In this document: positions 1 to 14,983 of the stretch, piece by piece
How the letters are laid out: each line of letters begins with the position of its first letter
Numbering within the stretch: position 1 is the first letter of the stretch
From: a virus
Taxonomy: Duplodnaviria; Heunggongvirae; Uroviricota; Caudoviricetes
Direction: 5' to 3' (one strand)
Virus record (IMG/VR): IMGVR_UViG_2529292981_000041
Length of the DNA stretch: 14,983 nt
The notes under the pieces: model-generated
What the model saw: the letters and a program-made list of their open reading frames with translations, nothing else
Told to the model about the DNA's origin: nothing
The model's database searches: none
Translations under genes and position numbers: made by a program

Positions 1-165
1 ATGGCAAAGCCGCTCATCACGCTCAATGGCCTAAAAATCGTCATTATGTTGGGAATGCTGGTCATTATTCTCTGCGGTATCCGTTTTGCCGCCGAGATCA
101 TCGTGCCGTTTATTCTCGCATTATTTATTGCTGTTATATATAACTTATTTCACATAACACGTTGA
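1..165 (+). pseudogene. Truncated 5' fragment (54 codons) of an inner-membrane transporter gene, TqsA/YdgG-like (AI-2E family)
   Basis: ATG at 1; translation [45 protein letters not shown] is strongly hydrophobic and matches my memory of the TqsA N-terminus. The frame then runs into AT-rich sequence and stops at 163-165 (YNLFHITR*). Identity is from memory, not verified. Confidence 0.45.
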
Positions 166-246
166 TTTAATTAAATAATTTTCACCGCAAAAAGTGCCAA
201 AAATCGCAAAATGACTACACCAGTGACTACACCGTTCGGTGCACTG

Positions 247-276
247 TATGAAACAACGTGGAACAAATAGACACAA
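247..276 (-). promoter_or_regulatory. Three tandem 10-bp TTGTT-type repeats (minus strand: ttgtgtctat ttgttccacg ttgtttcata)
   Basis: The 15-mer aacaacgtggaacaa at 252-266 is identical to 7716-7730 and differs by one base from the reverse complement of 13684-13698. Confidence 0.35.
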
Positions 277-387
277 GAAATATACAGGCGGATCATCTTT
301 CCAGGGGGAAGCGCACCAATTCATGAGGGGCGTTAATGTCGATATGGGGATCCCCACCTACCGGAATTTTTTTCCGGTTAAACGTTA

Positions 388-498
388 ATCAGGCTGGTGG
401 GCTTTACCTGTTCGGTAGGTGTTATGATTATCGTAATACCTTTCCCCCAATGGGGTAAAAGCATCAACCGTAACGAAAGTCGTTATGGTTGCCACTGA
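388..498 (+). pseudogene. Degraded fragment resembling the C-terminal region of a large terminase, opposite orientation to the island terL
   Basis: The 18-mer atcaggctggtgggcttt at 388-405 is the exact reverse complement of 1519-1536 inside terL, where it encodes IRLVGF. The plus frame here reads IRLVGFTCSVGVMIIVIPFPQ, against terL IRLVGFDTWNATHLRTQLQGAGFEVEPFPQ, then stops at 496-498. Confidence 0.3.
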
Positions 499-607
499 TA
501 CCCCAAATTTGGGTATCACGAGTAAGCCCCAAAATCTGGGTGTTACTCTTACTACCCAAACTACGGGTAGTTTCCGTAGTTTCATGGTCGAGTTGCAGAT
601 CTGCAAC
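444..607. repeat. Cluster of short inverted repeats (CCCAAA..GGG type) plus a perfect 16-bp palindrome
   Basis: Imperfect 21-bp palindrome gataccccaaatttgggtatc (498-518); ccca-aaatc-tggg (about 528-540); ctaccc-aaactac-gggtag (about 552-570); perfect palindrome gttgcagatctgcaac at 592-607. Confidence 0.4.
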
Positions 608-863
608 TCCCCCATTAACCACAGGCGAATTTCCGCCTTCGGTCATTCCTTAATCATCTGCGTAATCATAATGATTATTCAGCAAGCGCAATTTTGCGCT
701 TTGCTTAAAGTTCAGCGAGTTACCGCGCCGACTTCCTCAAATTGAGGTTTCCGAAAATATCAGCGGGTTAGCGATTAAGCTGACCATTAATTAAACTGCG
801 AAAATGTCGTAGTTGTGAGGGGTGTAGCCAACCCATTTTTGGGCCGTCGGGAATATCAACCAG

Positions 864-1145
864 TTACCGCCGCAACCGCTCCGGCTTCTTCCAGTGGTAC
901 GTTATTTTCTCCTTCTCCCGATACATCTCCACGCGGCGACGGTAGGCCAGCAACTCAAGAACTCTGGTTCGTATGTTGCGCATATCCACGCCATTAAGTT
1001 CTATACCATCACGGCGCATCACCTCAGCAACAACACGCGCATAGTTTTCGGCTGTCACGCTGTCCGGCAGCGTGGCCTGTTCGTCAGCCTGCTGGCTGAT
1101 TCCGGCAACGCGGCGGATTAATCCCGTTATTTCGGCTTCTGTCAT
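864..1145 (-). CDS. Hypothetical protein, last gene of the packaging operon (93 aa from ATG at 1145; a GTG at 1169 would give 101 aa)
   Basis: ORF MTEAEITGLIRRVAGISQQADEQ... lies directly downstream of terL and overlaps its stop. No recognisable motif. Confidence 0.5.
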   Translation of the reverse strand: MTEAEITGLIRRVAGISQQADEQATLPDSVTAENYARVVAEVMRRDGIELNGVDMRNIRTRVLELLAYRRRVEMYREKEKITYHWKKPERLRR

Positions 1146-1158
1146 GCTGCTGACCTCA

Positions 1159-2820
1159 TTACACCCCACTAAATTCTTCCAGTTTCTGGCGGTGGCTGTC
1201 GCTTATATCAAAAGCAAAATCCTCATGCTCTGCCTGGAATGTACCAAACGCCATCAGCGCCGCCACGCTCGGGTCTATCTTGTTCGGTGATTTTTTCTTG
1301 TTCGGCTTGATATTGGCGTTCGCGTCACTCTGCATCACGACGTTACTCATCGACCAGGACAACACCGGATCGCCACGATGCACAATCACCCTGCGGTTAA
1401 CAAAAACTTCGAACGATTTCGCCGCCGGACTGAATCTGAGGTAGGTTTGCGGGAACGGCTCCACCTCAAAACCTGCCCCCTGTAATTGCGTTCTGAGATG
1501 CGTGGCGTTCCACGTATCAAAGCCCACCAGCCTGATATTAAATTTCTCCGCGTCCTGCATGATGTCATCTCTGATCCGGTCGTAATCAATGCAGTCGCCA
1601 GGCGTTGTGCGTATCCAGCCTGCTTTAGCCCACTGACGATAGATGGCGCGGTTTTTATTGGCGGGGTTCTGTAGCTGGAACTCCGGCAGATAATGACGGG
1701 AAACCAGCATAATGGTTTTACCTACCGGAAAGGCATAGCACACGCTGGAAATATCGCTTGTGGATGATAAATCCAGCCCCGCGTAACACTCCTGGCCGTG
1801 TAAATCTTCCTCTGTGAACGTTCCGGCACACTCAGCCCATGCGCCGTTACCCATCCACGGGGTAGCCCCCTGGCACCAGATATTAAATCGCTTTGTCATC
1901 ATCTCCACCCACTGCGACGGAATACCCCGCGCTTTCTGGATGGTTGAGGCCAGTTTTTCACGATCCACGGAAACATCAATATTAGGGTTCGCCTTTATCC
2001 ACATCGCCGGATCATCAACCTCGTTTTCGTCGTCCAGTTCGTAAATCAGTACAAAAATTGAATCGTTGACCTCTTCGCCGTCCAGGATCTGGCAGCAATA
2101 ATCATAGTGCTGCTTACAGGCTGAAACGACGTTACTGCCTGATGTGGTAATAGCAAATAACAGCCCTTCGGGACGTGCGCCCATCCCCAGCTCAAGCGCG
2201 GAATAAACGCCGTTATCGGGGTGCAAGTGGTATTCGTCCACGATGGAAAGGCTGGGGTTTGTTCCCTCGATGGTTGCCGCTTTTGCTGCCAGCGGCTTTA
2301 ACAGGCTGTTGCTTTTCGGGTGTATCACCTTATGCGCCTGAATATTCACCCGCCTGCGTAACGGTCGGGATAAAAGGCACATCTGACGCGCATCATCAAA
2401 GACGATCCGCGCCTGGTCACGGCTCACCGCTGCGGTGTAGATATCCTGCTGACCGTTCTCCATAATCAGAAACCAGTTAGCCAGAATCGCGGCGGTCGTT
2501 GATTTCGCATTTTTGCGCGGCACTTCGATAAAGGCGCTCGTATATTTGCGCCGTCCGGTGGCCTTAACCTTAAAGCCGAGAATGCACGCAAAGGCGAACT
2601 GCTGCCACGGCTCCAGCTCAATGGGTCTGCCACGCATCGGCCCTTTTACGTGCGGGCACACCCTGGAAAAGGCAATAAACCGATCCACAACCTCACGATC
2701 GAACGTGTAAAGGGGGCTTTTAAGGTCCGAAAAGTACCGTTTAACGGCCTGTTTCAGCCGTTTACAGGCCGGAATTTTGCCCGTTTTTACGTCTTCTGCG
2801 TACTTATTCCAGGCGGTCAA
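1159..2820 (-). CDS. terL: Terminase large subunit (Terminase_1-like), apparent TTG start
   Basis: 553-aa ORF with the terminase ATPase P-loop context FIEVPRKNAKSTTAAILANWF and a nuclease-type C-terminal half. The furthest in-frame start is TTG at 2818-2820, preceded by GAGGA. It overlaps the terS stop by 17 nt. Confidence 0.9.
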   Translation of the reverse strand: MTAWNKYAEDVKTGKIPACKRLKQAVKRYFSDLKSPLYTFDREVVDRFIAFSRVCPHVKGPMRGRPIELEPWQQFAFACILGFKVKATGRRKYTSAFIEVPRKNAKSTTAAILANWFLIMENGQQDIYTAAVSRDQARIVFDDARQMCLLSRPLRRRVNIQAHKVIHPKSNSLLKPLAAKAATIEGTNPSLSIVDEYHLHPDNGVYSALELGMGARPEGLLFAITTSGSNVVSACKQHYDYCCQILDGEEVNDSIFVLIYELDDENEVDDPAMWIKANPNIDVSVDREKLASTIQKARGIPSQWVEMMTKRFNIWCQGATPWMGNGAWAECAGTFTEEDLHGQECYAGLDLSSTSDISSVCYAFPVGKTIMLVSRHYLPEFQLQNPANKNRAIYRQWAKAGWIRTTPGDCIDYDRIRDDIMQDAEKFNIRLVGFDTWNATHLRTQLQGAGFEVEPFPQTYLRFSPAAKSFEVFVNRRVIVHRGDPVLSWSMSNVVMQSDANANIKPNKKKSPNKIDPSVAALMAFGTFQAEHEDFAFDISDSHRQKLEEFSGV

Positions 2821-3160
2821 GCTCGTCCTCTTCTTCTGTTTCCGGTGGATTTTTACGGCGGCTTATCGGGTCAAAACCGAGCAAGGAGGCCATTTTTATC
2901 ATCACTCTTTCCGCGTCGGATTTCGCGCTTAATGCGGGGTTTCTGCTCTCTCCGCCCTGACTGTTAACAATGCTGAACCCGCGCGCCGCAAGGTCTGCGA
3001 CGGCTTTCCGGTATATCGAGTAATTGACGCAATACAGTTCCAGATTGCTCCAGTCGGCGGGAGTCAGGTCACCCCGTTCCGCAAGCTGCCGCGATTTTTC
3101 CCGCCACTGCTTCACGGCGATATCATCCAGGTAGGCGGGGGCTTTCGGTGGTCTTGCCAT
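2804..3160 (-). CDS. terS: Terminase small subunit, P27 family
   Basis: 118-aa ORF starting MARPPKAP, the RPPK N-terminal signature of P27-family small terminases, with an acidic C-terminus; sits immediately upstream of terL. Confidence 0.8.
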   Translation of the reverse strand: MARPPKAPAYLDDIAVKQWREKSRQLAERGDLTPADWSNLELYCVNYSIYRKAVADLAARGFSIVNSQGGESRNPALSAKSDAERVMIKMASLLGFDPISRRKNPPETEEEDELDRLE

Positions 3161-3214
3161 ACTTATTTTTTCGCCAGATTATTTTTCAAAAAATTCCCGT
3201 GCATAAAAATTTGA

Positions 3215-3265
3215 GGAGGCGGTCGGTGCCCGGCGGGGTCGGGTTTGTCCTGAAAACGCCCCCCA
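3215..3265. other. Candidate cos region (GC-rich block between HNH and terS)
   Basis: ggaggcggtcggtgcccggcggggtcgggtttgtcc sits in the only sizeable non-coding gap of the packaging operon, about 60-100 nt upstream of the terS start. Placement is by analogy with HK97-like HNH/TerS/TerL cos systems. Confidence 0.25.
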
Positions 3266-3283
3266 CCCCGTCATACAGCCTCA

Positions 3284-3466
3284 TCAGCGATTGCGGAAAC
3301 ATTCCATAACCTCGCGGTCACGGTCGGTTAATCGCTTCGCTGTGATGCGTTCTGCGCGTCCTGACGCTTTATCTTTATGCCCTGTTTCCTGTGTCTTCCA
3401 TGCGTCACGCTGCCTTATAAGTCCACGGATAAGGCGGTTTTGTTCCCGCTCATTCATCAGCGTCAT
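3284..3466 (-). CDS. Possible small basic protein (60 aa) between HNH and terS
   Basis: ATG at 3464-3466, MTLMNEREQNRLIRGLIRQRDAWK...; Arg/Lys-rich; overlaps the HNH stop by a few codons. Could instead be non-coding sequence around cos. Confidence 0.25.
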   Translation of the reverse strand: MTLMNEREQNRLIRGLIRQRDAWKTQETGHKDKASGRAERITAKRLTDRDREVMECFRNR

Positions 3467-3890
3467 ACATCCAGTTATTGCGGTTAGCGGCCCGTTCTTC
3501 CTCTTCACGAAACCCACCTGCGGCACGCTTGCTTTTTGTTGCCGGATCAAGCCATTTCGTTTTCTGGTTATGGCACGCCTGGCACAATGGCTGATGGTTC
3601 CATTCGGGCCAGAAGAGAACATCATCACCGCCATTAATCGGGATAATGTGATCCACCACCACGGCGGGCGTATATATCCCCTTCTCAAGGCATCGCACGC
3701 ATAACGGGTTTTTACTCAGATACATGGCGCGGTATTTGTCCCACTGTCTGGAGTACCCACGCGCGCGGCGGTGTCCTCGTCTGGCATCCTCTGCACGCCA
3801 TGCCGCCCGCCTGTGCTCCTCACACTTGCCGGACTTCACGCGCCTGTTACAGCCTGGTTCTGTGCATCGTCTTAATGGTTGCCACGGCAT
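3450..3890 (-). CDS. HNH endonuclease (packaging-associated)
   Basis: 146-aa ORF with Cys pairs CTEPGCNRR and CVRC, conserved His/Asn spacing (VVVDHIIPINGG ... NHQPLCQACHNQK). Its ATG shares one base with the connector stop. Confidence 0.85.
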   Translation of the reverse strand: MPWQPLRRCTEPGCNRRVKSGKCEEHRRAAWRAEDARRGHRRARGYSRQWDKYRAMYLSKNPLCVRCLEKGIYTPAVVVDHIIPINGGDDVLFWPEWNHQPLCQACHNQKTKWLDPATKSKRAAGGFREEEERAANRNNWMYDADE

Positions 3891-4186
3891 CAGTACACCC
3901 CCACATCACGGTAAGCCGTCCAGAGTGCACCAATCGTCATGGGTACGCGTGTTTTTGCGTTATCCGCGACAATCTGGCGATTTTCATACAGGTGAGCGAT
4001 AAACATCATGCAGCCAATCTTTATGGCTGGCGTGAACGCCAGCCCGTCATCAAAGCGCCTGCCTATGTGTATCTGGCACGCCTCAAGCGATGCGGCGATG
4101 TATCCGCTGATTAACTGGTCTTCCTCGTCGCCATCGATGCGGCAATGGAGTTTCACTTCTTCCAGGGTGATAAGTTCTTCTGTCAT
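3890..4186 (-). CDS. gp6-like head-tail connector protein
   Basis: 98 aa, MTEELITLEEVKLHCRIDGDEEDQLISGYIAAS..., the typical N-terminal motif of phage gp6-like connector proteins. ATGA overlap with the upstream gene. Confidence 0.65.
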   Translation of the reverse strand: MTEELITLEEVKLHCRIDGDEEDQLISGYIAASLEACQIHIGRRFDDGLAFTPAIKIGCMMFIAHLYENRQIVADNAKTRVPMTIGALWTAYRDVGVY

Positions 4187-4521
4187 TTTTCCGCGCCCTC
4201 ACGACAAAGAATTTCAAGGCGTGTCCTGGCGGCATCCGGCAGCGGCTGCCCGATGATATTCAGTACACGCCCCGCCAGCGGCCCCGTATTGACCTTTATC
4301 CGGCTGGTGGCGTTGATGTCCTTCCTGTAGCGTATCCATATCCTTACCGTTCCAGTCGCCAGTTCTGCACCCGATGAAATGGCCTCCTTGCTGCTGATCA
4401 TGTTCACGCTTGCCCAGAGTGTGTGACCGTCCACCCACGTTTCGAGTATTTCGCCGGTTATATCCCTGGTCTGTTTCAGGGTCTGAATCGTTACCCTGTC
4501 ACGCAGTCGCCCTATGTTCAT
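4183..4521 (-). CDS. Head-closure / head-tail adaptor protein (start MNIGRL)
   Basis: ATG at 4519-4521 overlaps the portal TGA stop (ATGA). Product MNIGRLRDRVTIQTLKQTRDITGEILETWVDGHTLWASV... fits phage head-tail joining proteins. Confidence 0.65.
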   Translation of the reverse strand: MNIGRLRDRVTIQTLKQTRDITGEILETWVDGHTLWASVNMISSKEAISSGAELATGTVRIWIRYRKDINATSRIKVNTGPLAGRVLNIIGQPLPDAARTRLEILCREGAEK

Positions 4522-5729
4522 TCCGGTTTTTCTCCCTCGCTGATTTTTACTTCCTGTTTCCATGCCTGGCTGAACTCATCACCACCATCACGCGGGGACA
4601 GCCCTTCACGTTCGCGGGCTTCGTTCGGGCACATAACGCCGGATTTGATGCCGCGTTCATAGGTGGCAAAGCGTTCGCCAGGAGTGGCCCGTAACAGGTC
4701 CGCGCTGTCAAACTCCACCTGATACCGGATACCAGGTACAGGTGAGGCCACCAGCAGGGCGTTTTTTATCTGCTGCTCAAAGTTCGCCAGCCACGGGCGC
4801 ATCGTCATGGTGAGAAATGCGCGGCTTGCCTCGCTGAAATTGCTGTAGGTGCTGTTGCTGTATTCCTGCAAAAAAATCGGCGAGACGTTGAACATTCGGG
4901 CGATGTCTTCAATGGTGAAGCGACGGGAGGCCAGCCATTCAGCATCCTGATTACTCATGCCCAGCTGCTGATAGCTCATACCCCCTTCAAGGATGGGCGT
5001 TTTTCCGGCGTTTCTGGCCCCTTTGTAGCGTTCCAGTGCGGCTAATGCCTGTTTACCCTTCACGCCGTCCAGCCACTCGCCTGACGTGATAACCCCTGCC
5101 GCCATCATGCCATCACGCATCACGCTCGCGCCGTGGCGTTGTTGGGCCAGCCCAAGCCCCAGCGATTCGCGGCAGATGGTTACAGGTGAGCGCCCCATAA
5201 AACCGTCATCCGTGGAGTAACGAAGGTGGAGAACCTCCCACGGTAAATAGTTGCGGGTGTTTCCGGTGTAGGCGTCAGTGATGCAGTAGCGCCAGTTATG
5301 CTCACCTGTCTGCTCCACGTTCACCGACTGCGGCGGGTAAGGATGTAAAGCCACCGGAAAACCATCACGCCCCCACTGAATCACCGCATAAGCATTACCG
5401 TTTAACAGGCAGTGGCGGATCATCATTCGCTTAAACTGGTAGGGGGTTTGCCATGCGTTCGGGCGCTCGTTGAGGATGTGATCGACCGGATGAGAATCAA
5501 GCCACTCTCGGGCCTCCTTCCCCTTCTCATTGCGTACCAGGTACAGGTAACACGGCATGGTAGCCACCGCCTCAGAGATGACCGTGACGGCGTTCATGAC
5601 GGCGGGCAGTGATTCCGCTGTCCCCGATGATACGTACTCACCCGCCCCCGTGTTCGATGTGCCAGCCAGCGCCATAAACTCATCAAGCGTCATGCTGCGC
5701 TGCTCTTTTTTTCTTCTGAAAGGCCACAT
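4518..5729 (-). CDS. Portal protein, HK97 family
   Basis: 403-aa ORF with portal-type segments (LLNGNAYAVIQW, DIARMFNVSPIFL). Start is preceded by GGGGG and lies 1 nt after the protease stop. Confidence 0.9.
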   Translation of the reverse strand: MWPFRRKKEQRSMTLDEFMALAGTSNTGAGEYVSSGTAESLPAVMNAVTVISEAVATMPCYLYLVRNEKGKEAREWLDSHPVDHILNERPNAWQTPYQFKRMMIRHCLLNGNAYAVIQWGRDGFPVALHPYPPQSVNVEQTGEHNWRYCITDAYTGNTRNYLPWEVLHLRYSTDDGFMGRSPVTICRESLGLGLAQQRHGASVMRDGMMAAGVITSGEWLDGVKGKQALAALERYKGARNAGKTPILEGGMSYQQLGMSNQDAEWLASRRFTIEDIARMFNVSPIFLQEYSNSTYSNFSEASRAFLTMTMRPWLANFEQQIKNALLVASPVPGIRYQVEFDSADLLRATPGERFATYERGIKSGVMCPNEAREREGLSPRDGGDEFSQAWKQEVKISEGEKPE

Positions 5730-5730
5730 A

Positions 5731-6288
5731 TCACACCCCCGCTAAATCCGCCCACCAGCGGCGATTATCCGCACGAGGCATTTTTTCAGGGTGCTGCTCA
5801 TACAGGGAACGGCGGGCCAGCTCCACGCCAGAATCAGGGTAAGCCGGTACGGATGTCACGGTAATTTCGTACAGTTCCGCTATCAGTACAGTACGCACAC
5901 ATGGATCGACTGTCGTATCCCATACATCCTTACGGGAACGAAAGCCAAAGCTCATGCCCGAGATGTCACCACGTTTAACCAGTTCGATAACGTCCCGCCC
6001 TGTGCTGGTATCCGGTGGGATCAGTTCAAAACGTAACCCTGTGTCATCCTCTTCCAGTCTCAGCGTACCGGAACGGGTGCGCCCCAGTAACATGCTGTGG
6101 TCATGCTCATACAGGCCGCGAACGTCATTACCCACCGCAAGCCATTCAGTAAACGCCCCCCGCTGGAATTTTTCGTAAAACTCCCCCCATAGCAGCTCTG
6201 AAAGGTTATCCCAGCGAACAACGTAGCCTGTAAGCGTGTTGCTGCCGCTGGTGGTGATTTCCGATGACCGGATTTCCATACTCATCAT
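5731..6288 (-). CDS. Prohead maturation protease, HK97 family (S78-like)
   Basis: 185 aa; motifs GYVVRWDN, GLYEHDHSMLLGRT and ISGMSFGF are characteristic of HK97-type prohead proteases. Confidence 0.85.
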   Translation of the reverse strand: MMSMEIRSSEITTSGSNTLTGYVVRWDNLSELLWGEFYEKFQRGAFTEWLAVGNDVRGLYEHDHSMLLGRTRSGTLRLEEDDTGLRFELIPPDTSTGRDVIELVKRGDISGMSFGFRSRKDVWDTTVDPCVRTVLIAELYEITVTSVPAYPDSGVELARRSLYEQHPEKMPRADNRRWWADLAGV

Positions 6289-6311
6289 AATTTTTTCACC
6301 TGTAAAACAGA

Positions 6312-6333
6312 GAAGGGGCTTTTTAGCCCCTTC
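6312..6333 (-). terminator. Perfect 9-bp GC-rich hairpin 10 nt after the capsid gene stop (possible partial terminator)
   Basis: gaaggggct-tttt-agccccttc. On the minus strand it is followed by tctgtttta, then the protease start. Confidence 0.45.
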
Positions 6334-6342
6334 GGTGTGCTG

Positions 6343-7500
6343 TTAATCGTCGTCCTGCGGCAGTTCCAGAATCTTTATAGCGTTCGAATCCACCACGCCA
6401 CCGCCTAAATATTTCTGCGTGAAAATTTTGATAAAGCCCGGCTCTGTCAGGTTGTCCGGTCTGGTGCGCACGCCCGTTTCATGATCAACGATGTAATAAC
6501 CGCGTTTGAAGTCACCCAGGGCGATAACGTTATCCGGCATAAATTCCAGATACTCCACCGGAAGCCCCAGCAACGTATCAGGATCACCCGCCTGTAAACG
6601 GTCGCGCCAGATGTAATCGCCGTTCGCGTTCTTCACCTTCTGAAGTTTTGCCGCCGTCGTGGAGTTAACCACCCAGACCGCGTTTTTGCGGTATTTTTTA
6701 CGTAATGCAAATTTCAGGTCGATCAGCGGGTCCGCAGATGTCCACGCCAGAGATTCGGAAGGTTTAATTACCTGCAACGTACCAAAATCACGCTCTTTGT
6801 CGTTCTTCTCTGCACGGGGTACGGATAAAAAACCTTTTGCTTTTTTGTCACCGTCGCCCACAACCAGATCGCTTTCTTCGGTTTCCGTGAAGGTGTCGCC
6901 AATCTCACCCGTCAGCCATGAAAGGATGTCCACATCGGAAAAATCCACGATTTCCTGTGTGGTGCGCGGGTACGCATAGACCGGATACAGCTTAATGCTC
7001 ACCTCGTTAATCTGCGGGGTGCTGGTCTGTTCGCGTGCCTTACCCTCTTCACCGTGGTTAACGGTCGCACCGCCAGCGGAAACAAGCTGCTTAAACTCGT
7101 TGCTGCTGATTTTCTTCACGGTACAGATGCGGCGCATGGTGGATTCATCCGCCAGCATTCGCATGATTTCGGTGTTCAGCTCGGGGATAACGGTATAACC
7201 ACCATCAGCGGGAACGCCTGTACTTAATGCGCGGGTTTCACCTGTCAGGATGTAGTTGCGTAGTTCTGCGGGGTCAGTGGTCTGACTGCTTTTACCTGGC
7301 TTGCTGCGCTCTTCGTCTGCAATGGCTTCAAGGCGGGAAATGTCTTTATCGAGGGATTCAGCTTTAGCGCGTAATTCGTCAAATTTTGCGCCCTCAGCAT
7401 CGTTAAGACTGCGGTTTTCTTTTTCCGCGTTCTCCAGCATGTCGCGCATCTGATTTTTAATGGCGGTTTTCTGCTGGCGTAATTCGATTATTCTCGGCAT
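6343..7500 (-). CDS. Major capsid protein, HK97 fold, with N-terminal delta (scaffold-like) domain
   Basis: 385 aa; charged, coiled-coil-like first ~110 residues (LRQQKTAIKNQMRDMLENAEKENRSLNDAEGAKFDELRAKAESLDKDISRLEAIADEE) followed by an HK97 MCP-like body. Confidence 0.9.
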   Translation of the reverse strand: MPRIIELRQQKTAIKNQMRDMLENAEKENRSLNDAEGAKFDELRAKAESLDKDISRLEAIADEERSKPGKSSQTTDPAELRNYILTGETRALSTGVPADGGYTVIPELNTEIMRMLADESTMRRICTVKKISSNEFKQLVSAGGATVNHGEEGKAREQTSTPQINEVSIKLYPVYAYPRTTQEIVDFSDVDILSWLTGEIGDTFTETEESDLVVGDGDKKAKGFLSVPRAEKNDKERDFGTLQVIKPSESLAWTSADPLIDLKFALRKKYRKNAVWVVNSTTAAKLQKVKNANGDYIWRDRLQAGDPDTLLGLPVEYLEFMPDNVIALGDFKRGYYIVDHETGVRTRPDNLTEPGFIKIFTQKYLGGGVVDSNAIKILELPQDDD

Positions 7501-7537
7501 AAAAAAAGTCCTGGGGTTAAGTAAGGAACTCCAGGAC
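7501..7537 (-). terminator. Intrinsic-terminator-like hairpin plus 7-U tract ending at the capsid ATG; the only SD-like AGGA lies in the 3' arm
   Basis: Minus strand: gtcctggagtt-ccttactt-aaccccaggac then ttttttt then ATG. Stem is 7 bp, one mismatch, 3 bp. Confidence 0.45.
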
Positions 7538-7590
7538 GCGGCAAAAACTCAACCGTTTTTCATAAGGAAATCAGCAATCGCACCGTTCGT

Positions 7591-7638
7591 TTTCCCGCCT
7601 GGTAATGAATATTGGCGAGAACATTAACAGGCGGGAAA
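7591..7638. repeat. Long inverted repeat (about 16-bp stem, 14-nt loop) in the capsid-operon leader
   Basis: tttcccgcctg g taatg ... cattaa caggcgggaaa: 11 perfect pairs, one mismatch, 5 more pairs. Confidence 0.5.
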
Positions 7639-7710
7639 GTGGCCCCAGCGTCCTGGCACCACGGGCGAGAATAATCATGATTCAGTTCGGGTAAAATATG
7701 CCGATCCGCT

Positions 7711-7740
7711 CAGTGAACAACGTGGAACAACCACGAACAA
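7711..7740 (-). promoter_or_regulatory. Three tandem 10-bp repeats (ttgttcgtgg ttgttccacg ttgttcactg) over a weak sigma70-like promoter for the capsid operon
   Basis: Minus strand: TTGTTC, 16 nt, TATTTT just downstream of the repeats. The weak -35 with helical-turn-phased repeats suggests activator dependence. Confidence 0.4.
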
Positions 7741-7759
7741 ATAATTTACAAAACATGAC

Positions 7760-7781
7760 AAAAAGCCGGATTGCTCCGGCT
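7760..7781 (-). terminator. Rho-independent terminator after the PerC-like gene
   Basis: Minus strand: agccgga-gcaa-tccggct followed by ttttt, 7 nt after the stop at 7788-7790. Confidence 0.5.
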
Positions 7782-7787
7782 GTGTGA

Positions 7788-8060
7788 TTATCTGTCCTGG
7801 TAATTTCGCCATATTTCATCACCAGCACCATCCATACCCATTTCGGCATAAGTGCGATCGACCGCCTTTTTCAGGTCTCCGTAATTATCCGGCGGCTCCG
7901 GTGGCCTCTGTGCCTTCCTGGAACATTCCAGCCGTCGCATCGTGATGTGATGCCGTTCCTTGTCTGTCTCCACCAGTTGCATGACTTCACCCCATCGCGC
8001 CGACGCTCTCCGGTAAAAGCCTTTCGCCTCCAGTTCTTCCGCTATGCGGTCATGTACCAT
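7788..8060 (-). CDS. Small regulator, PerC/Pch-like (putative transcriptional activator)
   Basis: ATG at 8058-8060 with a GGGGA SD; 90 aa, MVHDRIAEELEAKGFYRRASARWGEVMQ... The N-terminal AEELE-KG-x-RRA-x-RW pattern matches my recollection of PerC-family proteins. Unverified. Confidence 0.5.
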   Translation of the reverse strand: MVHDRIAEELEAKGFYRRASARWGEVMQLVETDKERHHITMRRLECSRKAQRPPEPPDNYGDLKKAVDRTYAEMGMDGAGDEIWRNYQDR

Positions 8061-8072
8061 CGTCCCCACCCC

Positions 8073-8483
8073 TCAGAACGGAATATCATCACCGTAAGGG
8101 TCATCGCCTTCCGCTGGTGGCTGATTACCCTGTGTGCCTGTGGTCTTGCGTCTGTTCCCGCCAGGACGTGCCGCACGGGCACTGATTACGCTGTCTGCAA
8201 TAACCTGATACCCCCGCCGCGTTTCCCCGTTCTGTCCGGTTCACTGGCTTACCTGCATCGTGCCGGATACGCTGGCAACATCGCCTTTTTGATGTTTAGC
8301 CAGGAAATCGGCCTGTTTGCCAAATGCGATAACCGATAACCATAACGTCGCCTGTCCGTCATGTGCCTGGCTGCATGGCAGCGATACCGCCATACGCGCC
8401 AGCGTCATCGGTGTTCCCTTGCTGGTCTGTTTTACCTGCGGGTCGTCCACCAGCCGCCCGTAAGCCGCTATCTGTGCTGTCAT
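8073..8483 (-). pseudogene. ssb: SSB-like gene interrupted by an in-frame TGA (8241-8243) at the position of the conserved Trp
   Basis: N-terminal ORF 8241-8483 (MTAQIAAYGRLVDDPQVKQ...TLWLSVIAFGK...) has OB-fold SSB character. The same frame continues for 55 codons after the TGA and ends with the SSB tail signature ...PPAEGDDPYGDDIPF*. The TGA aligns with E. coli SSB Trp88 (RTRKWTDQ against VSQ*TGQ). Confidence 0.6.
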
Positions 8484-8731
8484 GCTGTCTGCTCTCCGGT
8501 TTTAACGTTGATGGTTGTTACCTGTTCCGCTTCGGCAATCTCCCGTTCTGTCAACGTGGCAAAGTTTGCCGCTGCTGTGGTCATGAATGCGCTTATCAGG
8601 TCGGGATGTTCCTTCGCGTATCCTTCCCCTACATGTCGGTCTATCGTTCTGATTGCCACCTTTAAGGCCAGCTCTGTTATATCTAACGCTTTATATTTCG
8701 GCTCTGTTCTGTCTCTGCGTGTTCTGGTCAT
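8480..8731 (-). CDS. Hypothetical protein (83 aa), translationally coupled to ssb
   Basis: ATG at 8729-8731 preceded by AGGTGG; ATGA overlap with the ssb start; MTRTRRDRTEPKYKALDITELALKVAIRTIDRH... Confidence 0.55.
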   Translation of the reverse strand: MTRTRRDRTEPKYKALDITELALKVAIRTIDRHVGEGYAKEHPDLISAFMTTAAANFATLTEREIAEAEQVTTINVKTGEQTA

Positions 8732-8764
8732 TTGCCACCTCAATTTATATATATATAGAAACAT

Positions 8765-9082
8765 GTGCGGGTTATGCGGGTTATTGGGTTATCTTAGCGT
8801 GCTAACCATTTTTTATCCTTTTATATCAGCATGTTGCAAAACGCCCTGTTTATTATTTGCTCACCACATAACCCGCAAAACGCTCAAAATAACCCGCAAA
8901 CGGGGTTTTTTCTGCGGGTTACGCATGACTGTCCGGTGTTACTTCAGTTATTCGCCTGCGGGTTATAATCGTGCTTTTGCGGGTTATAAATGCCCTTTTG
9001 CGGGTTACGTGCGGGTTATTGATTTCCTTTATATTCATGCACTTAATACACTTATACACAGGATAACCCGCATAACCCGCAA
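8765..9082. repeat. Iteron-type replication origin: at least 11 copies of the 9-mer GCGGGTTAT / ATAACCCGC, AT-rich tracts and a DnaA-box match
   Basis: Copies at 8767, 8776, (8785 degenerate), 8868, 8889, 8914, 8958, 8979, 9000, 9011, 9063 and 9072, in both orientations; three are spaced exactly 21 bp. (TA)6 at 8746-8757; TTATACACA at 9052-9060. Sits immediately downstream of the replication gene. Confidence 0.7.
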
Positions 9083-9103
9083 TTTTTTTCCTCACACAGG
9101 GGA

Positions 9104-11236
9104 TTAATCTTCATCATCAGGCTGGAACATCAGCACGTAAAAAACATGCTGCTTACCCCCAATCTTGCCCAGCGCCTTTTTTTTGTATCGGCGATCGCTT
9201 CCCTTCTCCAGCATTCCGGCAGCATCCAGGGCACGCGCAAAATGCGCCGGATTAAATCCCTTCGCTATCTCACTCTCAAACACGTGCGGGAACGTGTAAT
9301 AGCGCATCTCGTCATCTTCGTTGCGAATGCTCCCTTTTCTGTATCCGGCAAGCTCTTTAATCGGTAAATCACGCTCATCTGTATTGGGGTACGGAAGGTA
9401 GCGGCTAAACCCAAACGACGACAAAAACGCCTCAGCCTGTTCAACCATCTGTTTAAATTCCCTGTTACCTGTGCCGAACTCCTTCACCCAGGCATTAAAG
9501 TTATGCTGTATCGCGTCGCGGCATTCCTGCACGACCCAGCCAGTTACATGACCGGAAAGCACAAGCGCGGCCTCCAGTATGGCGAAACGTTCACCCACGC
9601 GGTGGACCTGCTCGCCGTAACTCTCCGGTATCAGGTTGCGCCACCGTTCGCGGCATTCCCTTACCGTGTCCTTTGCCTCCTGCTGGTGGCCTGCCAGCCA
9701 TTTAACCCACTCACGACCCGCCGCCCCGTGATTTGCTGTCCAGGCATCCTTTAACGCGTCAGCATGTTCCTTACCGTTGCTGTATTCGTGAAATTTCGTG
9801 GCTTTTTCCATCGGAACGTTAAGCAGTCGGACAAGCTGCCCCGCCTTAACTTTTATCCCCTCACTTTTGAGGAATGTCTCAACGTCCATTTCTCCGGTGC
9901 TGATTGCCACCGTTCGCCAGTGTTTGATCTCCCTGTTGCCGCCATCCTTCGCCCCCTGCAATTTCCCTGAACCGTTAAACAGCGTATAAGCAGACGTTGA
10001 CACTTCCCGCGCATTTCCGGCCTGGCCTATCTCATCCAGTGGTAAAAGCCCGTCATTATGGGCCTCGGCCTCATTGGCAATACCTAACGCCGTGCCGTAC
10101 CAGGTCAGCCGCTGCGCGTCCGGCTCTCCCCATAAACTTGATGCGATGTTCTGCGTGGTGGTCTTACCTGCCGATGACTGTTCGAAAAGATGCACCCCGA
10201 AGCCGTCAGCACCCACAAGGCCAATTAAAGGCGCTGCCAGTGACGTTGCCACACCCAGTATCATTGAGGCATTACCGCCAGCCAGCCGCGCCACGCTGTC
10301 GCGCCAGCCATCCGCCGTGCCCGCCACGGAATAACCGTTAATCGCGGCGCTTTTTCCGGTAAACAGGATCGGTTTTTCAGATTCACCAATGATCGAACCG
10401 TCCGGCATGATGTACGCGCCAAAATGCCAGCCCGTTGTTGTGCTTAACTGCCATTCCTCATGGCTTCCGCTTAACTGCATCCAGTCCGCCAGGATTGCCC
10501 TGTATTTGCCGTTGGTTGTCACGTTCAGCCCGTGATCTTTAAGTAACCGCCAGCCGTCACGGTCGCCGATACCACCACACGGGATCGCCATTGTGATGAC
10601 TTTATGGTTTGCGGTTTTTTTCCAGCGCATCACGCGGTAATGCTCTTTACCGATCGTCCCCGTTCCCAGTAGTTCAAGCGGAGAACATAACCACGTCTCA
10701 GGCCGGATAATTTCGCCTGACTGCTTATCCACTTTGGGCGTTACCCAGAAAACACCATCGGCGCGACTTTCAACGCGTGGCTTTAATTCGTCATCGCTAT
10801 GGCTTCCGGTATCTTTTTTCTTTACCGGAAACTCAATAACCAGACCATCAGAAAGATTCTGCCGCTCACGGGCCAGATATTCGCGCCAGTTCTCCACCTT
10901 CTGACCGTGCATTCCTTCGGGGTAAAAATTTGCGTCCTGAATATCTGCCGCCGCCAGCTTCTGACCAATCTTTTTGGTCTCCACCAAATCCAGTTCTCCG
11001 GCCTGGTACAGCCTTACGCGTTTTTTTCCATCCGGAACAATTTTCAGCGCATCAAGTTCGGCAAGCTGATTTGGCCCAAGCCACACAGGCGGAACATTAT
11101 CGCCGGATGCGGGGCCATCCTGCTCCTGCCATTGTTTCGCGTGCGACCAGGCATCACTACCCGCGAAAATAATTACCTCTGTGTCTTTGTGTTTTATTCC
11201 GCGTGGCTGTTTTTTTACGTTCGGTGCCAGTTTCAT
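9104..11236 (-). CDS. Replication initiator, primase/helicase-like P-loop protein (DUF927-like ATPase)
   Basis: 710-aa ORF with Walker-A-like HLFEQSSAGKTTTQN, adjacent to the iteron origin, analogous to P4 alpha or PICI Pri-Rep proteins. ATGA overlap with the upstream gene. Domain assignment is from memory. Confidence 0.75.
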   Translation of the reverse strand: MKLAPNVKKQPRGIKHKDTEVIIFAGSDAWSHAKQWQEQDGPASGDNVPPVWLGPNQLAELDALKIVPDGKKRVRLYQAGELDLVETKKIGQKLAAADIQDANFYPEGMHGQKVENWREYLARERQNLSDGLVIEFPVKKKDTGSHSDDELKPRVESRADGVFWVTPKVDKQSGEIIRPETWLCSPLELLGTGTIGKEHYRVMRWKKTANHKVITMAIPCGGIGDRDGWRLLKDHGLNVTTNGKYRAILADWMQLSGSHEEWQLSTTTGWHFGAYIMPDGSIIGESEKPILFTGKSAAINGYSVAGTADGWRDSVARLAGGNASMILGVATSLAAPLIGLVGADGFGVHLFEQSSAGKTTTQNIASSLWGEPDAQRLTWYGTALGIANEAEAHNDGLLPLDEIGQAGNAREVSTSAYTLFNGSGKLQGAKDGGNREIKHWRTVAISTGEMDVETFLKSEGIKVKAGQLVRLLNVPMEKATKFHEYSNGKEHADALKDAWTANHGAAGREWVKWLAGHQQEAKDTVRECRERWRNLIPESYGEQVHRVGERFAILEAALVLSGHVTGWVVQECRDAIQHNFNAWVKEFGTGNREFKQMVEQAEAFLSSFGFSRYLPYPNTDERDLPIKELAGYRKGSIRNEDDEMRYYTFPHVFESEIAKGFNPAHFARALDAAGMLEKGSDRRYKKKALGKIGGKQHVFYVLMFQPDDED

Positions 11237-11532
11237 TTCTTACCCCTGAATACGTTAAGCATCTTTTTTATTTCCTGAATATTGGCGCGTGCTTTCTCCC
11301 TGCTGGTTGGTTTACTGCGGGGCGCTGCCTGTACCAGAGAAAAATCACGATCGAACTGATAAACAGGCATAACGCAGTCATATTCGTAGCCTTCACGGCG
11401 GTAAGTGATGCGGCGTTCTCTCACGCTGATAATCGTCACGATGCCGCCGTACTGGTCGCGGTAAATATCCCCGCGCATGAATTTAGTGCGAGTTTTGCCG
11501 CTGTCAGTTAAGCCAGGATATTTAAGTTTCAT
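11233..11532 (-). CDS. Hypothetical protein (99 aa)
   Basis: ATG at 11530-11532; stop overlaps the primase start (ATGA); MKLKYPGLTDSGKTRTKFMRGDIYRDQYGG... Confidence 0.6.
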   Translation of the reverse strand: MKLKYPGLTDSGKTRTKFMRGDIYRDQYGGIVTIISVRERRITYRREGYEYDCVMPVYQFDRDFSLVQAAPRSKPTSREKARANIQEIKKMLNVFRGKK

Positions 11533-11537
11533 TATTT

Positions 11538-11798
11538 TTATTCCCCGATAGCGTGACCTGATAAGCCGTTAATCTTCTCTGATATGCTCTCTATTTTGCT
11601 GGTTGAACTATCCAGTAATTCAGAAACGGCTAATATTAATCTTGCAGTTGATTCATCGCGTTCATTATTCACCAGCGACTGAAGCCACATATTCATTACT
11701 TCGTTTGCTGCGTTGTTTAAAGATATTGCGCTGTTGGCAAGGCTTCTTAATTCACTGGTCGCCAGTTTATTATTTTTCATAGCGTTCGGCTCTCTCAT
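11538..11798 (-). CDS. Hypothetical small helical protein, AT-rich gene (start ATG 11798 or 11780)
   Basis: ORF ...MKNNKLATSELRSLANSAISLNNAANEVMNMWLQSL...; GC content visibly lower than flanking genes. Confidence 0.45.
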   Translation of the reverse strand: MREPNAMKNNKLATSELRSLANSAISLNNAANEVMNMWLQSLVNNERDESTARLILAVSELLDSSTSKIESISEKINGLSGHAIGE

Positions 11799-11961
11799 CA
11801 ATTAACCACAGCGCAACACTTCCTGACAGTTTTGCCAGAAGGCCAGCTAATGCGGATATATCACCATCATTTAATTTATCAGGGTATACCTCAAGAAGGC
11901 GGCAAATAATTTCTGTCTGGTGCGCACGTTCAGCGGCTTCGTGTAATGTAATTTCCTTCAT
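11770..11961 (-). CDS. Hypothetical protein (63 aa)
   Basis: ATG at 11959-11961 with a strong AGAGGTG SD; TAATG stop/start junction with the upstream gene; MKEITLHEAAERAHQTEIICRLLEVYPDKL... Confidence 0.5.
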   Translation of the reverse strand: MKEITLHEAAERAHQTEIICRLLEVYPDKLNDGDISALAGLLAKLSGSVALWLIDERAERYEK

Positions 11962-12146
11962 TAATGCACCTCTTTTAATTCATACACTGCTGAAATAATG
12001 ACTTGTGATAAGCCATATTCTGATGATTCGCTTCTCACCGCAGCAATAGCCGTCTGAACATTAACAGCCTTCACATTCTGAGCGATACCAATTGTGTGGC
12101 CTAGTGGGTTAACAGCGCTGGCAAATACACGGAAGGTTTTAAGCAT
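11961..12146 (-). CDS. Hypothetical protein (61 aa from ATG at 12146)
   Basis: ATG preceded by GGGGG; MLKTFRVFASAVNPLGHTIGIAQNVKAVNVQ...; AT-rich. Confidence 0.5.
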   Translation of the reverse strand: MLKTFRVFASAVNPLGHTIGIAQNVKAVNVQTAIAAVRSESSEYGLSQVIISAVYELKEVH

Positions 12147-12411
12147 GGCACACCCCCTGACGAATACGGGCGGCAAATACAGCAACACAACCTGACGGGC
12201 AACGGCTACGCGCTTCGCGTTCCGTCCAGGCGGTTACGTGGATGATTTGAGATTCTCCGGCACTCAGTGCCAGAAAACGCCACACAAAGGCCGTTTGTGT
12301 GTGTACAAGGTGTGGTATATGATTTACAGCAACCATAACGGCTCCTAGTTTACGTTGTTGGTTAGAAGCCCTGCGAGTGGTAACGACACTTGCGGGGCTT
12401 TGTCTTTTCAT
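12139..12411 (-). CDS. Possible first ORF of the leftward early operon (90 aa); could instead be an untranslated leader
   Basis: ATG at 12409-12411 with AAGGT SD, about 23 nt downstream of the predicted transcription start. Ala/Val/Arg-rich composition is not convincing. Confidence 0.3.
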   Translation of the reverse strand: MKRQSPASVVTTRRASNQQRKLGAVMVAVNHIPHLVHTQTAFVWRFLALSAGESQIIHVTAWTEREARSRCPSGCVAVFAARIRQGVCHA

Positions 12412-12428
12412 CGATTACCTTGATAAAG

Positions 12429-12509
12429 GTGTCAGCCACTATATTAGTAACGGGTGTCAGCCACGTCAATAGTGTTTTTCCGTTTTCTTGTGTGTATACT
12501 GTCAGCCAC
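12429..12509. promoter_or_regulatory. Three direct operator-like repeats (G/C)TGTCAGCCAC at 12429-12439, 12454-12464 and 12499-12509
   Basis: The 10-mer TGTCAGCCAC is exact in all three (copies 1 and 2 share the full 11-mer GTGTCAGCCAC). Copies 1 and 2 overlap the leftward promoter (transcription start and -35); copy 3 overlaps the -10 (TATACT, 12495-12500) of the rightward RHH gene. Confidence 0.5.
12441..12469 (-). promoter_or_regulatory. Near-consensus sigma70 promoter driving the leftward early/replication operon
   Basis: Minus strand: TTGACG (plus 12464-12469), 17-nt spacer, TAATAT (plus 12441-12446). Confidence 0.5.
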
Positions 12510-12530
12510 CTAATAACGAGGAAATCAGAT

Positions 12531-12710
12531 ATGGCAACAAAAGCAGTTAATGCAAAATCCAAAAAGCTTGAGGCTCGAGTACCACACGCAATAGCTGATG
12601 CTGTAGAAAATTTAAAGGAAGATGGCGAAAGTACAGGGCAATTTATCGTTTCGGCACTTGAAGGCGAGATCAAACGCCGCCAGCGCCGCAAGGCCAAAGA
12701 ATCAGAATAA
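12531..12710 (+). CDS. Ribbon-helix-helix-type DNA-binding protein, candidate repressor (59 aa)
   Basis: ATG at 12531 with GAGGA SD; MATKAVNAKSKKLEARVPHAIADAVENLKEDGESTGQFIVSALEGEIKRRQRRKAKESE has a strand-helix-helix arrangement typical of Arc/CopG-like proteins. Divergent from the main operon; followed by a plus-strand terminator. Confidence 0.5.
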   Translation: MATKAVNAKSKKLEARVPHAIADAVENLKEDGESTGQFIVSALEGEIKRRQRRKAKESE

Positions 12711-12767
12711 TCACTATCAGCGCCGTGGTGTGAGGTATTACGGCGCATTGCTATGCAGGACAACACA

Positions 12768-12941
12768 ATGACCGATAAAGAATTGACCAAAACATTATCA
12801 CCGGCACGGAAAAGACGGCGCAGAAAGATAGAGCATGAATCAGAAAGATTCGCACCATGTGCTTTTGCCCTTGAGCAATTCCTTAAAGAGTACAGGGAAA
12901 AGCGCTCATTGCAGGTATGGCAACGAACTGAACCAGACTGA
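12768..12941 (+). CDS. Hypothetical small basic protein (57 aa), second gene of the rightward unit
   Basis: ATG at 12768 with AGGA 8 nt upstream; MTDKELTKTLSPARKRRRRKIEHESERF...; the terminator lies about 95 nt downstream. Confidence 0.35.
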   Translation: MTDKELTKTLSPARKRRRRKIEHESERFAPCAFALEQFLKEYREKRSLQVWQRTEPD

Positions 12942-13036
12942 TTGCATTGCCCACCAGCCTGATAGCGGCTATCATCCCCGTGCTTATGTTTGGGATCACA
13001 CACACAAACGGCGCAGCGGGTTATCTGTTCAGAAAG

Positions 13037-13064
13037 GCGGCTCCATTTCGGGGCCGCTTTTTTT
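13037..13064 (+). terminator. Rho-independent terminator of the rightward regulatory unit
   Basis: gcggctcc-atttc-ggggccgc (8-bp stem including one G-U pair) followed by seven T. Confidence 0.55.
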
Positions 13065-13210
13065 ATACCTGAAAAACCCCAATTTTGTTGTTTTTCAGTT
13101 TCACCAGGGCGAACGAATCCCCGCCCACGTTCTGGCGTATATTCAATCTTCATGGTTATAGCTCTGTGTTCAGATGATTGATGTGTGGCGGCTGCGTGCC
13201 GCCAGCGTGA

Positions 13211-13399
13211 TTAATGAACTGCCTTGCAGCTATCCTTCCAGGCCAGAACCTCGGATAAAGACCAGCCAACGGAACGACCGCCAAGTTTACGACGTGATGG
13301 GAATTGTCCGGCCTTTTCCAGGCGGTAGCGACACGTACGGCTAAGGCCGGTTAGTTTTTCGCATTCTTTTTCACGTATAAACCGATCAGTGCTTAACAC
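13211..13399 (-). CDS. alpA: AlpA-family regulator / excisionase-like protein (GTG start)
   Basis: 62 aa; CEKLTGLSRTCRYRLEKAGQFPSRRKLGGRSVGWSLSEVLAW matches the AlpA/Xis helix-turn-helix pattern (TGLSRSTIYR...FP..I.LG.RSV.W...EV..W). GTG at 13397-13399 preceded by a strong AGGGGGG SD. Confidence 0.8.
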   Translation of the reverse strand: MLSTDRFIREKECEKLTGLSRTCRYRLEKAGQFPSRRKLGGRSVGWSLSEVLAWKDSCKAVH

Positions 13400-13683
13400 T
13401 ATTGCCCCCCCTTTCGTTTCTTAAAGAGTCATCAGGTGTCTTATTGTGTCGTATTGTTCCCGCTAGAGTGATGAATGGCAAATATTGAGGATGTATGATT
13501 TACAGAAAATGAAACAGTAAGAATAAAATCTTTTAAATTCATGTTAATACAAAGGCATAAAATATTGTTTCATGCCTTTTTTCTCGCTCTTTAAAGAGTG
13601 ATTCGCTAGTGTATAAAAAACCAGTGACACATTAAAAATCAGCCACTTATAAATCTGTATGCTTTTTCGCCTCTTGTTCGTGG

Positions 13684-13723
13684 TTGTTCCACATTGTTGC
13701 TCATTGTTGCACGTTGTATCTGT
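13684..13723 (+). promoter_or_regulatory. Four tandem 10-bp TTGT-type repeats (ttgttccaca ttgttgctca ttgttgcacg ttgtatctgt) next to a 16-bp perfect palindrome
   Basis: Same repeat family as 247-276 and 7711-7740. Perfect palindrome cagtatgcgcatactg at 13733-13748; a plus-strand TTGCAC, 16 nt, TATACA promoter-like arrangement overlaps. Confidence 0.35.
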
Positions 13724-13765
13724 TCGCATATACAGTATGCGCATACTGAAAAAACACGAAAAAAA

Positions 13766-14983
13766 TTATTTTCTTCTGGCTACTGGTAGCGTGGTTACGT
13801 TTTCATGTGTTCCCGCCAGTATCCCTAACCGCTCCGTCCACATATCCAGCGCATTGCGTTTAGCATCCAGATAACGGGAATGATTATAAACTCGCTGCAT
13901 TCCTGGCATCTGGTGGCCTGTAAGCTGCTCCACGACATGCGGATCAACGCCTAAATCGTTCAGCATGGTTGTAAAGGTGCGCCGGATGTCATGCAGTGAC
14001 CAGTGAGGATGATTAAGCCTCCTGTGCGCTAATCTTCCATACTGCGATACGCTGGCCTCCTGTTTCACTTCCCCCAGCAATAAGCCCGTGTGCCTGTTCT
14101 GCTCCACCAGCTGCGTGACGAACGGCAGGATCGCTTCCGGTATGGGCCGGAATATTGCGACCTTCGTTTTGCTGTGCTCCTTCGGAACGGTCCATAGCAT
14201 TTCCGTAAAATCCCACTCCCCGATCTCCGATAACCTCAGTTCTACCGTTCTGGCTCCGAAGACAATCAGGAGGCGGATTAACGCGACGTAGTAAGGGGAG
14301 AATATTTTTTTGTCCAGTGCCTGCAATAATTCGCCAAGTTCTTTGTTACTTAAGACACGTTCGCTTATATCCGGTTTTTTCCCAACGTCCGCCACGTTCA
14401 GATCGTCCAGAACGTTGCTGATTGCATAGCGCCGCCTACGGCAGAACTTAAGCGCCTGTTTGCACGCCTGTAGCACGAATCCGGCAGTAACAGGCGTTCG
14501 CTTTGCCACCTGGTCAAAACAGGCCAGCCAGTGCCGTAGCTCGCATTTATCCAGCGGCATAGCACCAATCTGCTGTATTACGTGATTATTAAGTCGCCTT
14601 TTCAGGGCGATATAATCCACGCGGTTTTCCTTTACGTAATACTCAAGCCAGTAGGTGAGCGCATCGCCAACCGTTACCGGCTTTAACGCTTCCTGTACGG
14701 TGTAATTAAGCTCATGACGTGGATTTTTCCCCTCTGCCAGCCATGCGCGACACTGGGCGGCTTTTTCCCTGGCTGATTTCAGGCTCAGATCAGGATAACT
14801 TCCCAGCTTAATGCGTTCGGGTCGTGTCTCCCTTCCCGTTCCGGCCCTGTATGTGAAATACCAGGTCAATTTCCCTGATGTTAAATATTTCACGCTCAGG
14901 TTTCCGCCATCACTATAAAACGTGTTTTTCTCCGCTGGCTTACCATGAAGTTTCCTTAGCAAGGTATCGCTCAGTTTGTTCAT
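13766..14983 (-). CDS. int: Tyrosine integrase, P4-like, with N-terminal arm-binding domain
   Basis: 405-aa ORF, ATG at 14981-14983. Catalytic signature present: Arg in FGARTVELRL, HxxR in HDIRRTF, and Tyr region RVYNHSRY. The N-terminal ~90 aa are arm-binding-like. Confidence 0.95.
   Translation of the reverse strand: MNKLSDTLLRKLHGKPAEKNTFYSDGGNLSVKYLTSGKLTWYFTYRAGTGRETRPERIKLGSYPDLSLKSAREKAAQCRAWLAEGKNPRHELNYTVQEALKPVTVGDALTYWLEYYVKENRVDYIALKRRLNNHVIQQIGAMPLDKCELRHWLACFDQVAKRTPVTAGFVLQACKQALKFCRRRRYAISNVLDDLNVADVGKKPDISERVLSNKELGELLQALDKKIFSPYYVALIRLLIVFGARTVELRLSEIGEWDFTEMLWTVPKEHSKTKVAIFRPIPEAILPFVTQLVEQNRHTGLLLGEVKQEASVSQYGRLAHRRLNHPHWSLHDIRRTFTTMLNDLGVDPHVVEQLTGHQMPGMQRVYNHSRYLDAKRNALDMWTERLGILAGTHENVTTLPVARRK

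Follow-up and report, generated by a model that had tools for sequence, protein, structure and literature searches.

The experimentally characterised prototype of the capsid-forming PICIs (cf-PICIs) is EcCIEDL933 of E. coli O157:H7 EDL933 (Alqurainy et al., bioRxiv 10.1101/2022.09.08.507074; He et al., bioRxiv 10.1101/2025.02.11.637232). It is induced by the phages HK106 and HK446 via alpA, builds capsids of 42-47 nm from its own proteins, packages only itself and requires helper tails only, the tail specificity being set by its own adaptor and connector proteins (Alqurainy et al.; He et al.). The order capsid-protease-portal-connectors-hnh-terS-terL has been reported for proteobacterial cf-PICIs, and the family uses six attB sites in E. 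coli (Alqurainy et al.; He et al.); the published criteria include a size of about 10-18 kb (He et al.).

The stretch of DNA analysed here (the window, 14,983 nucleotides) is 100% identical to the chromosome of E. coli O157:H7 strain SS TX 754-1. We are highly confident that the island in it is a cf-PICI of the EcCIEDL933 lineage, inserted in tqsA of E. coli O157:H7. Since it is 96% identical to EcCIEDL933 the element is real but already known; judged by its sequence it is a sibling of the published prototype and not a new type. Gene order and content are the same in the two elements, with 96-97% nucleotide identity over approx. 95% of the length (96.3-96.7% over window positions 852-12408, weaker homology across 156-15171). 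For twenty proteins the identity to the EcCIEDL933 counterpart is 86-100%: it is 100% for AlpA, TerS and five small proteins (the Icd-like one and four without known function) and 99.5% for the capsid and portal proteins. Gene content was determined with Pfam profiles, the PGAP annotation and, for the small ORFs, PHROGs.

The features at the ends of the island are the following:

1-137, plus strand: 5' fragment of the host tqsA gene (AI-2 exporter; PGAP), ending in the attL core TGCTGTTAT at 129-137
138-863, no strand: apparently non-coding variable region, located downstream of the packaging operon and 75-90% identical to EcCIEDL933
212-234, plus strand: tandem pair of GTGACTACACC repeats, putative arm-type sites for integrase binding
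13766-14983, minus strand: tyrosine integrase (PF13356 and PF00589)

The insertion in tqsA is precise. The 9-bp att core TGCTGTTAT is repeated at the window-equivalent positions 15171-15179, about 196 bp past the end of the window, which gives an island of 15,042 bp between the cores, and the rejoined flanks restore an intact TqsA reading frame of 344 amino acids. The sequence-only reading had expected attR beyond 14983, where it was indeed found, while its left end at 166 has to be moved to the att core at 129-137. Past the right end the 3' part of tqsA follows, then pntB and pntA, so the search for tail or lysis genes beyond the window gave none; the flanking genes altogether are tqsA, ydgV/mdtJI and pntBA. 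A second GTGACTACACC pair lies outside the window at 15021-15043, and the EDL933 element carries analogous ACTACACC pairs at both its ends. In the region 138-863 PGAP called no gene, and the ORFs there gave no PHROG or PADLOC matches. The integrase starts 12 nt past the window end, i.e. the first 4 codons of the 409-aa protein (PGAP) are outside. It is 95% identical to the integrase of a classical PICI at the tqsA site and 92% identical to that of EcCIEDL933, from which it differs at 18 positions within the first 60 residues.

EcCIEDL933 resides in the phoQ-roxA intergenic region, and the tqsA copy does not share its att site. Since the cf-PICI family is reported to use six attB sites in E. 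coli, the choice of tqsA versus phoQ-roxA concerns the identity of the allele and not the membership in the family. The same tqsA att site is used by the classical PICI of strain RM10466; in a full-text literature search no paper connected PICIs with tqsA/ydgG. The idea of two cf-PICI copies in the host was rejected because the phoQ site of the same genome is occupied by a classical PICI.

All annotated genes of the island are on the minus strand, except the YlcI/YnfO-family gene at 12531-12710. The head and packaging module comprises:

6343-7500, minus: HK97-fold major capsid protein with N-terminal delta domain (PF05065, 2e-61)
5731-6288, minus: HK97-family prohead serine protease, S78 (PF04586, 4e-46), 93% identical to EcCIEDL933
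4518-5729, minus: portal protein (PF04860, 9e-91), 99.5% identical to EcCIEDL933
4183-4521, minus: head-closure / head-tail connector protein (PF05521), 105 of 112 residues as in EcCIEDL933
3890-4186, minus: gp6-like head-tail adaptor (PF05135), 97 of 98 residues as in EcCIEDL933
3450-3890, minus: HNH endonuclease, packaging cofactor of HK97-type terminases (PF01844), 99.3% identical to EcCIEDL933
3284-3466, minus: 60-aa protein between HNH and TerS (phrog_3173), 100% identical to EDL933
3161-3283, minus: candidate cos region, placed by its position in the gap that separates the 60-aa gene from terS
2804-3160, minus: small terminase TerS, P27 / Terminase_4 family (PF05119, 1e-23), 100% identical to EcCIEDL933
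1159-2820, minus: large terminase TerL (PF03354 and PF20441), 98.6% identical to EcCIEDL933
864-1145, minus: 93-aa protein without known function, encoded at the end of the packaging operon (phrog_1561, 5e-55), 86% identical to the EDL933 orthologue

Eight head/packaging components gave Pfam E-values between 1e-8 and 1e-91 with intact reading frames, and the nine proteins from the capsid to TerL are 93-100% identical to their EcCIEDL933 counterparts. Read on the minus strand from 7500 to 1159, capsid, protease, portal and connectors are followed by hnh, terS and terL. The capsid protein (383 of 385 residues as in EcCIEDL933) matched PDB entry 9gyi_B over its full length (E=1.4e-255); in its translation the SxGxxAD maturation motif begins at residue S93, and a terminator-like hairpin lies 3' of the gene (6312-6333). 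By gene order the 60-aa protein is probably 'gene 1792' of EcCIEDL933, the numbering being deduced from MCP = gene 1786; mutation of gene 1792 severely reduced transfer (Alqurainy et al.; He et al.). The seven head-closure substitutions relative to EcCIEDL933 could change the tail compatibility. No tail, holin or lysis gene was found by Pfam, PGAP or PHROGs among all annotated genes between the att sites.

The cos site is most likely located in the gap between HNH and terS, a placement by position. This gap contains a GC-rich imperfect palindrome, CGGGGTGGGG(N15)CCCGACCCCG, and is the same as in EDL933 at 121 of 123 positions; the 16.5-kb record of vB_KppS-Ant is linearised within the homologous gap. 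The HK106 record was discarded as a guide to cos, as it begins at terS and not at a physical end.

The replication operon and its surroundings contain the following features:

7788-8060, minus: PerC-family protein (PF06069, 3e-43)
8073-8483, minus: ssb, a pseudogene through a TGG>TGA nonsense mutation in codon 81 (window 8241-8243)
8480-8731, minus: 83-aa protein of unknown function (phrog_1231)
8763-9088, no strand: replication origin with 11 iterons (TAACCCGC core) in both orientations, by repeat count
9104-11236, minus: DUF927 primase/helicase-type replication initiator, pri-rep (PF06048, 1e-48), 96.9% identical to EcCIEDL933
11233-11532, minus: DUF4222 protein (Pfam/PGAP/PHROGs)
11538-11780, 11770-11961 and 11961-12146, minus: three small proteins of unknown function (PGAP/PHROGs)
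12139-12336, minus: Icd-like protein, with which the replication operon begins (NF033153, 6e-18)
12365-12401, no strand: 15-bp-stem hairpin in the icd leader, unchanged across the alleles compared

The 11 iterons span 8767-9080 and are accompanied by an AT-rich tract (8740-8762). In the whole window TAACCCGC occurs 13 times against 0.54 expected, a count reached in none of 200 shuffles. EcCIEDL933 has the same origin with 11 iterons and the same cos-candidate gap; the origin region is 98% identical to that of EcCIEDL933 and to that of one classical PICI. The DUF4222 protein and the three small proteins (11233-12146) are 92-100% identical to EcCIEDL933. The folding energy of the 111-nt icd leader region is not exceptional (z = -0.7), although the hairpin is present.

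These features bear out the central part of the sequence-only reading, that of a satellite which lacks a tail but encodes an HK97-type capsid and cos-type packaging machinery of its own: the island is near-identical to EcCIEDL933 and carries what the published cf-PICI criteria list. Pfam and PGAP confirmed the integrase, AlpA, the replication initiator and the full head and packaging set, and the repeat count confirmed the iteron origin. The integrase, AlpA regulation and pri-rep replication modules are all present (He et al. 2025 criteria; SatelliteFinder cfPICI model), 11 of 11 SatelliteFinder cfPICI core components were found, which makes the element Type A, the tail and lysis components that count as forbidden in a cf-PICI are absent, and the 15,042 bp fall within the size range of the family.

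The same reading had suggested that the regulatory content (a divergent RHH switch, a PerC-like gene and an ssb with an opal codon) may mark a distinct lineage, and this part could not be maintained. PerC (87% identical) and ssb are also present in EcCIEDL933. The opal codon does exist, but it is a plain nonsense mutation: the EDL933 orthologue has TGG where the window has TGA, thus ssb is a pseudogene here, as also marked by PGAP, which flags two pseudogenes inside the island. A terminator-like hairpin lies 3' of perC (7764-7781), and the tqsA copy lacks a 330-bp segment that EcCIEDL933 has between perC and the capsid gene. The divergent gene is likewise present and its product is predicted to be RHH; however, it belongs to a patch common to classical PICIs. 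The features downstream of alpA are:

13211-13399, minus: AlpA, master activator of Gram-negative PICIs (PF05930, 5e-17)
12706-13153, minus: 5' remnant of the 247-aa gene found downstream of alpA in EcCIEDL933 (PGAP, alignment)
12531-12710, plus: YlcI/YnfO-family protein, predicted ribbon-helix-helix (RHH) fold, divergent from icd
12430-12509, no strand: three exact 10-bp TGTCAGCCAC direct repeats (starts 12430, 12455 and 12500), candidate operators

The RHH gene sits in a recombination patch of about 300 bp, 98% identical in classical E. coli PICIs, which in the tqsA copy replaces the part of the 247-aa gene encoding the C-terminus; the gene downstream of alpA is reported to be variable between working cf-PICIs (Alqurainy et al.; He et al.). 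The remnant gave no family matches. YlcI is predicted to have the strand-helix-helix arrangement of RHH repressors. A single-sequence AlphaFold run returned an uninformative two-helix model (pLDDT 74), and there was no match in a PDB sequence search or in Pfam at E<=0.1. The TGTCAGCCAC repeats, which are not in EcCIEDL933 but are found in classical PICIs, overlap a promoter-like site of the icd-rep operon on the minus strand, TTGACG-17-TAATAT (12469-12441), and adjoin a conserved TATACT at 12495-12500. A second allele has the three repeats altered in concert, and the YlcI proteins differ in an N-terminal segment, which would be the predicted DNA-contacting strand. Rfam gave nothing credible in the whole window at the gathering threshold or in 12100-13800 at E<=1; ahead of icd it detected no antisense RNA of the C4/CI type. 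We put forward only tentatively, as a rather unlikely proposal, that the YlcI/YnfO RHH protein and the three co-varying repeats act together as a repressor-operator (immunity-type) module in Gram-negative PICIs and cf-PICIs, gating icd-rep independently of AlpA and existing in several specificity alleles. In the literature searched such a module is undescribed and no repressor of Gram-negative PICIs was found; AlpA is described there as the master regulator. If the proposal is true, the tqsA variant would be controlled differently from EcCIEDL933, which is without the module, and might answer different helper-phage cues. The patch is the only mildly new point of the element. In the ten small or unannotated ORFs, including those of the variable left end, PADLOC found no defence systems, and PHROGs assigned the small ORFs to families of unknown function only.

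The alternative that deserves most attention accepts the descent from cf-PICIs but takes this copy as defective or decaying, with an incomplete cycle, persisting only vertically in one O157:H7 sublineage. Some decay did occur, because a nonsense codon interrupts ssb and the gene following alpA has been cut short; PGAP counts two pseudogenes. Among 5,426 complete genomes the tqsA-inserted form turned up in only 5, and four of these are O157:H7 or cattle/beef isolates at 100% identity. However, the fifth genome, at 99.8% identity, comes from a human isolate. The reading frames of all 11 core genes are intact, and their identity to functional orthologues is 92-100%; the origin is conserved as well, and so are the att sites and the cos-candidate gap. 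Moreover, the gene after alpA is reported to vary among working cf-PICIs, and any part played by ssb in the cycle is putative. We regard a defective copy as unlikely.

An HK97-like prophage remnant that lost its tail, lysis and lysogeny modules is a far more remote reading, to which we give hardly any credence. The head and packaging genes are homologous to those of HK97-type phages; HK97 and HK106 have the same families (HK97-fold delta-domain capsid, S78 protease, portal, gp6 adaptor, gp7 head closure, HNH-dependent terminase), and the sister element, EcCIEDL933, is annotated in strain Sakai as 'prophage Sp7; untypable'. Unlike these phages, the island has no tail, lysis or lysogeny-switch genes, and its module begins with the capsid gene and ends with hnh-terS-terL. 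Its ends are clean att sites within a host gene, the int-alpA-icd-DUF4222-DUF927-ori-ssb-perC half is a PICI module 94-98% identical in classical PICIs, and megablast against 50,697 phage records gave nothing above 78% identity or 13% coverage, HK106 and HK97 showing no nucleotide-level match. The comparison with cf-PICI representatives and the phage collection thus led to EcCIEDL933, experimentally shown to be a satellite, as the best-matching architecture and not to a degraded full prophage. Even less probable is a classical PICI remodelling and hijacking helper capsids instead of building its own. Int, alpA, rep, origin, ssb and perC are common to classical PICIs (tqsA site of RM10466; phoQ site of the same genome), and EcCICFT073-type elements carry the same int/alpA/icd/DUF4222/DUF927/ori/ssb module, 94% identical over window 8073-11547. 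These, however, have only a capsid-like gene, a decoration protein and TerS, without portal, protease, adaptor, connector, HNH or TerL, whereas portal, adaptor, connector and TerL of the island are forbidden in the SatelliteFinder PICI model and diagnostic of cfPICI; the gene content already refutes this reading. For its gene content, together with the identity to the prototype, the degraded-prophage and P4-like readings were rejected too.

A more distant relative is vB_KppS-Ant (LR881103.1), a 16.5-kb 'Escherichia phage' record from an induced prophage. It has the same layout (int, primase, capsid, protease, portal, connectors, HNH, small ORF, TerS, TerL) with about 77% nucleotide identity over the portal-to-HNH segment, but another integrase and primase and, after TerL, an extra 2.3-kb gene annotated as tape measure protein. 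It belongs to the same cf-PICI family, though distantly.

For the tqsA copy, read as a cf-PICI, we infer the life cycle from what experiments showed for the prototype, to which it is 96% identical. A helper phage such as those of the HK106/HK446 type would switch on alpA, Int would excise the island, and the DUF927 replicase would amplify it, starting at the iteron origin. A small T=4 capsid would be formed by the capsid protein, protease and portal that the island itself encodes, and its own HNH, TerS and TerL would cut and package island DNA only, most likely at cos in the HNH-terS gap; the adaptor and head-closure proteins of the island would then join the filled head to a helper-phage tail. 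The 86-100% protein identity suggests that induction via alpA, small capsids of its own, self-only packaging and the need for helper tails only may apply here as well. The island (15.04 kb) fits the T=4 capsid carrying the 15.5-kb prototype; the HK97 capsid is T=7.

By putting self-made, DNA-filled capsids on the tails of unrelated phages, cf-PICIs move genes between strains and even genera. The tqsA copy adds little to this picture. It shows that a head module of the EcCIEDL933 type circulates in O157:H7 at a second chromosomal site, disrupting the AI-2 exporter gene tqsA, that a cf-PICI can coexist with a classical PICI in one genome, and that the integrase-proximal half recombines freely with classical PICIs.

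At 100% identity the 14,983-bp window matched E. coli O157:H7 strain SS TX 754-1 (chromosome) and two more genomes, while a fourth genome gave 100.0% identity with a lower bit score and a fifth 99.8%. The minus strand carries nearly all genes of the window. Each member of the gene set named in the sequence-only reading was confirmed by Pfam and NCBIfam models, as follows:

13766-14983, integrase (the start assigned by PGAP lies 12 nt past the window end)
13211-13399, AlpA
Icd-like protein, DUF4222 protein and a 710-aa DUF927 primase/replicase
PerC-family protein and SSB
capsid protein (PF05065), S78 prohead protease, portal, head-closure protein and gp6-like adaptor
after the gp6-like adaptor gene, HNH endonuclease, Terminase_4 TerS and TerL

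An array of 11 TAACCCGC copies in both orientations, adjoined by an AT-rich tract, follows the replicase gene downstream. Across the whole window the motif occurs 13 times where 0.54 occurrences are expected, a count that no sequence among 200 shuffles reached; the iteron origin is therefore real. The two lone copies distant from the origin, at 763-770 (left-end non-coding region) and 13016-13023 (truncated gene after alpA), may be chance matches or additional replicase binding sites.

The element between phoQ and roxA in E. coli O157:H7 EDL933 is EcCIEDL933, the prototype capsid-forming PICI (cf-PICI; Alqurainy et al., bioRxiv 10.1101/2022.09.08.507074), and it aligned to our sequence with 96.7% identity over window positions 852-12408 and with 94.5% over 12704-15171. 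The 20 orthologous proteins were 86-100% identical, including the capsid (383/385), the portal (401/403), and TerS and AlpA (both 100%). The capsid protein matched PDB entry 9gyi_B over its full length (E=1.4e-255), and its SxGxxAD maturation motif begins at residue 93, the position where He et al. (bioRxiv 10.1101/2025.02.11.637232) placed the mature N-terminus. In a phage database of 50,697 records nothing matched the window with more than 78% identity or more than 13% coverage, in accordance with the distance between cf-PICIs and phages reported before. The island shows every cf-PICI property that can be tested by sequence: its size lies within 10-18 kb, the integration, regulation and replication modules are all there, the packaging module is complete and island-encoded, and lysis and tail genes are absent. 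All 11 core components of the SatelliteFinder cfPICI model are present and none of its forbidden ones, and the proteobacterial gene order is kept, with the capsid gene first and hnh-terS-terL last. These properties and the close relationship to the prototype support the earlier interpretation of the stretch as a cf-PICI. The system is biologically striking but has been published already, and our copy shares 96% identity with the prototype.

In the source genome the island interrupts tqsA, the AI-2 exporter gene. The 9-bp core TGCTGTTAT occurs twice, at window 129-137 and 188-196 bp past the window end, and removal of the sequence between both cores leaves an uninterrupted TqsA frame of 344 aa. 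The island is thus 15,042 bp long, with its right end just past the window, and its left end, placed earlier at 166, had to be moved to approx. 138. Paired GTGACTACACC repeats near each end look like arm-type integrase sites. Tail or lysis genes immediately outside the window would have refuted the earlier reading; the flanks hold host genes alone, ydgV and mdtJI on one side and the remainder of tqsA with pntBA on the other. Since tqsA is interrupted at approx. codon 46 (window 1-137; positions 23172-24077 of the source-genome locus L001) and the 3' fragment on the attR side is preceded by a TAA in frame, the AI-2 exporter gene is most likely inactivated in carriers of an island at this site.

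The integrase is 95% identical to that of a classical PICI at the tqsA site and 92% identical to that of EcCIEDL933. Its residues 1-60 are the same as in the former and differ from the latter at 18 positions, i.e. 18 of the 33 differences from EcCIEDL933 fall within this segment (window 13766-14983 and beyond; L001 21766-22995). The arm-type repeats differ too, GTGACTACACC in this island versus TTAACTACACC in EDL933. Sequence comparison thus suggests that the integrase N-terminal domain and the arm sites travel jointly with the choice of att site. The phoQ-roxA site, occupied by the cf-PICI in EDL933, holds instead a classical PICI in the host of the island (NZ_CP038300.1 3206843-3215000, i.e. 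41843-50000 of locus L008), with genes for TerS, a decoration protein, a capsid-like protein, PerC, SSB and a RepA helicase. In this host a PICI and a cf-PICI thus coexist, a pairing present in only 47 genomes of the SatelliteFinder survey.

The life cycle proposed here is drawn from experiments on the prototype and carried over to this copy. In EcCIEDL933 the helper phages HK106 and HK446 induce alpA, capsids of 42-47 nm (T=4) are built from its own proteins, and its own adaptor and connector proteins govern the choice of tail. By analogy, such a helper would switch on alpA, followed by excision and replication of the island; island-made proteins would form 42-47-nm T=4 capsids with island DNA as sole cargo, and the helper would supply only the tails, selected by the island adaptor and connector. 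Since the adaptor (97/98) and the head-closure protein (105/112) match their EcCIEDL933 counterparts, our best guess is that HK106-type tails would be used. The cos site is probably located in the 123-bp gap between a 60-aa gene and terS (window 3161-3283), because this gap is conserved in EDL933 (121/123), contains a GC-rich imperfect palindrome, and is homologous to the gap within which the 16.5-kb vB_KppS-Ant record was linearised. This record (LR881103.1, 'Escherichia phage vB_KppS-Ant'), of induced prophage origin, shows the cf-PICI layout in full and lacks a tail module apart from a 2.3-kb gene behind TerL, for which the annotation is tape measure protein; apparently a cf-PICI-like satellite was submitted here as a phage.

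The regulatory content had been taken as a possible mark of a distinct lineage, a view the comparison does not support. EcCIEDL933 also carries PerC and ssb, and PerC-like genes are reported to be frequent among Gram-negative PICIs. In ssb, the opal codon is a one-base difference from EDL933 (TGG>TGA) in a gene annotated by PGAP as a pseudogene, and is decay rather than recoding. The ribbon-helix-helix (RHH) gene sits in an approx. 300-bp patch (window 12408-12704), which stands in place of the 3' part of the 247-aa gene following alpA and shares 98% identity with the corresponding region of the classical PICIs of RM10466 (tqsA) and 6817 (tRNA-Pro); a 351-bp query spanning it was covered to at least 80% in 167 of 5,426 genomes. 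He et al. found two other cf-PICIs to vary in the gene that follows alpA as well as before and after the packaging operon, and all three departures of the island from the prototype coincide with these regions. The integrase identities are consistent with the same mosaic picture. Therefore the island is a recombinant allele of a known element and not a new lineage. Between perC and the capsid gene, EcCIEDL933 has about 330 bp (positions 9752-10080 of the EDL933 locus) missing at window 7760-7786, comprising a 225-nt ORF plus a fragment for which the annotation is frameshifted 'trigger factor'; a homologous 225-nt ORF occurs in the phoQ-site classical PICI of the same host.

'Divergent RHH switch' was a fair description. 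The RHH gene, ylcI (12531-12710, plus strand), diverges from icd (12139-12336, minus strand), with repeats between them. The 59-aa YlcI/YnfO-family product had no Pfam match and no PDB sequence match; its structure model, built from 60 homologues, has a pLDDT of 90. Three exact TGTCAGCCAC repeats separate the two genes: two flank the -35 and -10 of a promoter-like site on the minus strand, and the third abuts a conserved TATACT immediately upstream of ylcI. In the allele of strain 20.1, YlcI is 68% identical, with several differences in the N-terminal segment, the predicted DNA-contacting strand, and the repeats occupy the same three positions as two copies of TGTGGCCCAC and one of TGTCCCCCAC, while the promoter-like hexamers and the 45-nt leader hairpin are unaltered. 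Since the repeats and the YlcI N-terminal segment both differ between the alleles, this suggests a putative cognate repressor-operator pair controlling the icd-rep operon; no paper describing such a pair was found in the literature searched.

The hairpin (12365-12401, 15-bp stem), some 30 nt ahead of the icd start, is part of an approx. 45-nt block that does not differ between the window and strain 20.1, the flanks being only about 75% identical, and falls in the segment aligned to EDL933 at 96.7%. It had no Rfam match and an unexceptional folding energy; a role as regulatory RNA or as protein-binding element is possible. A lambdoid prophage in this host genome carries a ylcI paralogue (L008 21589-21783) just upstream of nohD, a small terminase homologue; the YlcI/YnfO RHH family is thus common to lambdoid prophages, near cos/terminase, and to PICI regulatory regions.

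Since EcCIEDL933 works without it, the YlcI module is accessory, and its function is putative. It is the single mildly new point about the island, whose residual value lies in this RHH-operator lead and in the mosaic that joins cf-PICI and classical-PICI sequence.

Follow-up and report, generated by a model that had tools for sequence, protein, structure and literature searches.

The window, a stretch of DNA of 14,983 nucleotides, is an EcCIEDL933-type capsid-forming PICI integrated in the E. coli tqsA gene, and the block of about 700 bp between the host gene and the last island gene is best explained, with a probability of roughly 60%, as two adjoining parts: an attachment-site arm (138-~290) and a patchwork (~290-863) similar to BIME and RIB elements that would act as a 3'-end insulator and in recombination. 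Direct support comes from the identity of the island, its junction, the arm repeats on both arms, the enrichment of palindromes, IHF boxes and Chi, and the conservation of hairpin structure despite sequence change; binding of Int and IHF, an RNA-level or insulating role and a role in recombination are predicted from the sequence.

Genomes of E. coli O157:H7 match the window at 100%, and the island genes are located there between the two halves of tqsA; in the RefSeq annotation of the identical locus they comprise int, primase, capsid, portal, HNH, terS and terL. The hallmark genes of a capsid-forming PICI are present, namely int, an alpA-like regulator, primase, HK97-type capsid, protease, portal, connectors, HNH, TerS and TerL, while the absence of tail and lysis genes and the size of about 15 kb are both as expected of this class. 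The EcCIEDL933 family of capsid-forming PICIs has been described (10.1101/2022.09.08.507074), and positions 852-14980 of the window are 95-97% identical to EcCIEDL933 (OI-51 / CP-933C), which is 15.4 kb long against about 15.0 kb for the present island. The far end of the island encodes a 409-aa tyrosine-type recombinase, 92% identical to the EcCIEDL933 integrase. A blastn search of 50,697 phage records returned no match to 166-860.

The initial annotation began the non-coding block at 166, a boundary that had to be moved: the last host base is 137, island DNA begins at 138, and 138-165 extends the truncated tqsA reading frame by chance. The true att core, which the same annotation proposed to define by comparison with the uninterrupted host locus, is the 9-mer listed below. 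A second copy of this core is found at the other junction (L001 30171-30179), joining window 1-137 to L001 30180 onward restores an intact tqsA, and 5173 of 5426 E. coli genomes contain the rejoined gene without interruption. The features of this end of the island are as follows.

129-137, no strand assigned: att core TGCTGTTAT, with the host/island junction at 137/138
155-167, minus strand: exact IHF consensus AATCAACGTGTTA, 18 nt away from the core and inside the interval that separates it from the arm repeats
195-285, plus strand: arm cassette, two copies of TGACTACACC (212-221 and 224-233), then GAAACAACG / GGAACAA repeats
821-830, minus strand: TGGCTACACC, an inverted copy of the arm repeat with one mismatch, beside the last hairpin

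The organisation of positions 138-290 supports their assignment, on sequence grounds, to the integrase-distal arm of the island attachment site, and the att-arm reading offered earlier was strengthened by two observations: the TGACTACACC pair recurs on the integrase-proximal arm, and an exact IHF consensus lies between the pair and the core. The elements of an attachment-site arm are present, including a core at both junctions, an adjoining integrase, repeats on both arms and an intervening IHF site. The previously reported direct repeats do occur exactly twice, and the repeats of the cassette are putative arm-type integrase binding sites. The cassette, which is alignable over about 85 nt, has a second, identically oriented copy on the integrase-proximal arm (L001 30017-30095), where the TGACTACACC pair occupies L001 30021-30042 and about 60 nt of flanking sequence recurs as well. 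Other elements share this layout: PICIs at phoQ and thiM, an E. coli PICI that exists as a circular episome, and a capsid-forming PICI of Klebsiella. EcCIEDL933 carries an equivalent IHF site in the same place (L176 19578-19590); on the integrase-proximal arm, reading of the sequence revealed only a one-mismatch IHF site. In two islands with 92%-identical integrases the arm repeat reads TGAC... in one and TAAC... in the other, and about half of the differences between these integrases fall within the first 60 residues. The inverted copy TGGCTACACC is kept in related islands next to differing hairpins. IHF and integrase, acting on the cassettes of both arms, would fold the DNA into the integration/excision recombination complex.

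The remainder, 290-863, is by its sequence a tail of mosaic build that follows the minus-strand packaging operon (capsid ... terL, then the 93-aa gene) at its 3' end. The view that the block contains no convincing ORF agrees with the RefSeq annotation of a 100%-identical genome, in which the interval from the tqsA fragment to the 93-aa gene contains no CDS. None of the eight small ORFs of the region matched a Pfam family, and their sole PHROG match was marginal and to a family of unknown function (E=0.004). In a few genomes the annotation includes a 52-aa ORF running across module M2 (464-622, minus strand); it was rejected as a gene, several frames being open at once and the differences between variants being mostly non-synonymous. 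A search for tRNA and tmRNA genes found none. The features of the tail are listed below.

345-356, no strand assigned: 12-bp perfect palindrome TGGGGATCCCCA
360-407, plus strand: near-invariant block with hairpin ACCGGAA-T5-TTCCGGT (360-378), GTTAA repeats, a near-IHF site (387-399) and Chi GCTGGTGG (393-400)
445-489, no strand assigned: palindrome CCCCA-A-TGGGG (445-455) and hairpin ACCGTAACGA-AAG-TCGTTATGGT (467-489), end of module M1
492-614, no strand assigned: module M2, a 123-bp hairpin module with GATACCC..GGGTATC, CCCA..TGGG, CTACCC..GGGTAG and the palindrome at 590-609
618-643, minus strand: GC-rich hairpin E (ACCGAAGGCGGAAATTCGCCTGTGGT on the minus strand), found by folding
663-677, no strand assigned: palindrome TAATCAT-A-ATGATTA
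684-722, plus strand: Unit 1, palindrome AAGCGCAATTTTGCGCTT (684-701) and degenerate box AAGTTCAGCGAGTTA (708-722)
735-770, plus strand: Unit 2, palindrome CCTCAAATTGAGG (735-747) and exact IHF-consensus box TATCAGCGGGTTA (758-770)
832-866, plus strand: Unit 3, palindrome CCCA-TTTT-TGGG (832-843) and exact IHF-consensus box TATCAACCAGTTA (854-866)
864-1145, minus strand: last island gene, 93 aa, PHROG 1561, function unknown, whose 3' end supplies the repeated unit

The density of palindromes, the main observation of the initial annotation, is far above expectation: 25 perfect inverted repeats (13 distinct; arm of at least 6, loop of at most 9) were counted against 2.2±1.8 in 500 dinucleotide shuffles, with a shuffle maximum of 11, and every other 726-nt tile of the window contains 0-6. 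The palindrome described as 16 bp long is indeed perfect, but it measures 20 bp (GAGTTGCAGATCTGCAACTC, 590-609). The series of CCCAAA..GGG inverted repeats was found at 496-518/502-513, 528-540 and 551-571, spaced by 26-27 nt, with similar repeats at 445-455, 735-747 and 832-843, and the palindrome at 663-677 is present as reported. Module M1 covers 156-493 and has a sharp end at 493 in many islands. Folding z-scores for 440-680 are -9.0 and -9.8 on the two strands; in sliding-window folding the longest run of strongly structured tiles in the window is 376-750, which also includes the lowest single-tile z-score (-6.2), and most related terminal regions fold at z of -4 to -8. In islands of the L002/L177 type hairpin E comes after M2, lies on the sense strand, is followed by a U-rich tail and scores as terminator-like; in the PICI episome hairpin E with its tail has such a score, and canonical terminators could be read at the equivalent place in the Klebsiella island. 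The tail of the present island has only one weak terminator-like site, because most of its hairpins lack U-tracts, and this counts against the preferred explanation.

The three units between 684 and 866 each combine a palindrome with a copy of the stop codon, the last codons and the next ~13 nt of the 93-aa gene, the IHF box of Unit 3 overlapping the stop codon itself. Every IHF box has a palindrome before it, and the units, about 48 nt long, recur at a spacing of 48 nt. A hairpin located about 17-21 nt after the stop codon (offsets taken by reading) is kept in 17 of 20 distinct versions, while its stems belong to at least 6 unrelated sequences. The window contains 6 exact matches to the IHF consensus WATCARNNNNTTR against 0.83 expected, 3 of them in 138-866, and at the EDL933 locus 7 of 11 exact matches fall within the terminal 850 bp. 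In 45 distinct terminal regions one strand has 86 IHF sites and the other 32, where 1.2 would be expected on each, whereas the adjoining coding DNA has 0 and 1 against 3.4 expected. Since the boxes are paralogous copies, their agreement with the consensus is partly inherited and not independently selected. All unit locations inspected are ends of satellite islands, with 1-6 per genome. The AlphaFold2 model of the 93-aa protein consists of three helices at low confidence (mean pLDDT 62.6), and no relative was found in the PDB. Its identification as RgdR was rejected, RgdR being a 99-aa DUF4222 protein with RGD at residues 20-22. In the search for cross-genus relatives of the gene the genome scan gave just one locus and the matches listed by the protein search were all close E. 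coli relatives, and for this reason the covariation tests are weak.

The near-invariant block at 360-407 contains the 18-nt terL identity behind the reading of a terminase-like remnant. Its core TTTTTTTCCGGTTAA...TTAATCAG...GGTGGG.TTTAC is kept in 26 of 26 distinct variants while the flanks diverge, and its Chi is intact in 24 of the 26. In terminal regions Chi occurs 47 times on the plus strand versus 7 on the minus strand.

An inverted relic of terL or of an older related element, as initially proposed, is very unlikely to account for this block. The translation IRLVGF...PFPQ can be read on the strand opposite to terL as reported, recurring with different spacing, and 388-405 (ATCAGGCTGGTGGGCTTT) is identical to the complementary strand of 1519-1536 within terL, an 18-nt match expected about 3e-4 times in the search space by a simple count. 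But this identity consists of Chi plus its flanks, drops abruptly outside the 18 nt where a pseudogene would be expected to decay evenly, and has a third, 15-nt copy out of frame at 12949-12963; there is also no colinear similarity to terL at the protein level, so that homology with the terminase is not upheld. The best tblastn match (E=0.042) is an unrelated, non-colinear one of 24 aa, the 30-aa stretch with IRLVGF gives E=0.23, a search with terL of about 50 related terminal regions was empty at E<=1, and the 45-nt block around the identity is invariant in classical PICIs without any terL. What survives of the proposed scar of an earlier element is that the units at 684-866 do repeat the 3' end of the 93-aa gene and that the block is a mosaic common to other PICIs; its terminase component does not. 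Neutral filler, that is, decaying leftovers kept solely to provide the minimum genome length for cos packaging into a small capsid, is a very improbable explanation too. It would agree with the mosaic content and dispensable modules, with an island length close to that of EcCIEDL933 and with the short equivalent gap in the Klebsiella island, yet neutral decay is not expected to leave a fixed-position hairpin of changing sequence, a module M2 conserved above gene level, or enrichment on one strand of the IHF consensus (~70-fold) and Chi (~40-fold). That the region is the DNA packaging site (cos or pac) of the island is the least probable of all the readings considered: it adjoins the terminase genes, is rich in IHF boxes like lambda cosB, and is flanked by Chi sites oriented towards a point between ~400 and 1500, but the lambda-type cosN GGGCGGCGACCT is absent at up to 3 mismatches, 3-mismatch matches occurring at chance rate and none of them in the region, and the exact cosN sites of one classical PICI lie upstream of the 93-aa gene, outside the tail. 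In HK97-type systems cos is located between the HNH gene and terS. Here this gap (3161-3283) is GC-rich, 123 nt long and a candidate cos, whereas terL lies upstream of the region; the HNH-terS gap is also where a related, virion-derived record of 16.5 kb is linearised, and for each tail module there is a capsid-forming PICI that lacks it. That the replication initiator has a second binding region here, comparable to crr of the satellite phage P4, seems highly improbable as well. One exact origin iteron core, GCGGGTTA, is found at 763-770, and one island (L016) has an origin-like fragment, iterons with an AT-rich stretch, between two copies of M2. The true origin, with 11 iterons (TGCGGGTTAT), is nevertheless at 8740-9090; the single 8-mer in the region, which falls short of a PICI replication origin, is weak evidence (~0.02 expected) and forms the variable middle of an IHF-consensus box, and in a related PICI a cloned pri-ori segment is sufficient for replication on its own (PMC6092414).

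Module M2 bears on a further alternative, in which M2 and the neighbouring hairpins would encode a folded regulatory RNA, derived for instance from the packaging-operon 3' UTR, with targets among island, helper-phage or host transcripts. In islands where the adjacent 93-aa gene reaches just 81-85% identity, M2 reaches 92-95%; three kinds of left flank and five kinds of right flank are found around it, and at times it is present in two copies. Conservation above that of the adjoining gene, the extreme folding on both strands, the position of M2 in L002/L177-type islands between the last gene and the sense-strand terminator-like hairpin, and a hairpin 1 whose stem is kept while its loop is hypervariable, with a few compensatory changes, all speak for an RNA. 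Against it, the Rfam 15 covariance models gave no match at E<=1 over 1-1300 or at E<=0.1 over the whole window, the promoter scan had no site adjoining M2, its single promoter-like match (268-296, plus strand) being ~200 nt upstream, the perfect palindromes are equally compatible with DNA-level sites, and many capsid-forming PICIs, EcCIEDL933 included, lack M2. This reading is unlikely, and the region is neither a gene, a cos site nor an Rfam RNA. The idea that M2 marks a cargo hotspot was rejected on reading, most of the large ORFs beside M2 in other loci resembling flanking prophage genes, integrases or a primase; an Abi_C-domain gene in the tail region of one lineage is the only real cargo.

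Under the preferred reading of an attachment-site arm with an adjoining insulator and recombination patchwork, the tail hairpins would end or stabilise the packaging-operon transcript, insulate the downstream host genes when the island is integrated, and insulate attP and int once it is excised, since these are then directly downstream on the same strand. The IHF boxes may bend the DNA, and the repeated units and Chi may provide short patches of homology for the exchange of segments among PICIs, and this would account for the mosaic structure, the differing number of units and the cargo genes found occasionally. Several observations count against this explanation: each tail module is dispensable in some related island, the Klebsiella island has just 336 nt from its last gene to int, the high conservation of M2 receives no specific explanation, and covariation in M2 is thin, with a few events in 29 variants. 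A more speculative and doubtful possibility is that M2, the Chi block and the palindrome-plus-IHF-box units constitute an undescribed PICI-specific cis-acting element. Such an element might control read-through of the packaging operon across attP into int after excision, by 3'-UTR RNA or by DNA architecture, as a retroregulation-like switch comparable in logic to lambda sib, or it might shield the first-exposed DNA end from RecBCD.

Capsid-forming PICIs are a widespread and recently recognised class of satellites whose genes have been dissected and whose cis-acting DNA has not; the publications consulted contain no description of the terminal non-coding region of EcCIEDL933. For an EcCIEDL933-type island this analysis defines the true att core and the way its arms are organised, distinguishes the att arm from a large hairpin- and IHF-box-rich tail that is common to many E. 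coli PICIs in shuffled form, and corrects the appealing but wrong reading of a dead terminase. As concrete experimental targets it offers the arm cassette, the invariant block with Chi, M2 and the 48-nt units. If the tail is only an insulator and recombination patchwork, the result is a useful annotation and not new biology; if it is a cis-acting element, the 123-bp M2 would add a conserved functional element to those known from E. coli phage satellites.

Among known systems, the attP arms of lambda/P4-type tyrosine integrases resemble 138-~290 in the core duplicated at the junctions, the integrase gene at one end, the pair of 10-bp direct repeats, different from the core, on each arm, and the IHF consensus between core and arm repeats. 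They differ in that here the same ~85-nt cassette is present in the same orientation on both arms, and such arms account for just ~150 of the 700 bp, with Int and IHF sites that are predicted. Exact Chi in the invariant block and the orientation bias across the island ends recall Chi (GCTGGTGG) as a regulator of RecBCD, although over the whole island its orientations are balanced (5 plus and 6 minus) and its role here is putative. BIMEs are known as 3'-end terminators, mRNA stabilisers, topological insulators and IHF binders (PMC3333891), and the BIME-1 / RIB-RIP elements of E. coli described in the same work share with the tail the alternation of palindromes and IHF-consensus sites at the 3' end of a transcription unit, the mosaic build and a copy number varying between loci. 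Unlike these, the island palindromes are not REP sequences (none matched a Y-type REP consensus at up to 3 mismatches) and vary from unit to unit, and the units occupy 1-6 places per genome and not hundreds of dispersed sites. The closest counterpart is the terminal non-coding region of EcCIEDL933 itself, which lies in the same position after the same 93-aa gene and has an M1 arm module 90% identical to the present one and the same palindrome-plus-box units, but is situated between roxA and phoQ, lacks M2 and carries 7 units versus 3 here.

The window is 100% identical to E. coli O157:H7 chromosomes, in which tqsA is interrupted by an element of about 15 kb with all genes on one strand. The element encodes a tyrosine integrase, an AlpA-like regulator, a DUF4222 protein, a DUF927 primase and a PerC-like regulator, together with an HK97-type capsid protein, a protease, a portal, two connectors, HNH, TerS (P27 family) and TerL; the final gene encodes a 93-aa hypothetical protein. 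Positions 852-14980 are 95-97% identical to an island that strain EDL933 carries between roxA and phoQ. Based on strain, size and gene content, this island, OI-51/CP-933C, is taken to be EcCIEDL933 (10.1101/2022.09.08.507074; PMC3378721), the prototype of capsid-forming PICIs, a kind of phage satellite island (10.1101/2022.09.08.507074). The 99-aa DUF4222 protein (11233-11532, minus strand) carries D10 and RGD at residues 20-22, which identifies it as a homologue of RgdR, the type III secretion regulator of OI-51 (PMC3378721). In an identical RefSeq genome the SSB protein gene (8073-8483, minus strand) has an internal stop and an annotation as a pseudogene. The intergenic stretch 7576-7725, upstream of the major capsid gene, is strongly structured (z = -5.4).

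Features of the non-coding left end
1-137: host sequence, tqsA 5' end
138 to about 290: att arm
212-221 and 224-233: direct repeat TGACTACACC, two copies, in the att arm
156-493: module M1, 76-91% identical in many islands
492-614: module M2, 92-95% identical in islands whose adjacent 93-aa gene is 81-85% identical
about 502, 528 and 555: CCCAAA..GGG repeats
663-677: 15-bp palindrome
615-825: variable segment
826-863: gene-proximal piece, frequently joined straight to M2
864-1145 (minus strand): 93-aa gene

The 9-mer TGCTGTTAT is found at both junctions, at 129-137 and at 30171-30179 of the locus carrying the integrase-side junction (L001). Joining window 1-137 to L001 from 30180 onward restores an intact tqsA reading frame, and 5173 of 5426 complete E. 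coli genomes contain the rejoined sequence without interruption, some at 100% identity. Therefore the island begins at 138 and not at 166. The whole of 138-863 is island DNA missing from island-free strains, and not ordinary host intergenic sequence, as had been considered for 166-860.

The TGACTACACC pair and about 60 nt on its 3' side, which include GAAACAACG and GGAACAA repeats, are found again beside the integrase gene (L001 30017-30095), in unchanged orientation, and an exact IHF consensus at 155-167 lies between the core and this cassette. The same layout is seen in PICIs at phoQ and at thiM, those at thiM having TGACCACAC repeats, and in a capsid-forming PICI of Klebsiella, whose pairs are TGTATAAACA. 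It is also present in a circular PICI of 10.8 kb that was deposited as a "plasmid"; here the two cassettes lie on either side of the core region, immediately upstream of int. EcCIEDL933 has the IHF consensus at the equivalent position; its arm repeat, TAACTACACC, differs from TGACTACACC by one base, and its integrase is 92% identical to that of the window island, with about half of the differences within the first 60 residues. The two integrases (genes at 13766-14983, island in tqsA, and at 4330-5559 of the EDL933 roxA-phoQ locus) nevertheless use different chromosomal sites. The lambda-type attP combines arm-type integrase sites with IHF sites, and by analogy 138 to about 290 is predicted to contain both. 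The att arm suggested initially is supported.

The tail, from about 290 to 863, was divided into modules by BLAST against 170 related loci, among which it proved to be a mosaic with sharp module borders. Three different sequences adjoin M2 on the left and five on the right; M2 is sometimes present in two copies around an origin-like iteron fragment, and every tail module is missing from some relative. In one capsid-forming PICI (L016, 1060-1380) two 123-bp M2 copies surround a fragment with the iterons and AT-rich stretch of window 8744-8905, and a 79-aa ORF ends in the same box-plus-hairpin unit as the window units. A blastn search of 50,697 phage records with 166-860 gave no match for any part. 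Regarding relatives, NZ_CP148328.1 (10.79 kb), catalogued as an E. coli plasmid, is a classical PICI in its excised, circular form with the order int ... 93-aa gene, tail, attP, and LR881103.1, filed as phage vB_KppS-Ant, is a Klebsiella capsid-forming PICI in which a 765-aa tape-measure-like gene (2036-4333) separates terL from a truncated 93-aa gene homologue.

All sequence features initially listed for 166-860 are present, the supposed 16-bp perfect palindrome being in fact one of 20 bp (590-609). Palindrome density far exceeds chance: perfect inverted repeats number 25 (13 distinct), whereas 500 dinucleotide shuffles gave 2.2±1.8 and the window's other 726-nt tiles have 0-6. Folding z-scores for 440-680 are -9.0 and -9.8 on the two strands, and 376-750 contains both the longest strongly structured tile run in the window and its lowest single z-score (-6.2). 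The identical genome has no annotated CDS here, in agreement with the reported lack of a convincing ORF; none of the small ORFs has a Pfam match, and PHROG gives them a single marginal match, of unknown function. A 52-aa ORF annotated in a few genomes sits in a segment open in several frames simultaneously, and its variants differ mainly non-synonymously. Rfam RNA and tRNA searches of the region found none.

Within 684-866, a unit of palindrome, about 8 nt and a 15-nt box is present in three copies, the last of which overlaps the 93-aa gene's stop codon. In EcCIEDL933 the unit occurs seven times, with a recurring spacing of 48 nt. The box is the IHF consensus WATCARNNNNTTR.

Exact IHF consensus matches
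Whole window: 6, of which 3 in 138-866; expected 0.83, 6 reached in 0 of 200 shuffles
EDL933 locus: 11, of which 7 in the terminal 850 bp; expected 1.7
45 distinct island ends: 86 and 32 on the two strands; expected 1.2 per strand
Adjacent coding DNA: 0 and 1; expected 3.4 per strand

The palindromes vary between units. A hairpin about 17-21 nt past the stop codon is kept in 17 of 20 distinct versions with at least six unrelated stem sequences, indicating that structure rather than sequence is conserved, and most related island ends fold well beyond shuffles.

Several other readings of the region were considered. The inverted terminase remnant proposed initially corresponds to a real match, 388-405 (ATCAGGCTGGTGGGCTTT) being the exact reverse complement of 1519-1536 within terL. 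This 18-nt identity includes the Chi site GCTGGTGG (393-400), a third, 15-nt copy lies out of frame at 12949-12963, and the 18-mer belongs to a 45-nt block invariant across 26 variants, including classical PICIs without terL. Protein-level similarity to terL here reached E=0.23 over 30 aa with IRLVGF, the best terL hit (E=0.042) was unrelated and non-colinear, and a terL search of about 50 related island ends gave no match at E<=1. For these reasons the match is no evidence of a dead gene; the suggested scar of an older element is supported in part, by the repeated units at 684-866. The 15-mer ATCAGGCTGGTGGGC occurs three times (388, and as reverse complement at 1519-1536 and 12949-12963), for which Chi alone is an insufficient explanation. 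Chi sites number 11 in the window (5 plus, 6 minus; 0.5 expected) and are strongly strand-biased across island ends (47 vs 7), with the opposite bias in adjacent packaging genes (70 vs 6), to which codon usage may contribute.

As a cos site, the tail lacks any cosN-like sequence, and classical PICIs have an exact lambda cosN elsewhere. In HK97-type HNH/TerS/TerL systems, cos is expected between the HNH gene and terS. The likely cos site is the GC-rich 123-nt gap at 3161-3283 (minus strand), with terS on one side and, on the other, the 60-aa gene that follows HNH; the related 16.5-kb virion-derived record LR881103 is linearised at its equivalent. Nor is the tail the replication origin. This is found at 8740-9090, just 3' of the primase gene, where 11 iterons, copies of TGCGGGTTAT, are grouped in direct and in inverted orientation about an AT-rich stretch, with an exact IHF consensus (8824-8836) in its centre. 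The tail palindromes do not match the REP consensus.

In the excised circular form, the tail stands directly between the last gene of the packaging operon and attP plus int, all on the same strand. A Klebsiella relative has canonical terminators at the equivalent place, as read from its sequence, and in E. coli islands of the L002/NZ_CP148328.1 type M2 is followed by a GC-rich hairpin of 11 bp that has a U-rich tail; the window island's own copy has one weak terminator-like site only. Together, the position, the Klebsiella terminators and the hairpin suggest that the tail is probably a 3'-end insulator and stabiliser zone, which IHF would also bend. The repeated units and Chi could provide short homology patches, which would fit the mosaicism, the varying number of units and the occasional cargo gene. 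Such a gene, for an Abi_C-domain protein, is found in one lineage; in a PICI inside capsid gene E of a lambdoid prophage (L123, 4150-6550) it lies on the opposite strand between the att arm and M2. We infer each of these steps, none of which accounts for the strong conservation of M2.

This non-coding end, although not described before, can be regarded as an unsurprising cis-acting end of a known satellite family. In BIME-1/RIB elements, which lie at the 3' ends of transcription units, palindromic units are combined with a linker that binds IHF; the elements terminate transcription, stabilise mRNA and serve as topological insulators (PMC3333891). Although the tail is not a member of this group, since it has neither the REP consensus nor genome-wide dispersal, BIME-1/RIB is its closest functional parallel, sharing palindromic units with an IHF box at the 3' end of a transcription unit.

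Follow-up and report, generated by a model that had tools for sequence, protein, structure and literature searches.

Described systems for comparison

At attL of KplE1 (CPS-53), the core is followed by a pair of excisionase blocks, the Int arm sites and finally the int ATG, an order shared by the element in the DNA analysed here (the window, i.e. the whole stretch of 14,983 nucleotides), and the GTTCG excisionase sites I1–I5 include three at 10-bp spacing (Panis et al. 2010, PMC2951348). In particular, the mapped TorI sites have the cores GTTCG, GATCG and GTCCG, three sites being separated by 2 nt (PMC2951348), and immediately ahead of the intS −35 of KplE1 lies GTTCGtcatgGTTCGcttcaGATCG. The KplE1 and window integrases agree in their Pfam domains, and TorI doubles as a transcription regulator (of PintS), as proposed here for AlpA. 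However, TorI represses PintS, while AlpA is proposed to activate two promoters; TorI sites were reported on attL only, while the arrays of the window element occupy both arms; the arm sites of KplE1, with a TAAA motif, do not resemble the 12-bp tandems of the window; and TorI is not scored as PF05930 and shares only 29% identity with AlpA (42 residues).

P4 and the element in the window are both phage satellites. As in the window element, the core of P4 attP is flanked on either side by two 12-bp arm repeats in tandem, and 10-bp-phased T[TC]GGA and CGGA repeats, read from the sequence, lie between arm repeats and core on the int side. P4 Vis and the window AlpA both belong to PF05930 and are ~40% identical, and Vis is described as a single small protein serving excision, the late promoters PLL and Psid, and Pint. 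However, the repeat sequences are unrelated (GGA in P4, GTTC in the window), the P4 late genes are also under Delta and the helper Ogr/Cox, and P4 makes no capsid of its own.

Furthermore, coliphage 186 Apl and P2 Cox are described as binding att sites and promoters through direct repeats one helical turn apart (PMC7498355). They differ from the case studied here in repressing early or lysogenic promoters, in protein family and box sequence, and in belonging to prophages rather than satellites. In lambda, Xis monomers with a winged-helix fold bind head to tail to the adjacent direct sites X1-X1.5-X2, between an Int arm site and the core. Xis-type folds appeared among the structural matches to the window AlpA model, but lambda has three sites on one arm, and lambda Xis is not known to activate late genes. 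On the other hand, the Q-like antiterminator AlpA of Pseudomonas aeruginosa shares only the name and a superficial arrangement of promoter element, leader and terminator: it has >140 residues and a 21Q-like fold, reads a single GGGACG between −35 and −10, and was absent from the sequence matches of the window AlpA (E up to 1) and from the 50 fold matches listed. Membership of the window AlpA in that family was rejected on size, fold and absence among the matches listed.

Phased arrays in the window

The window is part of a capsid-forming phage-inducible chromosomal island (cf-PICI) of the EcCIEDL933 type, hosted by E. coli O157:H7 and inserted in tqsA (Table 1). An earlier note on this DNA had described one family of 10-bp-phased repeats at three loci, and this observation was confirmed as GAACAA/TTGTTC hexamers at 10-bp spacing with the relative orientations first given. 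The 15-mer AACAACGTGGAACAA is exact at 252–266 and 7716–7730 (+) and has one mismatch at 13684–13698 (−). The extents were corrected: the first locus has the units AAACAA, GAACAA and ACACAA; the second comprises three GAACAA units (7715–7740) and a fourth, TTACAA (7746–7751), at 11-bp spacing; and the third, earlier given as 13684–13723, has five units. The conserved core of the units is GTTC. The first reading had missed three features: a weaker fourth array that lies shortly before the alpA start, the tandem pair of 12-bp repeats near the left end, and a right arm, outside the window, that repeats the whole left-end module.

Table 1. Positions of the features discussed, in window coordinates
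Feature	Position	Strand	Remarks
att identity block TGCTGTTAT, left junction with tqsA	129–137	.	tqsA homology stops at 137
IHF-like site AATCAACGTGTTA (WATCAANNNNTTR), left arm	155–167	−	consensus match only, read from sequence
two tandem 12-bp repeats ATGACTACACC, GTGACTACACC, left arm	211–233	+	putative integrase arm-type sites
left-arm array AAACAAcgtgGAACAAatagACACAA	251–276	+	three units, 10-bp phase; putative AlpA (excisionase) sites
major capsid protein gene	6343–7500	−	opens the capsid/packaging operon that follows the operator
hairpin GTCCTGG..CCAGGAC + U7	7501–7545	−	end of a ~160-nt structured leader, directly before the capsid AUG
putative capsid-operon promoter	7668–7695	−	−35-like TTTACC (7695–7690), 16 bp, −10-like TATTCT (7673–7668)
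late-operon operator, TTTGTAAattaTTTGTTCgtggTTGTTCcacgTTGTTC on the gene (−) strand	7715–7751	+	four units spaced 11, 10 and 10 bp
intrinsic terminator after perC	7764–7781	−	isolates the late promoter from upstream transcription
PerC-family gene	7788–8069	−	not required for the array
alpA, 62 aa, PF05930	13211–13399	−	Pfam E = 5e-17; proposed array binder
proximal array GAACAAtacgACACAAtaagACACCT	13434–13459	−	overlaps the −10-like hexamer of the predicted alpA promoter
distal alpA-promoter array ATACAAcgtgCAACAAtgagCAACAAtgtgGAACAAccacGAACAA	13674–13719	−	five units, ~275–320 bp upstream of the alpA start
int, P4-type tyrosine integrase	13766–14983	−	Arm-DNA-bind_3 N-domain; Pfam domains

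With up to 3 mismatches, AACAACGTGGAACAA had 7 matches against 0.58 expected, a number reached in none of 200 shuffles. Moreover, the phased pattern AACAA-N5-AACAA-N5-AACAA had 7 matches (0.69 expected), every one at the three loci, and GAACAA-N4-GAACAA had 10 (1.84 expected). When all hexamers were compared de novo, only GAACAA formed two strict three-unit, 10-bp-phased arrays, while 100 Markov shuffles never gave more than one such array, and Tandem Repeats Finder reported a period of 10 at 13684–13717. Two further arrays lie in the right arm just beyond the window, and each of the four main arrays in the complete element contains the 14-mer ACAACGTGNAACAA (0.00 expected). Judged from the sequence, the view of the repeats as a protein-binding array, phased by one helical turn and common to three functionally distinct places, is supported.

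Recombination arms

In both arms of the complete element, two copies of GTGACTACACC are followed by 17 bp and a 10-bp array, the 12-bp pair being identical in the right arm (L001, 17520–17542) and the att 9-mer TGCTGTTAT recurring at the right junction (L001, 17671). The far arm held this module of array and 12-bp repeats in 18 of 18 distinct relatives with both ends captured, while 45 distinct int-proximal arms, from many Enterobacterales, had the order array, 15–20 bp, two 12-bp tandem repeats, 20–45 bp and int ATG. Self-similarity of the arm segments was highest at lag 10. The earlier note had raised the possibility that the left-end copy belongs to a degraded duplicate of the int-alpA region; it is instead a duplicate of the opposite attP arm, as recombination arms would be expected to show. 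The IHF-like site AATCAACGTGTTA is kept in L003 and L004, whose attB sites differ. Excisionase sites on both arms are unusual, those of lambda and KplE1 being confined to one.

The window integrase combines the arm domain PF13356 with PF22022 and PF00589. The separate tandem 12-bp repeats, rather than the arrays, are its more likely arm sites, as these repeats have the P4 layout and change with the class of the integrase N-terminal domain where AlpA is identical (L037 and L039 vs. L038; L001 vs. L003). The earlier suggestion that integrase arm binding explains the 10-bp repeat found no support, the adjoining tandems fitting it better.

Arrays upstream of alpA and the capsid operon

Among 49 distinct regions upstream of alpA, the distal array retained 5–6 phased units, also in those with diverging flanks; its distance of 275–320 bp from the start codon speaks against a role in autoactivation. 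The proximal array overlaps the −10 of the predicted alpA promoter (13481–13453, −; TTGCCA, 17 bp, AACAAT), a position that would suggest repression rather than activation. In PICIs whose int and alpA are separated by an ORF (L002, fis-type), no array was found upstream of alpA, so autoregulation via arrays would not be universal. An array lies close to int, although AlpA of EcCICFT073 was reported to have no effect on int expression.

Across 62 distinct cf-PICIs with unrelated upstream flanks, no block other than the late operator was conserved in the region before the capsid gene. TT[TG]AC lies 17–19 bp past the fourth unit in 58 of 59 relatives, with a 4/6 match to the −10 a further 16–18 bp beyond. 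A stricter consensus scan missed the putative capsid-operon promoter of the window. For the structured leader with its hairpin, the 206-nt fold gave z = −4.3. The island origin is located elsewhere than the arrays, at the TGCGGGTTAT iterons (8759–9088).

Candidate binding proteins

AlpA is the best candidate for the shared factor that the earlier note had postulated, and the TTGTTC motif is most likely the docking site of this small excisionase/activator, as judged from its position and from the systems compared. The protein models as an excisionase-type winged helix (pLDDT 86): the GIsul2 excisionase (PDB 8c3t) was the best match by sequence and by fold (TM 0.83–0.90), followed in fold by RdfS, Pukovnik Xis, TorI and BldC. 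AlpA works as excisionase in PICMI (PMC10803314), and published work reports that alpA is needed for cf-PICI induction, that its autoregulation is positive, and that AlpA overexpressed without helper phage triggers both excision and replication and turns on PalpA. Moreover, the 14-mer ACAACGTGNAACAA was found in 21 of 21 arms with the AlpA helix R[ST]CRYR and was absent from the one mosaic with the same integrase class and a type-2 AlpA. Among integrases with the GTGTATCAC arm motif, the AlpA helix CRTTRY[IM]MEK goes with TTGTTC-type arrays, and the helix CRMHRYNLEK of L019 and L024 with GTACA/GTATA arrays; these hints of covariation amount to two contrasts of one lineage each, and the integrase N-domain of L019 and L024 also differs from that of L007, L043 and L081.

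A factor encoded elsewhere, with AlpA acting indirectly, is unlikely but ranks first among the alternatives for the arrays, or at least for the late operator. It could be a host winged-helix response regulator (OmpR/PhoB/ArcA/TorR type), proteins that bind TGTTA/CTGTTCATAT-like direct repeats at 10–11 bp, or else an excisionase or late regulator of a helper phage. TTTGTAAATTATTTGT, the late operator, hardly varies among the 62 cf-PICIs although their AlpA proteins are only ~60–70% identical, which could mean a more conserved binder than AlpA; in addition, helper phages turn on alpA via some factor, and excisionase cross-talk between PICIs and helpers has been reported (PMC11773190). However, the motif lies in both recombination arms, where an excisionase encoded by the element is expected, AlpA overexpressed without helper suffices for excision, replication and PalpA, and the element-specific array variants (L019/L024; cgtg signature) favour an element-encoded reader.

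Slightly less probably, the Arm-DNA-bind_3 N-domain of integrase binds the arrays as a second class of arm-type sites, so that integrase, as in P4 Int autoregulation, would occupy the arms and the alpA and capsid promoters. Arrays in both arms resemble arm-type sites more than most excisionase sites, the window integrase has a bona fide arm-binding domain, the lambda sites P'1-3 are likewise tandem at about one helical turn, and the L019/L024 contrast is confounded by the integrase N-domain. Against this, the 12-bp pair already shows the layout of the P4 arm repeats and varies in step with the integrase N-domain class, while the TTGTTC motif is constant across integrase classes only 22–69% identical; in the mosaic L064 (Int1 with AlpA2) the fine array sequence goes with AlpA; in KplE1, with the same integrase family, the 10-bp GTTCG repeats are excisionase sites and the arm sites are different; and the inducible factor is not integrase, PalpA and island induction depending on AlpA.

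It is very improbable that the copies arose by chance or as recombinational duplicates, or are DnaA-box-like sequences, with no common protein-binding role. Loci 1 and 2 share the exact 15-mer, maybe a recent copy, and some unit spacers give a loosely DnaA-box-like TGTTCCACA, but chance is excluded by the statistics, phase and core are kept across genera while spacers and flanks diverge, and TGTTCCACA is two mismatches from TTATCCACA, not the single one first noted, and relies on a CCAC spacer not conserved between units or relatives. The least credible binder and late-operon activator is the PerC-family protein, which the earlier note had named: PerC proteins are transcription regulators and perC lies directly upstream of the operator, but about half of the 62 distinct late regions, including those of all other genera, keep the operator without a PerC match in the locus, the EcCICFT073-like L003 has a 96%-identical PerC and no array in its late region, and the att-arm arrays would be left unexplained.

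Proposed role of AlpA

The preferred reading, to which a probability of roughly 0.6 was assigned from sequence and comparison, is that the arrays are AlpA operators through which excision is coupled to autoactivation of alpA and activation of the capsid operon; coupling of excision to late-gene activation, first raised in the earlier note, would be the most economical account. AlpA would combine the roles of excisionase (recombination directionality factor) and master activator of the island, its monomers lying head to tail on one DNA face, one per helical turn. On the attP arms, with arrays 17 bp from the paired integrase arm-type sites and a second, core-adjacent array in the int-side arm, it would bend the DNA and cooperate with integrase and IHF, favouring excision. 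The arrays upstream of alpA would mediate the published positive autoregulation. At the capsid/packaging operon, the four-unit array, 17–19 bp before a weak −35, would place unit centres at about −56 to −87, an upstream-activator position from which AlpA may switch on the capsid, portal, protease and terminase genes. This type of design is known from P4 Vis, 186 Apl and KplE1 TorI and is so far undescribed for these islands. If true, one helper-induced protein would tie together excision, its own amplification and late-gene expression.

Phased repeat arrays and their element

The 10-bp-phased repeat family that the earlier note had placed at three separate loci was confirmed, with AACAACGTGGAACAA occurring exactly at positions 252 and 7716 and, on the opposite strand, with one mismatch at 13684–13698. 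The loci stood, and their boundaries were slightly corrected, to 251–276, to 7715–7740 with a fourth unit at 7746–7751, and to 13674–13719. A total of 7 relaxed matches to AACAACGTGGAACAA were found in the window (0.58 expected), the enrichment of phased patterns was confined to the three loci, and GAACAA was the sole hexamer of the window with two strict three-unit arrays at 10 bp, of which shuffled sequences gave at most one. Every array comprised 3–5 units at 10 bp, that is, at least three direct repeats at about one per helical turn, as in excisionase arrays, and a self-similarity peak at lag 10 was detected in 44 distinct arm segments. Moreover, the 14-mer ACAACGTGNAACAA appeared four times (0.00 expected), its sites being the two arms and the upstream regions of alpA and the capsid operon. 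The family is thus common to the attachment site and the promoters of one element, as for excisionases that double as regulators.

The window matched E. coli O157:H7 strain SS TX 754-1 at 100% identity, where tqsA is split by the element, and all its large genes lay on the minus strand. As in phage-inducible chromosomal islands of the capsid-forming type (cf-PICIs), int, alpA and pri-rep were accompanied by the island's own HK97-type capsid, protease, portal, connectors, HNH, TerS and TerL in ~15 kb, and the gene content was the same as that of the prototype EcCIEDL933. The AI-2 exporter gene tqsA was split near its 5′ end, appearing in window 1–137 and from 17672 onward in L001, the full element including the right arm. 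Other chromosomal sites (phoQ-roxA, allC-allE) held related islands with near-identical arms and integrases 89–92% identical, and therefore target choice changed with few integrase changes. The ssb gene, a pseudogene in this island, was intact in a close relative (L002). A scan of the window against Rfam gave no matches.

Features of the island (window coordinates unless L001 is stated)
Feature	Coordinates	Strand	Remarks
int, P4-type tyrosine integrase with Arm-DNA-bind_3 domain	13766–14983	−	
alpA, PF05930	13211–13399	−	
DUF927 primase	9104–11236	−	
PerC-family gene	7788–8069	−	
ssb remnant	8241–8483 and upstream	−	L001 10573–10983; annotated pseudogene with internal stop
HK97-type capsid, protease, portal, head completion protein, connector, HNH, TerS, TerL		−	After PerC-family gene
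9-bp identity block TGCTGTTAT	129–137; L001 17671		Based on matching junctions
GAAACA/GAAACA/AAAACA array	L001 17632		Adjoins core on int side
IHF-consensus match	155–167		Left arm
Weaker array GAACAA/ACACAA/ACACCT	13434–13459		

Attachment arms and the assignment of their sites

The full element was retrieved, and its region from the int start codon to the resumed tqsA was compared with the left end. The right arm repeated the left-end module in the same orientation, presenting two copies of GTGACTACACC at 12-bp spacing, then 17 bp, and then a 10-bp-phased [T/A/G]AACAA array. By this comparison, the left-end copy corresponds to the right attP arm and is not a degraded duplicate of the int-alpA region, as the earlier note had allowed. 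Excision would leave the two modules flanking TGCTGTTAT. On the int side, the order was core, proximal array, distal array, 12-bp tandem and int, which places the arrays between the core and the arm sites, and in the left arm the array was distal to the 12-bp tandem, an arrangement less typical for excisionase sites. The far arm also carried the module in 18 out of 18 distinct elements with both ends captured. As expected of integrase arm sites, the 12-bp repeats stood in tandem and in direct orientation on both sides of the core (window 211–233 and L001 17520–17542). This layout of GTGACTACACC is that of phage P4, in whose GenBank record each side of the core has a tandem pair of 12-bp copies annotated as "attP arm sequence repeats". 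A second copy of the arm module was found 234 bp upstream of the int-proximal one in three related loci (L043, L069 and L082), which indicates tandem fis-PICIs or the remnant arm of a neighbouring element.

A possible alternative is that the arrays are a second class of integrase arm sites. A total of 175 related loci were gathered from E. coli genomes, GTDB genomes and IMG/VR, and in 45 distinct int-proximal arms the order was constant: phased array, 15–20 bp, 12-bp tandem, 20–45 bp and the int ATG. The 12-bp motifs covaried with the integrase N-terminal sequence, six N-domain classes having six motifs, and differed at identical AlpA (L037 and L039 vs. L038; L001 vs. the EcCICFT073-like PICI L003). 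The array, for its part, was TTGTTC-like in nearly all elements. The exceptions were L019 and L024, in which the AlpA recognition helix was CRMHRYNLEK (vs. CRTTRYxMEK) and the array read GTACA/GTATA/GTACA, with a 12-bp motif, GTGTATCAC, resembling that of L007, L043 and L081, which have ordinary AlpA and ordinary arrays. Furthermore, a cgtg-spaced 14-mer was present in 21 out of 21 arms paired with the AlpA helix R[ST]CRYR and absent from the sole mosaic, L064, which had the same integrase class and a type-2 AlpA. The L019/L024 and L064 contrasts, each a single lineage, speak for AlpA as the protein that reads the arrays. Further cases of covariation were sought by a word-indexed protein search, which gave 19 close AlpA relatives; L025 was the sole further AlpA to combine the L019-type helix with a long upstream flank, and its surroundings were those of an unrelated prophage and held no integrase. 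L018 was too short for this comparison, and L019 had a single GTACA array within the 20 kb examined.

Putative operators upstream of the capsid operon and alpA

The sequences preceding the capsid gene were compared for 62 distinct cf-PICI regions. Their upstream flanks were mutually unrelated, with TTTGTAAATTATTTGT[TG]CG, followed by two further phased xGTTC units, almost invariant among them. In 58 out of 59 regions, TT[TG]AC appeared 17–19 bp after the fourth unit, and a 4/6 match to the −10 element lay 16–18 bp beyond; this spacing would centre the units at about −56 to −87, an upstream-activator position. The proposed promoter rests on this spacing conserved in relatives, a scan with the strict sigma-70 consensus having called no capsid promoter. 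Of the 175 loci, 74 had the operator block on the gene strand, close to the 75 with a capsid-gene match, so the block seems to move together with the capsid cassette. The capsid promoter is shielded from upstream transcription by a terminator after perC. The capsid-operon leader (7500–7700, minus strand) folded much better than shuffled sequences (z = −4.3) and ended in a hairpin, GTCCTGG..CCAGGAC, followed by U7 directly before the capsid AUG, with the sole Shine-Dalgarno-like AGGA within its stem. It looks like an attenuator or a translational gate. The fis-type cf-PICIs had a different conserved leader hairpin, GTGGCACTCAGACGTGAGCCGCCAC.

At the alpA promoter, 49 distinct regions upstream of alpA genes of this type were aligned. 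The distal array was kept as five or six phased [GA]AACAA units amid diverging sequence, and the proximal array as three or four [GA]ACACA units overlapping a predicted −10. Autoactivation of PalpA by AlpA has been published for EcCICFT073, whose alpA was reported to be identical to that of EcCIEDL933. PICIs with an extra ORF between int and alpA were devoid of this array. In those int-ORF-alpA PICIs, a GC-rich hairpin followed by a T-run, with the Shine-Dalgarno sequence inside, was observed just before the alpA ATG (L002 17400–17450; L007–L020, e.g. L008 9945–9980), which suggests that termination or translation, instead of the upstream array, controls alpA there. In the window, a terminator-like hairpin on the plus strand (13553–13582; aaaggcat..atgcc, then six T) points against alpA and suggests an antisense transcript across its 5′ region. 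The palindrome CTCTTTAAAGAG and the related TCTTAAAGAG (13588–13599 and 13419–13428) were both conserved in the 49 relatives. Their TTAAAG core resembles the box of P2 Cox for activation of the P4 PLL promoter, and they could be a target of the helper inducer.

AlpA as the candidate reader and its rivals

The AlphaFold model of AlpA (pLDDT 86) best matched the GIsul2 excisionase (TM 0.83–0.90), followed by RdfS, Pukovnik Xis, TorI and BldC, and AlpA is thus a small basic protein with the predicted winged-helix fold of excisionases, encoded by the element itself. A paper describing PDB 8c3t was sought in the literature and none was found. The Vis protein of P4 belongs, as AlpA does, to PF05930. 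In the P4 attP (L005; 3968–4005 and 4045–4070), 10-bp-phased CGGA / T[TC]GGA repeats with the geometry of the present arrays were observed between the annotated 12-bp arm repeats and the core, and Vis plausibly binds them. Elsewhere in P4 (9176–9205), the 10-bp "ori type 2 repeats" read TTAAAG and were Cox-box-like.

The binding sites of TorI, the excisionase of the KplE1 prophage, have been mapped and mutated, with cores GTTCG, GATCG and GTCCG and one block of three sites separated by 2 nt (PMC2951348). In the K-12 sequence, GTTCGtcatgGTTCGcttcaGATCG lies directly before the intS −35, with the IntS arm sites and then the intS ATG coming next. The three Pfam domains of IntS are also those of the integrase of the window. 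The best-conserved core of the array units was GTTC, and therefore both motif and site order reproduce those of an experimentally dissected attL.

The most economical model, to which a probability of about 0.6 is given, would be that the AlpA arrays couple excision, alpA autoactivation and capsid/packaging activation. AlpA would bind the arrays as a phased multimer, working as an excisionase at the arms and activating both its own promoter and that of the capsid/packaging operon. This design is that of P4 Vis, 186 Apl and TorI, and its logic is not new. No description of an AlpA operator, of a cf-PICI late promoter or of this design in PICIs was found in the literature searched.

A host or helper winged-helix protein is another possible reader of the arrays, especially at the late operator, whose conservation exceeds that of AlpA itself; the AlpA-linked changes of the arm arrays favour the island's own protein. 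The PerC-like protein, proposed as a binder in the earlier note, is not the reader, since operator and PerC occur independently: about half of the 62 cf-PICI regions had the operator without a PerC gene in the locus, and L003, with a 96%-identical PerC, was without the operator block. Antitermination at the terminator-like leader by a Q-like AlpA of the Pseudomonas kind was rejected as a family match, since the AlpA of the window is a 62-aa winged helix and the Pseudomonas "AlpA" is an unrelated, larger protein (>140 residues), absent among the sequence matches up to E = 1 and among the 50 fold matches listed; moreover, the arrays lie upstream of the −35 element, in contrast to the Pseudomonas-type binding element between −35 and −10. 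Finally, the resemblance to DnaA boxes is incidental, as TGTTCCACA has two mismatches to TTATCCACA, not the single one claimed previously, and the CCAC spacer is conserved neither between units nor in relatives. Origin-like TGCGGGTTAT iterons were found instead just downstream of the DUF927 primase gene, in two inverted sets (8759–8792, 8865–8900, 8957–9030 and 9063–9088), and this stretch (8759–9088) is probably the replication origin of the island.

Implications for PICI regulation

From genetics, AlpA is known to be the master switch of Gram-negative PICIs. The arrays of the alpA promoter might also serve as the entry point of helper induction, a helper Xis-type winged-helix excisionase, produced upon prophage induction, cross-binding the TTGT-rich arrays and firing alpA, after which AlpA would autoactivate, although we regard this as improbable. 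The lambda sites X1 and X2 read ATGTTGT and ATGTAGT, and one int-side arm unit reads TTGTAG. If it were true, the inducer of Gram-negative PICIs would be identified, and the cassette-borne late operator would be a universal plug-in promoter that any allele of AlpA could read.

Should the arrays be operators of AlpA, its regulon in a cf-PICI would comprise both att arms, alpA and the capsid/packaging operon, and a concrete attP map would be available (core, IHF site, integrase arm sites and excisionase sites). Furthermore, more than 60 distinct cf-PICIs of several genera would share a late promoter that is conserved and portable (TTTGTAAATTATTTGTTCG...), of use in the engineering of PICI-based delivery particles and in satellite annotation.

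Follow-up and report, generated by a model that had tools for sequence, protein, structure and literature searches.

A capsid-first packaging module in a probable sibling of the capsid-forming island EcCIEDL933, integrated in tqsA of Escherichia coli

The window analysed here (the whole stretch of 14,983 nt) carries on its minus strand, from position 7500 down to 864, a run of ten ORFs that is very probably (about 93%) the packaging module of a capsid-forming PICI (cf-PICI), the island itself being a close sibling of EcCIEDL933, the prototype of these islands from E. coli O157:H7 EDL933 (Alqurainy et al., 10.1101/2022.09.08.507074). The arrangement of the module, with the capsid gene first and the terminase genes last, is invariant throughout the gammaproteobacterial cf-PICI clade and has already been published.

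The module begins with the gene for the major capsid protein (MCP) of the HK97 fold family (6343–7500; PF05065, 1.6e-61), followed by genes for a prohead serine protease (5731–6288; Peptidase_S78, 4.4e-46), a portal protein of family PF04860 (4518–5729; 9.2e-91), the head closure protein Hc1 (4183–4521; Phage_HCP), a gp6-like connector representing the head–tail adaptor Ad1 (3890–4186; Phage_connect_1), an HNH endonuclease acting as packaging accessory (3450–3890; Pfam and PHROG matches), the small terminase TerS of the P27/Terminase_4 family (2804–3160) and the large terminase TerL (1159–2820; Pfam and PHROG matches), all on the minus strand. These eight capsid and packaging genes were all detected with strong Pfam and PHROG scores. 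Together with a last gene of no assigned function, they are the nine genes named in a preliminary description made from the sequence alone, and gene calls place them at the positions and in the order given there, all on the minus strand. A tenth was overlooked there, a conserved ORF of 60 aa between the HNH and TerS genes (3284–3466, minus strand; phrog_3173, 7.5e-37) that is also annotated by PGAP and is present in most relatives. The PHROG alignment of this ORF begins at residue 4, where an ATG lies at 3457.

The last gene (864–1145, minus strand, 93 aa) has a strong match to phrog_1561 and none in a Pfam search. The relatives retrieved by a protein search are all 'hypothetical' proteins of E. 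coli (at least 87% identity), and its AlphaFold model is a weak one of three helices (mean pLDDT 63.8). It is carried by a subset of relatives only and is missing from most, and its protein is 86% identical to that of the prototype, so that its membership in the module is uncertain.

The surrounding DNA has the anatomy of an island. Comparison with the intact tqsA gene of EDL933, which serves as the empty site, shows an element of 15,042 bp inserted in tqsA, as found in some E. coli O157:H7 strains, and bounded by 9 bp direct att repeats; one att core (TGCTGTTAT) lies at 129–137 and the second copy just beyond the edge of the window. The size and the flanking att repeats fit the range of cf-PICI islands (about 10–18 kb). 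A PICI backbone is present, consisting of a tyrosine integrase, AlpA (13211–13399; PF05930, 5.4e-17) and a DUF927 primase, with eleven TGCGGGTTAT iterons clustered beside the primase gene. Tail, holin and lysis genes were found neither in the PGAP annotation nor in Pfam and PHROG scans of the remaining ORFs; a tail module and holin/lysis genes are forbidden components in the SatelliteFinder definition (PMC10085698).

The closest system is EcCIEDL933 itself, located at 1.680–1.695 Mb in EDL933 between roxA and phoQ. Its gene content and order match those of the window from int through the gene after terL, and its DNA is 96.7% identical across nearly the full length. The eight named packaging proteins are 93.8–100% identical (MCP 99.5%, portal 99.5%, HNH 99.3%, TerS 100%, TerL 98.4%), as is the small ORF (100%), while the PerC-family gene (88%) and the integrase (92%) are, like the last gene, more divergent. 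The two copies differ in integration site, the tqsA gene of EDL933 being intact, and the small ORFs annotated between the PerC and MCP genes in EDL933 are missing from the window copy. Unlike that of EcCIEDL933, the SSB gene of this copy is a pseudogene with an internal stop, so this copy may not be fully functional. Published work describes EcCIEDL933 as induced by a helper phage, forming small capsids from island proteins and using only the tails of the helper, with every module gene required for transfer by mutagenesis (10.1101/2022.09.08.507074); cohesive ends, a conserved organisation and a cryo-EM capsid are reported for cf-PICIs in 10.1101/2025.02.11.637232. Given the near identity of the two islands, the window element would be expected to share helper induction, small capsids of its own and the use of helper tails.

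In content the module is HK97-like, with MCP, S78 protease, portal, TerL, an HNH-dependent cos system and a Terminase_4 TerS; the families in common with HK97-type phages are Terminase_4 TerS, TerL, the PF04860 portal, S78, the PF05065 MCP, Ad1 and Hc1. In order it departs from the canonical arrangement, as the preliminary description had said. The annotations of HK97, YeP1 and VW-6S all read TerS-TerL-portal-protease-MCP-Ad1-Hc1, followed by tail genes and with HNH at the right end, whereas the window reads MCP-protease-portal-Hc1-Ad1-HNH-cos-TerS-TerL and has no tail genes. The same description called this order essentially the reverse of that of HK97, which is correct for the blocks portal-protease-MCP and Ad1-Hc1, both internally reversed, but HNH-cos-TerS-TerL keeps its canonical order, and HNH adjoins cos in both. 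We also considered a circularly permuted phage map and rejected it, since permutation cannot reverse these blocks internally while leaving them on the same strand.

The order might have been inherited wholesale from an unsampled lineage of tailed phages with capsid-protease-portal ahead of HNH-TerS-TerL. Alqurainy et al. ascribe the differing layouts of three cf-PICI groups to independent captures from different phages (10.1101/2022.09.08.507074). In that paper two further groups, from Firmicutes, carry the same minimal capsid and packaging set on a PICI backbone but form separate clades, one whose operon opens with portal-protease-capsid and one whose operon opens with HNH-TerS-TerL. A capsid gene ahead of the portal gene is also known in real prophages, such as the lambdoid prophage at potC in EDL933, which has the order HNH-TerS-TerL-[protease-MCP]-x-portal-Ad-Hc. 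In this prophage, however, the terminases come first, the protease and MCP are fused, a full set of tail and lysis genes is present, and TerL and portal are only 23–25% identical to those of the window. A search of 50,697 phage records gave only five matches in which MCP or TerL is at least 58% identical. Four of these are small (3.8–16.5 kb) and the fifth is a 106 kb Klebsiella record; the two annotations compared, both of small records, show the cf-PICI layout. The next best phage matches reach at most 37% (MCP) and 35% (TerL), protein identities to HK97-type phages being only 27–37%, against 58–100% for MCP and TerL of cf-PICI-type records. Judged by this identity gap, the capsid and TerL appear to belong to a satellite clade apart from their phage homologues, and wholesale inheritance from a phage is considered rather unlikely.

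If the order were peculiar to this element, as the preliminary description implied in calling it unusual, then related loci should depart from it. The synteny comparison, set beforehand as the refuting test, shows that none of those examined does, and the order is therefore typical of this family. It was identical in two sets of IMG/VR loci (80 of 80 in each, 160/160 in all), of which 131 extend to terL and 29 stop earlier at contig ends, and in all of eight intact genome or "phage" records. The elements sharing it include those of Shigella, Citrobacter, Erwinia, Gilliamella, vB_KppS-Ant, Pasteurella Pmp8 and PV15-279, and it persists down to about 58% MCP identity across Escherichia, Klebsiella-type and Pasteurellaceae-type elements. 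Alqurainy et al. give 'capsid-protease-portal-head connectors ... hnh-terS-terL' as the conserved order of proteobacterial cf-PICIs (10.1101/2022.09.08.507074), and a conserved organisation is likewise described in 10.1101/2025.02.11.637232. More distant loci from the genome scan were examined as intermediates and rejected: those of Bacillota MAGs and Rhodovulum are canonical phage modules, and those of Bartonella and Nitrosospira have different architectures.

It is also very unlikely that the module is a decayed or scrambled remnant of an HK97-like prophage, its order produced by deletions and rearrangements. Remnants do exist among the relatives, for example a Rosenbergiella locus that joins portal residues 1–251 to the C-terminus of TerL, and a Shigella locus without part of cos and the start of terS, and the stop in the SSB gene could be read in the same way. 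Against this, the ten module ORFs are intact and share 86–100% identity with their counterparts in EcCIEDL933, whose function has been shown by experiment, the order is identical in all the loci and intact records compared, the att repeats at both ends are clean, and fragments of tail or lysis genes are absent. That the order arose by recent rearrangement in this element alone or only in E. coli, which would account for an order unlike that of HK97 and all the nearest true phages, is already refuted by its recurrence across genera over the same range of MCP identity and by its publication as a conserved order (Alqurainy et al., 10.1101/2022.09.08.507074), and is hardly tenable.

Most gene junctions overlap or nearly abut, in line with the tight coupling proposed earlier. 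ATGA overlaps are found at portal/Hc1 and Hc1/Ad1, a TGATG overlap at Ad1/HNH, TGAtATG at protease/portal, and a 17 nt overlap at TerS/TerL. Two junctions do not follow this pattern: MCP and protease are separated by 54 nt containing a hairpin, and the small ORF and TerS by 123 nt containing the cos candidate. TerL and the last gene are 13 nt apart, and the TAATG at this junction does not mark the start, the true ATG being at 1145. The TTG start suggested for terL is upheld by comparison with relatives. Located at 2820, this TTG is the first codon past the in-frame stop that could serve as a start. It has GAGGA 5 nt upstream and is also the start chosen by PGAP, and TerL would then be expected to begin with (M)TAWNKYAEDV. 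Across 71 relatives the start codon is TTG in 54, ATG in 10, GTG in 5 and an ATG two codons upstream in 2, and in none is the homologous codon a non-start Leu codon.

The cos site is predicted to lie in the non-coding stretch of 123 nt that separates the small ORF from terS (3161–3283, minus strand), where the motifs GGGGTGGGGG and ACCGCCCGCCCCCTCAAATTTTTACGCACGG-AATTTTTT are kept in five genera. In the linear record vB_KppS-Ant the ends lie directly after GGTTTTCAGGAC, corresponding to window position 3247/3246. With cos in the spacer, terS-terL would come first in the packaged DNA and HNH last, the arrangement known from HK97-type phages. As had been proposed, the terminase genes are found together with the cos candidate and with the island end marked by the att core.

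Upstream of the MCP gene, the leader and putative promoter region of the module (7501–7763, minus strand) extends from the MCP start to a terminator-like hairpin (7764–7781) that follows the PerC-family gene. A sigma-70 consensus scan of the operon strand upstream of MCP found no promoter, which suggests an activator-dependent one. The region contains two copies of TTGTTC(C/G)nnG phased by 10 bp (7716–7740, minus strand). Other copies in the window are at 252–266 and, in four copies, at 13674–13718, giving 7 matches where 0.5 are expected, a number reached in none of 200 shuffles. Among 86 relatives, 22 also carry the motif upstream of MCP, 20 of them at −240/−230 or −220/−210; a k-mer search of more distant relatives for operator motifs occurring both in the MCP leader and elsewhere on the island gave a very noisy output. 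Directly after the MCP stop is a GC-rich hairpin with a U-rich tract behind it (6312–6333, minus strand; z = −4.5), resembling a terminator or attenuator. About 49 of 53 distinct spacers of relatives contain such a hairpin, with stem sequences that differ in a compensating manner. In HK97 a putative terminator is annotated behind gp5, and a hairpin directly follows the MCP gene in HK97-type phages and the window alike. Rfam at gathering thresholds gave no matches in the whole window.

The expected working of the module, from induction to tail docking, is experimental for the prototype and is extended to the window on the strength of 86–100% protein identity. A helper phage would induce the island via AlpA, and the island's own MCP, protease and portal would form small capsids. 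HNH, TerS and TerL would act on the cos of the island itself, recognising and cleaving it, and would package nothing but island DNA, and the adaptor and head-closure proteins would dock tails made by the helper. The ten ORFs may form one transcription unit starting in 7501–7763, downstream of the terminator at the end of the PerC-family gene. The product required in the highest copy number, MCP, is encoded first, and the conserved hairpin after its gene probably lowers expression of everything downstream. Overlaps between stop and start codons would couple the translation of the other genes.

From these features it is possible, though we propose it tentatively and the odds are against it, that the capsid-first layout is a selected expression device, in which an activator-dependent promoter, MCP in first place and a hairpin throttling the nine downstream genes act together. 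Such a promoter would bear the phased TTGTTC motif, which also occurs near the int-distal att site and in the int-alpA intergenic region and could be an AlpA/excisionase-type operator. As a corollary, the order would have arisen inside the satellite lineage, because it is absent from the tailed phages sampled close to the clade. If the layout is such a device, the hairpin would set the capsid:portal:terminase stoichiometry without the late antitermination used by phages.

The window would thus hold a second copy of the capsid-forming satellite that has been studied most, at a different integration site. The importance of such islands is that they make capsids of their own, take only tails from others and pass from one species to another. 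There is nothing new in the gene order as such, which has been published as a hallmark of the family and serves in detection tools. The available portions of 10.1101/2022.09.08.507074, 10.1101/2025.02.11.637232 and PMC10085698 make no mention of the post-MCP hairpin, the shared operator-like motif or the conserved blocks of the cos region, and it is these regulatory features that may be worth following up.

Every long ORF in 864–7500 lies on the minus strand, and Pfam and PHROG scans show that the capsid-first order is real. In the direction of transcription, the genes encode the major capsid protein (MCP; 6343–7500; PF05065, 1.6e-61), an S78 prohead protease (5731–6288), the portal (4518–5729), the head-closure protein Hc1 (4183–4521), the gp6-like adaptor Ad1 (3890–4186), an HNH endonuclease (3450–3890), a 60-aa ORF (3284–3466; PGAP; phrog_3173, 7.5e-37), the small terminase TerS (2804–3160; P27/Terminase_4), the large terminase TerL (1159–2820), and a 93-aa protein of unknown function (864–1145; phrog_1561, no Pfam match). 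All genes listed in the preliminary description were correct by these scans, but the 60-aa ORF, located between the HNH gene and the spacer before terS, had been left out. It is identical in EcCIEDL933, the E. coli prototype of the capsid-forming PICIs (cf-PICIs), is detectable in most relatives, and may or may not correspond to 'gene 1792' of 10.1101/2022.09.08.507074. From the last gene to the att core, some 725 bp of the island (138–863) have a lower GC content and several small hairpins; no gene is annotated here, and Pfam, PHROG and Rfam give no match.

Four O157:H7-type strain chromosomes match the stretch at 100% identity, and in NZ_CP038300.1 it lies inside tqsA. Comparison of this occupied site with EDL933, where tqsA is intact, delimits an island of 15,042 bp between 9 bp repeats, TGCTGTTAT (window 129–137; comparison locus L102, 43175–44209). 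The island carries a tyrosine integrase, an AlpA-family regulator (PF05930), a DUF927 primase, a PerC-family gene and the packaging module, with no tail or lysis genes. Such a set is what Alqurainy et al. and SatelliteFinder use to define cf-PICIs. Just downstream of the primase gene (8766–9081), TGCGGGTTAT occurs eleven times, in both orientations (12 matches across the whole window, 1.1 expected); these copies probably act as iterons in the replication origin of the island. For this copy, PGAP notes an internal stop in the single-stranded DNA-binding protein gene (8073–8483, minus strand), a gene that is intact in EcCIEDL933 and strain PV15-279.

EcCIEDL933 was found in the EDL933 chromosome from 1,680,329 to about 1,695,000, flanked by roxA and phoQ. 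It has the window's genes in the same order, and both the 60-aa ORF and the gene that follows terL are among them. The packaging proteins are 93.8–100% identical, the last gene 86%, and the DNA 96.7% over almost the whole window. The window is therefore a sibling of the prototype that occupies a different attB, and is not EcCIEDL933 itself. Strains with the window's copy show two matching places each, and may carry two cf-PICIs.

The module departs from phage gene order. In HK97 the order is TerS, TerL, portal, protease, MCP, Ad1, Hc1 and then the tail genes, HNH lying at the right end beside cos. YeP1 and VW-6S, which come closest by MCP among true phages (33–37% identity), are arranged in the same way. 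The description of the module as essentially the reverse of this holds for portal-protease-MCP and Ad1-Hc1, each internally reversed with strand unchanged, but not for HNH-cos-TerS-TerL, which runs as in phage. Since blocks are reversed on the same strand while the latter group is kept, circular permutation and a single inversion are both excluded as the source of the order.

Within the satellite family, the order does not vary. It was found in four intact elements (Shigella, Citrobacter, Erwinia and Gilliamella), in vB_KppS-Ant (a 16.5 kb 'phage' record), Pasteurella Pmp8, strain PV15-279 and EcCIEDL933, and in IMG/VR loci related either to the window MCP (80/80; 64–100% identity) or to the Pmp8 MCP (80/80). 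None of these 160 loci departs from it; 131 include terL, and the other 29 follow the same order up to the point where the contig is cut off. The sole variation is that Hc1 was undetected between portal and Ad1 in some (about 16), and that the small ORF and last gene may be present or absent. The conserved order, ending in hnh-terS-terL, is stated directly in 10.1101/2022.09.08.507074, which also notes 'different genetic organisations' for phage HK106 and PICI modules, and the order serves as a search criterion in a later paper (10.1101/2025.02.11.637232). The order had been considered unusual unless synteny showed it to be the norm among related satellites. Its invariance shows exactly this: it is the published, already known layout of a well-characterised satellite family.

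Some individual copies are altered. The Erwinia element lacks Hc1 between portal and Ad1 (L005 12992–13003), in the Shigella copy a piece of the cos spacer and the initial 7 codons of terS are gone (L002, about 14200–14280), and in the Rosenbergiella copy (L003 5923–6926) portal residues 1–251 are fused to the TerL C-terminus. Other arrangements occur further afield. The EDL933 lambdoid prophage at potC (L099 34209–42565) reads HNH-TerS-TerL-[protease-MCP fusion]-small ORF-portal-Ad-Hc, also with the capsid gene ahead of the portal; its TerL and portal are only 23–25% identical to the window's. Integrase-linked loci of Bartonella MAGs (L010 1900–17682; L012) have the same gene families in a third, scrambled arrangement: primase, portal, 130-aa ORF, protease-MCP fusion, HNH, Ad1, tail completion gp17, head completion, TerS, TerL and tape measure. 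In Nitrosospira multiformis, an integrase-linked island adjoining rpoD (L007 3904–13424) has a capsid gene of the HK97 family (33% identical), and behind it an unknown 438-aa gene product and an aspartyl protease of retroviral type; no portal or terminase turned up in this locus in tblastn searches with the window's proteins.

The junctions were read directly from the sequence. Portal/Hc1 and Hc1/Ad1 overlap at ATGA, Ad1/HNH is TGATG, protease/portal is TGAtATG, and terS and terL overlap by 17 nt. The tight coupling previously described applies to several junctions but not to two wide ones, the hairpin-containing 54 nt after MCP and the non-coding 123 nt before terS. The last gene starts after a 13 nt gap at the ATG at 1145; the TAATG there is not its start. 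The suggested TTG start of terL (2820) was upheld: it is the first start-capable codon after an upstream in-frame stop, is preceded 5 nt upstream by GAGGA, and agrees with PGAP. At the homologous position, 54 of 71 relatives have TTG, 10 have ATG and 5 have GTG; the other 2 have ATG two codons upstream. Since the codon could initiate in every case and was never a synonymous Leu codon, the comparison is good evidence for translation starting here.

The 123 nt spacer (3161–3283, minus strand) contains conserved blocks, GGGGTGGGGG and ACCGCCCGCCCCCTCAAATTTTTACGCACGG-AATTTTTT, that are kept in Escherichia, Citrobacter, Erwinia, Gilliamella and Pasteurella. The second block is absent from vB_KppS-Ant. 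The ends of the linear vB_KppS-Ant record fall inside the conserved block, which supports a cos within the spacer without mapping the cut. The spacer is the likely cos and terminase-binding region.

In EcCIEDL933, transfer depends on every gene of the module, except that loss of hypothetical gene '1792' only severely reduces it; island proteins compose small capsids, and tails alone are required from the helper (10.1101/2022.09.08.507074). A later study described cohesive ends and a cryo-EM capsid (10.1101/2025.02.11.637232). Given their near identity, these findings should apply to the window's element, and its module would work as the prototype's does. The module would be transcribed as one unit: the PerC-family gene is closed by a terminator-like hairpin (7764–7781), which leaves a leader of 264 nt ahead of the MCP start. 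Directly 3′ of the MCP stop is a strong, terminator-like GC-stem hairpin with a U tract (6312–6333, minus strand; z = −4.5). Of 53 distinct spacers from relatives, about 49 keep it, with stems that differ yet remain complementary, and in HK97 a putative terminator is annotated at the corresponding position behind gp5. The hairpin would probably attenuate or stabilise the transcript, giving MCP in excess over downstream products. A 10-bp-phased motif, TTGTTC(C/G)nnG, lies some 120 bp away from the att core (252–266, minus), in the packaging-operon leader (7716–7740, minus) and, four times over, between int and alpA (13674–13718, plus). Its 7 matches (0.5 expected) were reached in 0/200 shuffles, it occurs upstream of MCP in 22/86 relatives, and it looks like an operator for an island regulator, e.g., an AlpA/excisionase-type protein.

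Among 50,697 phage records searched with MCP and TerL, only five gave matches of at least 58% identity: vB_KppS-Ant, Pmp7, Pmp8, a 3.8 kb Salmonella fragment and a 106 kb Klebsiella record. Four are small, and the two whose annotations were read (vB_KppS-Ant and Pmp8) are organised like cf-PICIs. The remaining records reach at most 37% (MCP) or 35% (TerL), and the three phages of at most 37% identity with annotations read (YeP1, VW-6S and HK97) have the canonical order. Simple capture from a sampled phage therefore does not explain the order, which would derive either from an unsampled ancestor or have arisen within the satellite lineage.

What the first reader, a model, noticed from the sequence alone, without database searches (positions are those of the whole stretch)
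3161..3466. Candidate cos site and a possible small basic ORF in the HNH-terS gap
This is the only sizeable gap in the packaging operon, with a GC-rich block (3215-3265) and an overlapping 60-codon Arg/Lys-rich ORF. In HNH-dependent cos phages the cos site sits between the HNH gene and terS, so this is where the island's packaging signal is expected. Its sequence would determine which terminases can package the island.
Basis: inference. Interest (0 to 1): 0.45.

Follow-up and report, generated by a model that had tools for sequence, protein, structure and literature searches.

The report
Packaging cut site of a phage satellite
The 123-base gap upstream of the small terminase gene of this E. 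coli O157 capsid-forming satellite island is very probably its own HK97-style DNA-packaging (cos) site, and the small ORF beside it is a real conserved gene; this is expected biology for a known element, now located to the base.

Summary
The window is the known capsid-forming satellite (cf-PICI) EcCIEDL933 of E. coli O157:H7, with all genes on the minus strand. The 60-codon ORF (3284-3466) is a genuine conserved gene, so the true non-coding gap is only 3161-3283.

That gap is conserved in about 76 relatives from four bacterial orders, at the level of terS codon positions 1-2. Its layout matches the mapped HK97 cos site: G-run, about 43 nt, C-rich box, cut, about 13 nt, specific bases plus T-tract, then terS.

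The HK97 register predicts a cut between 3216 and 3215. Two public records of Klebsiella relatives agree. A particle-derived assembly (vB_KppS-Ant) lacks exactly 69 nt centred on this point. A 15,995-bp "plasmid" that is a whole cf-PICI has its record origin exactly there.

No promoter, terminator or RNA-family signal was found.

The small protein is two helices with dN/dS about 0.35. It is found only in Enterobacterales, has no known relatives, and is coupled to the HNH gene. It is probably the published "hypothetical gene 1792", whose loss severely reduces transfer.

This is a new member of a known kind, of modest interest.

The parts
1159..2820 (-). terL, terminase large subunit
   Evidence: Pfam TerL_ATPase plus TerL_nuclease. 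It is 27% identical to HK97 gp2 over 507 aa, E 1e-46.
2804..3160 (-). terS, small terminase of the P27 family (PF05119)
   Evidence: Pfam E 1.3e-23. The conserved start MARPPK follows a purine-rich leader in relatives. Longer 156-168 aa database calls are over-extensions through the gap, in different frames in different lineages.
3161..3178 (-). terS leader, a weakly conserved purine-rich ribosome-binding region
   Evidence: Mean pairwise identity is 0.55 over the measured segment 3161-3175. Relatives carry AGGAAA 8-12 nt before the ATG.
3179..3202 (-). Predicted TerS recognition site: GCACGGGAA, then a T-tract (3188-3193), then GAAAAATAA. Positions +14 to +28 (3188-3202) correspond to HK97 +15 to +29.
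   Evidence: Mean pairwise identity is 0.78-0.81 across 76 relatives, against 0.41 at terS four-fold sites. In HK97 the minimal TerS site is +15 to +29 (CTAACCCGATTTTTT) and its A/T tract is essential (PMC11331095). Binding itself was not tested here.
3203..3215 (-). CTCAAATTTTTAT, the predicted first bases of the packaged left end (+1 to +13)
   Evidence: This is the most conserved block, with identity 0.89. The pattern is unique in the window, with 0 expected by chance. Record NZ_CP069874.1 starts with CTCAAATTTTTACGCACGG in gene orientation.
3215..3216 (-). Predicted cos cleavage point on the gene-sense strand, between 3216 and 3215
   Evidence: Three lines agree. The HK97 register from the nhmmer alignment gives this point. 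The record origin of NZ_CP069874.1 falls here. The 69 nt missing from vB_KppS-Ant split 31/38 around it. Overhang length and polarity were not determined.
3216..3231 (-). C-rich box GGGCACCGACCGCCTC. The last 10 nt (3216-3225) are the candidate cohesive end if the overhang is like HK97's.
   Evidence: Identity is 0.78. HK97 has GACCGCCGCCAAA at the same place, immediately before its cut. NZ_CP069874.1 ends ...CACCACCCGCCCC.
3232..3243 (-). Variable spacer
   Evidence: Identity is 0.42, the same as the neutral four-fold sites of terS.
3244..3256 (-). Conserved TTTTCAGGACAAA (AAAAATGACAAA in Xenorhabdus and Proteus types)
   Evidence: Identity is 0.72. The vB_KppS-Ant record ends at ...TTTTCAGGAC.
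3259..3269 (-). G-box GGGGTGGGGGG, which ends 43 nt before the predicted cut
   Evidence: Identity is 0.87. HK97 has GGGCAGGGGGGGGG ending 42 nt before its cut. Its role is inferred: terminase or HNH contact, or a termination element.
3284..3466 (-). Small basic protein gene, 60 codons from the first ATG. The conserved start is the ATG at 3457 (57 aa), which overlaps the HNH stop in ATGAATGA.
   Evidence: RefSeq WP_000174068.1. phrog_3173 E 7.5e-37. At least 158 clusters, all named ones Enterobacterales. Median dN/dS 0.35 and indels in whole codons. The AlphaFold model has two helices, pLDDT 76.
3450..3890 (-). HNH endonuclease of the packaging machine
   Evidence: Pfam HNH E 1.8e-8. It is 39% identical to HK97 gp74, E 2e-19.

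Best explanation
The non-coding stretch 3176-3269, read on the minus strand, is the island's own HK97-type cos site.

Proposed mechanism: after induction the island replicates as concatemers. Its P27-family TerS binds the conserved GCACGG(N3)-T-tract motif about 14-28 bp downstream of the cut. TerL together with the HNH protein nicks the DNA at the junction of the C-rich box and CTCAAATTTTT, between 3216 and 3215 on the sense strand. This probably leaves a short G+C-rich cohesive end. Packaging then runs from terS through terL, the att junction and int, and round to the capsid genes, HNH and the small ORF. It stops at the next cos.

The TerS-site bases differ from those of HK97-type helpers, so island and helper do not package each other.

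The adjacent 57-60 aa basic protein is a real gene that is translationally coupled to HNH. It most likely acts as an accessory packaging factor.

What is shown: the conservation, the layout, and the public-record ends falling in the gap. What is inferred: protein-DNA contacts, the exact nick, the overhang, and the role of the small protein.
For: Identity of the element:
- 100% DNA identity to E. coli O157:H7 chromosomes, inserted in tqsA. The gene set is int, AlpA-type regulator, DUF927 primase-like gene, capsid, protease, portal, connectors, HNH, terS, terL.
- This is EcCIEDL933. All of its packaging genes are needed for its transfer and none for the helper's.

Conservation:
- 80 loci from GTDB species representatives all show HNH, then an optional small ORF, then a 125-140 nt gap, then terS.
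- Mean pairwise identity is 0.87 in the G-box and 0.81 in the core 3176-3231. It is 0.41 at terS four-fold sites and 0.42 in the gap's own spacer.

HK97 comparison:
- The HK97 genome ends show the same order and spacing. The G-run ends at -43 versus -44, a C-rich box precedes the cut, the T-tract starts at +24 versus +23, and terS starts at +50 versus +56.
- A profile of the 76 gaps has its best hit in the circularised HK97 genome exactly across the cos junction, although only at E 0.065.
- TerL and HNH are homologous to HK97 gp2 and gp74.

DNA ends:
- vB_KppS-Ant was sequenced from lysate DNA with Nextera XT. It is identical to the integrated K. pneumoniae ATCC 13883 element over 2409 + 2876 flanking nt.
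- It lacks 69 nt of the gap. The predicted cut splits those 69 nt 31/38.
- NZ_CP069874.1 is a whole cf-PICI of 15,995 bp whose record origin is exactly at the predicted cut. The prediction was written down, before this record was seen.
- Cohesive ends are reported for KpCIDSM30104.

Specificity and rival signals:
- The cos core is found in no bona fide phage record.
- No promoter, terminator or Rfam signal was found.
Against: - No particle DNA of this particular island was examined. Both end-bearing records are Klebsiella relatives with 81-84% identical TerS.
- NZ_CP069874.1 is flagged circular, so its origin could in principle be arbitrary. The chance of an exact coincidence is about 1 in 16,000.
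- The Ant gap could come from an assembly artefact in a G/C-run and T-run region.
- The sequence match to HK97 cos is not significant on its own (E 0.065).
- The overhang length and polarity are unknown.
- The assignment of the published gene '1792' to this ORF is unproven.
Confidence: 0.85

Rival explanations
1. The conserved gap is mainly an expression signal for terS-terL, such as an internal promoter, an attenuator or a translational control element. On this view the packaging site lies elsewhere.
For: It lies directly upstream of terS. The last roughly 20 nt contain a ribosome-binding region. The G-box and C-box are partly complementary, and RNAalifold draws an 8-bp stem between them.
Against: There is no sigma-70-like promoter on the coding strand and no terminator-like hairpin in the gap. 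The consensus fold is weak (-4.6 kcal/mol) with almost no covariation (-0.21). There is no Rfam match. The two public records break exactly here. The genes on both sides overlap or abut as in a single operon. A dual role is not excluded.
Confidence: 0.07
2. The island is packaged by a headful (pac) mechanism that starts near terS, with no fixed ends.
For: TerS genes often contain or adjoin pac sites. No end mapping exists for this island.
Against: The machinery has an HNH partner and an HK97-like TerL. A relative's DNA forms concatemers through cohesive ends. A unit-length record has a defined origin in the gap, and a unit-length particle assembly has a symmetric terminal loss. A permuted genome would assemble as a circle without a gap.
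Confidence: 0.03
3. The small ORF is not an accessory packaging gene. It is either a spurious ORF or a gene with an unrelated role, for example regulation or anti-defence.
For: It is absent from most relatives that keep the same cos module: most Xenorhabdus and Photorhabdus loci, plus the Gilliamella, Pasteurella, Aeromonas and Citrobacter loci examined. So it is not essential to the mechanism. It has no Pfam, PDB or fold match.
Against: A spurious ORF is excluded by four observations: dN/dS of 0.35, whole-codon indels, an invariant C-terminal FRNR motif despite synonymous changes, and a conserved start overlapping the HNH stop. It always sits between HNH and cos. The only 'hypothetical' gene reported in the packaging module gave a severe transfer defect that was restored by complementation.
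Confidence: 0.3

Closest known systems
cos site of coliphage HK97 (HNH gp74, TerS gp1, TerL gp2)
   Same: It lies between the HNH gene and terS. It has the same order and near-identical spacing of G-run, C-rich box, cut, specific bases plus T-tract, and terS start. TerL and HNH are homologous.
   Different: The actual bases of the TerS site differ: GCACGGGAATTTTTT here versus CTAACCCGATTTTTT in HK97. TerS belongs to another sequence family (PF05119) with no detectable similarity to gp1. The gap is 123 nt here, against about 180 nt of non-coding DNA in HK97. The termini and overhang are not determined experimentally here.
cos sites of Staphylococcus aureus HNH-dependent phages phi12/phiSLT, as copied by SaPIbov5
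   Same: These are satellite-borne cos sites used by an HNH-TerS-TerL machine (PMC5052747).
   Different: SaPIbov5 carries the helper's cos and uses the helper's terminase. This island carries a private cos and its own terminase. No phage record carries the same cos core.
lambda cos (cosQ-cosN-cosB) and the Rpp-redirected cos of classical E. coli PICIs
   Same: It is a tripartite packaging signal directly upstream of the small terminase gene, with a G+C-rich cohesive-end segment.
   Different: Lambda has no HNH partner, a Nu1-type TerS, a 12-nt 5' overhang and IHF-assisted cosB (own knowledge). No sequence relation was seen here.
phrog_3173 (small ORF family, function unknown)
   Same: The ORF matches the profile end to end, E 7.5e-37.
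   Different: The family has no assigned function. Here it is shown to be confined to cf-PICI-type packaging modules of Enterobacterales and always to lie between HNH and cos.

Membership tests
HK97-type (HNH-dependent) cos site | Lies between the HNH endonuclease gene and terS, at the junction of the packaged genome's ends | tested here: met
   The order is HNH 3450-3890, small ORF, gap, terS 2804-3160. The HK97 record shows the same arrangement.
HK97-type (HNH-dependent) cos site | Ends of particle DNA map to the site | tested here: inconclusive
   This was not tested for this island. For Klebsiella relatives, the Ant particle assembly lacks 69 nt centred on the site, and the NZ_CP069874.1 origin is exactly at it. 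Both are database records, not end-mapping experiments.
HK97-type (HNH-dependent) cos site | Short single-stranded cohesive ends (10-nt 3' overhang in HK97) | not testable with these tools
   Only the literature is available: cohesive-end concatemers are reported for KpCIDSM30104. Length and polarity are unknown.
HK97-type (HNH-dependent) cos site | TerS recognition element with an A/T tract about 15-29 bp downstream of the cut | tested here: met
   A conserved GCACGG(N3)T6-7 motif sits at +14 to +28 or +29, against HK97 +15 to +29. This is a sequence-level match only; binding was not tested.
HK97-type (HNH-dependent) cos site | Significant sequence similarity to the HK97 cos | tested here: inconclusive
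   The best nhmmer hit in the HK97 genome is the cos junction, but at E 0.065 and 7.8 bits.
HK97-type (HNH-dependent) cos site | Packaging requires HNH, TerS and TerL together | not testable with these tools
   Genetic evidence comes from the literature: each mutant abolishes island transfer.
Capsid-forming PICI (EcCIEDL933 type) | [quoted passage not shown] | tested here: met
   RefSeq annotation of the identical O157:H7 locus and Pfam scans. The criteria are quoted.
P27-family small terminase (PF05119), relation to HK97 gp1 | Same fold and DNA-clamp mechanism as HK97 TerS | tested here: inconclusive
phrog_3173 | Full-length profile match | tested here: met
   E 7.5e-37; residues 4-60 match profile positions 1-57 of 57.

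The most novel reading that the evidence does not exclude
The 57-aa two-helix basic protein, encoded between HNH and cos and translationally coupled to HNH, is an unrecognised fourth component of HNH-type terminases that acts at the adjacent cos site. Together with a swapped TerS-binding module on an otherwise HK97-like cos scaffold (the G-box and C-box are retained with the homologous TerL and HNH), it gives the satellite a private packaging signal orthogonal to its helper's.
Probability: 0.3. Interest if true: 0.5.

Novelty: new member of a known kind. Interest (0 to 1): 0.33.

Why it matters
Capsid-forming satellites spread across species by packaging only themselves into their own small heads. 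The cis signal that defines "self" was not located in any paper I could read.

Placing it at 3176-3269, with a likely cut at 3216|3215 and a separable TerS-site module, gives three direct uses:
- a minimal cassette for testing what can be mobilised in these capsids;
- a marker to tell mobile from dead copies, such as the Shigella copy that lacks it;
- a natural experiment on how cos specificity changes while TerL and HNH stay homologous.

It is incremental rather than surprising. A cos site at this position is what the field would expect.

Tried and rejected
- **Structured RNA.** Rfam gave no hits at E<=1. RNAalifold gave a weak 8-bp G-box/C-box stem with no real covariation. Rejected.
- **Promoter or terminator.** Nothing was found on the coding strand in the gap.
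- **Contigs of 15-17 kb that carry the small protein (Logan).** These were checked for cos-delimited ends. They break near int/att, not at cos, so they are uninformative.
- **IMG/VR contigs carrying the core motif.** These are mostly predicted prophages, and none starts at the cut.
- **Phage database search with the gap DNA.** It returned only cf-PICI-like records.
- **Sequence homology of TerS to HK97 gp1.** BLASTP, Pfam, hhalign and a PDB profile search all found none. Fold search was inconclusive.
- **The small protein.** No Pfam, PDB-sequence or Foldseek match was found.
- **Identity of the published 'gene 1792'.** The number occurs once in the preprint, and no supplement is held. The published version is not held. 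Cluster member names show no EDL933 locus tags. Unresolved.
- **A long (165 aa) TerS reading through the gap.** Rejected, because the extensions are in different frames in different lineages.

Full report
**What the window is.**
The 306-nt interval is 100% identical to E. coli O157:H7 chromosomes and is present in 489 of 5426 complete E. coli genomes. The annotated copy is a roughly 15-kb island inserted in tqsA. It carries an integrase, an AlpA-type regulator, a DUF927 primase-like gene, capsid, protease, portal, two connectors, HNH, a 'hypothetical protein', a P27-family terS and terL. This is the capsid-forming satellite EcCIEDL933. Published genetics show that it makes its own small capsids and packages itself exclusively with its own HNH, TerS and TerL (10.1101/2022.09.08.507074). 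All genes are on the minus strand of the window.

**The observation.**
- terS is 2804-3160, HNH is 3450-3890 and terL is 1159-2820.
- This is the only sizeable gap in the capsid-to-terL operon.
- The block 3215-3265 is 72.5% G+C and abuts a 26% G+C block.
- The 60-codon ORF 3284-3466 (-) has 12 Arg and 4 Lys, with pI 10.7.
- The ORF does not overlap the GC-rich block. It overlaps the end of the HNH gene.

**The small ORF is a gene.**
- RefSeq annotates it as WP_000174068.1, and it matches phrog_3173 end to end at E 7.5e-37.
- A profile search finds at least 158 clusters. Every named one is from Enterobacterales, all are 'hypothetical', and none has a Pfam domain. An exhaustive HMMER search with the close-relative profile found only 10 representatives, so the family is narrow.
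- Among 25 distinct orthologues from different genera, the median dN/dS is 0.35, and all indels are whole codons.
- The C-terminal ...RDRELxECFRNR is kept despite synonymous changes.
- The conserved start is the second ATG (3457). It overlaps the HNH stop in ATGAATGA, which suggests translational coupling.
- AlphaFold predicts two helices, residues 3-38 and 45-55, with pLDDT 76. Foldseek and a PDB sequence search find nothing.
- The true non-coding gap is therefore 3161-3283, 123 nt.

**The gap is a conserved cis element.**
A scan of one genome per species returned 80 loci with TerS 63-100% identical. They come from Enterobacterales, Pasteurellales, Orbales and Aeromonas. All have HNH, then an optional small ORF, then 125-140 nt, then terS.

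Read on the sense strand, the aligned gaps show this order:
- a G-box GGGTGGGGG;
- TTTCAGGAC/AAAAATGAC followed by AAA;
- a roughly 12-nt variable spacer;
- a C-rich box;
- CTCAAATTTTTAYGCACGGYR;
- a T6-7 tract followed by GAAAATA;
- a purine-rich leader and the ATG.

| Segment | Mean pairwise identity |
|---|---|
| G-box | 0.87 |
| Core 3176-3231 | 0.81 |
| Gap's own variable spacer | 0.42 |
| terS four-fold degenerate sites | 0.41 |
| terS codon positions 1 / 2 | 0.83 / 0.88 |

**Comparison with a mapped cos site.**
The ends of the HK97 genome record read ...GGGCAGGGGGGGGG-N29-GACCGCCGCCAAA | GTTTGAATTTAACGCTAACCCGATTTTTTTAG...ATG(terS). Position 1 of that record is the cut. The minimal TerS site is +15 to +29, its T-tract is essential, and the ends carry a 10-nt 3' overhang (PMC11331095; PMC9410871).

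| Landmark | HK97 | This island |
|---|---|---|
| G-run ends | -43 | -44 |
| C-rich box | just before the cut | just before the cut |
| T-tract starts | +24 | +23 |
| terS starts | +50 | +56 |

**Independent evidence on DNA ends.**
- The phage record LR881103.1 (vB_KppS-Ant, 16,548 bp, linear) was assembled from lysate DNA with a Nextera XT library (PMC8006926). It is the Klebsiella cf-PICI of strain DSM 30104 / ATCC 13883.
  - It starts 22 nt before terS and ends 37 nt after the small ORF.
  - Against the integrated copy (L087) it has no mismatch over 2409 + 2876 nt of flanks.
  - It lacks exactly 69 nt of the gap. The predicted cut splits those 69 nt 31/38. That is what tagmentation of a linear molecule with ends at this point would give (own knowledge of the method).
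- The PLSDB record NZ_CP069874.1 (K. pneumoniae FDAARGOS_1323 'plasmid unnamed2', 15,995 bp) is a complete cf-PICI.
  - In gene orientation it ends ...CACCACCCGCCCC and starts CTCAAATTTTTACGCACGG.
  - Its origin is therefore exactly the predicted cut. The prediction was recorded, before this record was found.
- He et al. report cohesive-end concatemers for the same Klebsiella element.

**Rivals.**
No sigma-70-like promoter lies on the coding strand and no terminator lies in the gap. There is no Rfam match. The only consensus RNA stem is weak and lacks covariation. Headful packaging conflicts with the HNH/HK97-type machinery, the reported cohesive ends and the unit-length records. The cos core occurs in no bona fide phage record. 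That fits the mutually exclusive packaging of island and helper.

**The small protein's role.**
It is absent from most Xenorhabdus and Photorhabdus relatives, and from the Gilliamella, Pasteurella, Aeromonas and Citrobacter relatives examined, all of which keep the same cos module. It is therefore accessory. The preprint reports that all packaging-module mutants abolish transfer except 'hypothetical gene 1792', whose transfer is severely reduced; complementation restored titres for the packaging-module mutants. This ORF is the only hypothetical gene inside the module. The ORF after terL lies in a region described as variable and accessory. So 1792 is probably this gene. I could not verify it.

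**Verdict.**
It is an expected feature of a known element, built like the HK97 cos but with a different TerS-site sequence. I found no paper in the held library that maps it. I rate it a new member of a known kind, of modest interest.

Noticed in passing
L086 (Shigella flexneri SFBU1023) 2454-2501; protein P0144: The Shigella copy of the island has a deletion running from just after TTTCAGGACAAACCCGACCC to codon 8 of terS. It removes the whole cos core and the terS start, so this copy should be unable to package itself.
   Followed up: partly
window 3161-3302; proteins P0142, P0159, P0211: Many database TerS entries are 156-168 aa because gene callers extend the ORF upstream through the cos gap. 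The extensions are in different reading frames in different lineages, so they are annotation artefacts.
   Followed up: yes
L293 (CP088587.1, 32,560 bp): A record deposited as a circular E. coli plasmid is this island plus about 9 kb and 8 kb of its chromosomal flanks (clcB to mdtJ and pntAB to ydgH). It may be a misassembly, or an amplified excision product that includes the flanks.
   Followed up: no
L002 (LR881103.1, vB_KppS-Ant): This record was published as a filamentous ssDNA phage representing a novel genus (PMC8006926). It is the capsid-forming satellite KpCIDSM30104, and its assembly lacks the terminal 69 nt.
   Followed up: yes
L167 447-698 (HK97 39346-39597): HK97 has an unannotated 83-codon ORF between the HNH gene gp74 and cos, in the same position as the island's small ORF. 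Similarity between the two was not tested.
   Followed up: no
L001 16913-17323 (O157:H7 copy of the island): RefSeq marks the island's single-stranded DNA-binding protein gene as a pseudogene with an internal stop.
   Followed up: no
L292 (CP018459.1, 16,971 bp); NZ_CP038627.1 and NZ_CP123539.1 (Arsenophonus, about 16 kb): Several satellite-sized records that encode this type of terS are deposited as non-mobilizable plasmids. CP018459.1 has a full cf-PICI-like gene set. This suggests that episomal or particle forms are common in sequenced cultures.
   Followed up: partly
L002 2036-4333; L169 12295-14601: Klebsiella relatives carry a gene of about 768 aa directly after terL. It is annotated as 'tail length tape measure protein' even though these elements have no tail module. 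It is probably an accessory or defence gene.
   Followed up: no

Follow-up and report, generated by a model that had tools for sequence, protein, structure and literature searches.

The Island and the Region Upstream of Its Capsid Gene

The window analysed here (the whole stretch of 14,983 nucleotides) is a capsid-forming PICI (cf-PICI) of E. coli O157:H7, which is 100% identical to the island residing in tqsA of E. coli O157:H7 strain SS TX 754-1, and which is a sister of EcCIEDL933 (CP-933C/OI-51), the prototype cf-PICI. All its genes are carried by the minus strand, in the following order: the integrase (13766-14983); the AlpA-type regulator of 62 amino acids (13211-13399); the DUF927 primase followed by ssb; the PerC-family gene (7788-8069, stop codon at 7790-7788); and the HK97-type capsid gene (ATG at 7500-7498), itself followed by the protease, portal, connectors, HNH and terminase genes. 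The perC-like gene belongs to the pchE family, from the name given to the PerC homologue of EcCIEDL933. The ssb gene (approximately 8241-8650; 8318-8728 in L001) contains an internal stop and is labelled a pseudogene in the RefSeq entry identical to the window; the island may be partly decayed.

We studied the 287 bases located upstream of the capsid gene (7501-7787). Every element listed there by a first-pass annotation, made from the sequence of the window, is indeed present on the minus strand, to which all features below belong unless otherwise indicated. The published cf-PICI descriptions that were searched present the packaging operon without a promoter or terminator analysis. Farther downstream, immediately past the capsid stop codon and ahead of the protease gene, we noticed a strong terminator-like hairpin (6312-6333, minus strand; 9-bp stem with six G-C pairs), which may set the ratio of the capsid protein to the protease and portal proteins.

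On its upstream side, the region begins with T1 (7759-7781; stem 7781-7764, T-run 7763-7759), an intrinsic terminator found by a terminator scan immediately after the perC-like gene. T1 folds at -12.6 kcal/mol (z -5.2), it closes the early operon, and related islands keep a terminator at or near the same position. An extra 354-bp cassette (1514-1880 in L002; 108-332 in L125), absent from the window, separates the perC-like gene from the leader in EDL933 and in many sister islands; it comprises its own copy of T1 and encodes a protein of 74-87 amino acids from the unknown family phrog_1957. A phrog_1957 homologue also lies directly upstream of the leader in the Klebsiella/Enterobacter-type islands, and the phrog_1957 protein is a candidate regulator of the leader. 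In some E. coli cf-PICIs, a ProQ/FinO-family RNA-binding protein is encoded two genes upstream of the capsid leader (L004 2197-2739; Pfam E 2e-23).

Phased Repeats and the Capsid Promoter

Next to T1, we observed three 10-bp repeats TTGTTCNNNN (7740-7711), with 0 mismatches in both adjacent pairs, and a degenerate fourth box TTGTAAATTA (7751-7742) adjoining them. The whole array (7711-7752) consists of a conserved TTTGTAAATTATT (7752-7740) followed by the three helically phased TTGTTCNNNN boxes. TTTGTAAATTATT is invariant in the 26 unique window-type variants, and each repeat column varies in at most three of them.

The array can be read as a weak promoter (7705-7740), in which we infer from the sequence a -35 hexamer TTGTTC (7740-7735), a 17-bp spacer and a -10 hexamer TTCACT (7717-7712), with a start at about 7705. 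The transcription start of the capsid gene EDL933_RS08700 has been located by Cappable-seq of EDL933 at 1687918, in seven of the eight growth conditions, which are those of uninduced cells (PMC10469882, Table S5). This position, 206 nt before the capsid ATG, maps by sequence to about 7705 in the window, the leaders of EDL933 and of the window being 97-98% identical. As the mapped start falls 7 nt past the TTCACT of the third repeat, the repeats do overlie a weak promoter (TTGTTC-17-TTCACT), as the first-pass annotation had proposed. That annotation regarded as incompatible with its reading either constitutive read-through without termination at 7501-7537 or a start downstream of the leader hairpins. 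Of these two outcomes, the start-site data bear on the second: the single start mapped in the EDL933 homologue lies upstream of all the hairpins, and no capsid-gene start downstream of the hairpins occurs among the EDL933 start sites listed (PMC10469882).

Two other promoter-like elements are worth mentioning. First, a predicted sigma-70-like promoter TTTACC-16-TATTCT (7668-7696; 8/12 positions matched) would start transcription at the first base of the P1 hairpin described below; in relatives, the scan calls an equivalent TTTACA-16-TATCTT/TATGTT that ends 5 nt before P1. A start site for this element was not seen in the Cappable-seq data of uninduced EDL933, and we dropped it as the main capsid promoter, which these data do not support, while retaining it as a possible second promoter. 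Second, a -10-like TATTTT occurs in the sequence at +8 to +13 from the mapped start (7698-7693), as a possible candidate for the sigma-dependent, promoter-proximal pause element of Q-type modules.

The window harbors two other TTGTTC-type arrays. One of them (13674-13709, plus strand) occupies the int-alpA intergenic region, where its four to six boxes are oriented opposite to those of the capsid array, with which it shares the 19-mer TTGTTCGTGGTTGTTCCAC. The other (251-276, minus strand) is located about 100 bp inside the attR end (the tqsA remnant). In total, the repeat pattern has 10 matches in the window versus 1.67 expected, a number that none of 200 shuffles reached. Across lineages, the spacing between the boxes and the downstream promoter/P1 is constant (77-79 bp) despite the differing box sequences.

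It is known that recombination directionality factors (RDFs) bind direct repeats spaced one helical turn apart, and that they can regulate promoters too (PMC7498355). It is also known that the AlpA protein of PICMI acts as an excisionase (PMC10803314), and that AlpA activates PICI genes in EcCICFT073 (PMC6092414). The window shows the same kind of arrangement, namely direct repeats about one helical turn apart, both near att and at a promoter (251-276, 7711-7751 and 13674-13709). A small DNA-binding protein probably uses the repeats as its binding array. Based on the repeat binding by RDFs and on the excisionase and activator roles of AlpA in other islands, the excisionase-like AlpA is the leading candidate, and by analogy a plausible one. 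Box type and AlpA allele showed no correlation across the islands, four divergent AlpA alleles being accompanied by TTGTTC boxes and near-identical AlpA proteins by different boxes. Extra arrays near alpA or att were detected in some islands only, and the repeats found by visual inspection upstream of alpA are only suggestive. The motif shared by the three arrays suggests a link between excision, the control of alpA and late expression.

Several observations were made in the vicinity of these arrays. Beside the attR-proximal array, two direct repeats GGTGTAGTCA, 12 bp apart (212-233, minus strand), look like integrase arm-type sites next to RDF sites. Upstream of alpA, the scan called a promoter TTGCCA-17-AACAAT (13453-13481, minus strand), the -10 of which overlaps a GAACAA box, an overlap that would permit autoregulation by the box-binding protein. 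In Klebsiella/Enterobacter islands (L028 and L033), other 10-bp phased repeats (ACGACACGTA four times, TGTTCAT five times) occur 300-420 nt upstream of alpA, which suggests that each island type has its own repeat code.

A Conserved Leader RNA with Two Adjacent Hairpins

The leader RNA begins with two hairpins. P1 (7639-7662; GUGGU-G-CCAG-GACG-CUGG-G-GCCAC), which the first-pass annotation had overlooked, exposes a conserved GACG loop and folds at -15.6 kcal/mol (z -3.4). It is directly followed by P2 (7591-7638), the inverted repeat for which that annotation reported a 16-bp stem, and which possesses 17-nt arms (7638-7622 and 7607-7591) that are 94% complementary. As RNA, P2 folds at -22.6 kcal/mol (z -6.8). 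Folding of the minus strand, a check put forward in the same annotation, showed that every hairpin of the region beats its shuffles (z -3.4 to -6.8), as does the whole leader (7705-7501, z -4.6).

Using the relatives of the capsid protein collected from 185,579 species genomes and IMG/VR, we found that the upstream region is conserved across Enterobacterales, in the cf-PICIs of Escherichia, Shigella, Klebsiella, Enterobacter, Citrobacter, Kluyvera and Kosakonia, as well as in those of Pantoea, Erwinia, Rahnella, Rosenbergiella and others. Their leaders follow a common plan: TTTGTAAATTATT and helically phased boxes; then a sigma-70-like promoter TTTACA-16-TATCTT; then P1, P2 and a 3' hairpin (P3), which in most lineages carries a weak Shine-Dalgarno sequence (SD) in its 3' arm. 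RNAalifold recovered P1, P2 and P3 unprompted, with compensatory changes in 10 of 26 pairs (P2 pairs included), and thus predicted P1 independently. P1 is an almost invariant 25-nt hairpin across genera; 98.4% of its cells are paired across lineages, and six of its nine pairs have changed on both sides. By contrast with this near-invariance, the sequence of P2 is free to vary so long as its pairing holds, as 28 distinct uninterrupted helices (mean 11 bp versus 6 bp in shuffles) were counted among 96 unique leaders. As MAFFT alignments of whole leaders misalign the window-type P1, we counted the pairs on gap-free mini-sequences made of P1 and the 3' block. On the sense strand, the P1 variants include G-U wobbles but no A-C combinations, which points to a selection operating on the RNA of the minus strand.

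A covariance model built from the relatives found exactly one match in each island, invariably ahead of the capsid gene, and no match in the Pasteurellaceae or Xenorhabdus loci. Its best match in the window (7662-7561; 14 bits, E ~0.01) aligns P1 and P2. Hence, the window possesses the P1 hairpin with its GRCG loop and the adjacent P2 upstream of an HK97-type capsid gene. It lacks the 3' module of the relatives (a C-rich linker and a GGUUUC...GAAACC hairpin), in place of which it has a longer 3' part ending in the T2 hairpin and U7 described below, which the model does not align. An Rfam search of the leader returned chance-level matches only, and no aptamer; no such leader was found in bona fide phages. 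We regard the P1-P2 leader as a candidate RNA motif of cf-PICIs, absent from Rfam and from the literature searched, and thereby as a candidate addition to the known RNA families.

An upstream ORF of 35 codons (7570-7678, minus strand; ATG at 7678) spans P1 and P2 in all window-type variants. Attenuation by a leader peptide was rejected: the ORF has no SD, L077 and L103 carry frameshifted or extended versions of it, and the peptide is not conserved.

A Terminator-Like Hairpin Abutting the Capsid Start Codon

The leader of the window ends with T2 (7501-7537), a terminator-like hairpin (7537-7508) followed by seven U residues (7507-7501) and by the capsid ATG (7500-7498). Its stem comprises seven base pairs (five of them G-C), a 1x1 mismatch and three more pairs (-14.1 kcal/mol, z -4.45). 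As the first-pass annotation had noted, the hairpin and its U7 end at the ATG and enclose the SD-like AGGA (7512-7509, in the 3' arm); more precisely, the U-tract begins at the base following the stem and is separated from the ATG by zero bases. Shuffling 7501-7787 2000 times with its dinucleotide composition preserved produced six cases of a perfect stem of 7 bp or more followed by at least six T in seven positions, none of them at the 3' end. Our simple terminator scan missed T2, which we take to be due to its perfect stem enclosing 16 nt. T2 nevertheless has the hallmarks of an intrinsic terminator, with a G+C-rich stem directly before the U-tract and, in the 97-98% identical EDL933 leader, a mapped start site 206 nt upstream on the same strand. 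As the ATG directly follows the hairpin and U7, every capsid mRNA must read through T2.

The window-type leader region is present in 360 of 5426 complete E. coli genomes, and also in Shigella and in the divergent L103. The T2 hairpin and its U7/U8 are kept in all 26 unique window-type variants, L103 included, and most of the changes preserve or improve the pairing; in L066 and L046 the stem is weakened by one pair or shifted. A U-tract at the T2 position occurs only in the E. coli/Shigella lineage of the window, where P3 is replaced by the longer segment ending in T2 and U7, whereas in most relatives this position is taken by a hairpin that sequesters the SD but has no U-tract. The 3' hairpin overlaps the ribosome site of the capsid gene in all lineages but one, the second E. 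coli lineage (L004 type), where the SD falls immediately beyond it. Since the U-tract is absent from the other lineages, termination appears to have been acquired later, on top of an ancestral ribosome-site hairpin.

A Candidate Alternative Pairing between the P1 Apex and the T2 5' Arm

The apex of P1 (CCAGGACGC, 7656-7648) is complementary over its nine nucleotides (100%) to the 5' arm of T2 (GCGUCCUGG, 7539-7531), a relationship that had escaped the first-pass annotation. The first seven bases of CCAGGACGC are identical to the 3' arm of T2 (CCAGGAC, 7514-7508). Thus, the P1 apex is a candidate antiterminator or anti-sequestor, and the T2 5' arm its alternative partner, a proposal which relies on the complementarity and on the covariation of the core helix. 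In this respect, CGCGTCCTGG of the T2 5' arm shows no variation among the 26 unique window-type sequences, in contrast to the variable 3' arm, as would be predicted for a 5' arm with a dual pairing duty.

The equivalent segments are AGACGUGAG and UUCACGUCU in other lineages, and GGCGGGAG and UUCCCGUC in the L015/L105 lineage. In the gap-free alignment of the known types of P1 and 3' block, a 6-bp core of the alternative helix is kept; of the flanking pairs, 15-33 occurs as UA, CG and GC, and 10-38 as AU and GC, being unpaired in 3/14 sequences. The alternative helix is paired at 81% versus 32-45% in slid controls, values that come from few independent lineages and from the same sequences as those from which the helix was derived.

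At equilibrium, the window favours the terminator fold over the alternative by about 10-11 kcal/mol, whereas the alternative (-51.4 kcal/mol) is preferred by the nascent RNA in which the T2 3' arm is still missing. Among relatives, the alternative is either the minimum-energy fold or within 1.4-6 kcal/mol of it: it is the minimum for the second E. coli lineage and for the leader up to the ATG in L103, the P1 of which is weakened, and it exceeds the minimum by 3-6 kcal/mol in the Klebsiella/Enterobacter type. The leader thus has the alternative helix expected of an attenuator, using the T2 5' arm. As for the sensor of an attenuator, we found neither a leader peptide nor an Rfam aptamer in the leader, nor an RNA-binding or antiterminator domain in the window, nor a ligand-pocket-like junction in the leader.

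Two other perfect complements join the 5' part of the transcript to the beginning of the capsid gene, namely its start codon region and codons 2-5 (7666-7676 with 7486-7496, 11 nt; 7697-7704 with 7494-7501, 8 nt). When the full mRNA is folded, the 11-nt complement, which is only partly conserved, closes the whole leader into one domain. These complements were rejected as a switch, as they are not conserved or compensated in L103 and EDL933, and relatives have similar duplex energies.

Relationship to Helper Phages

The first-pass annotation had considered that the head genes might respond to a helper phage, a proposal for which we found no support. A blastn search of the leader against 50,697 phage records returned no matches, and the K-type leader matched satellite-like records only. 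Mimicry of the late promoter of a helper phage was rejected in view of this absence of phage matches and of the different appearance of the PR'/tR' region of HK022. Similarly, a put-like RNA (homology to putL/putR) was rejected, as the leader covariance model gave nothing significant in the HK022 genome (best E 0.59, at an unrelated site). Furthermore, a related Klebsiella cf-PICI makes capsids in a non-lysogen, without a helper. The published EcCIEDL933 strains carried a helper or resident lambdoid prophages, and a helper may therefore contribute to the read-through of T2 in the lineage of the window.

With regard to island-encoded factors, we found no Q-family or other recognisable antiterminator domain in the island. 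The AlpA protein of P. aeruginosa is a proven antiterminator, which is 21Q-like and larger (residues numbered to at least 142). We rejected a transfer of its mechanism by name to the island AlpA, which has 62 amino acids and matches only an AlpA/Xis-type PDB entry.

Proposed Mechanism and Alternative Explanations

Together, these features fit a leader of the terminator/antiterminator or sequestor/anti-sequestor type, the mechanism of which is partly inferred. We propose, with a probability of about 50%, that the region is the control leader of the cf-PICI head/packaging operon, which would be off by default and opened by the antiterminator pairing. By default, P1, P2 and T2 would all form, and most transcripts would stop in the U-tract before the AUG. 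In the RNAs that read through, T2 would close the ribosome site, thereby generating a double lock. Licensing would occur when GCGUCCUGG (7539-7531) pairs with CCAGGACGC (7656-7648) instead of CCAGGAC (7514-7508), which would both eliminate the terminator and free the SD. The likeliest trigger would be a factor made or activated upon induction of the island. The binding of the boxes by AlpA, the leading candidate, would couple the capsid promoter to the alpA region and attR.

The first-pass annotation had suggested that the head genes are gated by antitermination, attenuation or RNA remodelling. This suggestion is strengthened by the upstream start, the forced passage through T2 and the co-varying competing pairing, which makes RNA remodelling a concrete possibility. 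It is weakened by the lineage-specific character of the U-tract, and by the fact that neither a sensor nor an antiterminator protein was found.

An extended version of our proposal, which we consider rather unlikely, is that the P1-P2 leader is a dedicated RNA switch of cf-PICIs. An island, host or helper factor would bind or remodel P1, the apex of which would then pair with the ribosome-site hairpin to license capsid synthesis, and the lineage of the window would have upgraded this device with a terminator fused to the start codon. The phrog_1957 protein and the ProQ/FinO protein, both encoded just upstream in sister islands, are candidates for such a P1-acting factor.

The alternative that we consider most seriously, while still finding it doubtful, is that the leader is a fixed attenuator and translational damper with no switch. 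T2 would simply be a leaky terminator that also occludes the SD and holds the basal level of capsid expression down; induction would result only from promoter activation and island copy number; and P1 and P2 would serve RNA stability or processing (as a 5' hairpin and a long stem of the RNase III type). This view is in agreement with the terminator fold being strongly favoured at equilibrium, the lack of a sensor among our findings, the constitutive start site in uninduced cells and the missing U-tract in relatives, but it leaves three observations unexplained, namely the complementarity of the P1 apex to the 5' arm together with its covariation, the near-isoenergetic alternative folds of relatives, and the stronger constraint on the 5' arm than on the 3' arm.

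We find it improbable that the region operates by processive antitermination of the lambda PR'-tR' type, with a factor that would load on RNA polymerase at the repeat promoter, or on the nascent P1-P2 RNA, to override T2 and later terminators. HK022 put RNA has a two-stem layout, which the adjacent P1 and P2 stem-loops (about 72 nt) resemble, and the general layout also matches, as a weak promoter with constitutive activity is followed by some 205 nt of leader and by an intrinsic terminator that immediately precedes the late genes. The boxes lie between the -35 and the -10, and the -10-like TATTTT is found at +8 to +13. Such a mechanism is at odds with the absence of antiterminator domains from the island, the 62-amino-acid AlpA that is not the 21Q-like protein of P. 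aeruginosa, the lack of similarity to phage genomes, HK022 PR' or put, and the helper-free capsids of the Klebsiella relative.

Even less probable is that the leader serves mainly as a small RNA in its own right, about 205 nt long, with its end at T2 and acting in trans (Hfq- or ProQ-type), its position next to the capsid gene being secondary. Although a constitutive start and a strong terminator predict an abundant and compact RNA, and a ProQ/FinO protein is encoded just upstream in some related islands, P1 and P2 persist in relatives without the terminator, so that no discrete small RNA is expected there; in addition, no target was identified and the 3' hairpin overlaps the capsid ribosome site in all lineages but the L004 type. 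Finally, that the palindromes act as DNA (operator, origin or packaging site), as the near-invariance of P1 across genera might suggest, is scarcely credible in view of the G-U but not A-C variants of the sense strand, the P2 sequence that varies while its pairing is kept, and the covariation of the P1 apex with a distant single-stranded segment.

The release of tail-less capsids allows cf-PICIs to spread from one species to another, and a bistable leader conserved ahead of the capsid gene would be a concrete and mutable control point. It is defined by a mapped start, a terminator-like hairpin that runs straight into the ATG and one specific alternative pairing of 9 bp, which make the question of control in our proposal directly testable with reporters and in vitro transcription.

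Comparison with Known Systems

The RDFs Apl of 186, Cox of P2 and Vis of P4 likewise bind direct repeats one turn apart at att and promoters (PMC7498355). The window resembles these systems by its 10-bp phased repeats, which occur close to attR, beside the gene of the presumed regulator and at the late promoter; it differs from them in that AlpA binding is hypothetical and that the box type does not track the AlpA allele.

With the lambda-type late control (PR', 6S RNA, tR' and Q), the window shares a constitutive promoter with regulator sites inside it and, ahead of the late/head genes, an intrinsic terminator preceded by some 200 nt of leader. Unlike the lambda-type system, the window has no Q gene and no sequence similarity to the PR' of HK022/lambda-type phages, its terminator touches the start codon and contains the SD, and its leader hairpins have a co-varying alternative pairing.

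Like the trp, pyrBI, bgl and T-box attenuators, the window has a terminator with a 5' arm that can pair either within the hairpin or, to the exclusion of this, with a segment upstream. The window differs from them in that no sensing device was found and that the same hairpin would also block translation.

The last comparison is with the immunity of satellite P4, in which the seqB segment of the CI RNA pairs with seqA/seqC to cause premature termination (summarised in PMC10111431). P4 immunity controls the early operon, whereas the pairing in the capsid leader, which has no Rfam match, would prevent termination rather than cause it; both cases involve a phage satellite in which short complementary segments of a leader control, or in the window would control, termination.

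Follow-up and report, generated by a model that had tools for sequence, protein, structure and literature searches.

The ssb gene of a cf-PICI-type satellite carried by a cattle-associated clone of E. coli O157:H7 has very probably been interrupted by a recent, lineage-specific nonsense mutation, in which the TGG of a conserved Trp codon became TGA. The interrupted gene is an ordinary pseudogene, already annotated as such in RefSeq (where the satellite ssb CDS is tagged "pseudo" and "internal stop"), and is not a recoding device. The window, by which we mean the whole stretch of DNA analysed (14,983 nucleotides), is 100% identical to positions 2,497,700-2,512,682 of E. coli O157:H7 strain SS TX 754-1 (NZ_CP038300.1). 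The features referred to below are the following.

1..14983, minus strand: cf-PICI-type satellite inserted in tqsA (RefSeq annotation)
1-144, plus strand: 5' fragment of tqsA (RefSeq annotation)
7788..8060, minus strand: PerC-family regulator (PF06069), starting 12 nt past the original ssb stop
8073..8240, minus strand: 3' part of ssb, codons 82-136 (β5, disordered linker and DDIPF tip), with the original stop TGA at 8075..8073; equal to the intact allele of strain Z1323HEC0393
8241..8243, minus strand: premature TGA replacing codon 81, which holds the one base of ssb that differs in the nearest relative and aligns with W88 of E. coli SSB
8241..8483, minus strand: 5' part of ssb, codons 1-80 and the opal stop, an ORF that alone scores 42 bits against Pfam SSB
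8480..8731, minus strand: hypothetical 83-aa gene upstream of ssb (RefSeq CDS at 8830-9081 of record L001, overlapping ssb at 9078)
9104..11236, minus strand: DUF927 primase/replication protein of 710 aa (PF06048), the satellite replication module, upstream of ssb

Translation of window positions 8073-8483 yields a minus-strand ORF of 80 codons (8483..8241) that starts at ATG 8483..8481, reads M...TMQVSQ* and ends at TGA 8243..8241; the same frame then continues for 55 further sense codons up to ...DDPYGDDIPF and a stop at TGA 8075..8073. This arrangement had been described in the original prediction and is present exactly as described, as is the close packing of the perC-like gene behind the DDIPF stop, the ATG of which (8060) lies 12 nt downstream behind its own Shine-Dalgarno-like run (GGGGTGGGGA). 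The mutated base is window position 8241, which is A in the gene sense and T on the plus strand; relatives have G at this position, giving TGG for Trp. The base 3' of the premature stop is likewise A (UGA-A). The 80-aa product is on record as WP_000126683.1. The in-frame continuation beyond the stop is not due to chance, since hundreds of homologues have the 411-nt frame uninterrupted, and the 55 downstream codons are in frame in related elements, the reverse of what the original prediction had named as grounds for its own rejection. The 3' part of ssb is now untranslated apart from rare readthrough.

With Trp restored at codon 81, the 136-aa frame matches the SSB family of Pfam (PF00436, cut-off of 26 bits) with a score of 61 bits and an E-value of 1.3e-16 over residues 5-99, a region that spans the stop. 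Solved SSB structures also match the restored frame, the best being 1z9f (E-value 7e-11). The stop had been proposed to fall on the conserved Trp88 of E. coli SSB, and the BLASTP alignment agrees, placing it opposite this residue (RKWTDQSGQDR in E. coli SSB and SQ*TGQNGETR in the satellite frame) with the flanking Thr, Gln and Gly conserved. The chromosomal SSB of E. coli (178 aa; PDB identifiers 1eyg and 1eqq) and the satellite frame have in common the OB-fold SSB domain, the aromatic DNA-binding positions W54, F60 and W88 (W48, F54 and codon 81 in the satellite) and a disordered linker followed by a C-terminal DDIPF tip. However, the two share only ~25% identity, the linker is much shorter in the satellite protein (136 versus 178 aa), and the satellite ssb is borne on a mobile element and disrupted here, unlike the chromosomal gene. 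In E. coli SSB, Trp88 belongs to the aromatic residues that stack on DNA, and the C-terminal acidic tip of SSB is a docking site for partner proteins. BLASTP and a 19-sequence alignment reveal that the satellite SSB family retains the equivalents of W54, F60 and W88. By its profile match, predicted fold, aromatic positions and tip, the restored frame belongs to the SSB family; the TGA copy, with its frame interrupted, is an SSB pseudogene and not a functional member.

Two further observations concern the satellite SSB family as a whole. At codon 37 (window 8373-8375, minus strand), satellite SSBs invariably carry Cys in place of the DNA-stacking Trp40 of E. coli SSB. The C-terminal tip also differs within the family, being DDIPF in the window (8073-8090, minus strand), DGIPF in EcCIEDL933 (L005 7946-8356) and DDISF in a paralogue residing in the same genome (L012 6050-6460); among 120 cluster representatives, DDIPF occurs in 74, DNIPF in 26, and DGIPF and DDISF in 4 each. 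Such variation could reflect different partner specificities.

The likely effect of the truncation was considered using an AlphaFold model of a homologue that is 96% identical to the restored frame (P0017), for which the 19-sequence alignment served as input. The mean pLDDT of the model is 74.5, with values of ~76-92 over residues 1-100. It has strands at residues 2-11, 16-19, 25-36, 44-54, 69-82 (β4) and 88-101 (β5) and a helix at residues 55-62, followed by a disordered linker (residues 104-128, pLDDT <50) and then the tip. In this model, a five-stranded OB barrel with a helix between β3 and β4 is formed by the full frame only. The acidic tip after the disordered linker is likewise present in the frame, and in the TGA allele it would be reached only via readthrough. 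The 80-aa product is predicted to stop at or near the end of β4 and thus to be without β5, the flexible linker and the DDIPF tip, because of which it is likely non-functional; most likely, such a fragment would be unable to close the OB barrel and hence be inactive.

Homologous ssb DNA is present in 1,506 of the 5,426 complete E. coli genomes, with up to six copies per genome. A 61-mer centred on the stop matched 449 of these genomes, exactly in four and as a close variant in 445. The four TGA carriers are SS TX 754-1, TB21-1, HB6 and UTME-1, each of cattle or beef origin. A search with a 35-mer, for which megablast seeding is possible solely on the TGA allele, returned the same four genomes and no others, so that no independent recurrence of the stop is seen among the 5,426 complete genomes. 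Three of the four contain an exact copy of the full 14,983 bp of the window, tqsA junction included; TB21-1 matches over 14,981 bases, being two bases shorter. The nearest relative is strain Z1323HEC0393 (human, South Korea), in which the insertion site is identical and 26 of the 14,983 bases differ. Within ssb, the sole difference between the two is window position 8241 (A versus G in the gene sense), giving TGA versus TGG. TGG is also found in EC8, PA20, EDL933 and the paralogue in the same genome. In 120 homologue cluster representatives obtained by protein search, the column of the stop is occupied by Trp in 118, with one Arg and one gap, and W81 is invariant in the 19-sequence alignment. 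The original prediction had suggested aligning homologues to see whether they carry TGG or TGA, and had offered a very recent change from TGG to TGA as one of two explanations; the relatives carry TGG, and the confinement of TGA to near-identical elements in four genomes, together with the internal stop annotated in RefSeq, bears out this explanation.

The closest intact genes for comparison are those of the same satellite lineage in Z1323HEC0393 (WP_000126684.1) and in EcCIEDL933 of strain EDL933 (WP_000126692.1). As in the window, both lie between the DUF927 primase with the 83-aa gene and perC, and both have the 411-nt frame. The window ssb differs from that of Z1323HEC0393 by 1 nt and from that of EDL933 by 23 nt; codon 81 reads TGG in these two genes, both annotated as intact, and TGA in the window copy. 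The EDL933 protein ends in DGIPF and the window frame in DDIPF. The 26 differences from Z1323HEC0393 are unevenly placed, 22 of them being located in window 3282-5830 across the protease, portal, head-closure, connector and HNH genes, which suggests a recombination patch and not clock-like divergence.

About 19-21 contigs of a large assembly collection encode exactly the 80-aa product, and 309 encode exactly the intact 136-aa allele. In three contigs of draft or read-derived origin, TGA is present and the remainder of the 411-nt frame is unaltered, including the 165 nt downstream of the stop, which fits a recent event. One TGA contig of 950 bp has a single extra change that is the same as in other alleles, and it may be an assembly chimera. 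Since the premature stop recurs in independent assemblies, it is real. From these comparisons, the stop is judged to be derived, clonal and young.

Some entries in the collections may reflect the assembly process. A draft contig (L009 1501-1742) breaks exactly at the "TG" of codon 81, as would be expected if the assembly graph branches into a bubble where the paralogues differ by TGA and TGG. A second 80-aa protein belonging to another allele (P0025, with L16 and S20) is labelled "partial" in some sources, and such 80-aa partial SSB entries may be contig-end artefacts at this TGA/TGG bubble.

The element carrying the gene was classified from its gene content. The order is integrase, AlpA-type regulator, Icd-like, DUF4222, DUF927 primase, the 83-aa gene, ssb and perC, followed by HK97-type major capsid, prohead protease, portal, head closure, connector, HNH, TerS and TerL; no tail genes are annotated by RefSeq in the ~15-kb element. 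Aligned over 95% of its length, the window shares 96.3% identity with the element located between roxA and phoQ in EDL933, which is EcCIEDL933, the prototype capsid-forming PICI (10.1101/2022.09.08.507074; 10.1101/2025.02.11.637232). The gene set agrees with the description of cf-PICIs published in these two preprints, the text of which does not mention ssb, including any need for it in replication or transfer. By gene content, the window element is classed as a cf-PICI-type satellite. The stop of the 83-aa gene overlaps the start of ssb (ATGA), which indicates one operon and translational coupling. The 165 untranslated nucleotides of ssb are G-rich (54 G and 44 C), and their first 90 nt contain no stretch in which C exceeds G, on which account a strong rut site or Rho-dependent polarity on perC seems unlikely.

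Two other features of the element were noted. The AI-2 transporter gene tqsA is split into 5' and 3' pseudogene fragments that extend beyond both ends of the window, and AI-2 export is presumably lost in carriers as a consequence. The gene that follows the AlpA-type regulator (window 12531-13153) is annotated as truncated, its C-terminus being missing in comparison with the 247-aa gene of EcCIEDL933, and a gene of the YlcI/YnfO family is found on the other strand where it ends. This arrangement predates the ssb mutation, since the TGG relative has it as well.

A second, different satellite is present in the same genome between phoQ and roxA (L012 1844-12277, corresponding to NZ_CP038300.1 3,206,843-3,217,276), at the site held by EcCIEDL933 in EDL933. 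It encodes a RepA-family helicase, a lambda-like major capsid protein with a head-decoration protein, and the small terminase only. Its own SSB (WP_000126695.1) is intact, with W81 and a DDISF tip, and again has a perC gene behind it; at the DNA level, this paralogous ssb is ~95% identical to that of the window, with differences at 21 positions. The chromosomal SSB is essential in the host cell. Loss of the window ssb would be tolerated because the cell has both this essential chromosomal SSB and the intact paralogue.

Based on the above, we propose that a G-to-A transition in the gene sense at window position 8241 converted TGG, the conserved codon for Trp81, to the opal codon TGA, at which RF2 would end translation after residue 80. 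The resulting product, without β5, the linker and the partner-recruiting acidic DDIPF tip, is most likely non-functional. Near-cognate decoding of the UGA by Trp-tRNA-Trp would regenerate wild-type SSB at a level of a few percent at most, probably as an unselected by-product.

The second explanation offered by the original prediction was a leaky opal codon read by tRNA-Trp. A UGA followed by A is a comparatively leaky context according to older literature, and readthrough by tRNA-Trp at codon 81 would restore exactly the wild-type SSB; a trace of full-length SSB is plausible on both counts. The leakiness of UGA is also set by the RF2 allele (residue 246), and the RF2 of natural isolates is generally reported to be more active than that of K-12, so that the leak at the ssb UGA may be smaller than in K-12. 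Trp-tRNA-Trp competes with RF2 for UGA. Its readthrough in K-12 reporters is ~2% at 37 °C, rising to ~4% at 25 °C (PMC10570021). Passive readthrough of the ssb UGA by tRNA-Trp at a few percent is physically plausible, and to this extent the leaky-codon explanation stands as background; for the part of it that would require selection there is no indication, as the orthologues have TGG and a recoding element is absent from the window.

The stronger form of this explanation, that the leaky stop has been selected because readthrough by tRNA-Trp supplies a small, tuned dose of full-length SSB along with an OB fragment, in the manner of the Qβ coat protein, is very improbable. Apart from the reporter measurements, the 3' neighbour and the restoration of the exact residue, it could draw upon the undecayed 3' part in TGA carriers and a modest downstream fold. 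The 84 nt from the UGA onwards have a folding z-score of -2.06, with 8 of 200 shuffles folding equally well, which is unremarkable, and this structure is not an adaptation to the stop, because the nearest TGG relative has the same sequence. An undecayed 3' part is to be expected for a mutation this young, with no differences in three of the four complete elements and TB21-1 being two bases shorter. Against selection also stand the restriction of TGA to one clone (4 of the 5,426 complete genomes) and the Trp in the nearest relative and in 118 of the 120 homologue clusters. ARAGORN did not find a suppressor tRNA in the window, nor did the Rfam gathering scan find a recoding RNA element there; taken with the fold, no dedicated stimulatory signal or suppressor tRNA is seen within the window. 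Programmed UGA readthrough, of which the A1 protein of Qβ is an example, resembles the ssb case in having an in-frame UGA decodable by tRNA-Trp and a meaningful extension. Where readthrough is programmed, relatives share the stop and the short and long products are both functional, whereas the ssb stop is a private allele of one clone whose relatives encode Trp. Recoding as selenocysteine is rejected, as an Rfam SECIS match is absent in the window and the homologues carry Trp.

A related idea is that the opal codon acts as a dosage attenuator, leaving traces of wild-type SSB and an 80-aa fragment that is either inert or hinders the paralogue. The TGA allele is present in ~20 public assemblies with no further decay of its 3' part, because of which mild selection for its retention is conceivable. 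If the attenuator idea were true, the nonsense allele would be adaptive in a host with two competing satellites, but we consider this highly doubtful.

Just as improbable is that the 80-aa OB piece has itself been selected for a new function, for example as a dominant-negative subunit that poisons the SSB tetramers of a satellite, phage or host. Mixed oligomers with the paralogous SSB of the second satellite are conceivable, given the ~95% identity (DNA) of the two genes, and the fragment keeps Trp48 and Phe54, equivalent to W54 and F60 of E. coli SSB. However, it is missing the fifth strand of the barrel and is predicted to be unstable, the allele has a narrow clonal spread, and the stop does not recur independently among the complete genomes.

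A sequencing or assembly artefact, with G as the true base (TGG), could be imagined from the single-base difference from the nearest relative and from the possibility that paralogous copies in one genome confuse polishing, but it is the least probable reading of all and can practically be set aside, as the original prediction's own worry about a sequencing error is answered by the occurrence of TGA in four separately deposited complete records as well as in draft NCBI assemblies and a Logan read-derived contig, and as collapse with a paralogue differing at 21 positions would not yield one clean SNP.

Thus, the preferred reading remains that of a recent nonsense mutation, and the window ssb offers a clean case of very young, one-step pseudogenization in an accessory replication gene of a phage satellite, although in itself this matters little. 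The TGA allele could be used as a clonal marker of one cattle-associated O157:H7 sub-lineage, and as a natural knock-down with which to probe the need for the satellite SSB in cf-PICI replication or transfer. The role of this SSB, which is widely conserved among satellites (1,506 of 5,426 genomes), is a more interesting question than the stop codon that interrupts it here.

Follow-up and report, generated by a model that had tools for sequence, protein, structure and literature searches.

What is the function of an intergenic region that is filled with copies of a single short motif in both orientations? In the 14,983-bp stretch of DNA analyzed here (the window), such a block occupies most of the 372-bp gap at 8732-9103 between two minus-strand genes, rep (9104-11236) and a small gene at 8480-8731. 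An earlier note, made from the sequence alone, had taken the block for the iteron origin of a satellite or plasmid-like element, with a DnaA-box match and with two clusters resembling the ori and crr of P4. Our comparison with related sequences leads to a more specific reading: the block is very probably a SaPI/PICI-type replication origin, belonging to a capsid-forming phage-inducible chromosomal island (cf-PICI) and read by the Rep protein of the same island.

The repeat array downstream of rep

The motif GCGGGTTAT is present in ten exact copies in the window, nine of which are inside 8767-9080: on the plus strand at 8767, 8776, 8958, 8979 and 9011, and on the minus strand at 8868, 8889, 9063 and 9072. 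Dinucleotide-preserving shuffles of the whole window yielded 0.12 exact copies on average and two at most; the repeats in the origin block are far beyond this chance level. When one mismatch is allowed, two further copies appear in the region, both GCGGGTTAC, at 8914 and 9000, giving a total of 11. The count of at least 11 copies in the earlier note is therefore correct if these two T-to-C variants are included, while the exact copies number nine. In addition, a degenerate twelfth copy, TGGGTTAT at 8785-8792, follows the 8767/8776 pair. The 11 copies have a 10-bp core, TGCGGGTTA(T/C), in common; seven lie on the plus and four on the minus strand, in agreement with the claim of both orientations. 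The claimed 21-bp phasing was found as well, for 8868/8889 and for 8958/8979/9000, together with spacings of 9 bp in both outer tandem pairs and of 11 bp for 9000/9011.

Starting from the rep side, the block begins with a tandem iteron pair at 9063-9080 on the minus strand (read on the plus strand as ATAACCCGC twice, at 9-bp spacing). Its first iteron ends 23 nt past the rep stop codon (9104-9106), which bears out the placement directly downstream of the replication gene, and most relatives carry an equivalent pair or triplet at +22 to +31 after the rep stop. The pair is followed by a 43-bp AT-rich spacer (9020-9062, ~72% AT), a putative DNA-unwinding element that contains the sequence TTATACACA, and by an inner array of four plus-strand iterons (8958-9019; copies at 8958, 8979, 9000 and 9011, 21, 21 and 11 bp apart) in the orientation opposite to that of the rep-proximal pair. 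Next comes a linker (8923-8957) that is variable in length among relatives, with start-to-start gaps from 17 to 169 bp. The other half of the origin consists of the single variant iteron GCGGGTTAC at 8914-8922 (plus strand, one mismatch), whose counterpart in relatives is located 21-22 bp before the distal inner pair, then of this distal inner pair itself (8868-8897, minus strand, iterons 8868 and 8889, 21 bp apart), a second and moderately AT-rich spacer (8793-8867, ~64% AT), and the distal tandem array (8767-8792, plus strand), in which two exact copies and the degenerate third, TGGGTTAT, are inverted with respect to the rep-proximal pair. In relatives, the second spacer measures 33-95 bp (mostly 35-86) and is AT-rich in most lineages and GC-rich in one. 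The AT-rich blocks that had been noticed earlier thus correspond to the two spacers. Complementarity reaches 88% between the outer arms of the block (8759-8784 and 9063-9088) and 78% between the inner arms (8865-8900 and 8976-9011), so that the whole block forms a rough palindrome.

The next gene (8480-8731, minus strand), whose ATG lies 36 nt downstream of the distal array, marks the far border of the origin. This gene encodes an 83-aa hypothetical protein, is preceded by a GAGGTG ribosome-binding site and is annotated in RefSeq in a 99.9% identical island; it is not conserved with the origin (1/80 relatives).

The tenth exact copy of GCGGGTTAT stands isolated at 13016-13024 on the plus strand, 3.9 kb from the origin, inside an ORF (12362-13153) that is a partial pseudogene in RefSeq. 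A terminator-like GC hairpin with a T-run follows it at about 13029-13066. With an expectation of about one in nine for the window, and because relatives have no comparable copies outside the block, this copy is probably due to chance.

The island and its initiator protein

Judged by its genes and its closest matches, the window is a cf-PICI and a sibling of EcCIEDL933. All genes of the window are on the minus strand, in the co-oriented arrangement of PICIs, and comprise a tyrosine integrase, a small alpA-like HTH regulator, an Icd-like protein, DUF4222, the DUF927 rep, SSB and PerC, followed by an HK97-type capsid protein, protease, portal, connectors, HNH, TerS and TerL; no tail genes are present among the annotated genes of the window. 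The 1.1 kb around the origin (8400-9500) are 99.9% identical to an island inserted at tqsA in E. coli O157:H7 SS TX 754-1 and 98.5% identical to the matching DNA of an island that other O157:H7 strains carry between phoQ and roxA. The phoQ-roxA site and the size of that island fit EcCIEDL933, the prototype cf-PICI, which according to the cf-PICI paper replicates after helper induction; no ori was mapped there. The full-length origin was found in 141 of 5426 complete E. coli genomes, in none of which a RefSeq feature covers the gap. The same 8400-9500 segment gave no megablast match in the phage database and only partial matches, to the SSB side, in the plasmid database.

The SSB gene of the window (8073-8483, minus strand) is broken by an internal stop codon, as it is in the 99.9% identical RefSeq island, and is intact in the island of O157:H7 PA20 and in EcCICFT073.

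The protein encoded at 9104-11236 (minus strand) is a 710-aa initiator-helicase of the type of SaPI Rep and SCCmec Cch. It matched DUF927 in Pfam with an E-value of 1.4e-48 and SaPIbov1 Rep (PDB 8tch) with 2.4e-12 as a single sequence and 7.5e-18 as a profile; among solved structures, only 8tch and the SCCmec Cch helicase (5dgk) were matched. A Foldseek search with the AlphaFold model, parts of which are poor, returned the same two structures as its sole significant matches (5dgk, 1.1e-10; 8tch, 1.6e-9). Rep is an initiator of the Rep/Cch type, that is, a DUF927 MCM-like helicase. The mean pLDDT of the full-length model is 60.7, with values below 50 in the ATPase centre (residues 342-478) and in the C-terminal part (588-710), and the C-terminal domain modeled alone reached a pLDDT of 41, unusable for a fold search. 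Residues 635-704 weakly match HTH_56, the Cch helix-turn-helix, with an E-value of 6.7e-4 that is below the Pfam threshold. We therefore treat the winged helix in the C-terminal domain as a candidate fold, suggested by weak Pfam matches and by the literature, and the C-terminal ~95 residues as a putative iteron-reading domain.

The N-terminal part of the protein deserves a separate remark. Unlike its Pri-Rep relatives of ~900-950 aa, Rep has neither a primase zinc ribbon nor a match to Toprim_3 in Pfam. Its residues 59-175 can still be aligned (E 1e-11) to the Toprim region of one long relative, with the DND motif replaced, and AlphaFold places a confident alpha/beta domain at residues 20-128. 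The N-terminal domain thus seems to be Toprim-like, with its acidic motif lost.

The repeat layout is conserved among Rep relatives

We compared the window with 80 loci encoding Rep relatives, collected across Enterobacterales in a scan of one genome per species; 78 of them had enough sequence downstream of rep to be usable. Within 500 bp past the rep stop, 63 of these 78 relatives have a 7-mer that occurs five or more times. This recurrence of the layout behind rep, together with the homology of Rep to the SaPIbov1 and Cch initiators, upholds the satellite iteron origin of the earlier note, and an origin of the same kind was shown to work in EcCICFT073 (PMC6092414). In 38 relatives the layout is complete, with 10-13 copies: the first two or three stand in tandem at 9 bp, and beyond an AT-rich spacer comes an inner array with spacings of 11/21/21 bp and then a roughly mirrored second half. 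The spacings of the outer (9 bp) and inner (11/21/21 bp) arrays are nearly invariant, and those of the inner array recur even in relatives with unrelated iteron sequences. Across the 39 origins with full layout (the window and the 38 relatives), the rep-proximal spacer is 42-62 bp long (mostly 42-56) and averages 80% AT, compared with 50% for the loci. The array is linked to rep and not to the downstream genes, the capsid module being present in just 6/80 relatives, and in 532 kb outside the block the relatives contain 26 iteron copies, of which a single locus accounts for 17.

At closer range, conservation is concentrated in the repeats themselves. In E. coli variants with an origin that is ~84% identical, 4 of 99 iteron columns vary, compared with 59 of 273 other intergenic columns (p = 1.7e-5).

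A few loci depart from the common picture. In Yersinia pekkanenii (L026), two more origin-like clusters of TGAACCAAC flank rep-ori, one at about -4555 to -4296 and the other at about +1208 to +1497, counted from the rep stop, and may represent tandem or nested satellites or duplicated origins. An Escherichia albertii locus (L002) has two copies of TGGGACAAG, 21 bp apart, at +2318 and +2339 after the rep stop, 2.3 kb downstream of the origin of that island. Finally, a Rep and iterons typical of the enterobacterial type were found in assemblies titled Chryseobacterium sp. and Pseudomonas lundensis (L022 and L061), which may be contaminated or mislabeled, or may reflect unusually wide transfer.

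Iteron sequence and the C-terminal domain of Rep

The iteron sequence itself differs by lineage, and we distinguished 18 classes among the relatives, for example TGAACCAAC, TGAGACAAC, TGAACCGAC, TGGGATAAG, TGACACACT and TAACCCGT. Pairs of Rep proteins with the same iteron have a mean identity of 0.71 in the C-terminal domain versus 0.48 for pairs with different iterons, a gap that persists in every bin of core identity. Moreover, 24 of the 25 alignment columns most tied to iteron class (by AMI) fall within Rep residues 617-700. Two relatives are instructive and appear to be natural domain swaps. The Rep of E. albertii is 93% identical to the window Rep in the core and 34% in the C-terminal domain, and its iteron, TGGGACAAG, is unrelated to that of the window; the Rep of Budvicia is 54% identical in the core and 74% in the C-terminal domain, and its iteron, TAACCCGT, differs from the window motif by one base.

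As far as sequence comparison can tell, the iteron motif goes with the C-terminal domain of Rep rather than with the helicase core. This is a correlation, and with Rep and its iterons physically linked, another co-inherited factor might contribute to it. Still, binding by Rep through its C-terminal domain is the best-supported reading, given that the layout is conserved and linked to rep, that the motif co-varies with the C-terminal domain and that the iterons themselves are conserved. The earlier proposal that the repeats pinpoint the binding site of the replication protein gains weight accordingly as a prediction: the iterons co-vary with the putative reading domain, and their bases are kept while the spacers drift. 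A readable recognition code could even emerge from the 18 pairings of C-terminal domain and iteron, with QRKS-PR-ID going with TGAACCAAC and QGRV-R-ED with TGAGACAAC, for example.

Proposed mode of action and alternative readings

For the origin read by its own Rep, we envisage the following course of events. Upon induction of the island by a helper phage, Rep would bind the 9-10-bp iterons via its C-terminal domain. The spacings of 21 bp (two helical turns) and of 9-11 bp (about one turn) would place the copies roughly on one face of the DNA, and the AT-rich spacer flanked by iteron sets of opposite orientation, chiefly 9020-9062, would melt. As a self-loading MCM-like hexameric helicase, Rep could then assemble where the DNA is open, with no need for DnaA or a helicase loader, and the palindrome of two units would suit the head-to-head loading of two hexamers and bidirectional replication.

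Another possibility concerns the two halves of the palindrome. A bipartite origin, with halves of different function and with the iteron/domain code as an addition, is possible, and we put it forward tentatively, as the less probable case. The rep-proximal half (8958-9080) would then be the minimal origin, since several relatives carry just that half before the next gene. These relatives (L028, L035, L037, L053 and L056) have five iterons only, namely a tandem pair, the AT-rich spacer and three inner copies, and their next gene, a PerC or SSB homologue, starts ~170 bp after rep; such half origins suggest that the rep-proximal unit is the minimal origin. The distal half (8767-8922) would be accessory, for instance a crr-like enhancer or a copy-control site, or else a Rep-dependent switch that couples replication to the expression of the SSB-PerC-capsid operon. 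Its tandem array abuts this next operon and varies from two to six copies between E. coli strains, with two plus the degenerate copy in the window, three in CH4784 and six in Z1323MEC0002.

The position of the distal array just ahead of the next ATG, beside a TATATATATAAAT stretch, and its variable copy number between strains would also fit an array of transcriptional operators for the downstream SSB-PerC-capsid operon that is mainly not an origin. We consider this very unlikely. A scan for promoters and terminators detected no sigma-70-like promoter in 8600-9250, where it found two weak plus-strand terminator-like hairpins, at chance level and one of them made of iteron sequence. Furthermore, the downstream genes change among relatives while the array stays with rep, its specificity tracks the C-terminal domain of Rep, and some relatives have the rep-proximal half alone with the next gene immediately after it. 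A pure operator role is therefore unlikely, and a secondary regulatory role of the distal half is conceivable.

The DnaA box reported earlier raises the alternative of a plasmid-style origin, at which the initiator would mark the site and host DnaA, bound to TTATACACA, would recruit DnaB and DnaC. The match itself is real: TTATACACA at 9052-9060, inside the AT-rich spacer, corresponds exactly to TTATNCACA, and it is kept in two E. coli variants with a ~84% identical origin. Since Rep has no recognizable primase zinc ribbon, some help from the host would also be plausible. As a feature of the family, however, the box does not hold up, with exact matches in 2/64 family origins versus 1.6 +/- 1.3 in shuffles and none in any other short-Rep relative. 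In addition, the iterons are 9-10 bp long and in both orientations, not direct repeats of 17-22 bp read by a non-helicase Rep_3/RepA initiator, and Rep is itself a self-loading helicase of the SaPI/Cch type (PMC9371898). A DnaA-dependent origin thus has only a slight chance of being correct. Because the box is not conserved and the initiator is of a self-loading type, the match is probably fortuitous; given its retention in the two close E. coli variants, a role specific to this lineage is conceivable.

The likeness to P4 was examined against the annotated P4 record (NC_001609), in which crr lies directly downstream of the alpha gene and consists of two 120-bp direct repeats, each combining a pair of octamers at 9-bp spacing with a T-rich spacer and with copies in the inverse orientation, while ori is 4.5 kb away. 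The part of the earlier comparison that concerns crr stands, as the block shares both its local layout and its position; the pairing of the two clusters as ori plus crr does not. A P4-type replicon with separate ori and crr and an alpha-like primase-helicase would be favored by this resemblance to crr, by its position directly downstream of the replication gene, and by the single iteron at 13016. Yet a BLASTP comparison of Rep with P4 alpha gave no similarity (E 0.43), and the two proteins have no Pfam domain in common, DUF927 standing against the zinc ribbon, Toprim, D5_N, DUF5906 and Pox_D5 of alpha. All clusters are confined to one block of 320 bp, in place of two iteron-bearing cis sites several kb apart, its halves are inverted instead of direct, and the type 1 octamer TGTTCACC has 0 matches in the window. 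The relatives are essentially devoid of iterons outside the block, and the copy at 13016 was rejected as a P4-like second site on this ground. We regard a P4-type replicon as exceedingly improbable.

A packaging recognition site (cos or pac) for the small terminase can be dismissed almost entirely. In its favor, the island encodes its own TerS, TerL and HNH, and repeats are common in terminase-binding sites; but relatives without the packaging module have the same architecture, the motif tracks Rep, and terS is ~6 kb away. Since the array goes with rep irrespective of the downstream genes, both this and the operator reading were discarded.

The SaPI/PICI-type origin read by Rep is thus the reading that we carry forward. 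It locates a so far unannotated origin of a cf-PICI lineage along with the likely recognition sequence of its Rep, which is useful for engineering satellites as delivery vehicles, for predicting shared or cross-reacting replication among co-resident islands, and for the automatic annotation of satellite origins. The 18 iteron classes and the natural domain swaps, moreover, offer a test bed for DNA reading by initiators of the SaPI/Cch type.

Comparison with known systems

Plasmid theta-type iteron origins (pSC101, F, R6K and P1, with RepA/Rep_3) have direct repeats of 17-22 bp and functional DnaA boxes, and their initiator is not a helicase. The window origin shares with them helically phased repeats of an initiator site beside an AT-rich unwinding element, which is putative in the window; long direct repeats, a non-helicase initiator and functional DnaA boxes, in contrast, do not hold here. 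With P4, it has in common that it belongs to a phage satellite and that an iteron block of two units lies directly downstream of the replication gene. It differs in its unrelated initiator, in its octamer and in the orientation of the units, which are direct repeats in P4 and inverted in the window; furthermore, P4 needs the second site 4.5 kb away.

A much closer resemblance exists to the staphylococcal islands. SaPI origins are located immediately 3' of rep; their 6-12 iterons are distributed to either side of an AT-rich centre, and each side has two or more that point in opposite directions (PMC9371898). SaPI Rep is a self-loading initiator-helicase whose C-terminal winged helix binds the iterons, and neither DnaA nor a loader is needed (PMC9371898). 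The window origin follows the same plan as those of SaPIbov1, SaPI1 and SaPI5: it lies immediately downstream of rep, and short iteron sets of opposite orientation, 11-12 copies in all and including a second mirrored unit, flank AT-rich DNA. Its Rep is homologous to that of SaPIbov1 by sequence and fold, and the specificity of the window Rep, as in the SaPIs, appears to reside in the C-terminal domain. Unlike the 5-6-bp iterons of the SaPIs, those of the window are 9-10 bp long, and two AT-rich units in a rough palindrome take the place of one central AT-rich region. The host is Gram-negative, and the N-terminal domain of the window Rep would be Toprim-like without a zinc ribbon.

The window iteron strings retrieved only unrelated primer coincidences from the searchable literature text, and the motif is absent from the supplements of the 2018 PICI paper (PMC6092414). 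The closest functional precedent comes from that study, which showed that the rep-ori of EcCICFT073 drives plasmid replication (Fillol-Salom et al. 2018, PMC6092414). The ori sequence of EcCICFT073 opens with two tandem iterons at 9-bp spacing, continues through AT-rich DNA to inner copies in the reverse orientation, and closes with a second tandem pair that is likewise inverted. The type of island backbone, the position right after rep and the iteron layout of its pri-rep-ori all resemble the window, whereas its initiator, a 584-aa protein of the 'DNA primase family', is not of the DUF927 type, and the iteron reads TGTCTACC. E. coli PICIs have already provided origins of this kind, of which the window origin is a further case, and the current understanding of how these elements replicate is unchanged.

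Follow-up and report, generated by a model that had tools for sequence, protein, structure and literature searches.

Three small AT-rich genes in the early operon of the Escherichia coli O157:H7 satellite OI-51, an operon with a layout like that of a phage-triggered cell-death locus

The DNA analysed in this study, referred to as the window, is a stretch of 14,983 nucleotides that is 100% identical to O157:H7 chromosomes, where it is inserted in tqsA. The island, of about 15 kb, encodes an integrase of P4 type, AlpA and a replicase next to a probable origin (RefSeq, Pfam), and has its own genes for capsid, protease, portal, connector, HNH and terminase. We identify the window as the capsid-forming phage-inducible chromosomal island (cf-PICI) OI-51/CP-933C of E. 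coli O157:H7, an intensively studied pathogen island that corresponds to the prototype capsid-forming satellite EcCIEDL933. The features relevant to this study, which centers on three small genes designated orfA, orfB and orfC, are as follows:

8740 to 9082, no strand assigned: probable replication origin, based on a (TA)n tract and iterons
9104 to 11236, minus strand: DUF927 primase/helicase-type replicase, 710 aa (Pfam PF06048, E 1.4e-48; RefSeq), last gene of the operon
11233 to 11532, minus strand: DUF4222 gene, 99 aa (Pfam PF13973, E 1.6e-23), fifth gene of the operon
11538 to 11780, minus strand: orfA, 80 aa (MKNNK...), acidic (PHROG 5796 and 2196; RefSeq)
11770 to 11961, minus strand: orfB, 63 aa, acidic (PHROG 1478; RefSeq)
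11961 to 12146, minus strand: orfC, 61 aa, mildly basic (PHROG 3672; RefSeq)
12139 to 12336, minus strand: icd-like gene, 65 aa by the RefSeq start (NCBIfam NF033153, E 5.8e-18; RefSeq), first gene of the operon
12365 to 12401, no strand assigned: hairpin (stem of 15 bp) within the operon's 5' leader (sequence scan)
12430 to 12509, minus strand: putative early-operon regulatory region (promoter scan and repeats)
12430, 12455 and 12500: three exact copies of TGTCAGCCAC (repeat search)
12469 to 12441, minus strand: predicted sigma-70-like promoter, TTGACG, 17 nt, TAATAT (promoter scan)
12531 to 12710, plus strand: YlcI/YnfO gene, divergent from the early operon

The six minus-strand genes, in the order icd-like, orfC, orfB, orfA, RgdR (DUF4222) and primase, form one translationally coupled operon. 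The tight coupling of the small genes claimed in the original prediction is visible in the sequence as overlaps of 8 nt between the icd-like stop and the orfC start (ATGCTTAA), 1 nt between orfC and orfB (TAATG) and 11 nt between orfB and orfA. Only 5 nt lie between orfA and the DUF4222 gene, which in turn overlaps the primase gene by 4 nt (ATGA). The gene offsets are 191 nt from orfB to orfC and 178 nt from orfC to icd-like. The longest ORF of the icd-like gene extends to 12411 (90 aa), and the gene product weakly resembles the C-terminal portion of the old P4 'cI ORF'. The putative regulatory region lies within the divergent intergenic region common to the operon and the YlcI/YnfO gene. The leader hairpin is followed by a T-run on the plus strand, where it looks like an intrinsic terminator. 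A search of the whole window against Rfam (E<=1) returned no match. Just 3' of the replicase gene, the probable origin has a low GC content (43–44%) and carries the iteron TGCGGGTTAT 12 times or more, with copies in either orientation.

All three small minus-strand ORFs are annotated in RefSeq, and their annotation goes no further than 'hypothetical'. By the order of the Sakai tags orfC is probably ECs1578/Z1840; orfB is probably ECs1579 and orfA probably ECs1580/Z1841. The boundaries originally proposed for orfB and orfC are retained, but the start of orfA is moved from 11798 to 11780, a position backed by RefSeq and by all homologues except one of 86 aa (P0004).

The three genes had also been singled out for their low GC content, and computation bears this out. 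GC content is 41.7% across positions 11538 to 12146, compared to 51.2% for the whole window and 51.4% for its island part, which corresponds to the 3rd percentile among all 609-bp windows of the stretch. The only other 609-bp windows with equally low values overlap either this interval or the int-alpA intergenic region. Per gene, GC content is 39.1% for orfA, the lowest of the three, 42.7% for orfB and 41.9% for orfC. Because GC3 is likewise low (0.33–0.40, compared to 0.55–0.66 in the capsid, portal, terminase and primase genes), codon usage itself is deviant and not merely amino-acid content. Homologous genes from other islands also show low GC3 (0.32–0.48).

Pairwise dN/dS values of the three genes are mostly 0.10–0.37, reaching at most 0.66 in near-identical pairs with few differences, and resemble those of the adjoining DUF4222 gene. 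More specifically, values are 0.15–0.26 for orfA, 0.24–0.53 for orfB and mostly 0.10–0.37 for orfC. These values, together with conserved ORF lengths, rule out that the AT-rich patch is non-coding or an artefact: orfA, orfB and orfC are genuine genes under purifying selection. We attribute the patch to a mosaic history combined with sustained low-GC codon usage.

Each protein matches profiles of PHROG families of unknown function over its full length, namely PHROG 5796/2196 for orfA (E 8e-53), PHROG 1478 for orfB (E 8e-35) and PHROG 3672 for orfC (E 9e-46). Scans of the three proteins against Pfam, NCBIfam and PADLOC gave nothing significant, and PDB sequence searches using both narrow and broadened family profiles gave nothing credible. 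The original prediction of proteins with no recognisable motifs therefore holds across Pfam, NCBIfam, PADLOC and PDB sequences. Neither of the two outcomes named there as refuting it was observed: GC content does deviate, and the proteins have no homology to replication accessory proteins.

The AlphaFold2 model of orfB (pLDDT 75) is a two-helix hairpin with helices at residues 6–25 and 32–61. A Foldseek search of this model against the PDB, as suggested in the original prediction, returned nothing at E<=0.001; the fold is a generic helical hairpin. Since orfA has no proline and no glycine before residue 72, it probably folds as a helical hairpin too. The AlphaFold2 model of orfC (pLDDT 55.6) is too poor for use. 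Thus, the proposed helical character stands for orfB on the basis of a model and for orfA on the basis of composition, but not for orfC. In hhalign comparisons the orfB profile proved unrelated both to the orfA profile and to the C-terminal extension of the protein P0088.

As far as we could trace them, the three families are limited to Escherichia, Shigella and E. albertii, apart from a few divergent orfC relatives of unnamed source. An exhaustive HMMER search with the orfC profile over 1.84 billion representative proteins yielded only 13 clusters, and species-representative genomes, when scanned, contained no relative of orfC. A search using DUF4222 as query found Shigella and E. albertii loci only. 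Among deposited phage genomes, neither the 609-bp block (blastn) nor the orfC protein (tblastn) has a match. Within E. coli, DNA similar to the DUF4222-replicase junction is present in 1539 of 5426 complete genomes (~28%), and the block of small genes also occurs in classical satellites that differ in packaging module, replicase and integration site.

Gene order is well conserved: icd, orfC, orfB, orfA and DUF4222 occur in this order in 44 of the 49 orfC-containing IMG/VR loci. The EcCICFT073 type shares the frame of icd-like gene, small genes, DUF4222 and replicase, with orfB-family and orfA-family genes at the same relative positions, but lacks orfC, and its orfB-like and orfA-like genes are separated by another pair of small genes (PHROGs 5146/2512/24341). 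Because this island lacks orfC and an E. albertii island lacks both orfB and orfA, none of the three genes is universally required. Divergent members of the orfA family occur in islands of the L003 and CFT073 types, and tandem divergent orfB paralogues are found in other islands, one of them also in EcCICFT073. The closest relatives of the three genes of the window are in different islands, with orfC 97% identical to the L003 type, orfB 94% to L011 and orfA 96% to L002, and dS for one island pair disagrees from gene to gene. Recombination has thus swapped alleles between islands gene by gene.

According to the original prediction, this position in satellites often carries helper-interference, anti-defence or defence cargo. 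The 'cargo' framing does not agree with our results. The block belongs in synteny to the early operon, located between the regulatory region and the replicase, and PADLOC detects no known defence family in it. The known variable or defence regions of such satellites lie elsewhere, either flanking the packaging operon or at the gene right after alpA, and the block is not cargo of such a hotspot.

The gene following orfA matches the published description of RgdR (ECs1581). This match rests on a size of 99 aa, an RGD motif at residues 20–22 and the Z1841-Z1842 position in OI-51. RgdR activates LEE1 and type III secretion and represses motility. In the inspected loci (L032 excluded), the orfA family is located directly 5' of the DUF4222 gene wherever both are identified. 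Given the RgdR match of the next gene, one could consider all three small genes as moron-like regulators of host genes, comparable to RgdR or PchE, that tune EHEC virulence or motility, all the more since a PerC/Pch homologue is encoded downstream. We regard such a role as extremely unlikely: the type III secretion effect was mapped by complementation to ecs1581 alone, orfA and orfB are acidic and have no DNA-binding motif, and the genes are found as well in E. coli whose sources are of commensal type or environmental.

The operon also resembles other early operons. The early (left) operon of P4 comprises vis, an Icd-like ORF, epsilon, orf151, orf106 and the alpha primase. Its order and logic are those of the window, running from an AlpA/Vis-type regulator through an Icd-like ORF and small genes to a primase, and epsilon starts 8 nt ahead of the end of the Icd-like ORF, as orfC does. 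In the immI operon of P1 (c4 RNA, icd, ant), a regulated early operon, translation of the cell-division inhibitor Icd is coupled to that of the gene after it; the window likewise couples a member of the Icd-like family (NCBIfam match) to the next gene, but contains no C4-type RNA (Rfam). Epsilon inactivates the C repressor of P2, and Ant, encoded after icd, inactivates the P1 repressor C1. By analogy, orfC, possibly together with orfB and orfA, could bind and inactivate the repressor of a helper prophage. The analogous position of orfC, including the 8-nt overlap, speaks for this, and small acidic helical proteins would suit the role of a protein-binding inhibitor. Yet BLASTP of orfA, orfB and orfC against P4 proteins found nothing significant, including epsilon, orf151 and orf106 (DUF5375), and none of the three matches PF25738 (epsilon/Derepression protein), a family for which P4 epsilon itself scores 9e-51. 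Ant-type antirepressor families represented in Pfam or PHROGs, a comparison that did not include P1 Ant itself, likewise show no similarity. In addition, these satellites are described as helper-induced and not as helper-inducing. Base composition differs too, the small genes of P4 having 52–60% GC and those of the window being AT-rich. A weak match between DUF4222 and P4 orf151 was not confirmed by Pfam and was discarded.

The closest functional parallel comes from a screen of phage accessory genes that described a prophage-encoded superinfection exclusion or programmed cell death locus in E. coli strain ECOR61 (Silas et al., bioRxiv 10.1101/2023.04.06.535777). The trigger of death is orf24, which the virulent podophage VEc3 carries among its early genes, upstream of ocr. 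Suppressor Tn5 insertions map to three genes: an Icd-like one (366 bp), one of 186 bp that overlaps it by 8 nt, and one of 192 bp that overlaps the second by 1 nt (bioRxiv 10.1101/2023.04.06.535777). No suppressor insertions were reported in the much larger primase gene downstream. Reconstitution of the phenotype required the primase and gave a 'muted' effect; the authors of the preprint consider the Icd-like protein the likely effector (bioRxiv 10.1101/2023.04.06.535777). In a P4-type prophage of ECOR15, the same study found death triggered by a phage protein and transposon hits in AlpA, Icd-like and primase genes (bioRxiv 10.1101/2023.04.06.535777).

The window reproduces this arrangement. 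As in ECOR61, a six-gene unit ending in a primase begins with an Icd-like gene, followed by a 186-bp gene after an 8-nt overlap and a 192-bp gene after a 1-nt overlap, and its genes overlap or are at most 5 nt apart. Accordingly, the gene offsets of the window equal those of QOYT01000045.1:8940-9132, 9131-9317 and 9309-9675, and orfC (size, overlaps) and orfB (size, overlap) each have the geometry of one of the transposon-suppressor genes. One difference concerns the Icd-like protein, which in ECOR61 (~121 aa) has a long N-terminal extension and in the window (65 aa, with at most 90 aa possible) does not.

As a proxy for the ECOR61 locus we used another locus (L060) with exactly this geometry. 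It encodes a 121-aa Icd-like protein, orfC, orfB, an orfA-like product, DUF4222 and a primase of 583 aa. The genes of 186 bp and 192 bp belong here to the orfC and orfB families, and orfC of L060 is 92% identical to that of the window. Identity is 73% for orfB and about 30% for orfA; the two loci further differ in replicase (DUF927 in the window, the 583-aa primase in L060) and in element type, the window being a capsid-forming satellite. From identical lengths and overlaps, annotation and this proxy, we infer that the 186-bp and 192-bp genes of ECOR61 are homologues of orfC and orfB.

Two points qualify how the transposon data can be read. Because no insertions were reported in the ECOR61 primase, a simple polar effect is disfavoured and orfB represents the 3' limit of the requirement. 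The roles of the Icd-like gene and of orfC/orfB are inseparable, because removal of the Icd-like gene also breaks translational coupling. Together with a trigger from a virulent podophage, insertions that suppress death point to a role in toxicity and weigh against inactivation of a helper repressor, which we hold to be decidedly unlikely.

Taken together, we tentatively propose that orfC and orfB form a growth-arrest or superinfection-exclusion module working with the Icd-like protein, a role we consider possible but somewhat short of probable. In this proposal, a phage protein would switch the operon on, and the start/stop overlaps would keep synthesis of the small proteins at a constant ratio to that of the Icd-like protein. 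Together with this cell-division inhibitor, orfC and orfB would act as co-effectors, as sensor or as the actual effector, leading to growth arrest or death. Such arrest or killing could serve host takeover during satellite replication, and additionally abortive infection or superinfection exclusion against non-helper phages. The product of orfA would probably associate with RgdR or with the replicase, as partner or modulator, which is the least-supported step of the proposal. Our analysis itself establishes that the genes are real, coupled, members of the operon, conserved and mosaic. The requirement for cell death was shown by others on a locus of the same geometry, and the whole biochemical mechanism is inferred. 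Several points weigh against the proposal: the Icd-like protein of the window has no long N-terminal extension, its orfB and orfA alleles and its replicase differ from those of the proxy, the preprint names the Icd-like protein as the likely effector, the reconstituted effect was muted, and each of the three small genes is absent from some island. Nor does any structural or sequence homology back a biochemical activity of orfA, orfB or orfC, and the cf-PICI paper reported no interference of the satellite with its helper phage. In functional terms the original prediction thus fares better than its cargo framing, since a locus of the same geometry behaves as a system for phage-triggered cell death or superinfection exclusion.

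The requirement for the primase in ECOR61 reconstitution could also be taken as a sign that the small proteins serve the satellite replicase at the iteron origin, by loading, recruiting or regulating it. Consistent with this, the small genes are always co-transcribed with the replicase and located immediately upstream of it, and otherwise different replicases keep similar N-terminal ~40 residues where they adjoin the block. Nevertheless, we give this possibility little credence: the replicases found alongside these small genes are of three or more unrelated types (DUF927, P4-type/DUF5906 and RepA/AAA_25), some islands lack orfB and orfA and others orfC, and the proteins have no homology to known loaders or initiator partners.

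A function in early anti-defence, soon after the satellite enters or is induced, might consist in acidic, DNA-mimic-like inhibition of restriction or of another host immune system. It would fit small, rapidly diversifying proteins whose alleles are shuffled between islands, and corresponds to part of what the original prediction expected at this position. Members of the orfB and orfA families have a pI of 4.0–5.1 (5.0 for orfB of the window). However, net charge is modest at −3 to −4 for orfA and orfB of the window, with −5 to −8.5 in some relatives, and general Pfam and PHROG searches revealed no similarity to known anti-defence families. The dN/dS values of 0.1–0.3 are those of purifying and not of arms-race selection, and the transposon data point to a contribution to host killing. 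We consider anti-defence very improbable.

A further version of the growth-arrest proposal would make the early operon common to many E. coli satellites an immune sensor as well, in which orfB and/or orfC, and not the Icd-like protein, detect early proteins of virulent T7-like phages or kill the cell. Allele shuffling would then diversify recognition specificity and, in O157:H7, coupling to RgdR would link phage sensing with the control of type III secretion. We judge this version unlikely.

Our analysis joins three literatures, on capsid-forming satellites, on the RgdR virulence regulator and on the phage-accessory-gene screen, and suggests a tie between the OI-51 early operon and a cell-death system for genes that were until now only hypothetical. 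If this link is true, the orphan six-gene system of ECOR61 represents an early operon that E. coli satellites conserve.

Two further observations concern orfC. Its length equals that of the 61-aa Ronin effector RonA, described as a transmembrane protein tied to hsdMS; a link between the two was rejected, orfC having no transmembrane segment. Z1840, the probable counterpart of orfC, is silent in most conditions and shows induction with a logFC of 5.6 (low read counts) under an antibiotic treatment that induces prophages, which speaks for the proposed growth-arrest role.

The interval 11538-12146, which carries three small minus-strand genes (orfC, orfB and orfA), has a GC content of 41.7% against 51.2% for the window, placing it at the 3rd percentile among 609-bp windows; equally low 609-bp windows overlap only this interval or the int-alpA intergenic region. 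The AT-richness noted in the original prediction is thus borne out, and the deviation is one of codon usage, since GC3 is 0.33-0.40 in the three ORFs compared to 0.55-0.66 in the structural and replicase genes. Homologues in other islands are likewise GC-poor (0.32-0.48), so low GC is a long-standing trait of these gene families. The GC minimum of the window, ~33%, is found in the int-alpA intergenic region (13400-13765), below the three-ORF interval.

Pairwise dN/dS is mostly 0.10-0.37 for orfA, orfB and orfC, reaching 0.66 only in near-identical pairs, and resembles that of the neighboring DUF4222 gene. This result shows that all three are real, constrained protein genes. The coordinates first predicted hold for orfB and orfC; orfA starts at 11780 (80 aa) rather than 11798, the start given by RefSeq and, with a single exception, by the homologues. 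The tight coupling that had also been proposed is real: successive overlaps are 8 nt for the icd-like gene and orfC (ATGCTTAA), 1 nt for orfC-orfB and 11 nt for orfB-orfA.

A 1.25-kb stretch around the three ORFs is 100% identical to E. coli O157:H7 chromosomes such as SS TX 754-1 and TB21-1. According to the RefSeq annotation of the matching region, tqsA carries an inserted ~15-kb element whose genes lie on the minus strand of the window, save for a divergent YlcI/YnfO gene. This element, a capsid-forming satellite of the EcCIEDL933 type, is also O-island 51 (CP-933C/Sp7). Its features, from RefSeq except for the regulatory sites and the TA tract, are as follows.

13766-14983, minus strand, integrase
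13211-13399, minus strand, AlpA
12706-13153, minus strand, truncated pseudogene directly downstream of alpA
12531-12710, plus strand, divergent YlcI/YnfO gene
12430, 12455 and 12500, three exact copies of TGTCAGCCAC bracketing the sigma-70-like promoter in the icd-like to YlcI/YnfO divergent region
12469-12441, minus strand, sigma-70-like promoter from a promoter scan (function predicted)
12365-12401, hairpin with a 15-bp stem in the early-operon leader, followed by a T-run on the plus strand
12139-12336, minus strand, Icd-like gene
11961-12146 (orfC), 11770-11961 (orfB) and 11538-11780 (orfA), minus strand, three 'hypothetical proteins' between the Icd-like and DUF4222 genes
11233-11532, minus strand, DUF4222 gene
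9104-11236, minus strand, DUF927 replicase
8740-8760, (TA)n tract in the candidate origin
8073-8483, minus strand, SSB pseudogene with an internal stop

On the minus strand, the replicase is followed by a small ORF, the SSB pseudogene and a PerC homologue, and then by the major capsid protein, protease, portal, head closure, connector, HNH, and small and large terminase genes. By gene order, orfC probably corresponds to ECs1578/Z1840, orfB to ECs1579, orfA to ECs1580/Z1841, the DUF4222 gene to ECs1581 and the replicase to ECs1582/Z1842. Z1840 is reported to be silent in most conditions and to be induced, with low read counts, by antibiotic treatment that induces EDL933 prophages.

The original prediction placed the three ORFs at a position that often carries cargo. 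We found instead that the order icd-like, orfC, orfB, orfA, DUF4222, replicase is repeated in classical E. coli satellites whose packaging modules differ from that of the capsid-forming element, which are integrated at the clpS/cspD region, roxA, a tRNA-Gly or inside a lambdoid portal gene, and whose replicases are of the P4-type/DUF5906, RepA/AAA_25 or DUF927 kind. The order from icd to DUF4222 is present in 44 of the 49 IMG/VR loci that contain orfC, and of ~60 loci checked, only two depart from an orfC start 8 nt ahead of the end of icd-like. Judging from these comparisons, the early block is not peculiar to the capsid-forming element. In published work, the variable regions of such satellites are the flanks of the packaging operon or the slot just downstream of alpA, and the position of the three ORFs is not a cargo hotspot. 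In the window, that alpA-proximal slot is occupied by the truncated pseudogene.

Variation is found within the order. Some islands have orfC and two tandem orfB paralogues without orfA; an E. albertii island has just icd-like, an orfC-like gene, DUF4222 and DUF927; and in the prototype EcCICFT073, two unrelated small genes separate an orfB-like from an orfA-like gene and orfC is missing. The window genes resemble the allele types of different comparison loci (orfC 97% identical to L003, orfB 94% to L011, orfA 96% to L002), and dS for one and the same island pair differs from gene to gene. Alleles are thus exchanged between islands one gene at a time, and the region is one of conserved slots with exchangeable alleles. 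Locus L003 (NZ_CP062871.1 4255018-4273351) is a classical satellite with the early block that splits a lambdoid prophage portal gene in two.

The same arrangement is recognizable in phage P4, whose left operon runs vis (AlpA-like), an Ash/Icd-like ORF, epsilon (helper derepression, PF25738), orf151, orf106 and the alpha primase. Because the order is shared and epsilon, like orfC, starts 8 nt before the end of the upstream ORF, orfC, orfB and orfA fill the slot of the P4 helper-derepression gene. An antirepressor would suit this position; no similarity was detectable between the three proteins and P4 epsilon, orf151 or orf106, and we consider such a function unlikely. In P4 (7888-8584), the old 'cI ORF' consists of an Ash-family N-terminal part and an Icd-like C-terminal part, which probably explains the PHROG label 'transcriptional repressor' on Icd-like families.

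All three proteins are uncharacterized and without a curated family. The original prediction described them as helical with no recognizable motifs. Searches of Pfam, NCBIfam, PADLOC and PDB sequences were indeed blank, while each protein matches a PHROG family labeled unknown function. An anti-defense role is improbable. The helical description suits orfB, a predicted two-helix hairpin (pLDDT 75) for which Foldseek returned generic helical hairpins only, and is unproven for orfC because its model is unreliable. With a pI of ~5, orfA and orfB are acidic; orfC is mildly basic. Deposited phage genomes gave no match to the 609-bp block (DNA search) or to orfC (protein search), named homologues come from Escherichia, Shigella or E. 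albertii in every case, and HMMER, run exhaustively with the orfC profile against 1.84 billion representative proteins, found only 13 clusters. That search also returned P0081, a 247-aa protein whose C-terminal 55 residues match orfC and whose long N-terminal region resembles by eye a hexapeptide-repeat acyltransferase (candidate only); the fusion may be genuine, or it may stem from an error in assembly or gene calling.

A functional lead comes from Silas et al. (bioRxiv 10.1101/2023.04.06.535777), who expressed accessory genes of phages in wild strains of E. coli. In ECOR61, orf24 triggers cell death via a 'prophage-encoded superinfection exclusion system', and the effect is abolished once the Icd-like gene is removed (bioRxiv 10.1101/2023.04.06.535777). 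This orf24 is vec3_03 of VEc3, a virulent Autographiviridae phage, and lies directly upstream of ocr. Transposon insertions that suppress the death fall in three ECOR61 genes, which match orfB, orfC and icd-like of the window exactly in length and offset. The geometry is reproduced in full at IMG/VR locus L060 (icd-like 121 aa, 366 bp; orfC 186 bp; orfB 192 bp), followed by a 73-aa orfA-like gene, DUF4222 and a 583-aa primase; its orfC is 92% identical to ours and its 192-bp gene is an orfB-family member. On this geometry and proxy, rather than direct alignment, the suppressor genes are very likely, though not proven to be, orfC and orfB homologues. Since the primase gene downstream, though far larger, had no reported hits, the requirement stops at orfB and simple downstream polarity cannot account for the insertions. 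Loss of icd-like would in addition uncouple the translation of orfC and orfB, so the preprint's assignment of Icd-like as effector is confounded. Such a system is known from one report, that preprint, which did not identify it as a satellite early operon, and the literature searched gave no link to OI-51, RgdR or capsid-forming satellites.

We therefore propose, tentatively and at slightly less than an even chance, that a phage cue would switch on the operon promoter, that coupled translation would yield Icd-like, orfC and orfB jointly, and that these would halt the cell's division or growth or be lethal to it; the satellite would thereby take over the host while it replicates, and non-helper phages would be excluded. 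The TGTCAGCCAC repeats (12430-12509) probably serve as operators for AlpA or another regulator. The leader hairpin resembles an intrinsic terminator, antisense-facing to icd-like, and might be an immunity RNA element of the P4/P1 style; Rfam gave no match, C4-type RNA families included.

Downstream, the DUF4222 gene matches the published description of RgdR/ECs1581, because its product has 99 aa and an RGD motif at residues 20-22. RgdR activates LEE1 and type III secretion and represses motility in EHEC; that the small ORFs beside it are host regulators is very improbable. Leaving aside locus L032, orfA-family genes lie directly upstream of DUF4222 wherever both were identified, and this constant adjacency suggests a partnership of orfA with RgdR or the replicase. 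The orfA-rgdR spacer is 5 nt and rgdR overlaps the replicase by 4 nt; rgdR is translationally linked to both the three ORFs and the replicase. A replication accessory function, which this proximity would accommodate, is unlikely.

Directly downstream of the replicase gene, 8740-9082 (43-44% GC) is the probable satellite replication origin, where the iteron TGCGGGTTAT occurs at least 12 times, counting both orientations. We also compared the replicase (9104-11236) with those of loci L002, L003 and L004, which are 584-aa P4-type primases: the first ~40 residues (MKLAPNVKKQPRGIKHKDTEVIIFAGSDAW...) are nearly identical and the proteins differ elsewhere, suggesting a junction left by recombination or an interaction domain that they share.

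Follow-up and report, generated by a model that had tools for sequence, protein, structure and literature searches.

The window (the whole stretch of 14,983 bp analysed here) carries, between alpA and the early operon of an E. coli phage satellite that forms its own capsids (cf-PICI), a small divergent gene encoding a 59-aa protein with a predicted ribbon-helix-helix (RHH) fold, accompanied by three short operator-like repeats. This protein is probably an autoregulated immunity or maintenance repressor of the early/replication operon with exchangeable specificity; the read-through route suggested below for induction is the more speculative part of this interpretation. Sequence anatomy, fold prediction, concerted change of sites and strand residues and exchange of the cassette between islands were observed, and from these the binding, repression, autoregulation and dimer stoichiometry of the 59-aa protein are predicted.

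Genomic context of the switch region

Int, alpA and pri-rep are present in the window together with its own packaging genes (capsid, protease, portal, connector, HNH, terS and terL), the gene set of a cf-PICI, and tail and lysis genes are absent. The window is a close variant of cf-PICI EcCIEDL933, with which it has int, alpA, Pri-Rep, capsid, portal, protease, HNH, terS and terL in common. A one-genome-per-species scan yielded 77 loci for comparison, 68 of them usable for operator sites, and the gene order Int(-), AlpA(-), RHH(+), then Icd-like/DUF4222/Pri-Rep(-) is kept across genera. In one related locus, from Escherichia ruysiae, an int-alpA RNA (Rfam RF02996; L030, 5461-5529) lies between int and alpA; the window has no match to this RNA at gathering score. 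Features of the switch region are as follows.

12139-12336, minus strand: Icd-like gene, first early gene (NF033153; phrog_1743/6196/29966)
12362-13153, minus strand: open frame of 263 codons that covers the RHH gene in antisense and extends across both promoters; corresponds in position to P4 eta
12365-12401, minus strand: leader stem-loop of the leftward transcript, identified by covariation, with a tail to ~12354
12403-12712, no strand assigned: exchangeable cassette (promoters, operators, RHH gene), delimited by alignment with the EDL933-type island
12429-12439, plus strand: predicted operator O1, GTGTCAGCCAC, 2 nt past the leftward -10 and covering the predicted start site
12441-12469, minus strand: leftward early promoter P_L, with -35 TTGACG (12469-12464), 17-nt spacer and -10 TAATAT (12446-12441)
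12454-12464, plus strand: predicted operator O2, GTGTCAGCCAC, filling the P_L spacer and touching the -35
12495-12500, plus strand: rightward RHH promoter, putative -10 TATACT read from the sequence, with a T-run upstream
12499-12509, plus strand: predicted operator O3, cTGTCAGCCAC, over the predicted RHH transcript start and part of the rightward -10 TATACT
12531-12710, plus strand: 59-aa RHH gene, YlcI/YnfO family, with GAGGA Shine-Dalgarno at 12518-12522
12753-12941, plus strand: second rightward ORF (62 aa, basic), with an alternative ATG at 12768 behind AGGA (57 aa); outside the cassette
13031-13066, plus strand: intrinsic terminator for rightward transcription (-21.7 kcal/mol hairpin, then U7)
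13211-13399, minus strand: alpA (annotation; Phage_AlpA, Pfam PF05930, 5.4e-17), preceding the long open frame and early operon on the same strand

Promoters and operator-like sites

The first-pass annotation had placed three repeats over a leftward promoter (-35 and transcription start) and over the -10 of the rightward gene, and this layout was confirmed. TGTCAGCCAC occurs exactly three times in the window, always on the plus strand (12430-12439, 12455-12464 and 12500-12509), where ~0.03 exact copies of a given 10-mer would be expected by chance on both strands, and all remaining TGTCAGCCAC-like matches in the 14,983 bp need two mismatches. A repeat search returned the same family, with spacings of 25 and 45 bp; copies 1 and 2 extend to GGTGTCAGCCAC, and the extended 11-bp form is GTGTCAGCCAC, i.e. 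GTG-N5-CAC, from which O3 differs at its first base. O1 covers the predicted leftward start, O2 touches the -35, and copy 3 overlaps the last bases of TATACT, 22 nt before the GAGGA and the ATG at 12531. The earlier description of the leftward promoter as near-consensus is slightly generous for 9/12 matches in a promoter consensus scan. For the rightward promoter, consensus scanning found no recognisable -35 and also missed TATACT.

When anchored on the ATG of the RHH gene, upstream regions from different loci have one layout: site 1, an AT-rich -10 region, site 2 abutting (G/T)TCAA (TTGAC on the opposite strand), a T-run, and GTATAC-TG-N5-CAC. In the 68 loci the O1-equivalent site is found between -98 and -111 relative to the ATG, in either orientation (inversion in some loci is expected because the site is pseudo-symmetric), the O2-equivalent at -76/-77 in nearly all 68, and the O3-equivalent is kept at -31. 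A -35-like TTGA[C/A/G]N adjoins site 2 in ~62/68 loci, and GTATAC(T) is found at the same offset in ~60/68.

The 59-aa protein and downstream sequences

The ORF at 12531-12710 is as first described, an RHH-type gene by fold prediction and by a match to NCBIfam NF041551 (YlcI/YnfO; 60.6 bits against a cutoff of 30, with residues 9-50 on profile positions 1-42). It also matches phrog_949 and, weakly, the ‘Arc-like’ phrog_7906 (E 0.088). An AF2 model based on the homologue alignment (pLDDT 88.6) has residues 1-18 extended and helices at 19-28 and 35-58, i.e. the N-terminal beta-strand plus two helices in ~45 residues typical of RHH proteins, and structural similarity to solved RHH domains was found. 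No significant sequence match to an RHH profile or a solved RHH protein was obtained: Pfam (E up to 1) and a PDB sequence search with the family profile (E up to 10) gave no match, and hhalign against Arc gave a probability of 10%. Foldseek against PDB returned only non-significant matches, the best being ParD at E 8.8. The model points to a ribbon-helix-helix protein predicted to bind DNA.

The 88 homologues in Enterobacterales have invariant N7, K9, S10, R16, E33, F38 and E46, with 47-79% identity across genera, and the Shine-Dalgarno and -10 of the gene are conserved among loci. Substitutions fall on codon positions 1/2/3 in numbers of 1073/636/4569, a bias indicating that the plus frame is under purifying selection. 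Among 50,697 phage records, tblastn with the 59-aa protein found nothing, so that no helper-phage homologue was seen at that sensitivity.

YlcI/YnfO proteins of the cryptic prophages DLP12 and Qin have NF041551 in common with the window protein and are likewise small, with an RxP strand motif followed by two helices. K-12 YlcI is 19% identical to the window protein and matches DUF3950 (PF13132) at 1.9e-20, whereas the window protein has no match to this family. The context also differs, K-12 ylcI (DLP12; L080, 6252-6446) being divergent from nohD (Nu1-like terS), with 390 bp between the two genes, in a lambdoid prophage. Literature searches on YlcI/YnfO and DUF3950 found no functional description of the family.

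The 62-aa ORF downstream, with phrog_21027 as its only match, is identical in window, EDL933-type and RM12761-type islands and has homologues in none of the loci of other genera. The N-terminal half of the long antisense frame overlaps this ORF. The terminator beyond it was missed by a consensus terminator scan; on the minus strand the same sequence gives a weak hairpin without a U-run. Being one-directional, this terminator should end RHH transcripts ahead of alpA without stopping those from alpA.

Exchange of the promoter-operator-RHH cassette

EcCIEDL933 and the window are 100% identical on both sides of 12403-12712 and unrelated inside. The cassette of this EDL933-type island carries a 43-aa RHH-like ORF (weak HicB and RHH_5 matches) and two copies of AGGTGACCAC, the second of which abuts TTGACA on the minus strand. 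Neither this cassette nor that of the window is mentioned in the EcCIEDL933 literature searched. A third cassette type, in O145:H28 RM12761 and several O157:H7 strains, has the same layout, with a 57-aa Arc-like ORF and two copies of GGTAATTACCATGT; flanks of the RM12761 type are ~99% identical to the window over the matching 90% of the flank query. Spans between the flanks measure 616, 568 and 546 bp, and others occur.

Three unrelated RHH-like genes are each found with their own repeats (GTGTCAGCCAC three times, AGGTGACCAC twice, GGTAATTACCATGT twice), and AlpA is the same protein (WP_000953272.1) in all three island types. It is thus the small gene that the repeats go with, and not AlpA, Pri-Rep or Int. 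Promoters, operators and RHH gene form one specificity cassette, whose exchange was observed in E. coli islands. Besides that of the window, two cassette types were seen between these flanks, at L102 (E. coli O145:H28 RM12761, 740-1000) and L002 (O157:H7 ATCC 35150, 2403-2680), and PGAP annotates the small RHH-like ORF of neither.

Covariation of sites and strand residues

Across the 68 Enterobacterales satellite loci the three sites differ between loci but agree within a locus, changing in concert at fixed offsets. The 9-mer core of site 3 was found twice upstream (-76 and -98 to -111); the two best upstream matches have 1.1 mismatches in total on average, compared with 6.06 for cores of other specificities, and 88% of self comparisons but only 0.35% of cross comparisons have ≤2 mismatches. 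There are 25 site cores and 25 strand motifs in this set. Strand KSKKLEAR pairs with GTGTCAGCCAC, KSKRFDVR with GTGTCGGACAC, KSQQLNAR with GTGAATCGCAC, KSLQVSVR with GTGAACACCAC and KSQSVTAR with GTGTCTTACAC.

Residues 12 and 14 of the RHH protein are the best trackers of site class (identity 0.98 and 0.94 within operator classes, 0.12 and 0.07 between classes), and R16 is invariant. In the hhalign alignment, at a probability of 10%, the Arc counterparts of residues 12, 14 and 16 are Gln9, Asn11 and Arg13; in the Arc-operator structure, residues 9, 11 and 13 are those that contact bases. RHH proteins act as dimers whose two-stranded antiparallel sheet enters the major groove at repeated operator sites, and the tracking by residues 12 and 14, the invariant R16 and the concerted change of the three sites give indirect support for such binding. 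The covarying sites, residues 12/14 and cassette swaps together support the initial proposal of an autoregulated repressor controlling an early operon, which seems largely right.

In IMG/VR, a pair of GTGTCAGCCAC sites separated by 10-20 nt was matched 20 times, and 19 of these matches adjoin a KSKKLEAR RHH gene at the same offset. The twentieth is in an unrelated high-GC viral contig (L083, 10190-10260) that has several AAAAGGTGTCAGCC iterons in a replication-initiator-like gene, and the resemblance of these iterons to the operator sequence is due to chance.

Antisense open frame and leader hairpin

One antisense phase is stop-free across the RHH gene in 72/76 loci, compared with 3/76 and 0/76 for the other two, which usually contain 1-10 stops. 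Of the 25 loci in which alpA is closest (gap of up to 500 nt), 24 have this open frame extending to ≤90 nt from the alpA stop, which the other phases never do. In the window the long frame is in the same reading frame as alpA, its first in-frame stop upstream being that of alpA (13153-13213), and the alpA stop and RHH stop are 500 nt apart. In EDL933-type islands the cassette is spanned by a hypothetical protein of 247 aa in the PGAP annotation, which gives a pseudogene in window-type islands. The C-terminus of the long frame is an Icd-like domain in many loci, with a continuous 314-aa ORF in RM12761 (L102); in the window the frame is split just before the Icd-like gene.

The alpA-to-RHH part of the frame has almost no codon-position bias (627/583/703), which with its conserved openness indicates that it is kept open although its product is barely conserved. 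Inside the RHH gene the open antisense phase and the RHH frame have their wobble positions in common, so that synonymous counts cannot separate the strands (synonymous fractions of 0.67 and 0.61). Outside the Icd-like end the minus-strand product has no family match, and Pfam found nothing for the 62-aa ORF, the Icd-like protein or the 263-aa antisense ORF.

For the leader hairpin, a 13-pair helix was set by hand and scored in 53 loci: pairing holds in 87.9% of cells, compared with 27-43% in slid controls, and 10/13 pairs have compensatory changes. RNAalifold on the leader alignment recovered only six pairs because the bulge was misaligned. An invariant UCUAACCA follows the hairpin, which matches no Rfam family. 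The Icd-like frame is open upstream to an ATG at 12411 (90 aa, 12139-12411), and with a start there the hairpin would be part of the coding sequence. The other loci, when compared, suggest that an ancestral ORF was continuous and that its frame is broken within the hairpin. Possible readings of the hairpin are a processing site, a regulatory RNA, and a relic or counterpart of the P4/P1 CI/C4 system; read on the plus strand, it resembles a terminator.

Comparison with known immunity systems

In position and neighbours the region is like the P4 immunity region (vis - eta/kil - P_LE - seqA/CI RNA). Both have an AlpA/Vis homologue, followed by a long open frame with an internal early promoter and an Icd-like/Kil-type end, with primase-helicase-type replication genes downstream. 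The window Icd-like protein and the C-terminal part of P4 Eta/Kil both match phrog_1743, and long ORFs from related loci match phrog_6928, the other family matched by Eta. The P4 eta frame extends over P_LE and CI RNA, and translation of eta has been reported to prevent termination (PMC10111431).

The CI RNA controls P_LE transcripts in P4, where Rfam C4 (8420-8507, 74.9 bits) and isrK (8615-8692, 60.8 bits) matches both fall inside eta. Neither was found in the window, nor any other known RNA in or near the switch (Rfam at gathering score and at E up to 5), and RHH-bearing loci lack C4/isrK matches; instead of P4-type RNA immunity the window has a different conserved hairpin. The opposite strand of P4 has no RHH-like ORF. 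Judging from the sequences, the place occupied in P4 by an RNA system thus appears to hold a putative protein repressor with DNA operators in the window. BLASTP of the 90-aa extended Icd-like protein against the 137-aa ‘cI’ ORF of P4 found no similarity.

The role proposed for the window protein is paralleled by Mnt of P22 immI, where Mnt and Arc are RHH repressors of P_ant. Sequence similarity to these is not significant (hhalign probability 10%), instead of a symmetric operator of 21 or 17 bp the window has three GTG-N5-CAC sites of 11 bp each, and its RHH gene lies in a satellite, antisense inside another open frame, whereas the P22 system is in a phage. As with SaPI Stl and Rpr of Gram-positive PICIs, the putative repressor gene adjoins int, is divergent from the excision-replication operon and shows allelic diversity among islands. 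Stl and Rpr are larger helix-turn-helix proteins that are inactivated by helper proteins, and they are unrelated to the window protein in sequence and fold. Unlike in those systems, AlpA is an additional, demonstrated activator in the window lineage (PMC6092414). The best-supported analogy is of a window repressor functionally parallel to P22 Mnt, SaPI Stl and P4 CI RNA, located at the P4 immunity position.

Proposed mechanism and alternative explanations

The global repressor of Gram-negative PICIs has been called ‘unclear’; AlpA activates itself and downstream genes, and is switched on by the helper by an unknown route (PMC6092414). Literature searches (PICI with ribbon-helix-helix; EcCIEDL933/EcCICFT073 with repressor) found no description of the cassette, and the CFT073 chromosome at the coordinates examined for EcCICFT073 contains only a lambdoid prophage and core genes.

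The 59-aa protein, presumably as a dimer, would recognise the 11-bp GTG-N5-CAC sites. At O1 and O2 it would bracket the P_L -10 and silence the early operon (Icd-like gene, small ORFs, DUF4222, Pri-Rep and beyond), and at O3 it would limit its own synthesis. Given its many exchangeable specificities, such a repressor would act as an immunity module. On induction, more speculatively, helper-activated and AlpA-autoactivated transcription from the alpA promoter may read leftward through the long open frame, crossing the RHH gene antisense and passing P_L, which would circumvent the repressor and also hamper its production. This transcript may be protected from premature termination by translation of the long frame, as reported for P4 eta (PMC10111431). 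The anatomy fits such AlpA-activated read-through; a helper-encoded antirepressor, the route raised by the first-pass annotation, is also possible.

An RHH protein that binds these sites but is not a maintenance repressor, acting instead in Arc-like transient or late shut-off or as a Mnt-like dual self-activator, with silencing mainly through lack of AlpA, is unlikely, although several features are in line with it. The rightward promoter, without a recognisable -35, may need activation; O3 departs from the GTG consensus at its first base; and alpA is necessary for EcCIEDL933 induction and sufficient for that of EcCICFT073 (PMC6092414; bioRxiv 10.1101/2022.09.08.507074). However, the RHH gene is divergent from the operon to be controlled, rather than being its first gene as arc is, and P_L, whose -10 is bracketed by O1 and O2, has a good -35 and an A-tract upstream, as expected of a promoter that must be kept off. 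Binding of the repeats by another island protein (AlpA as activator/excisionase, Pri-Rep at iterons, integrase at arm sites), with the RHH gene adjacent by accident, is very improbable: direct repeats are commonly bound by AlpA-type and Xis-type proteins and by replication initiators, and the iterons in the unrelated viral contig lie inside a rep-like gene, but identical AlpA accompanies three unrelated repeats, and adjacent early genes are identical in the two island types compared while their repeats are unrelated. Moreover, Xenorhabdus loci with AlpA ~45% identical to that of the window have GTGTCAGCCAC whenever the RHH strand is KSKKLEAR, and specificity is best tracked by RHH residues 12 and 14. 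AlpA, Pri-Rep and Int were rejected as repeat binders, as the repeats vary with the RHH gene under identical AlpA.

It is even harder to regard the 59-aa and 62-aa proteins as antitoxin and toxin of a type II system, with the repeats as operator of this pair only. The 62-aa ORF, 42-57 nt from the RHH gene and outside the exchanged cassette, has only its uncharacterised PHROG match, and in other genera it is absent and the alpA end directly follows the RHH gene; two of the three sites also lie over the divergent promoter, not that of the RHH gene. With the 62-aa ORF confined to E. coli islands and in no toxin family, a conserved toxin directly downstream is lacking and this candidate was rejected. 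Scarcely credible is a minus-strand ORF as the sole real gene, as annotated by PGAP in EDL933-type islands, with the 59-aa ORF a by-product. The openness of that frame in 72/76 loci and the 247-aa PGAP annotation speak for it, but the cross-genus identity and invariant residues of the plus-strand product, its confident RHH fold, its NCBIfam match above cutoff and the conserved Shine-Dalgarno and -10 argue otherwise, and the minus-strand product has no family match beyond its Icd-like end and lacks a coding-type substitution pattern in its alpA-RHH part.

Implications and co-resident satellites

Tentatively, P4-type CI RNA might be replaced by RHH repressors in a large class of Enterobacterales satellites, cf-PICIs included, with the long frame selected for translation and a convergent-transcription toggle explaining AlpA ‘activation’. 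If so, at least 14-25 operator specificities would be readable from strand residues 12 and 14, the repressor gene would lie antisense, wobble on wobble, in a frame selected for translation and not for its product, and helper-activated alpA read-through would both bypass and silence the repressor. The nested antisense layout, with a protein in place of RNA immunity at the P4 position, would be of evolutionary interest.

The conserved RHH-operator cassette heading the replication operon is a strong candidate for the Gram-negative PICI repressor, thought to be lacking; current work on cf-PICIs deals mainly with capsids and tail piracy. Matched protein-operator pairs, of which there are at least 14 differing mainly at two strand residues and five base pairs, could be useful for studies of RHH recognition and for building orthogonal repressors, and satellites could be sorted into immunity groups from cassette sequence alone. 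In genomes with several such satellites, RHH/operator specificities differ in 24/25 pairs, which fits hetero-immunity and is in the expected direction, although not significant (P = 0.15). One example of a genome with several loci is that of Xenorhabdus innexi, with four (L013, L027, L029 and L059).
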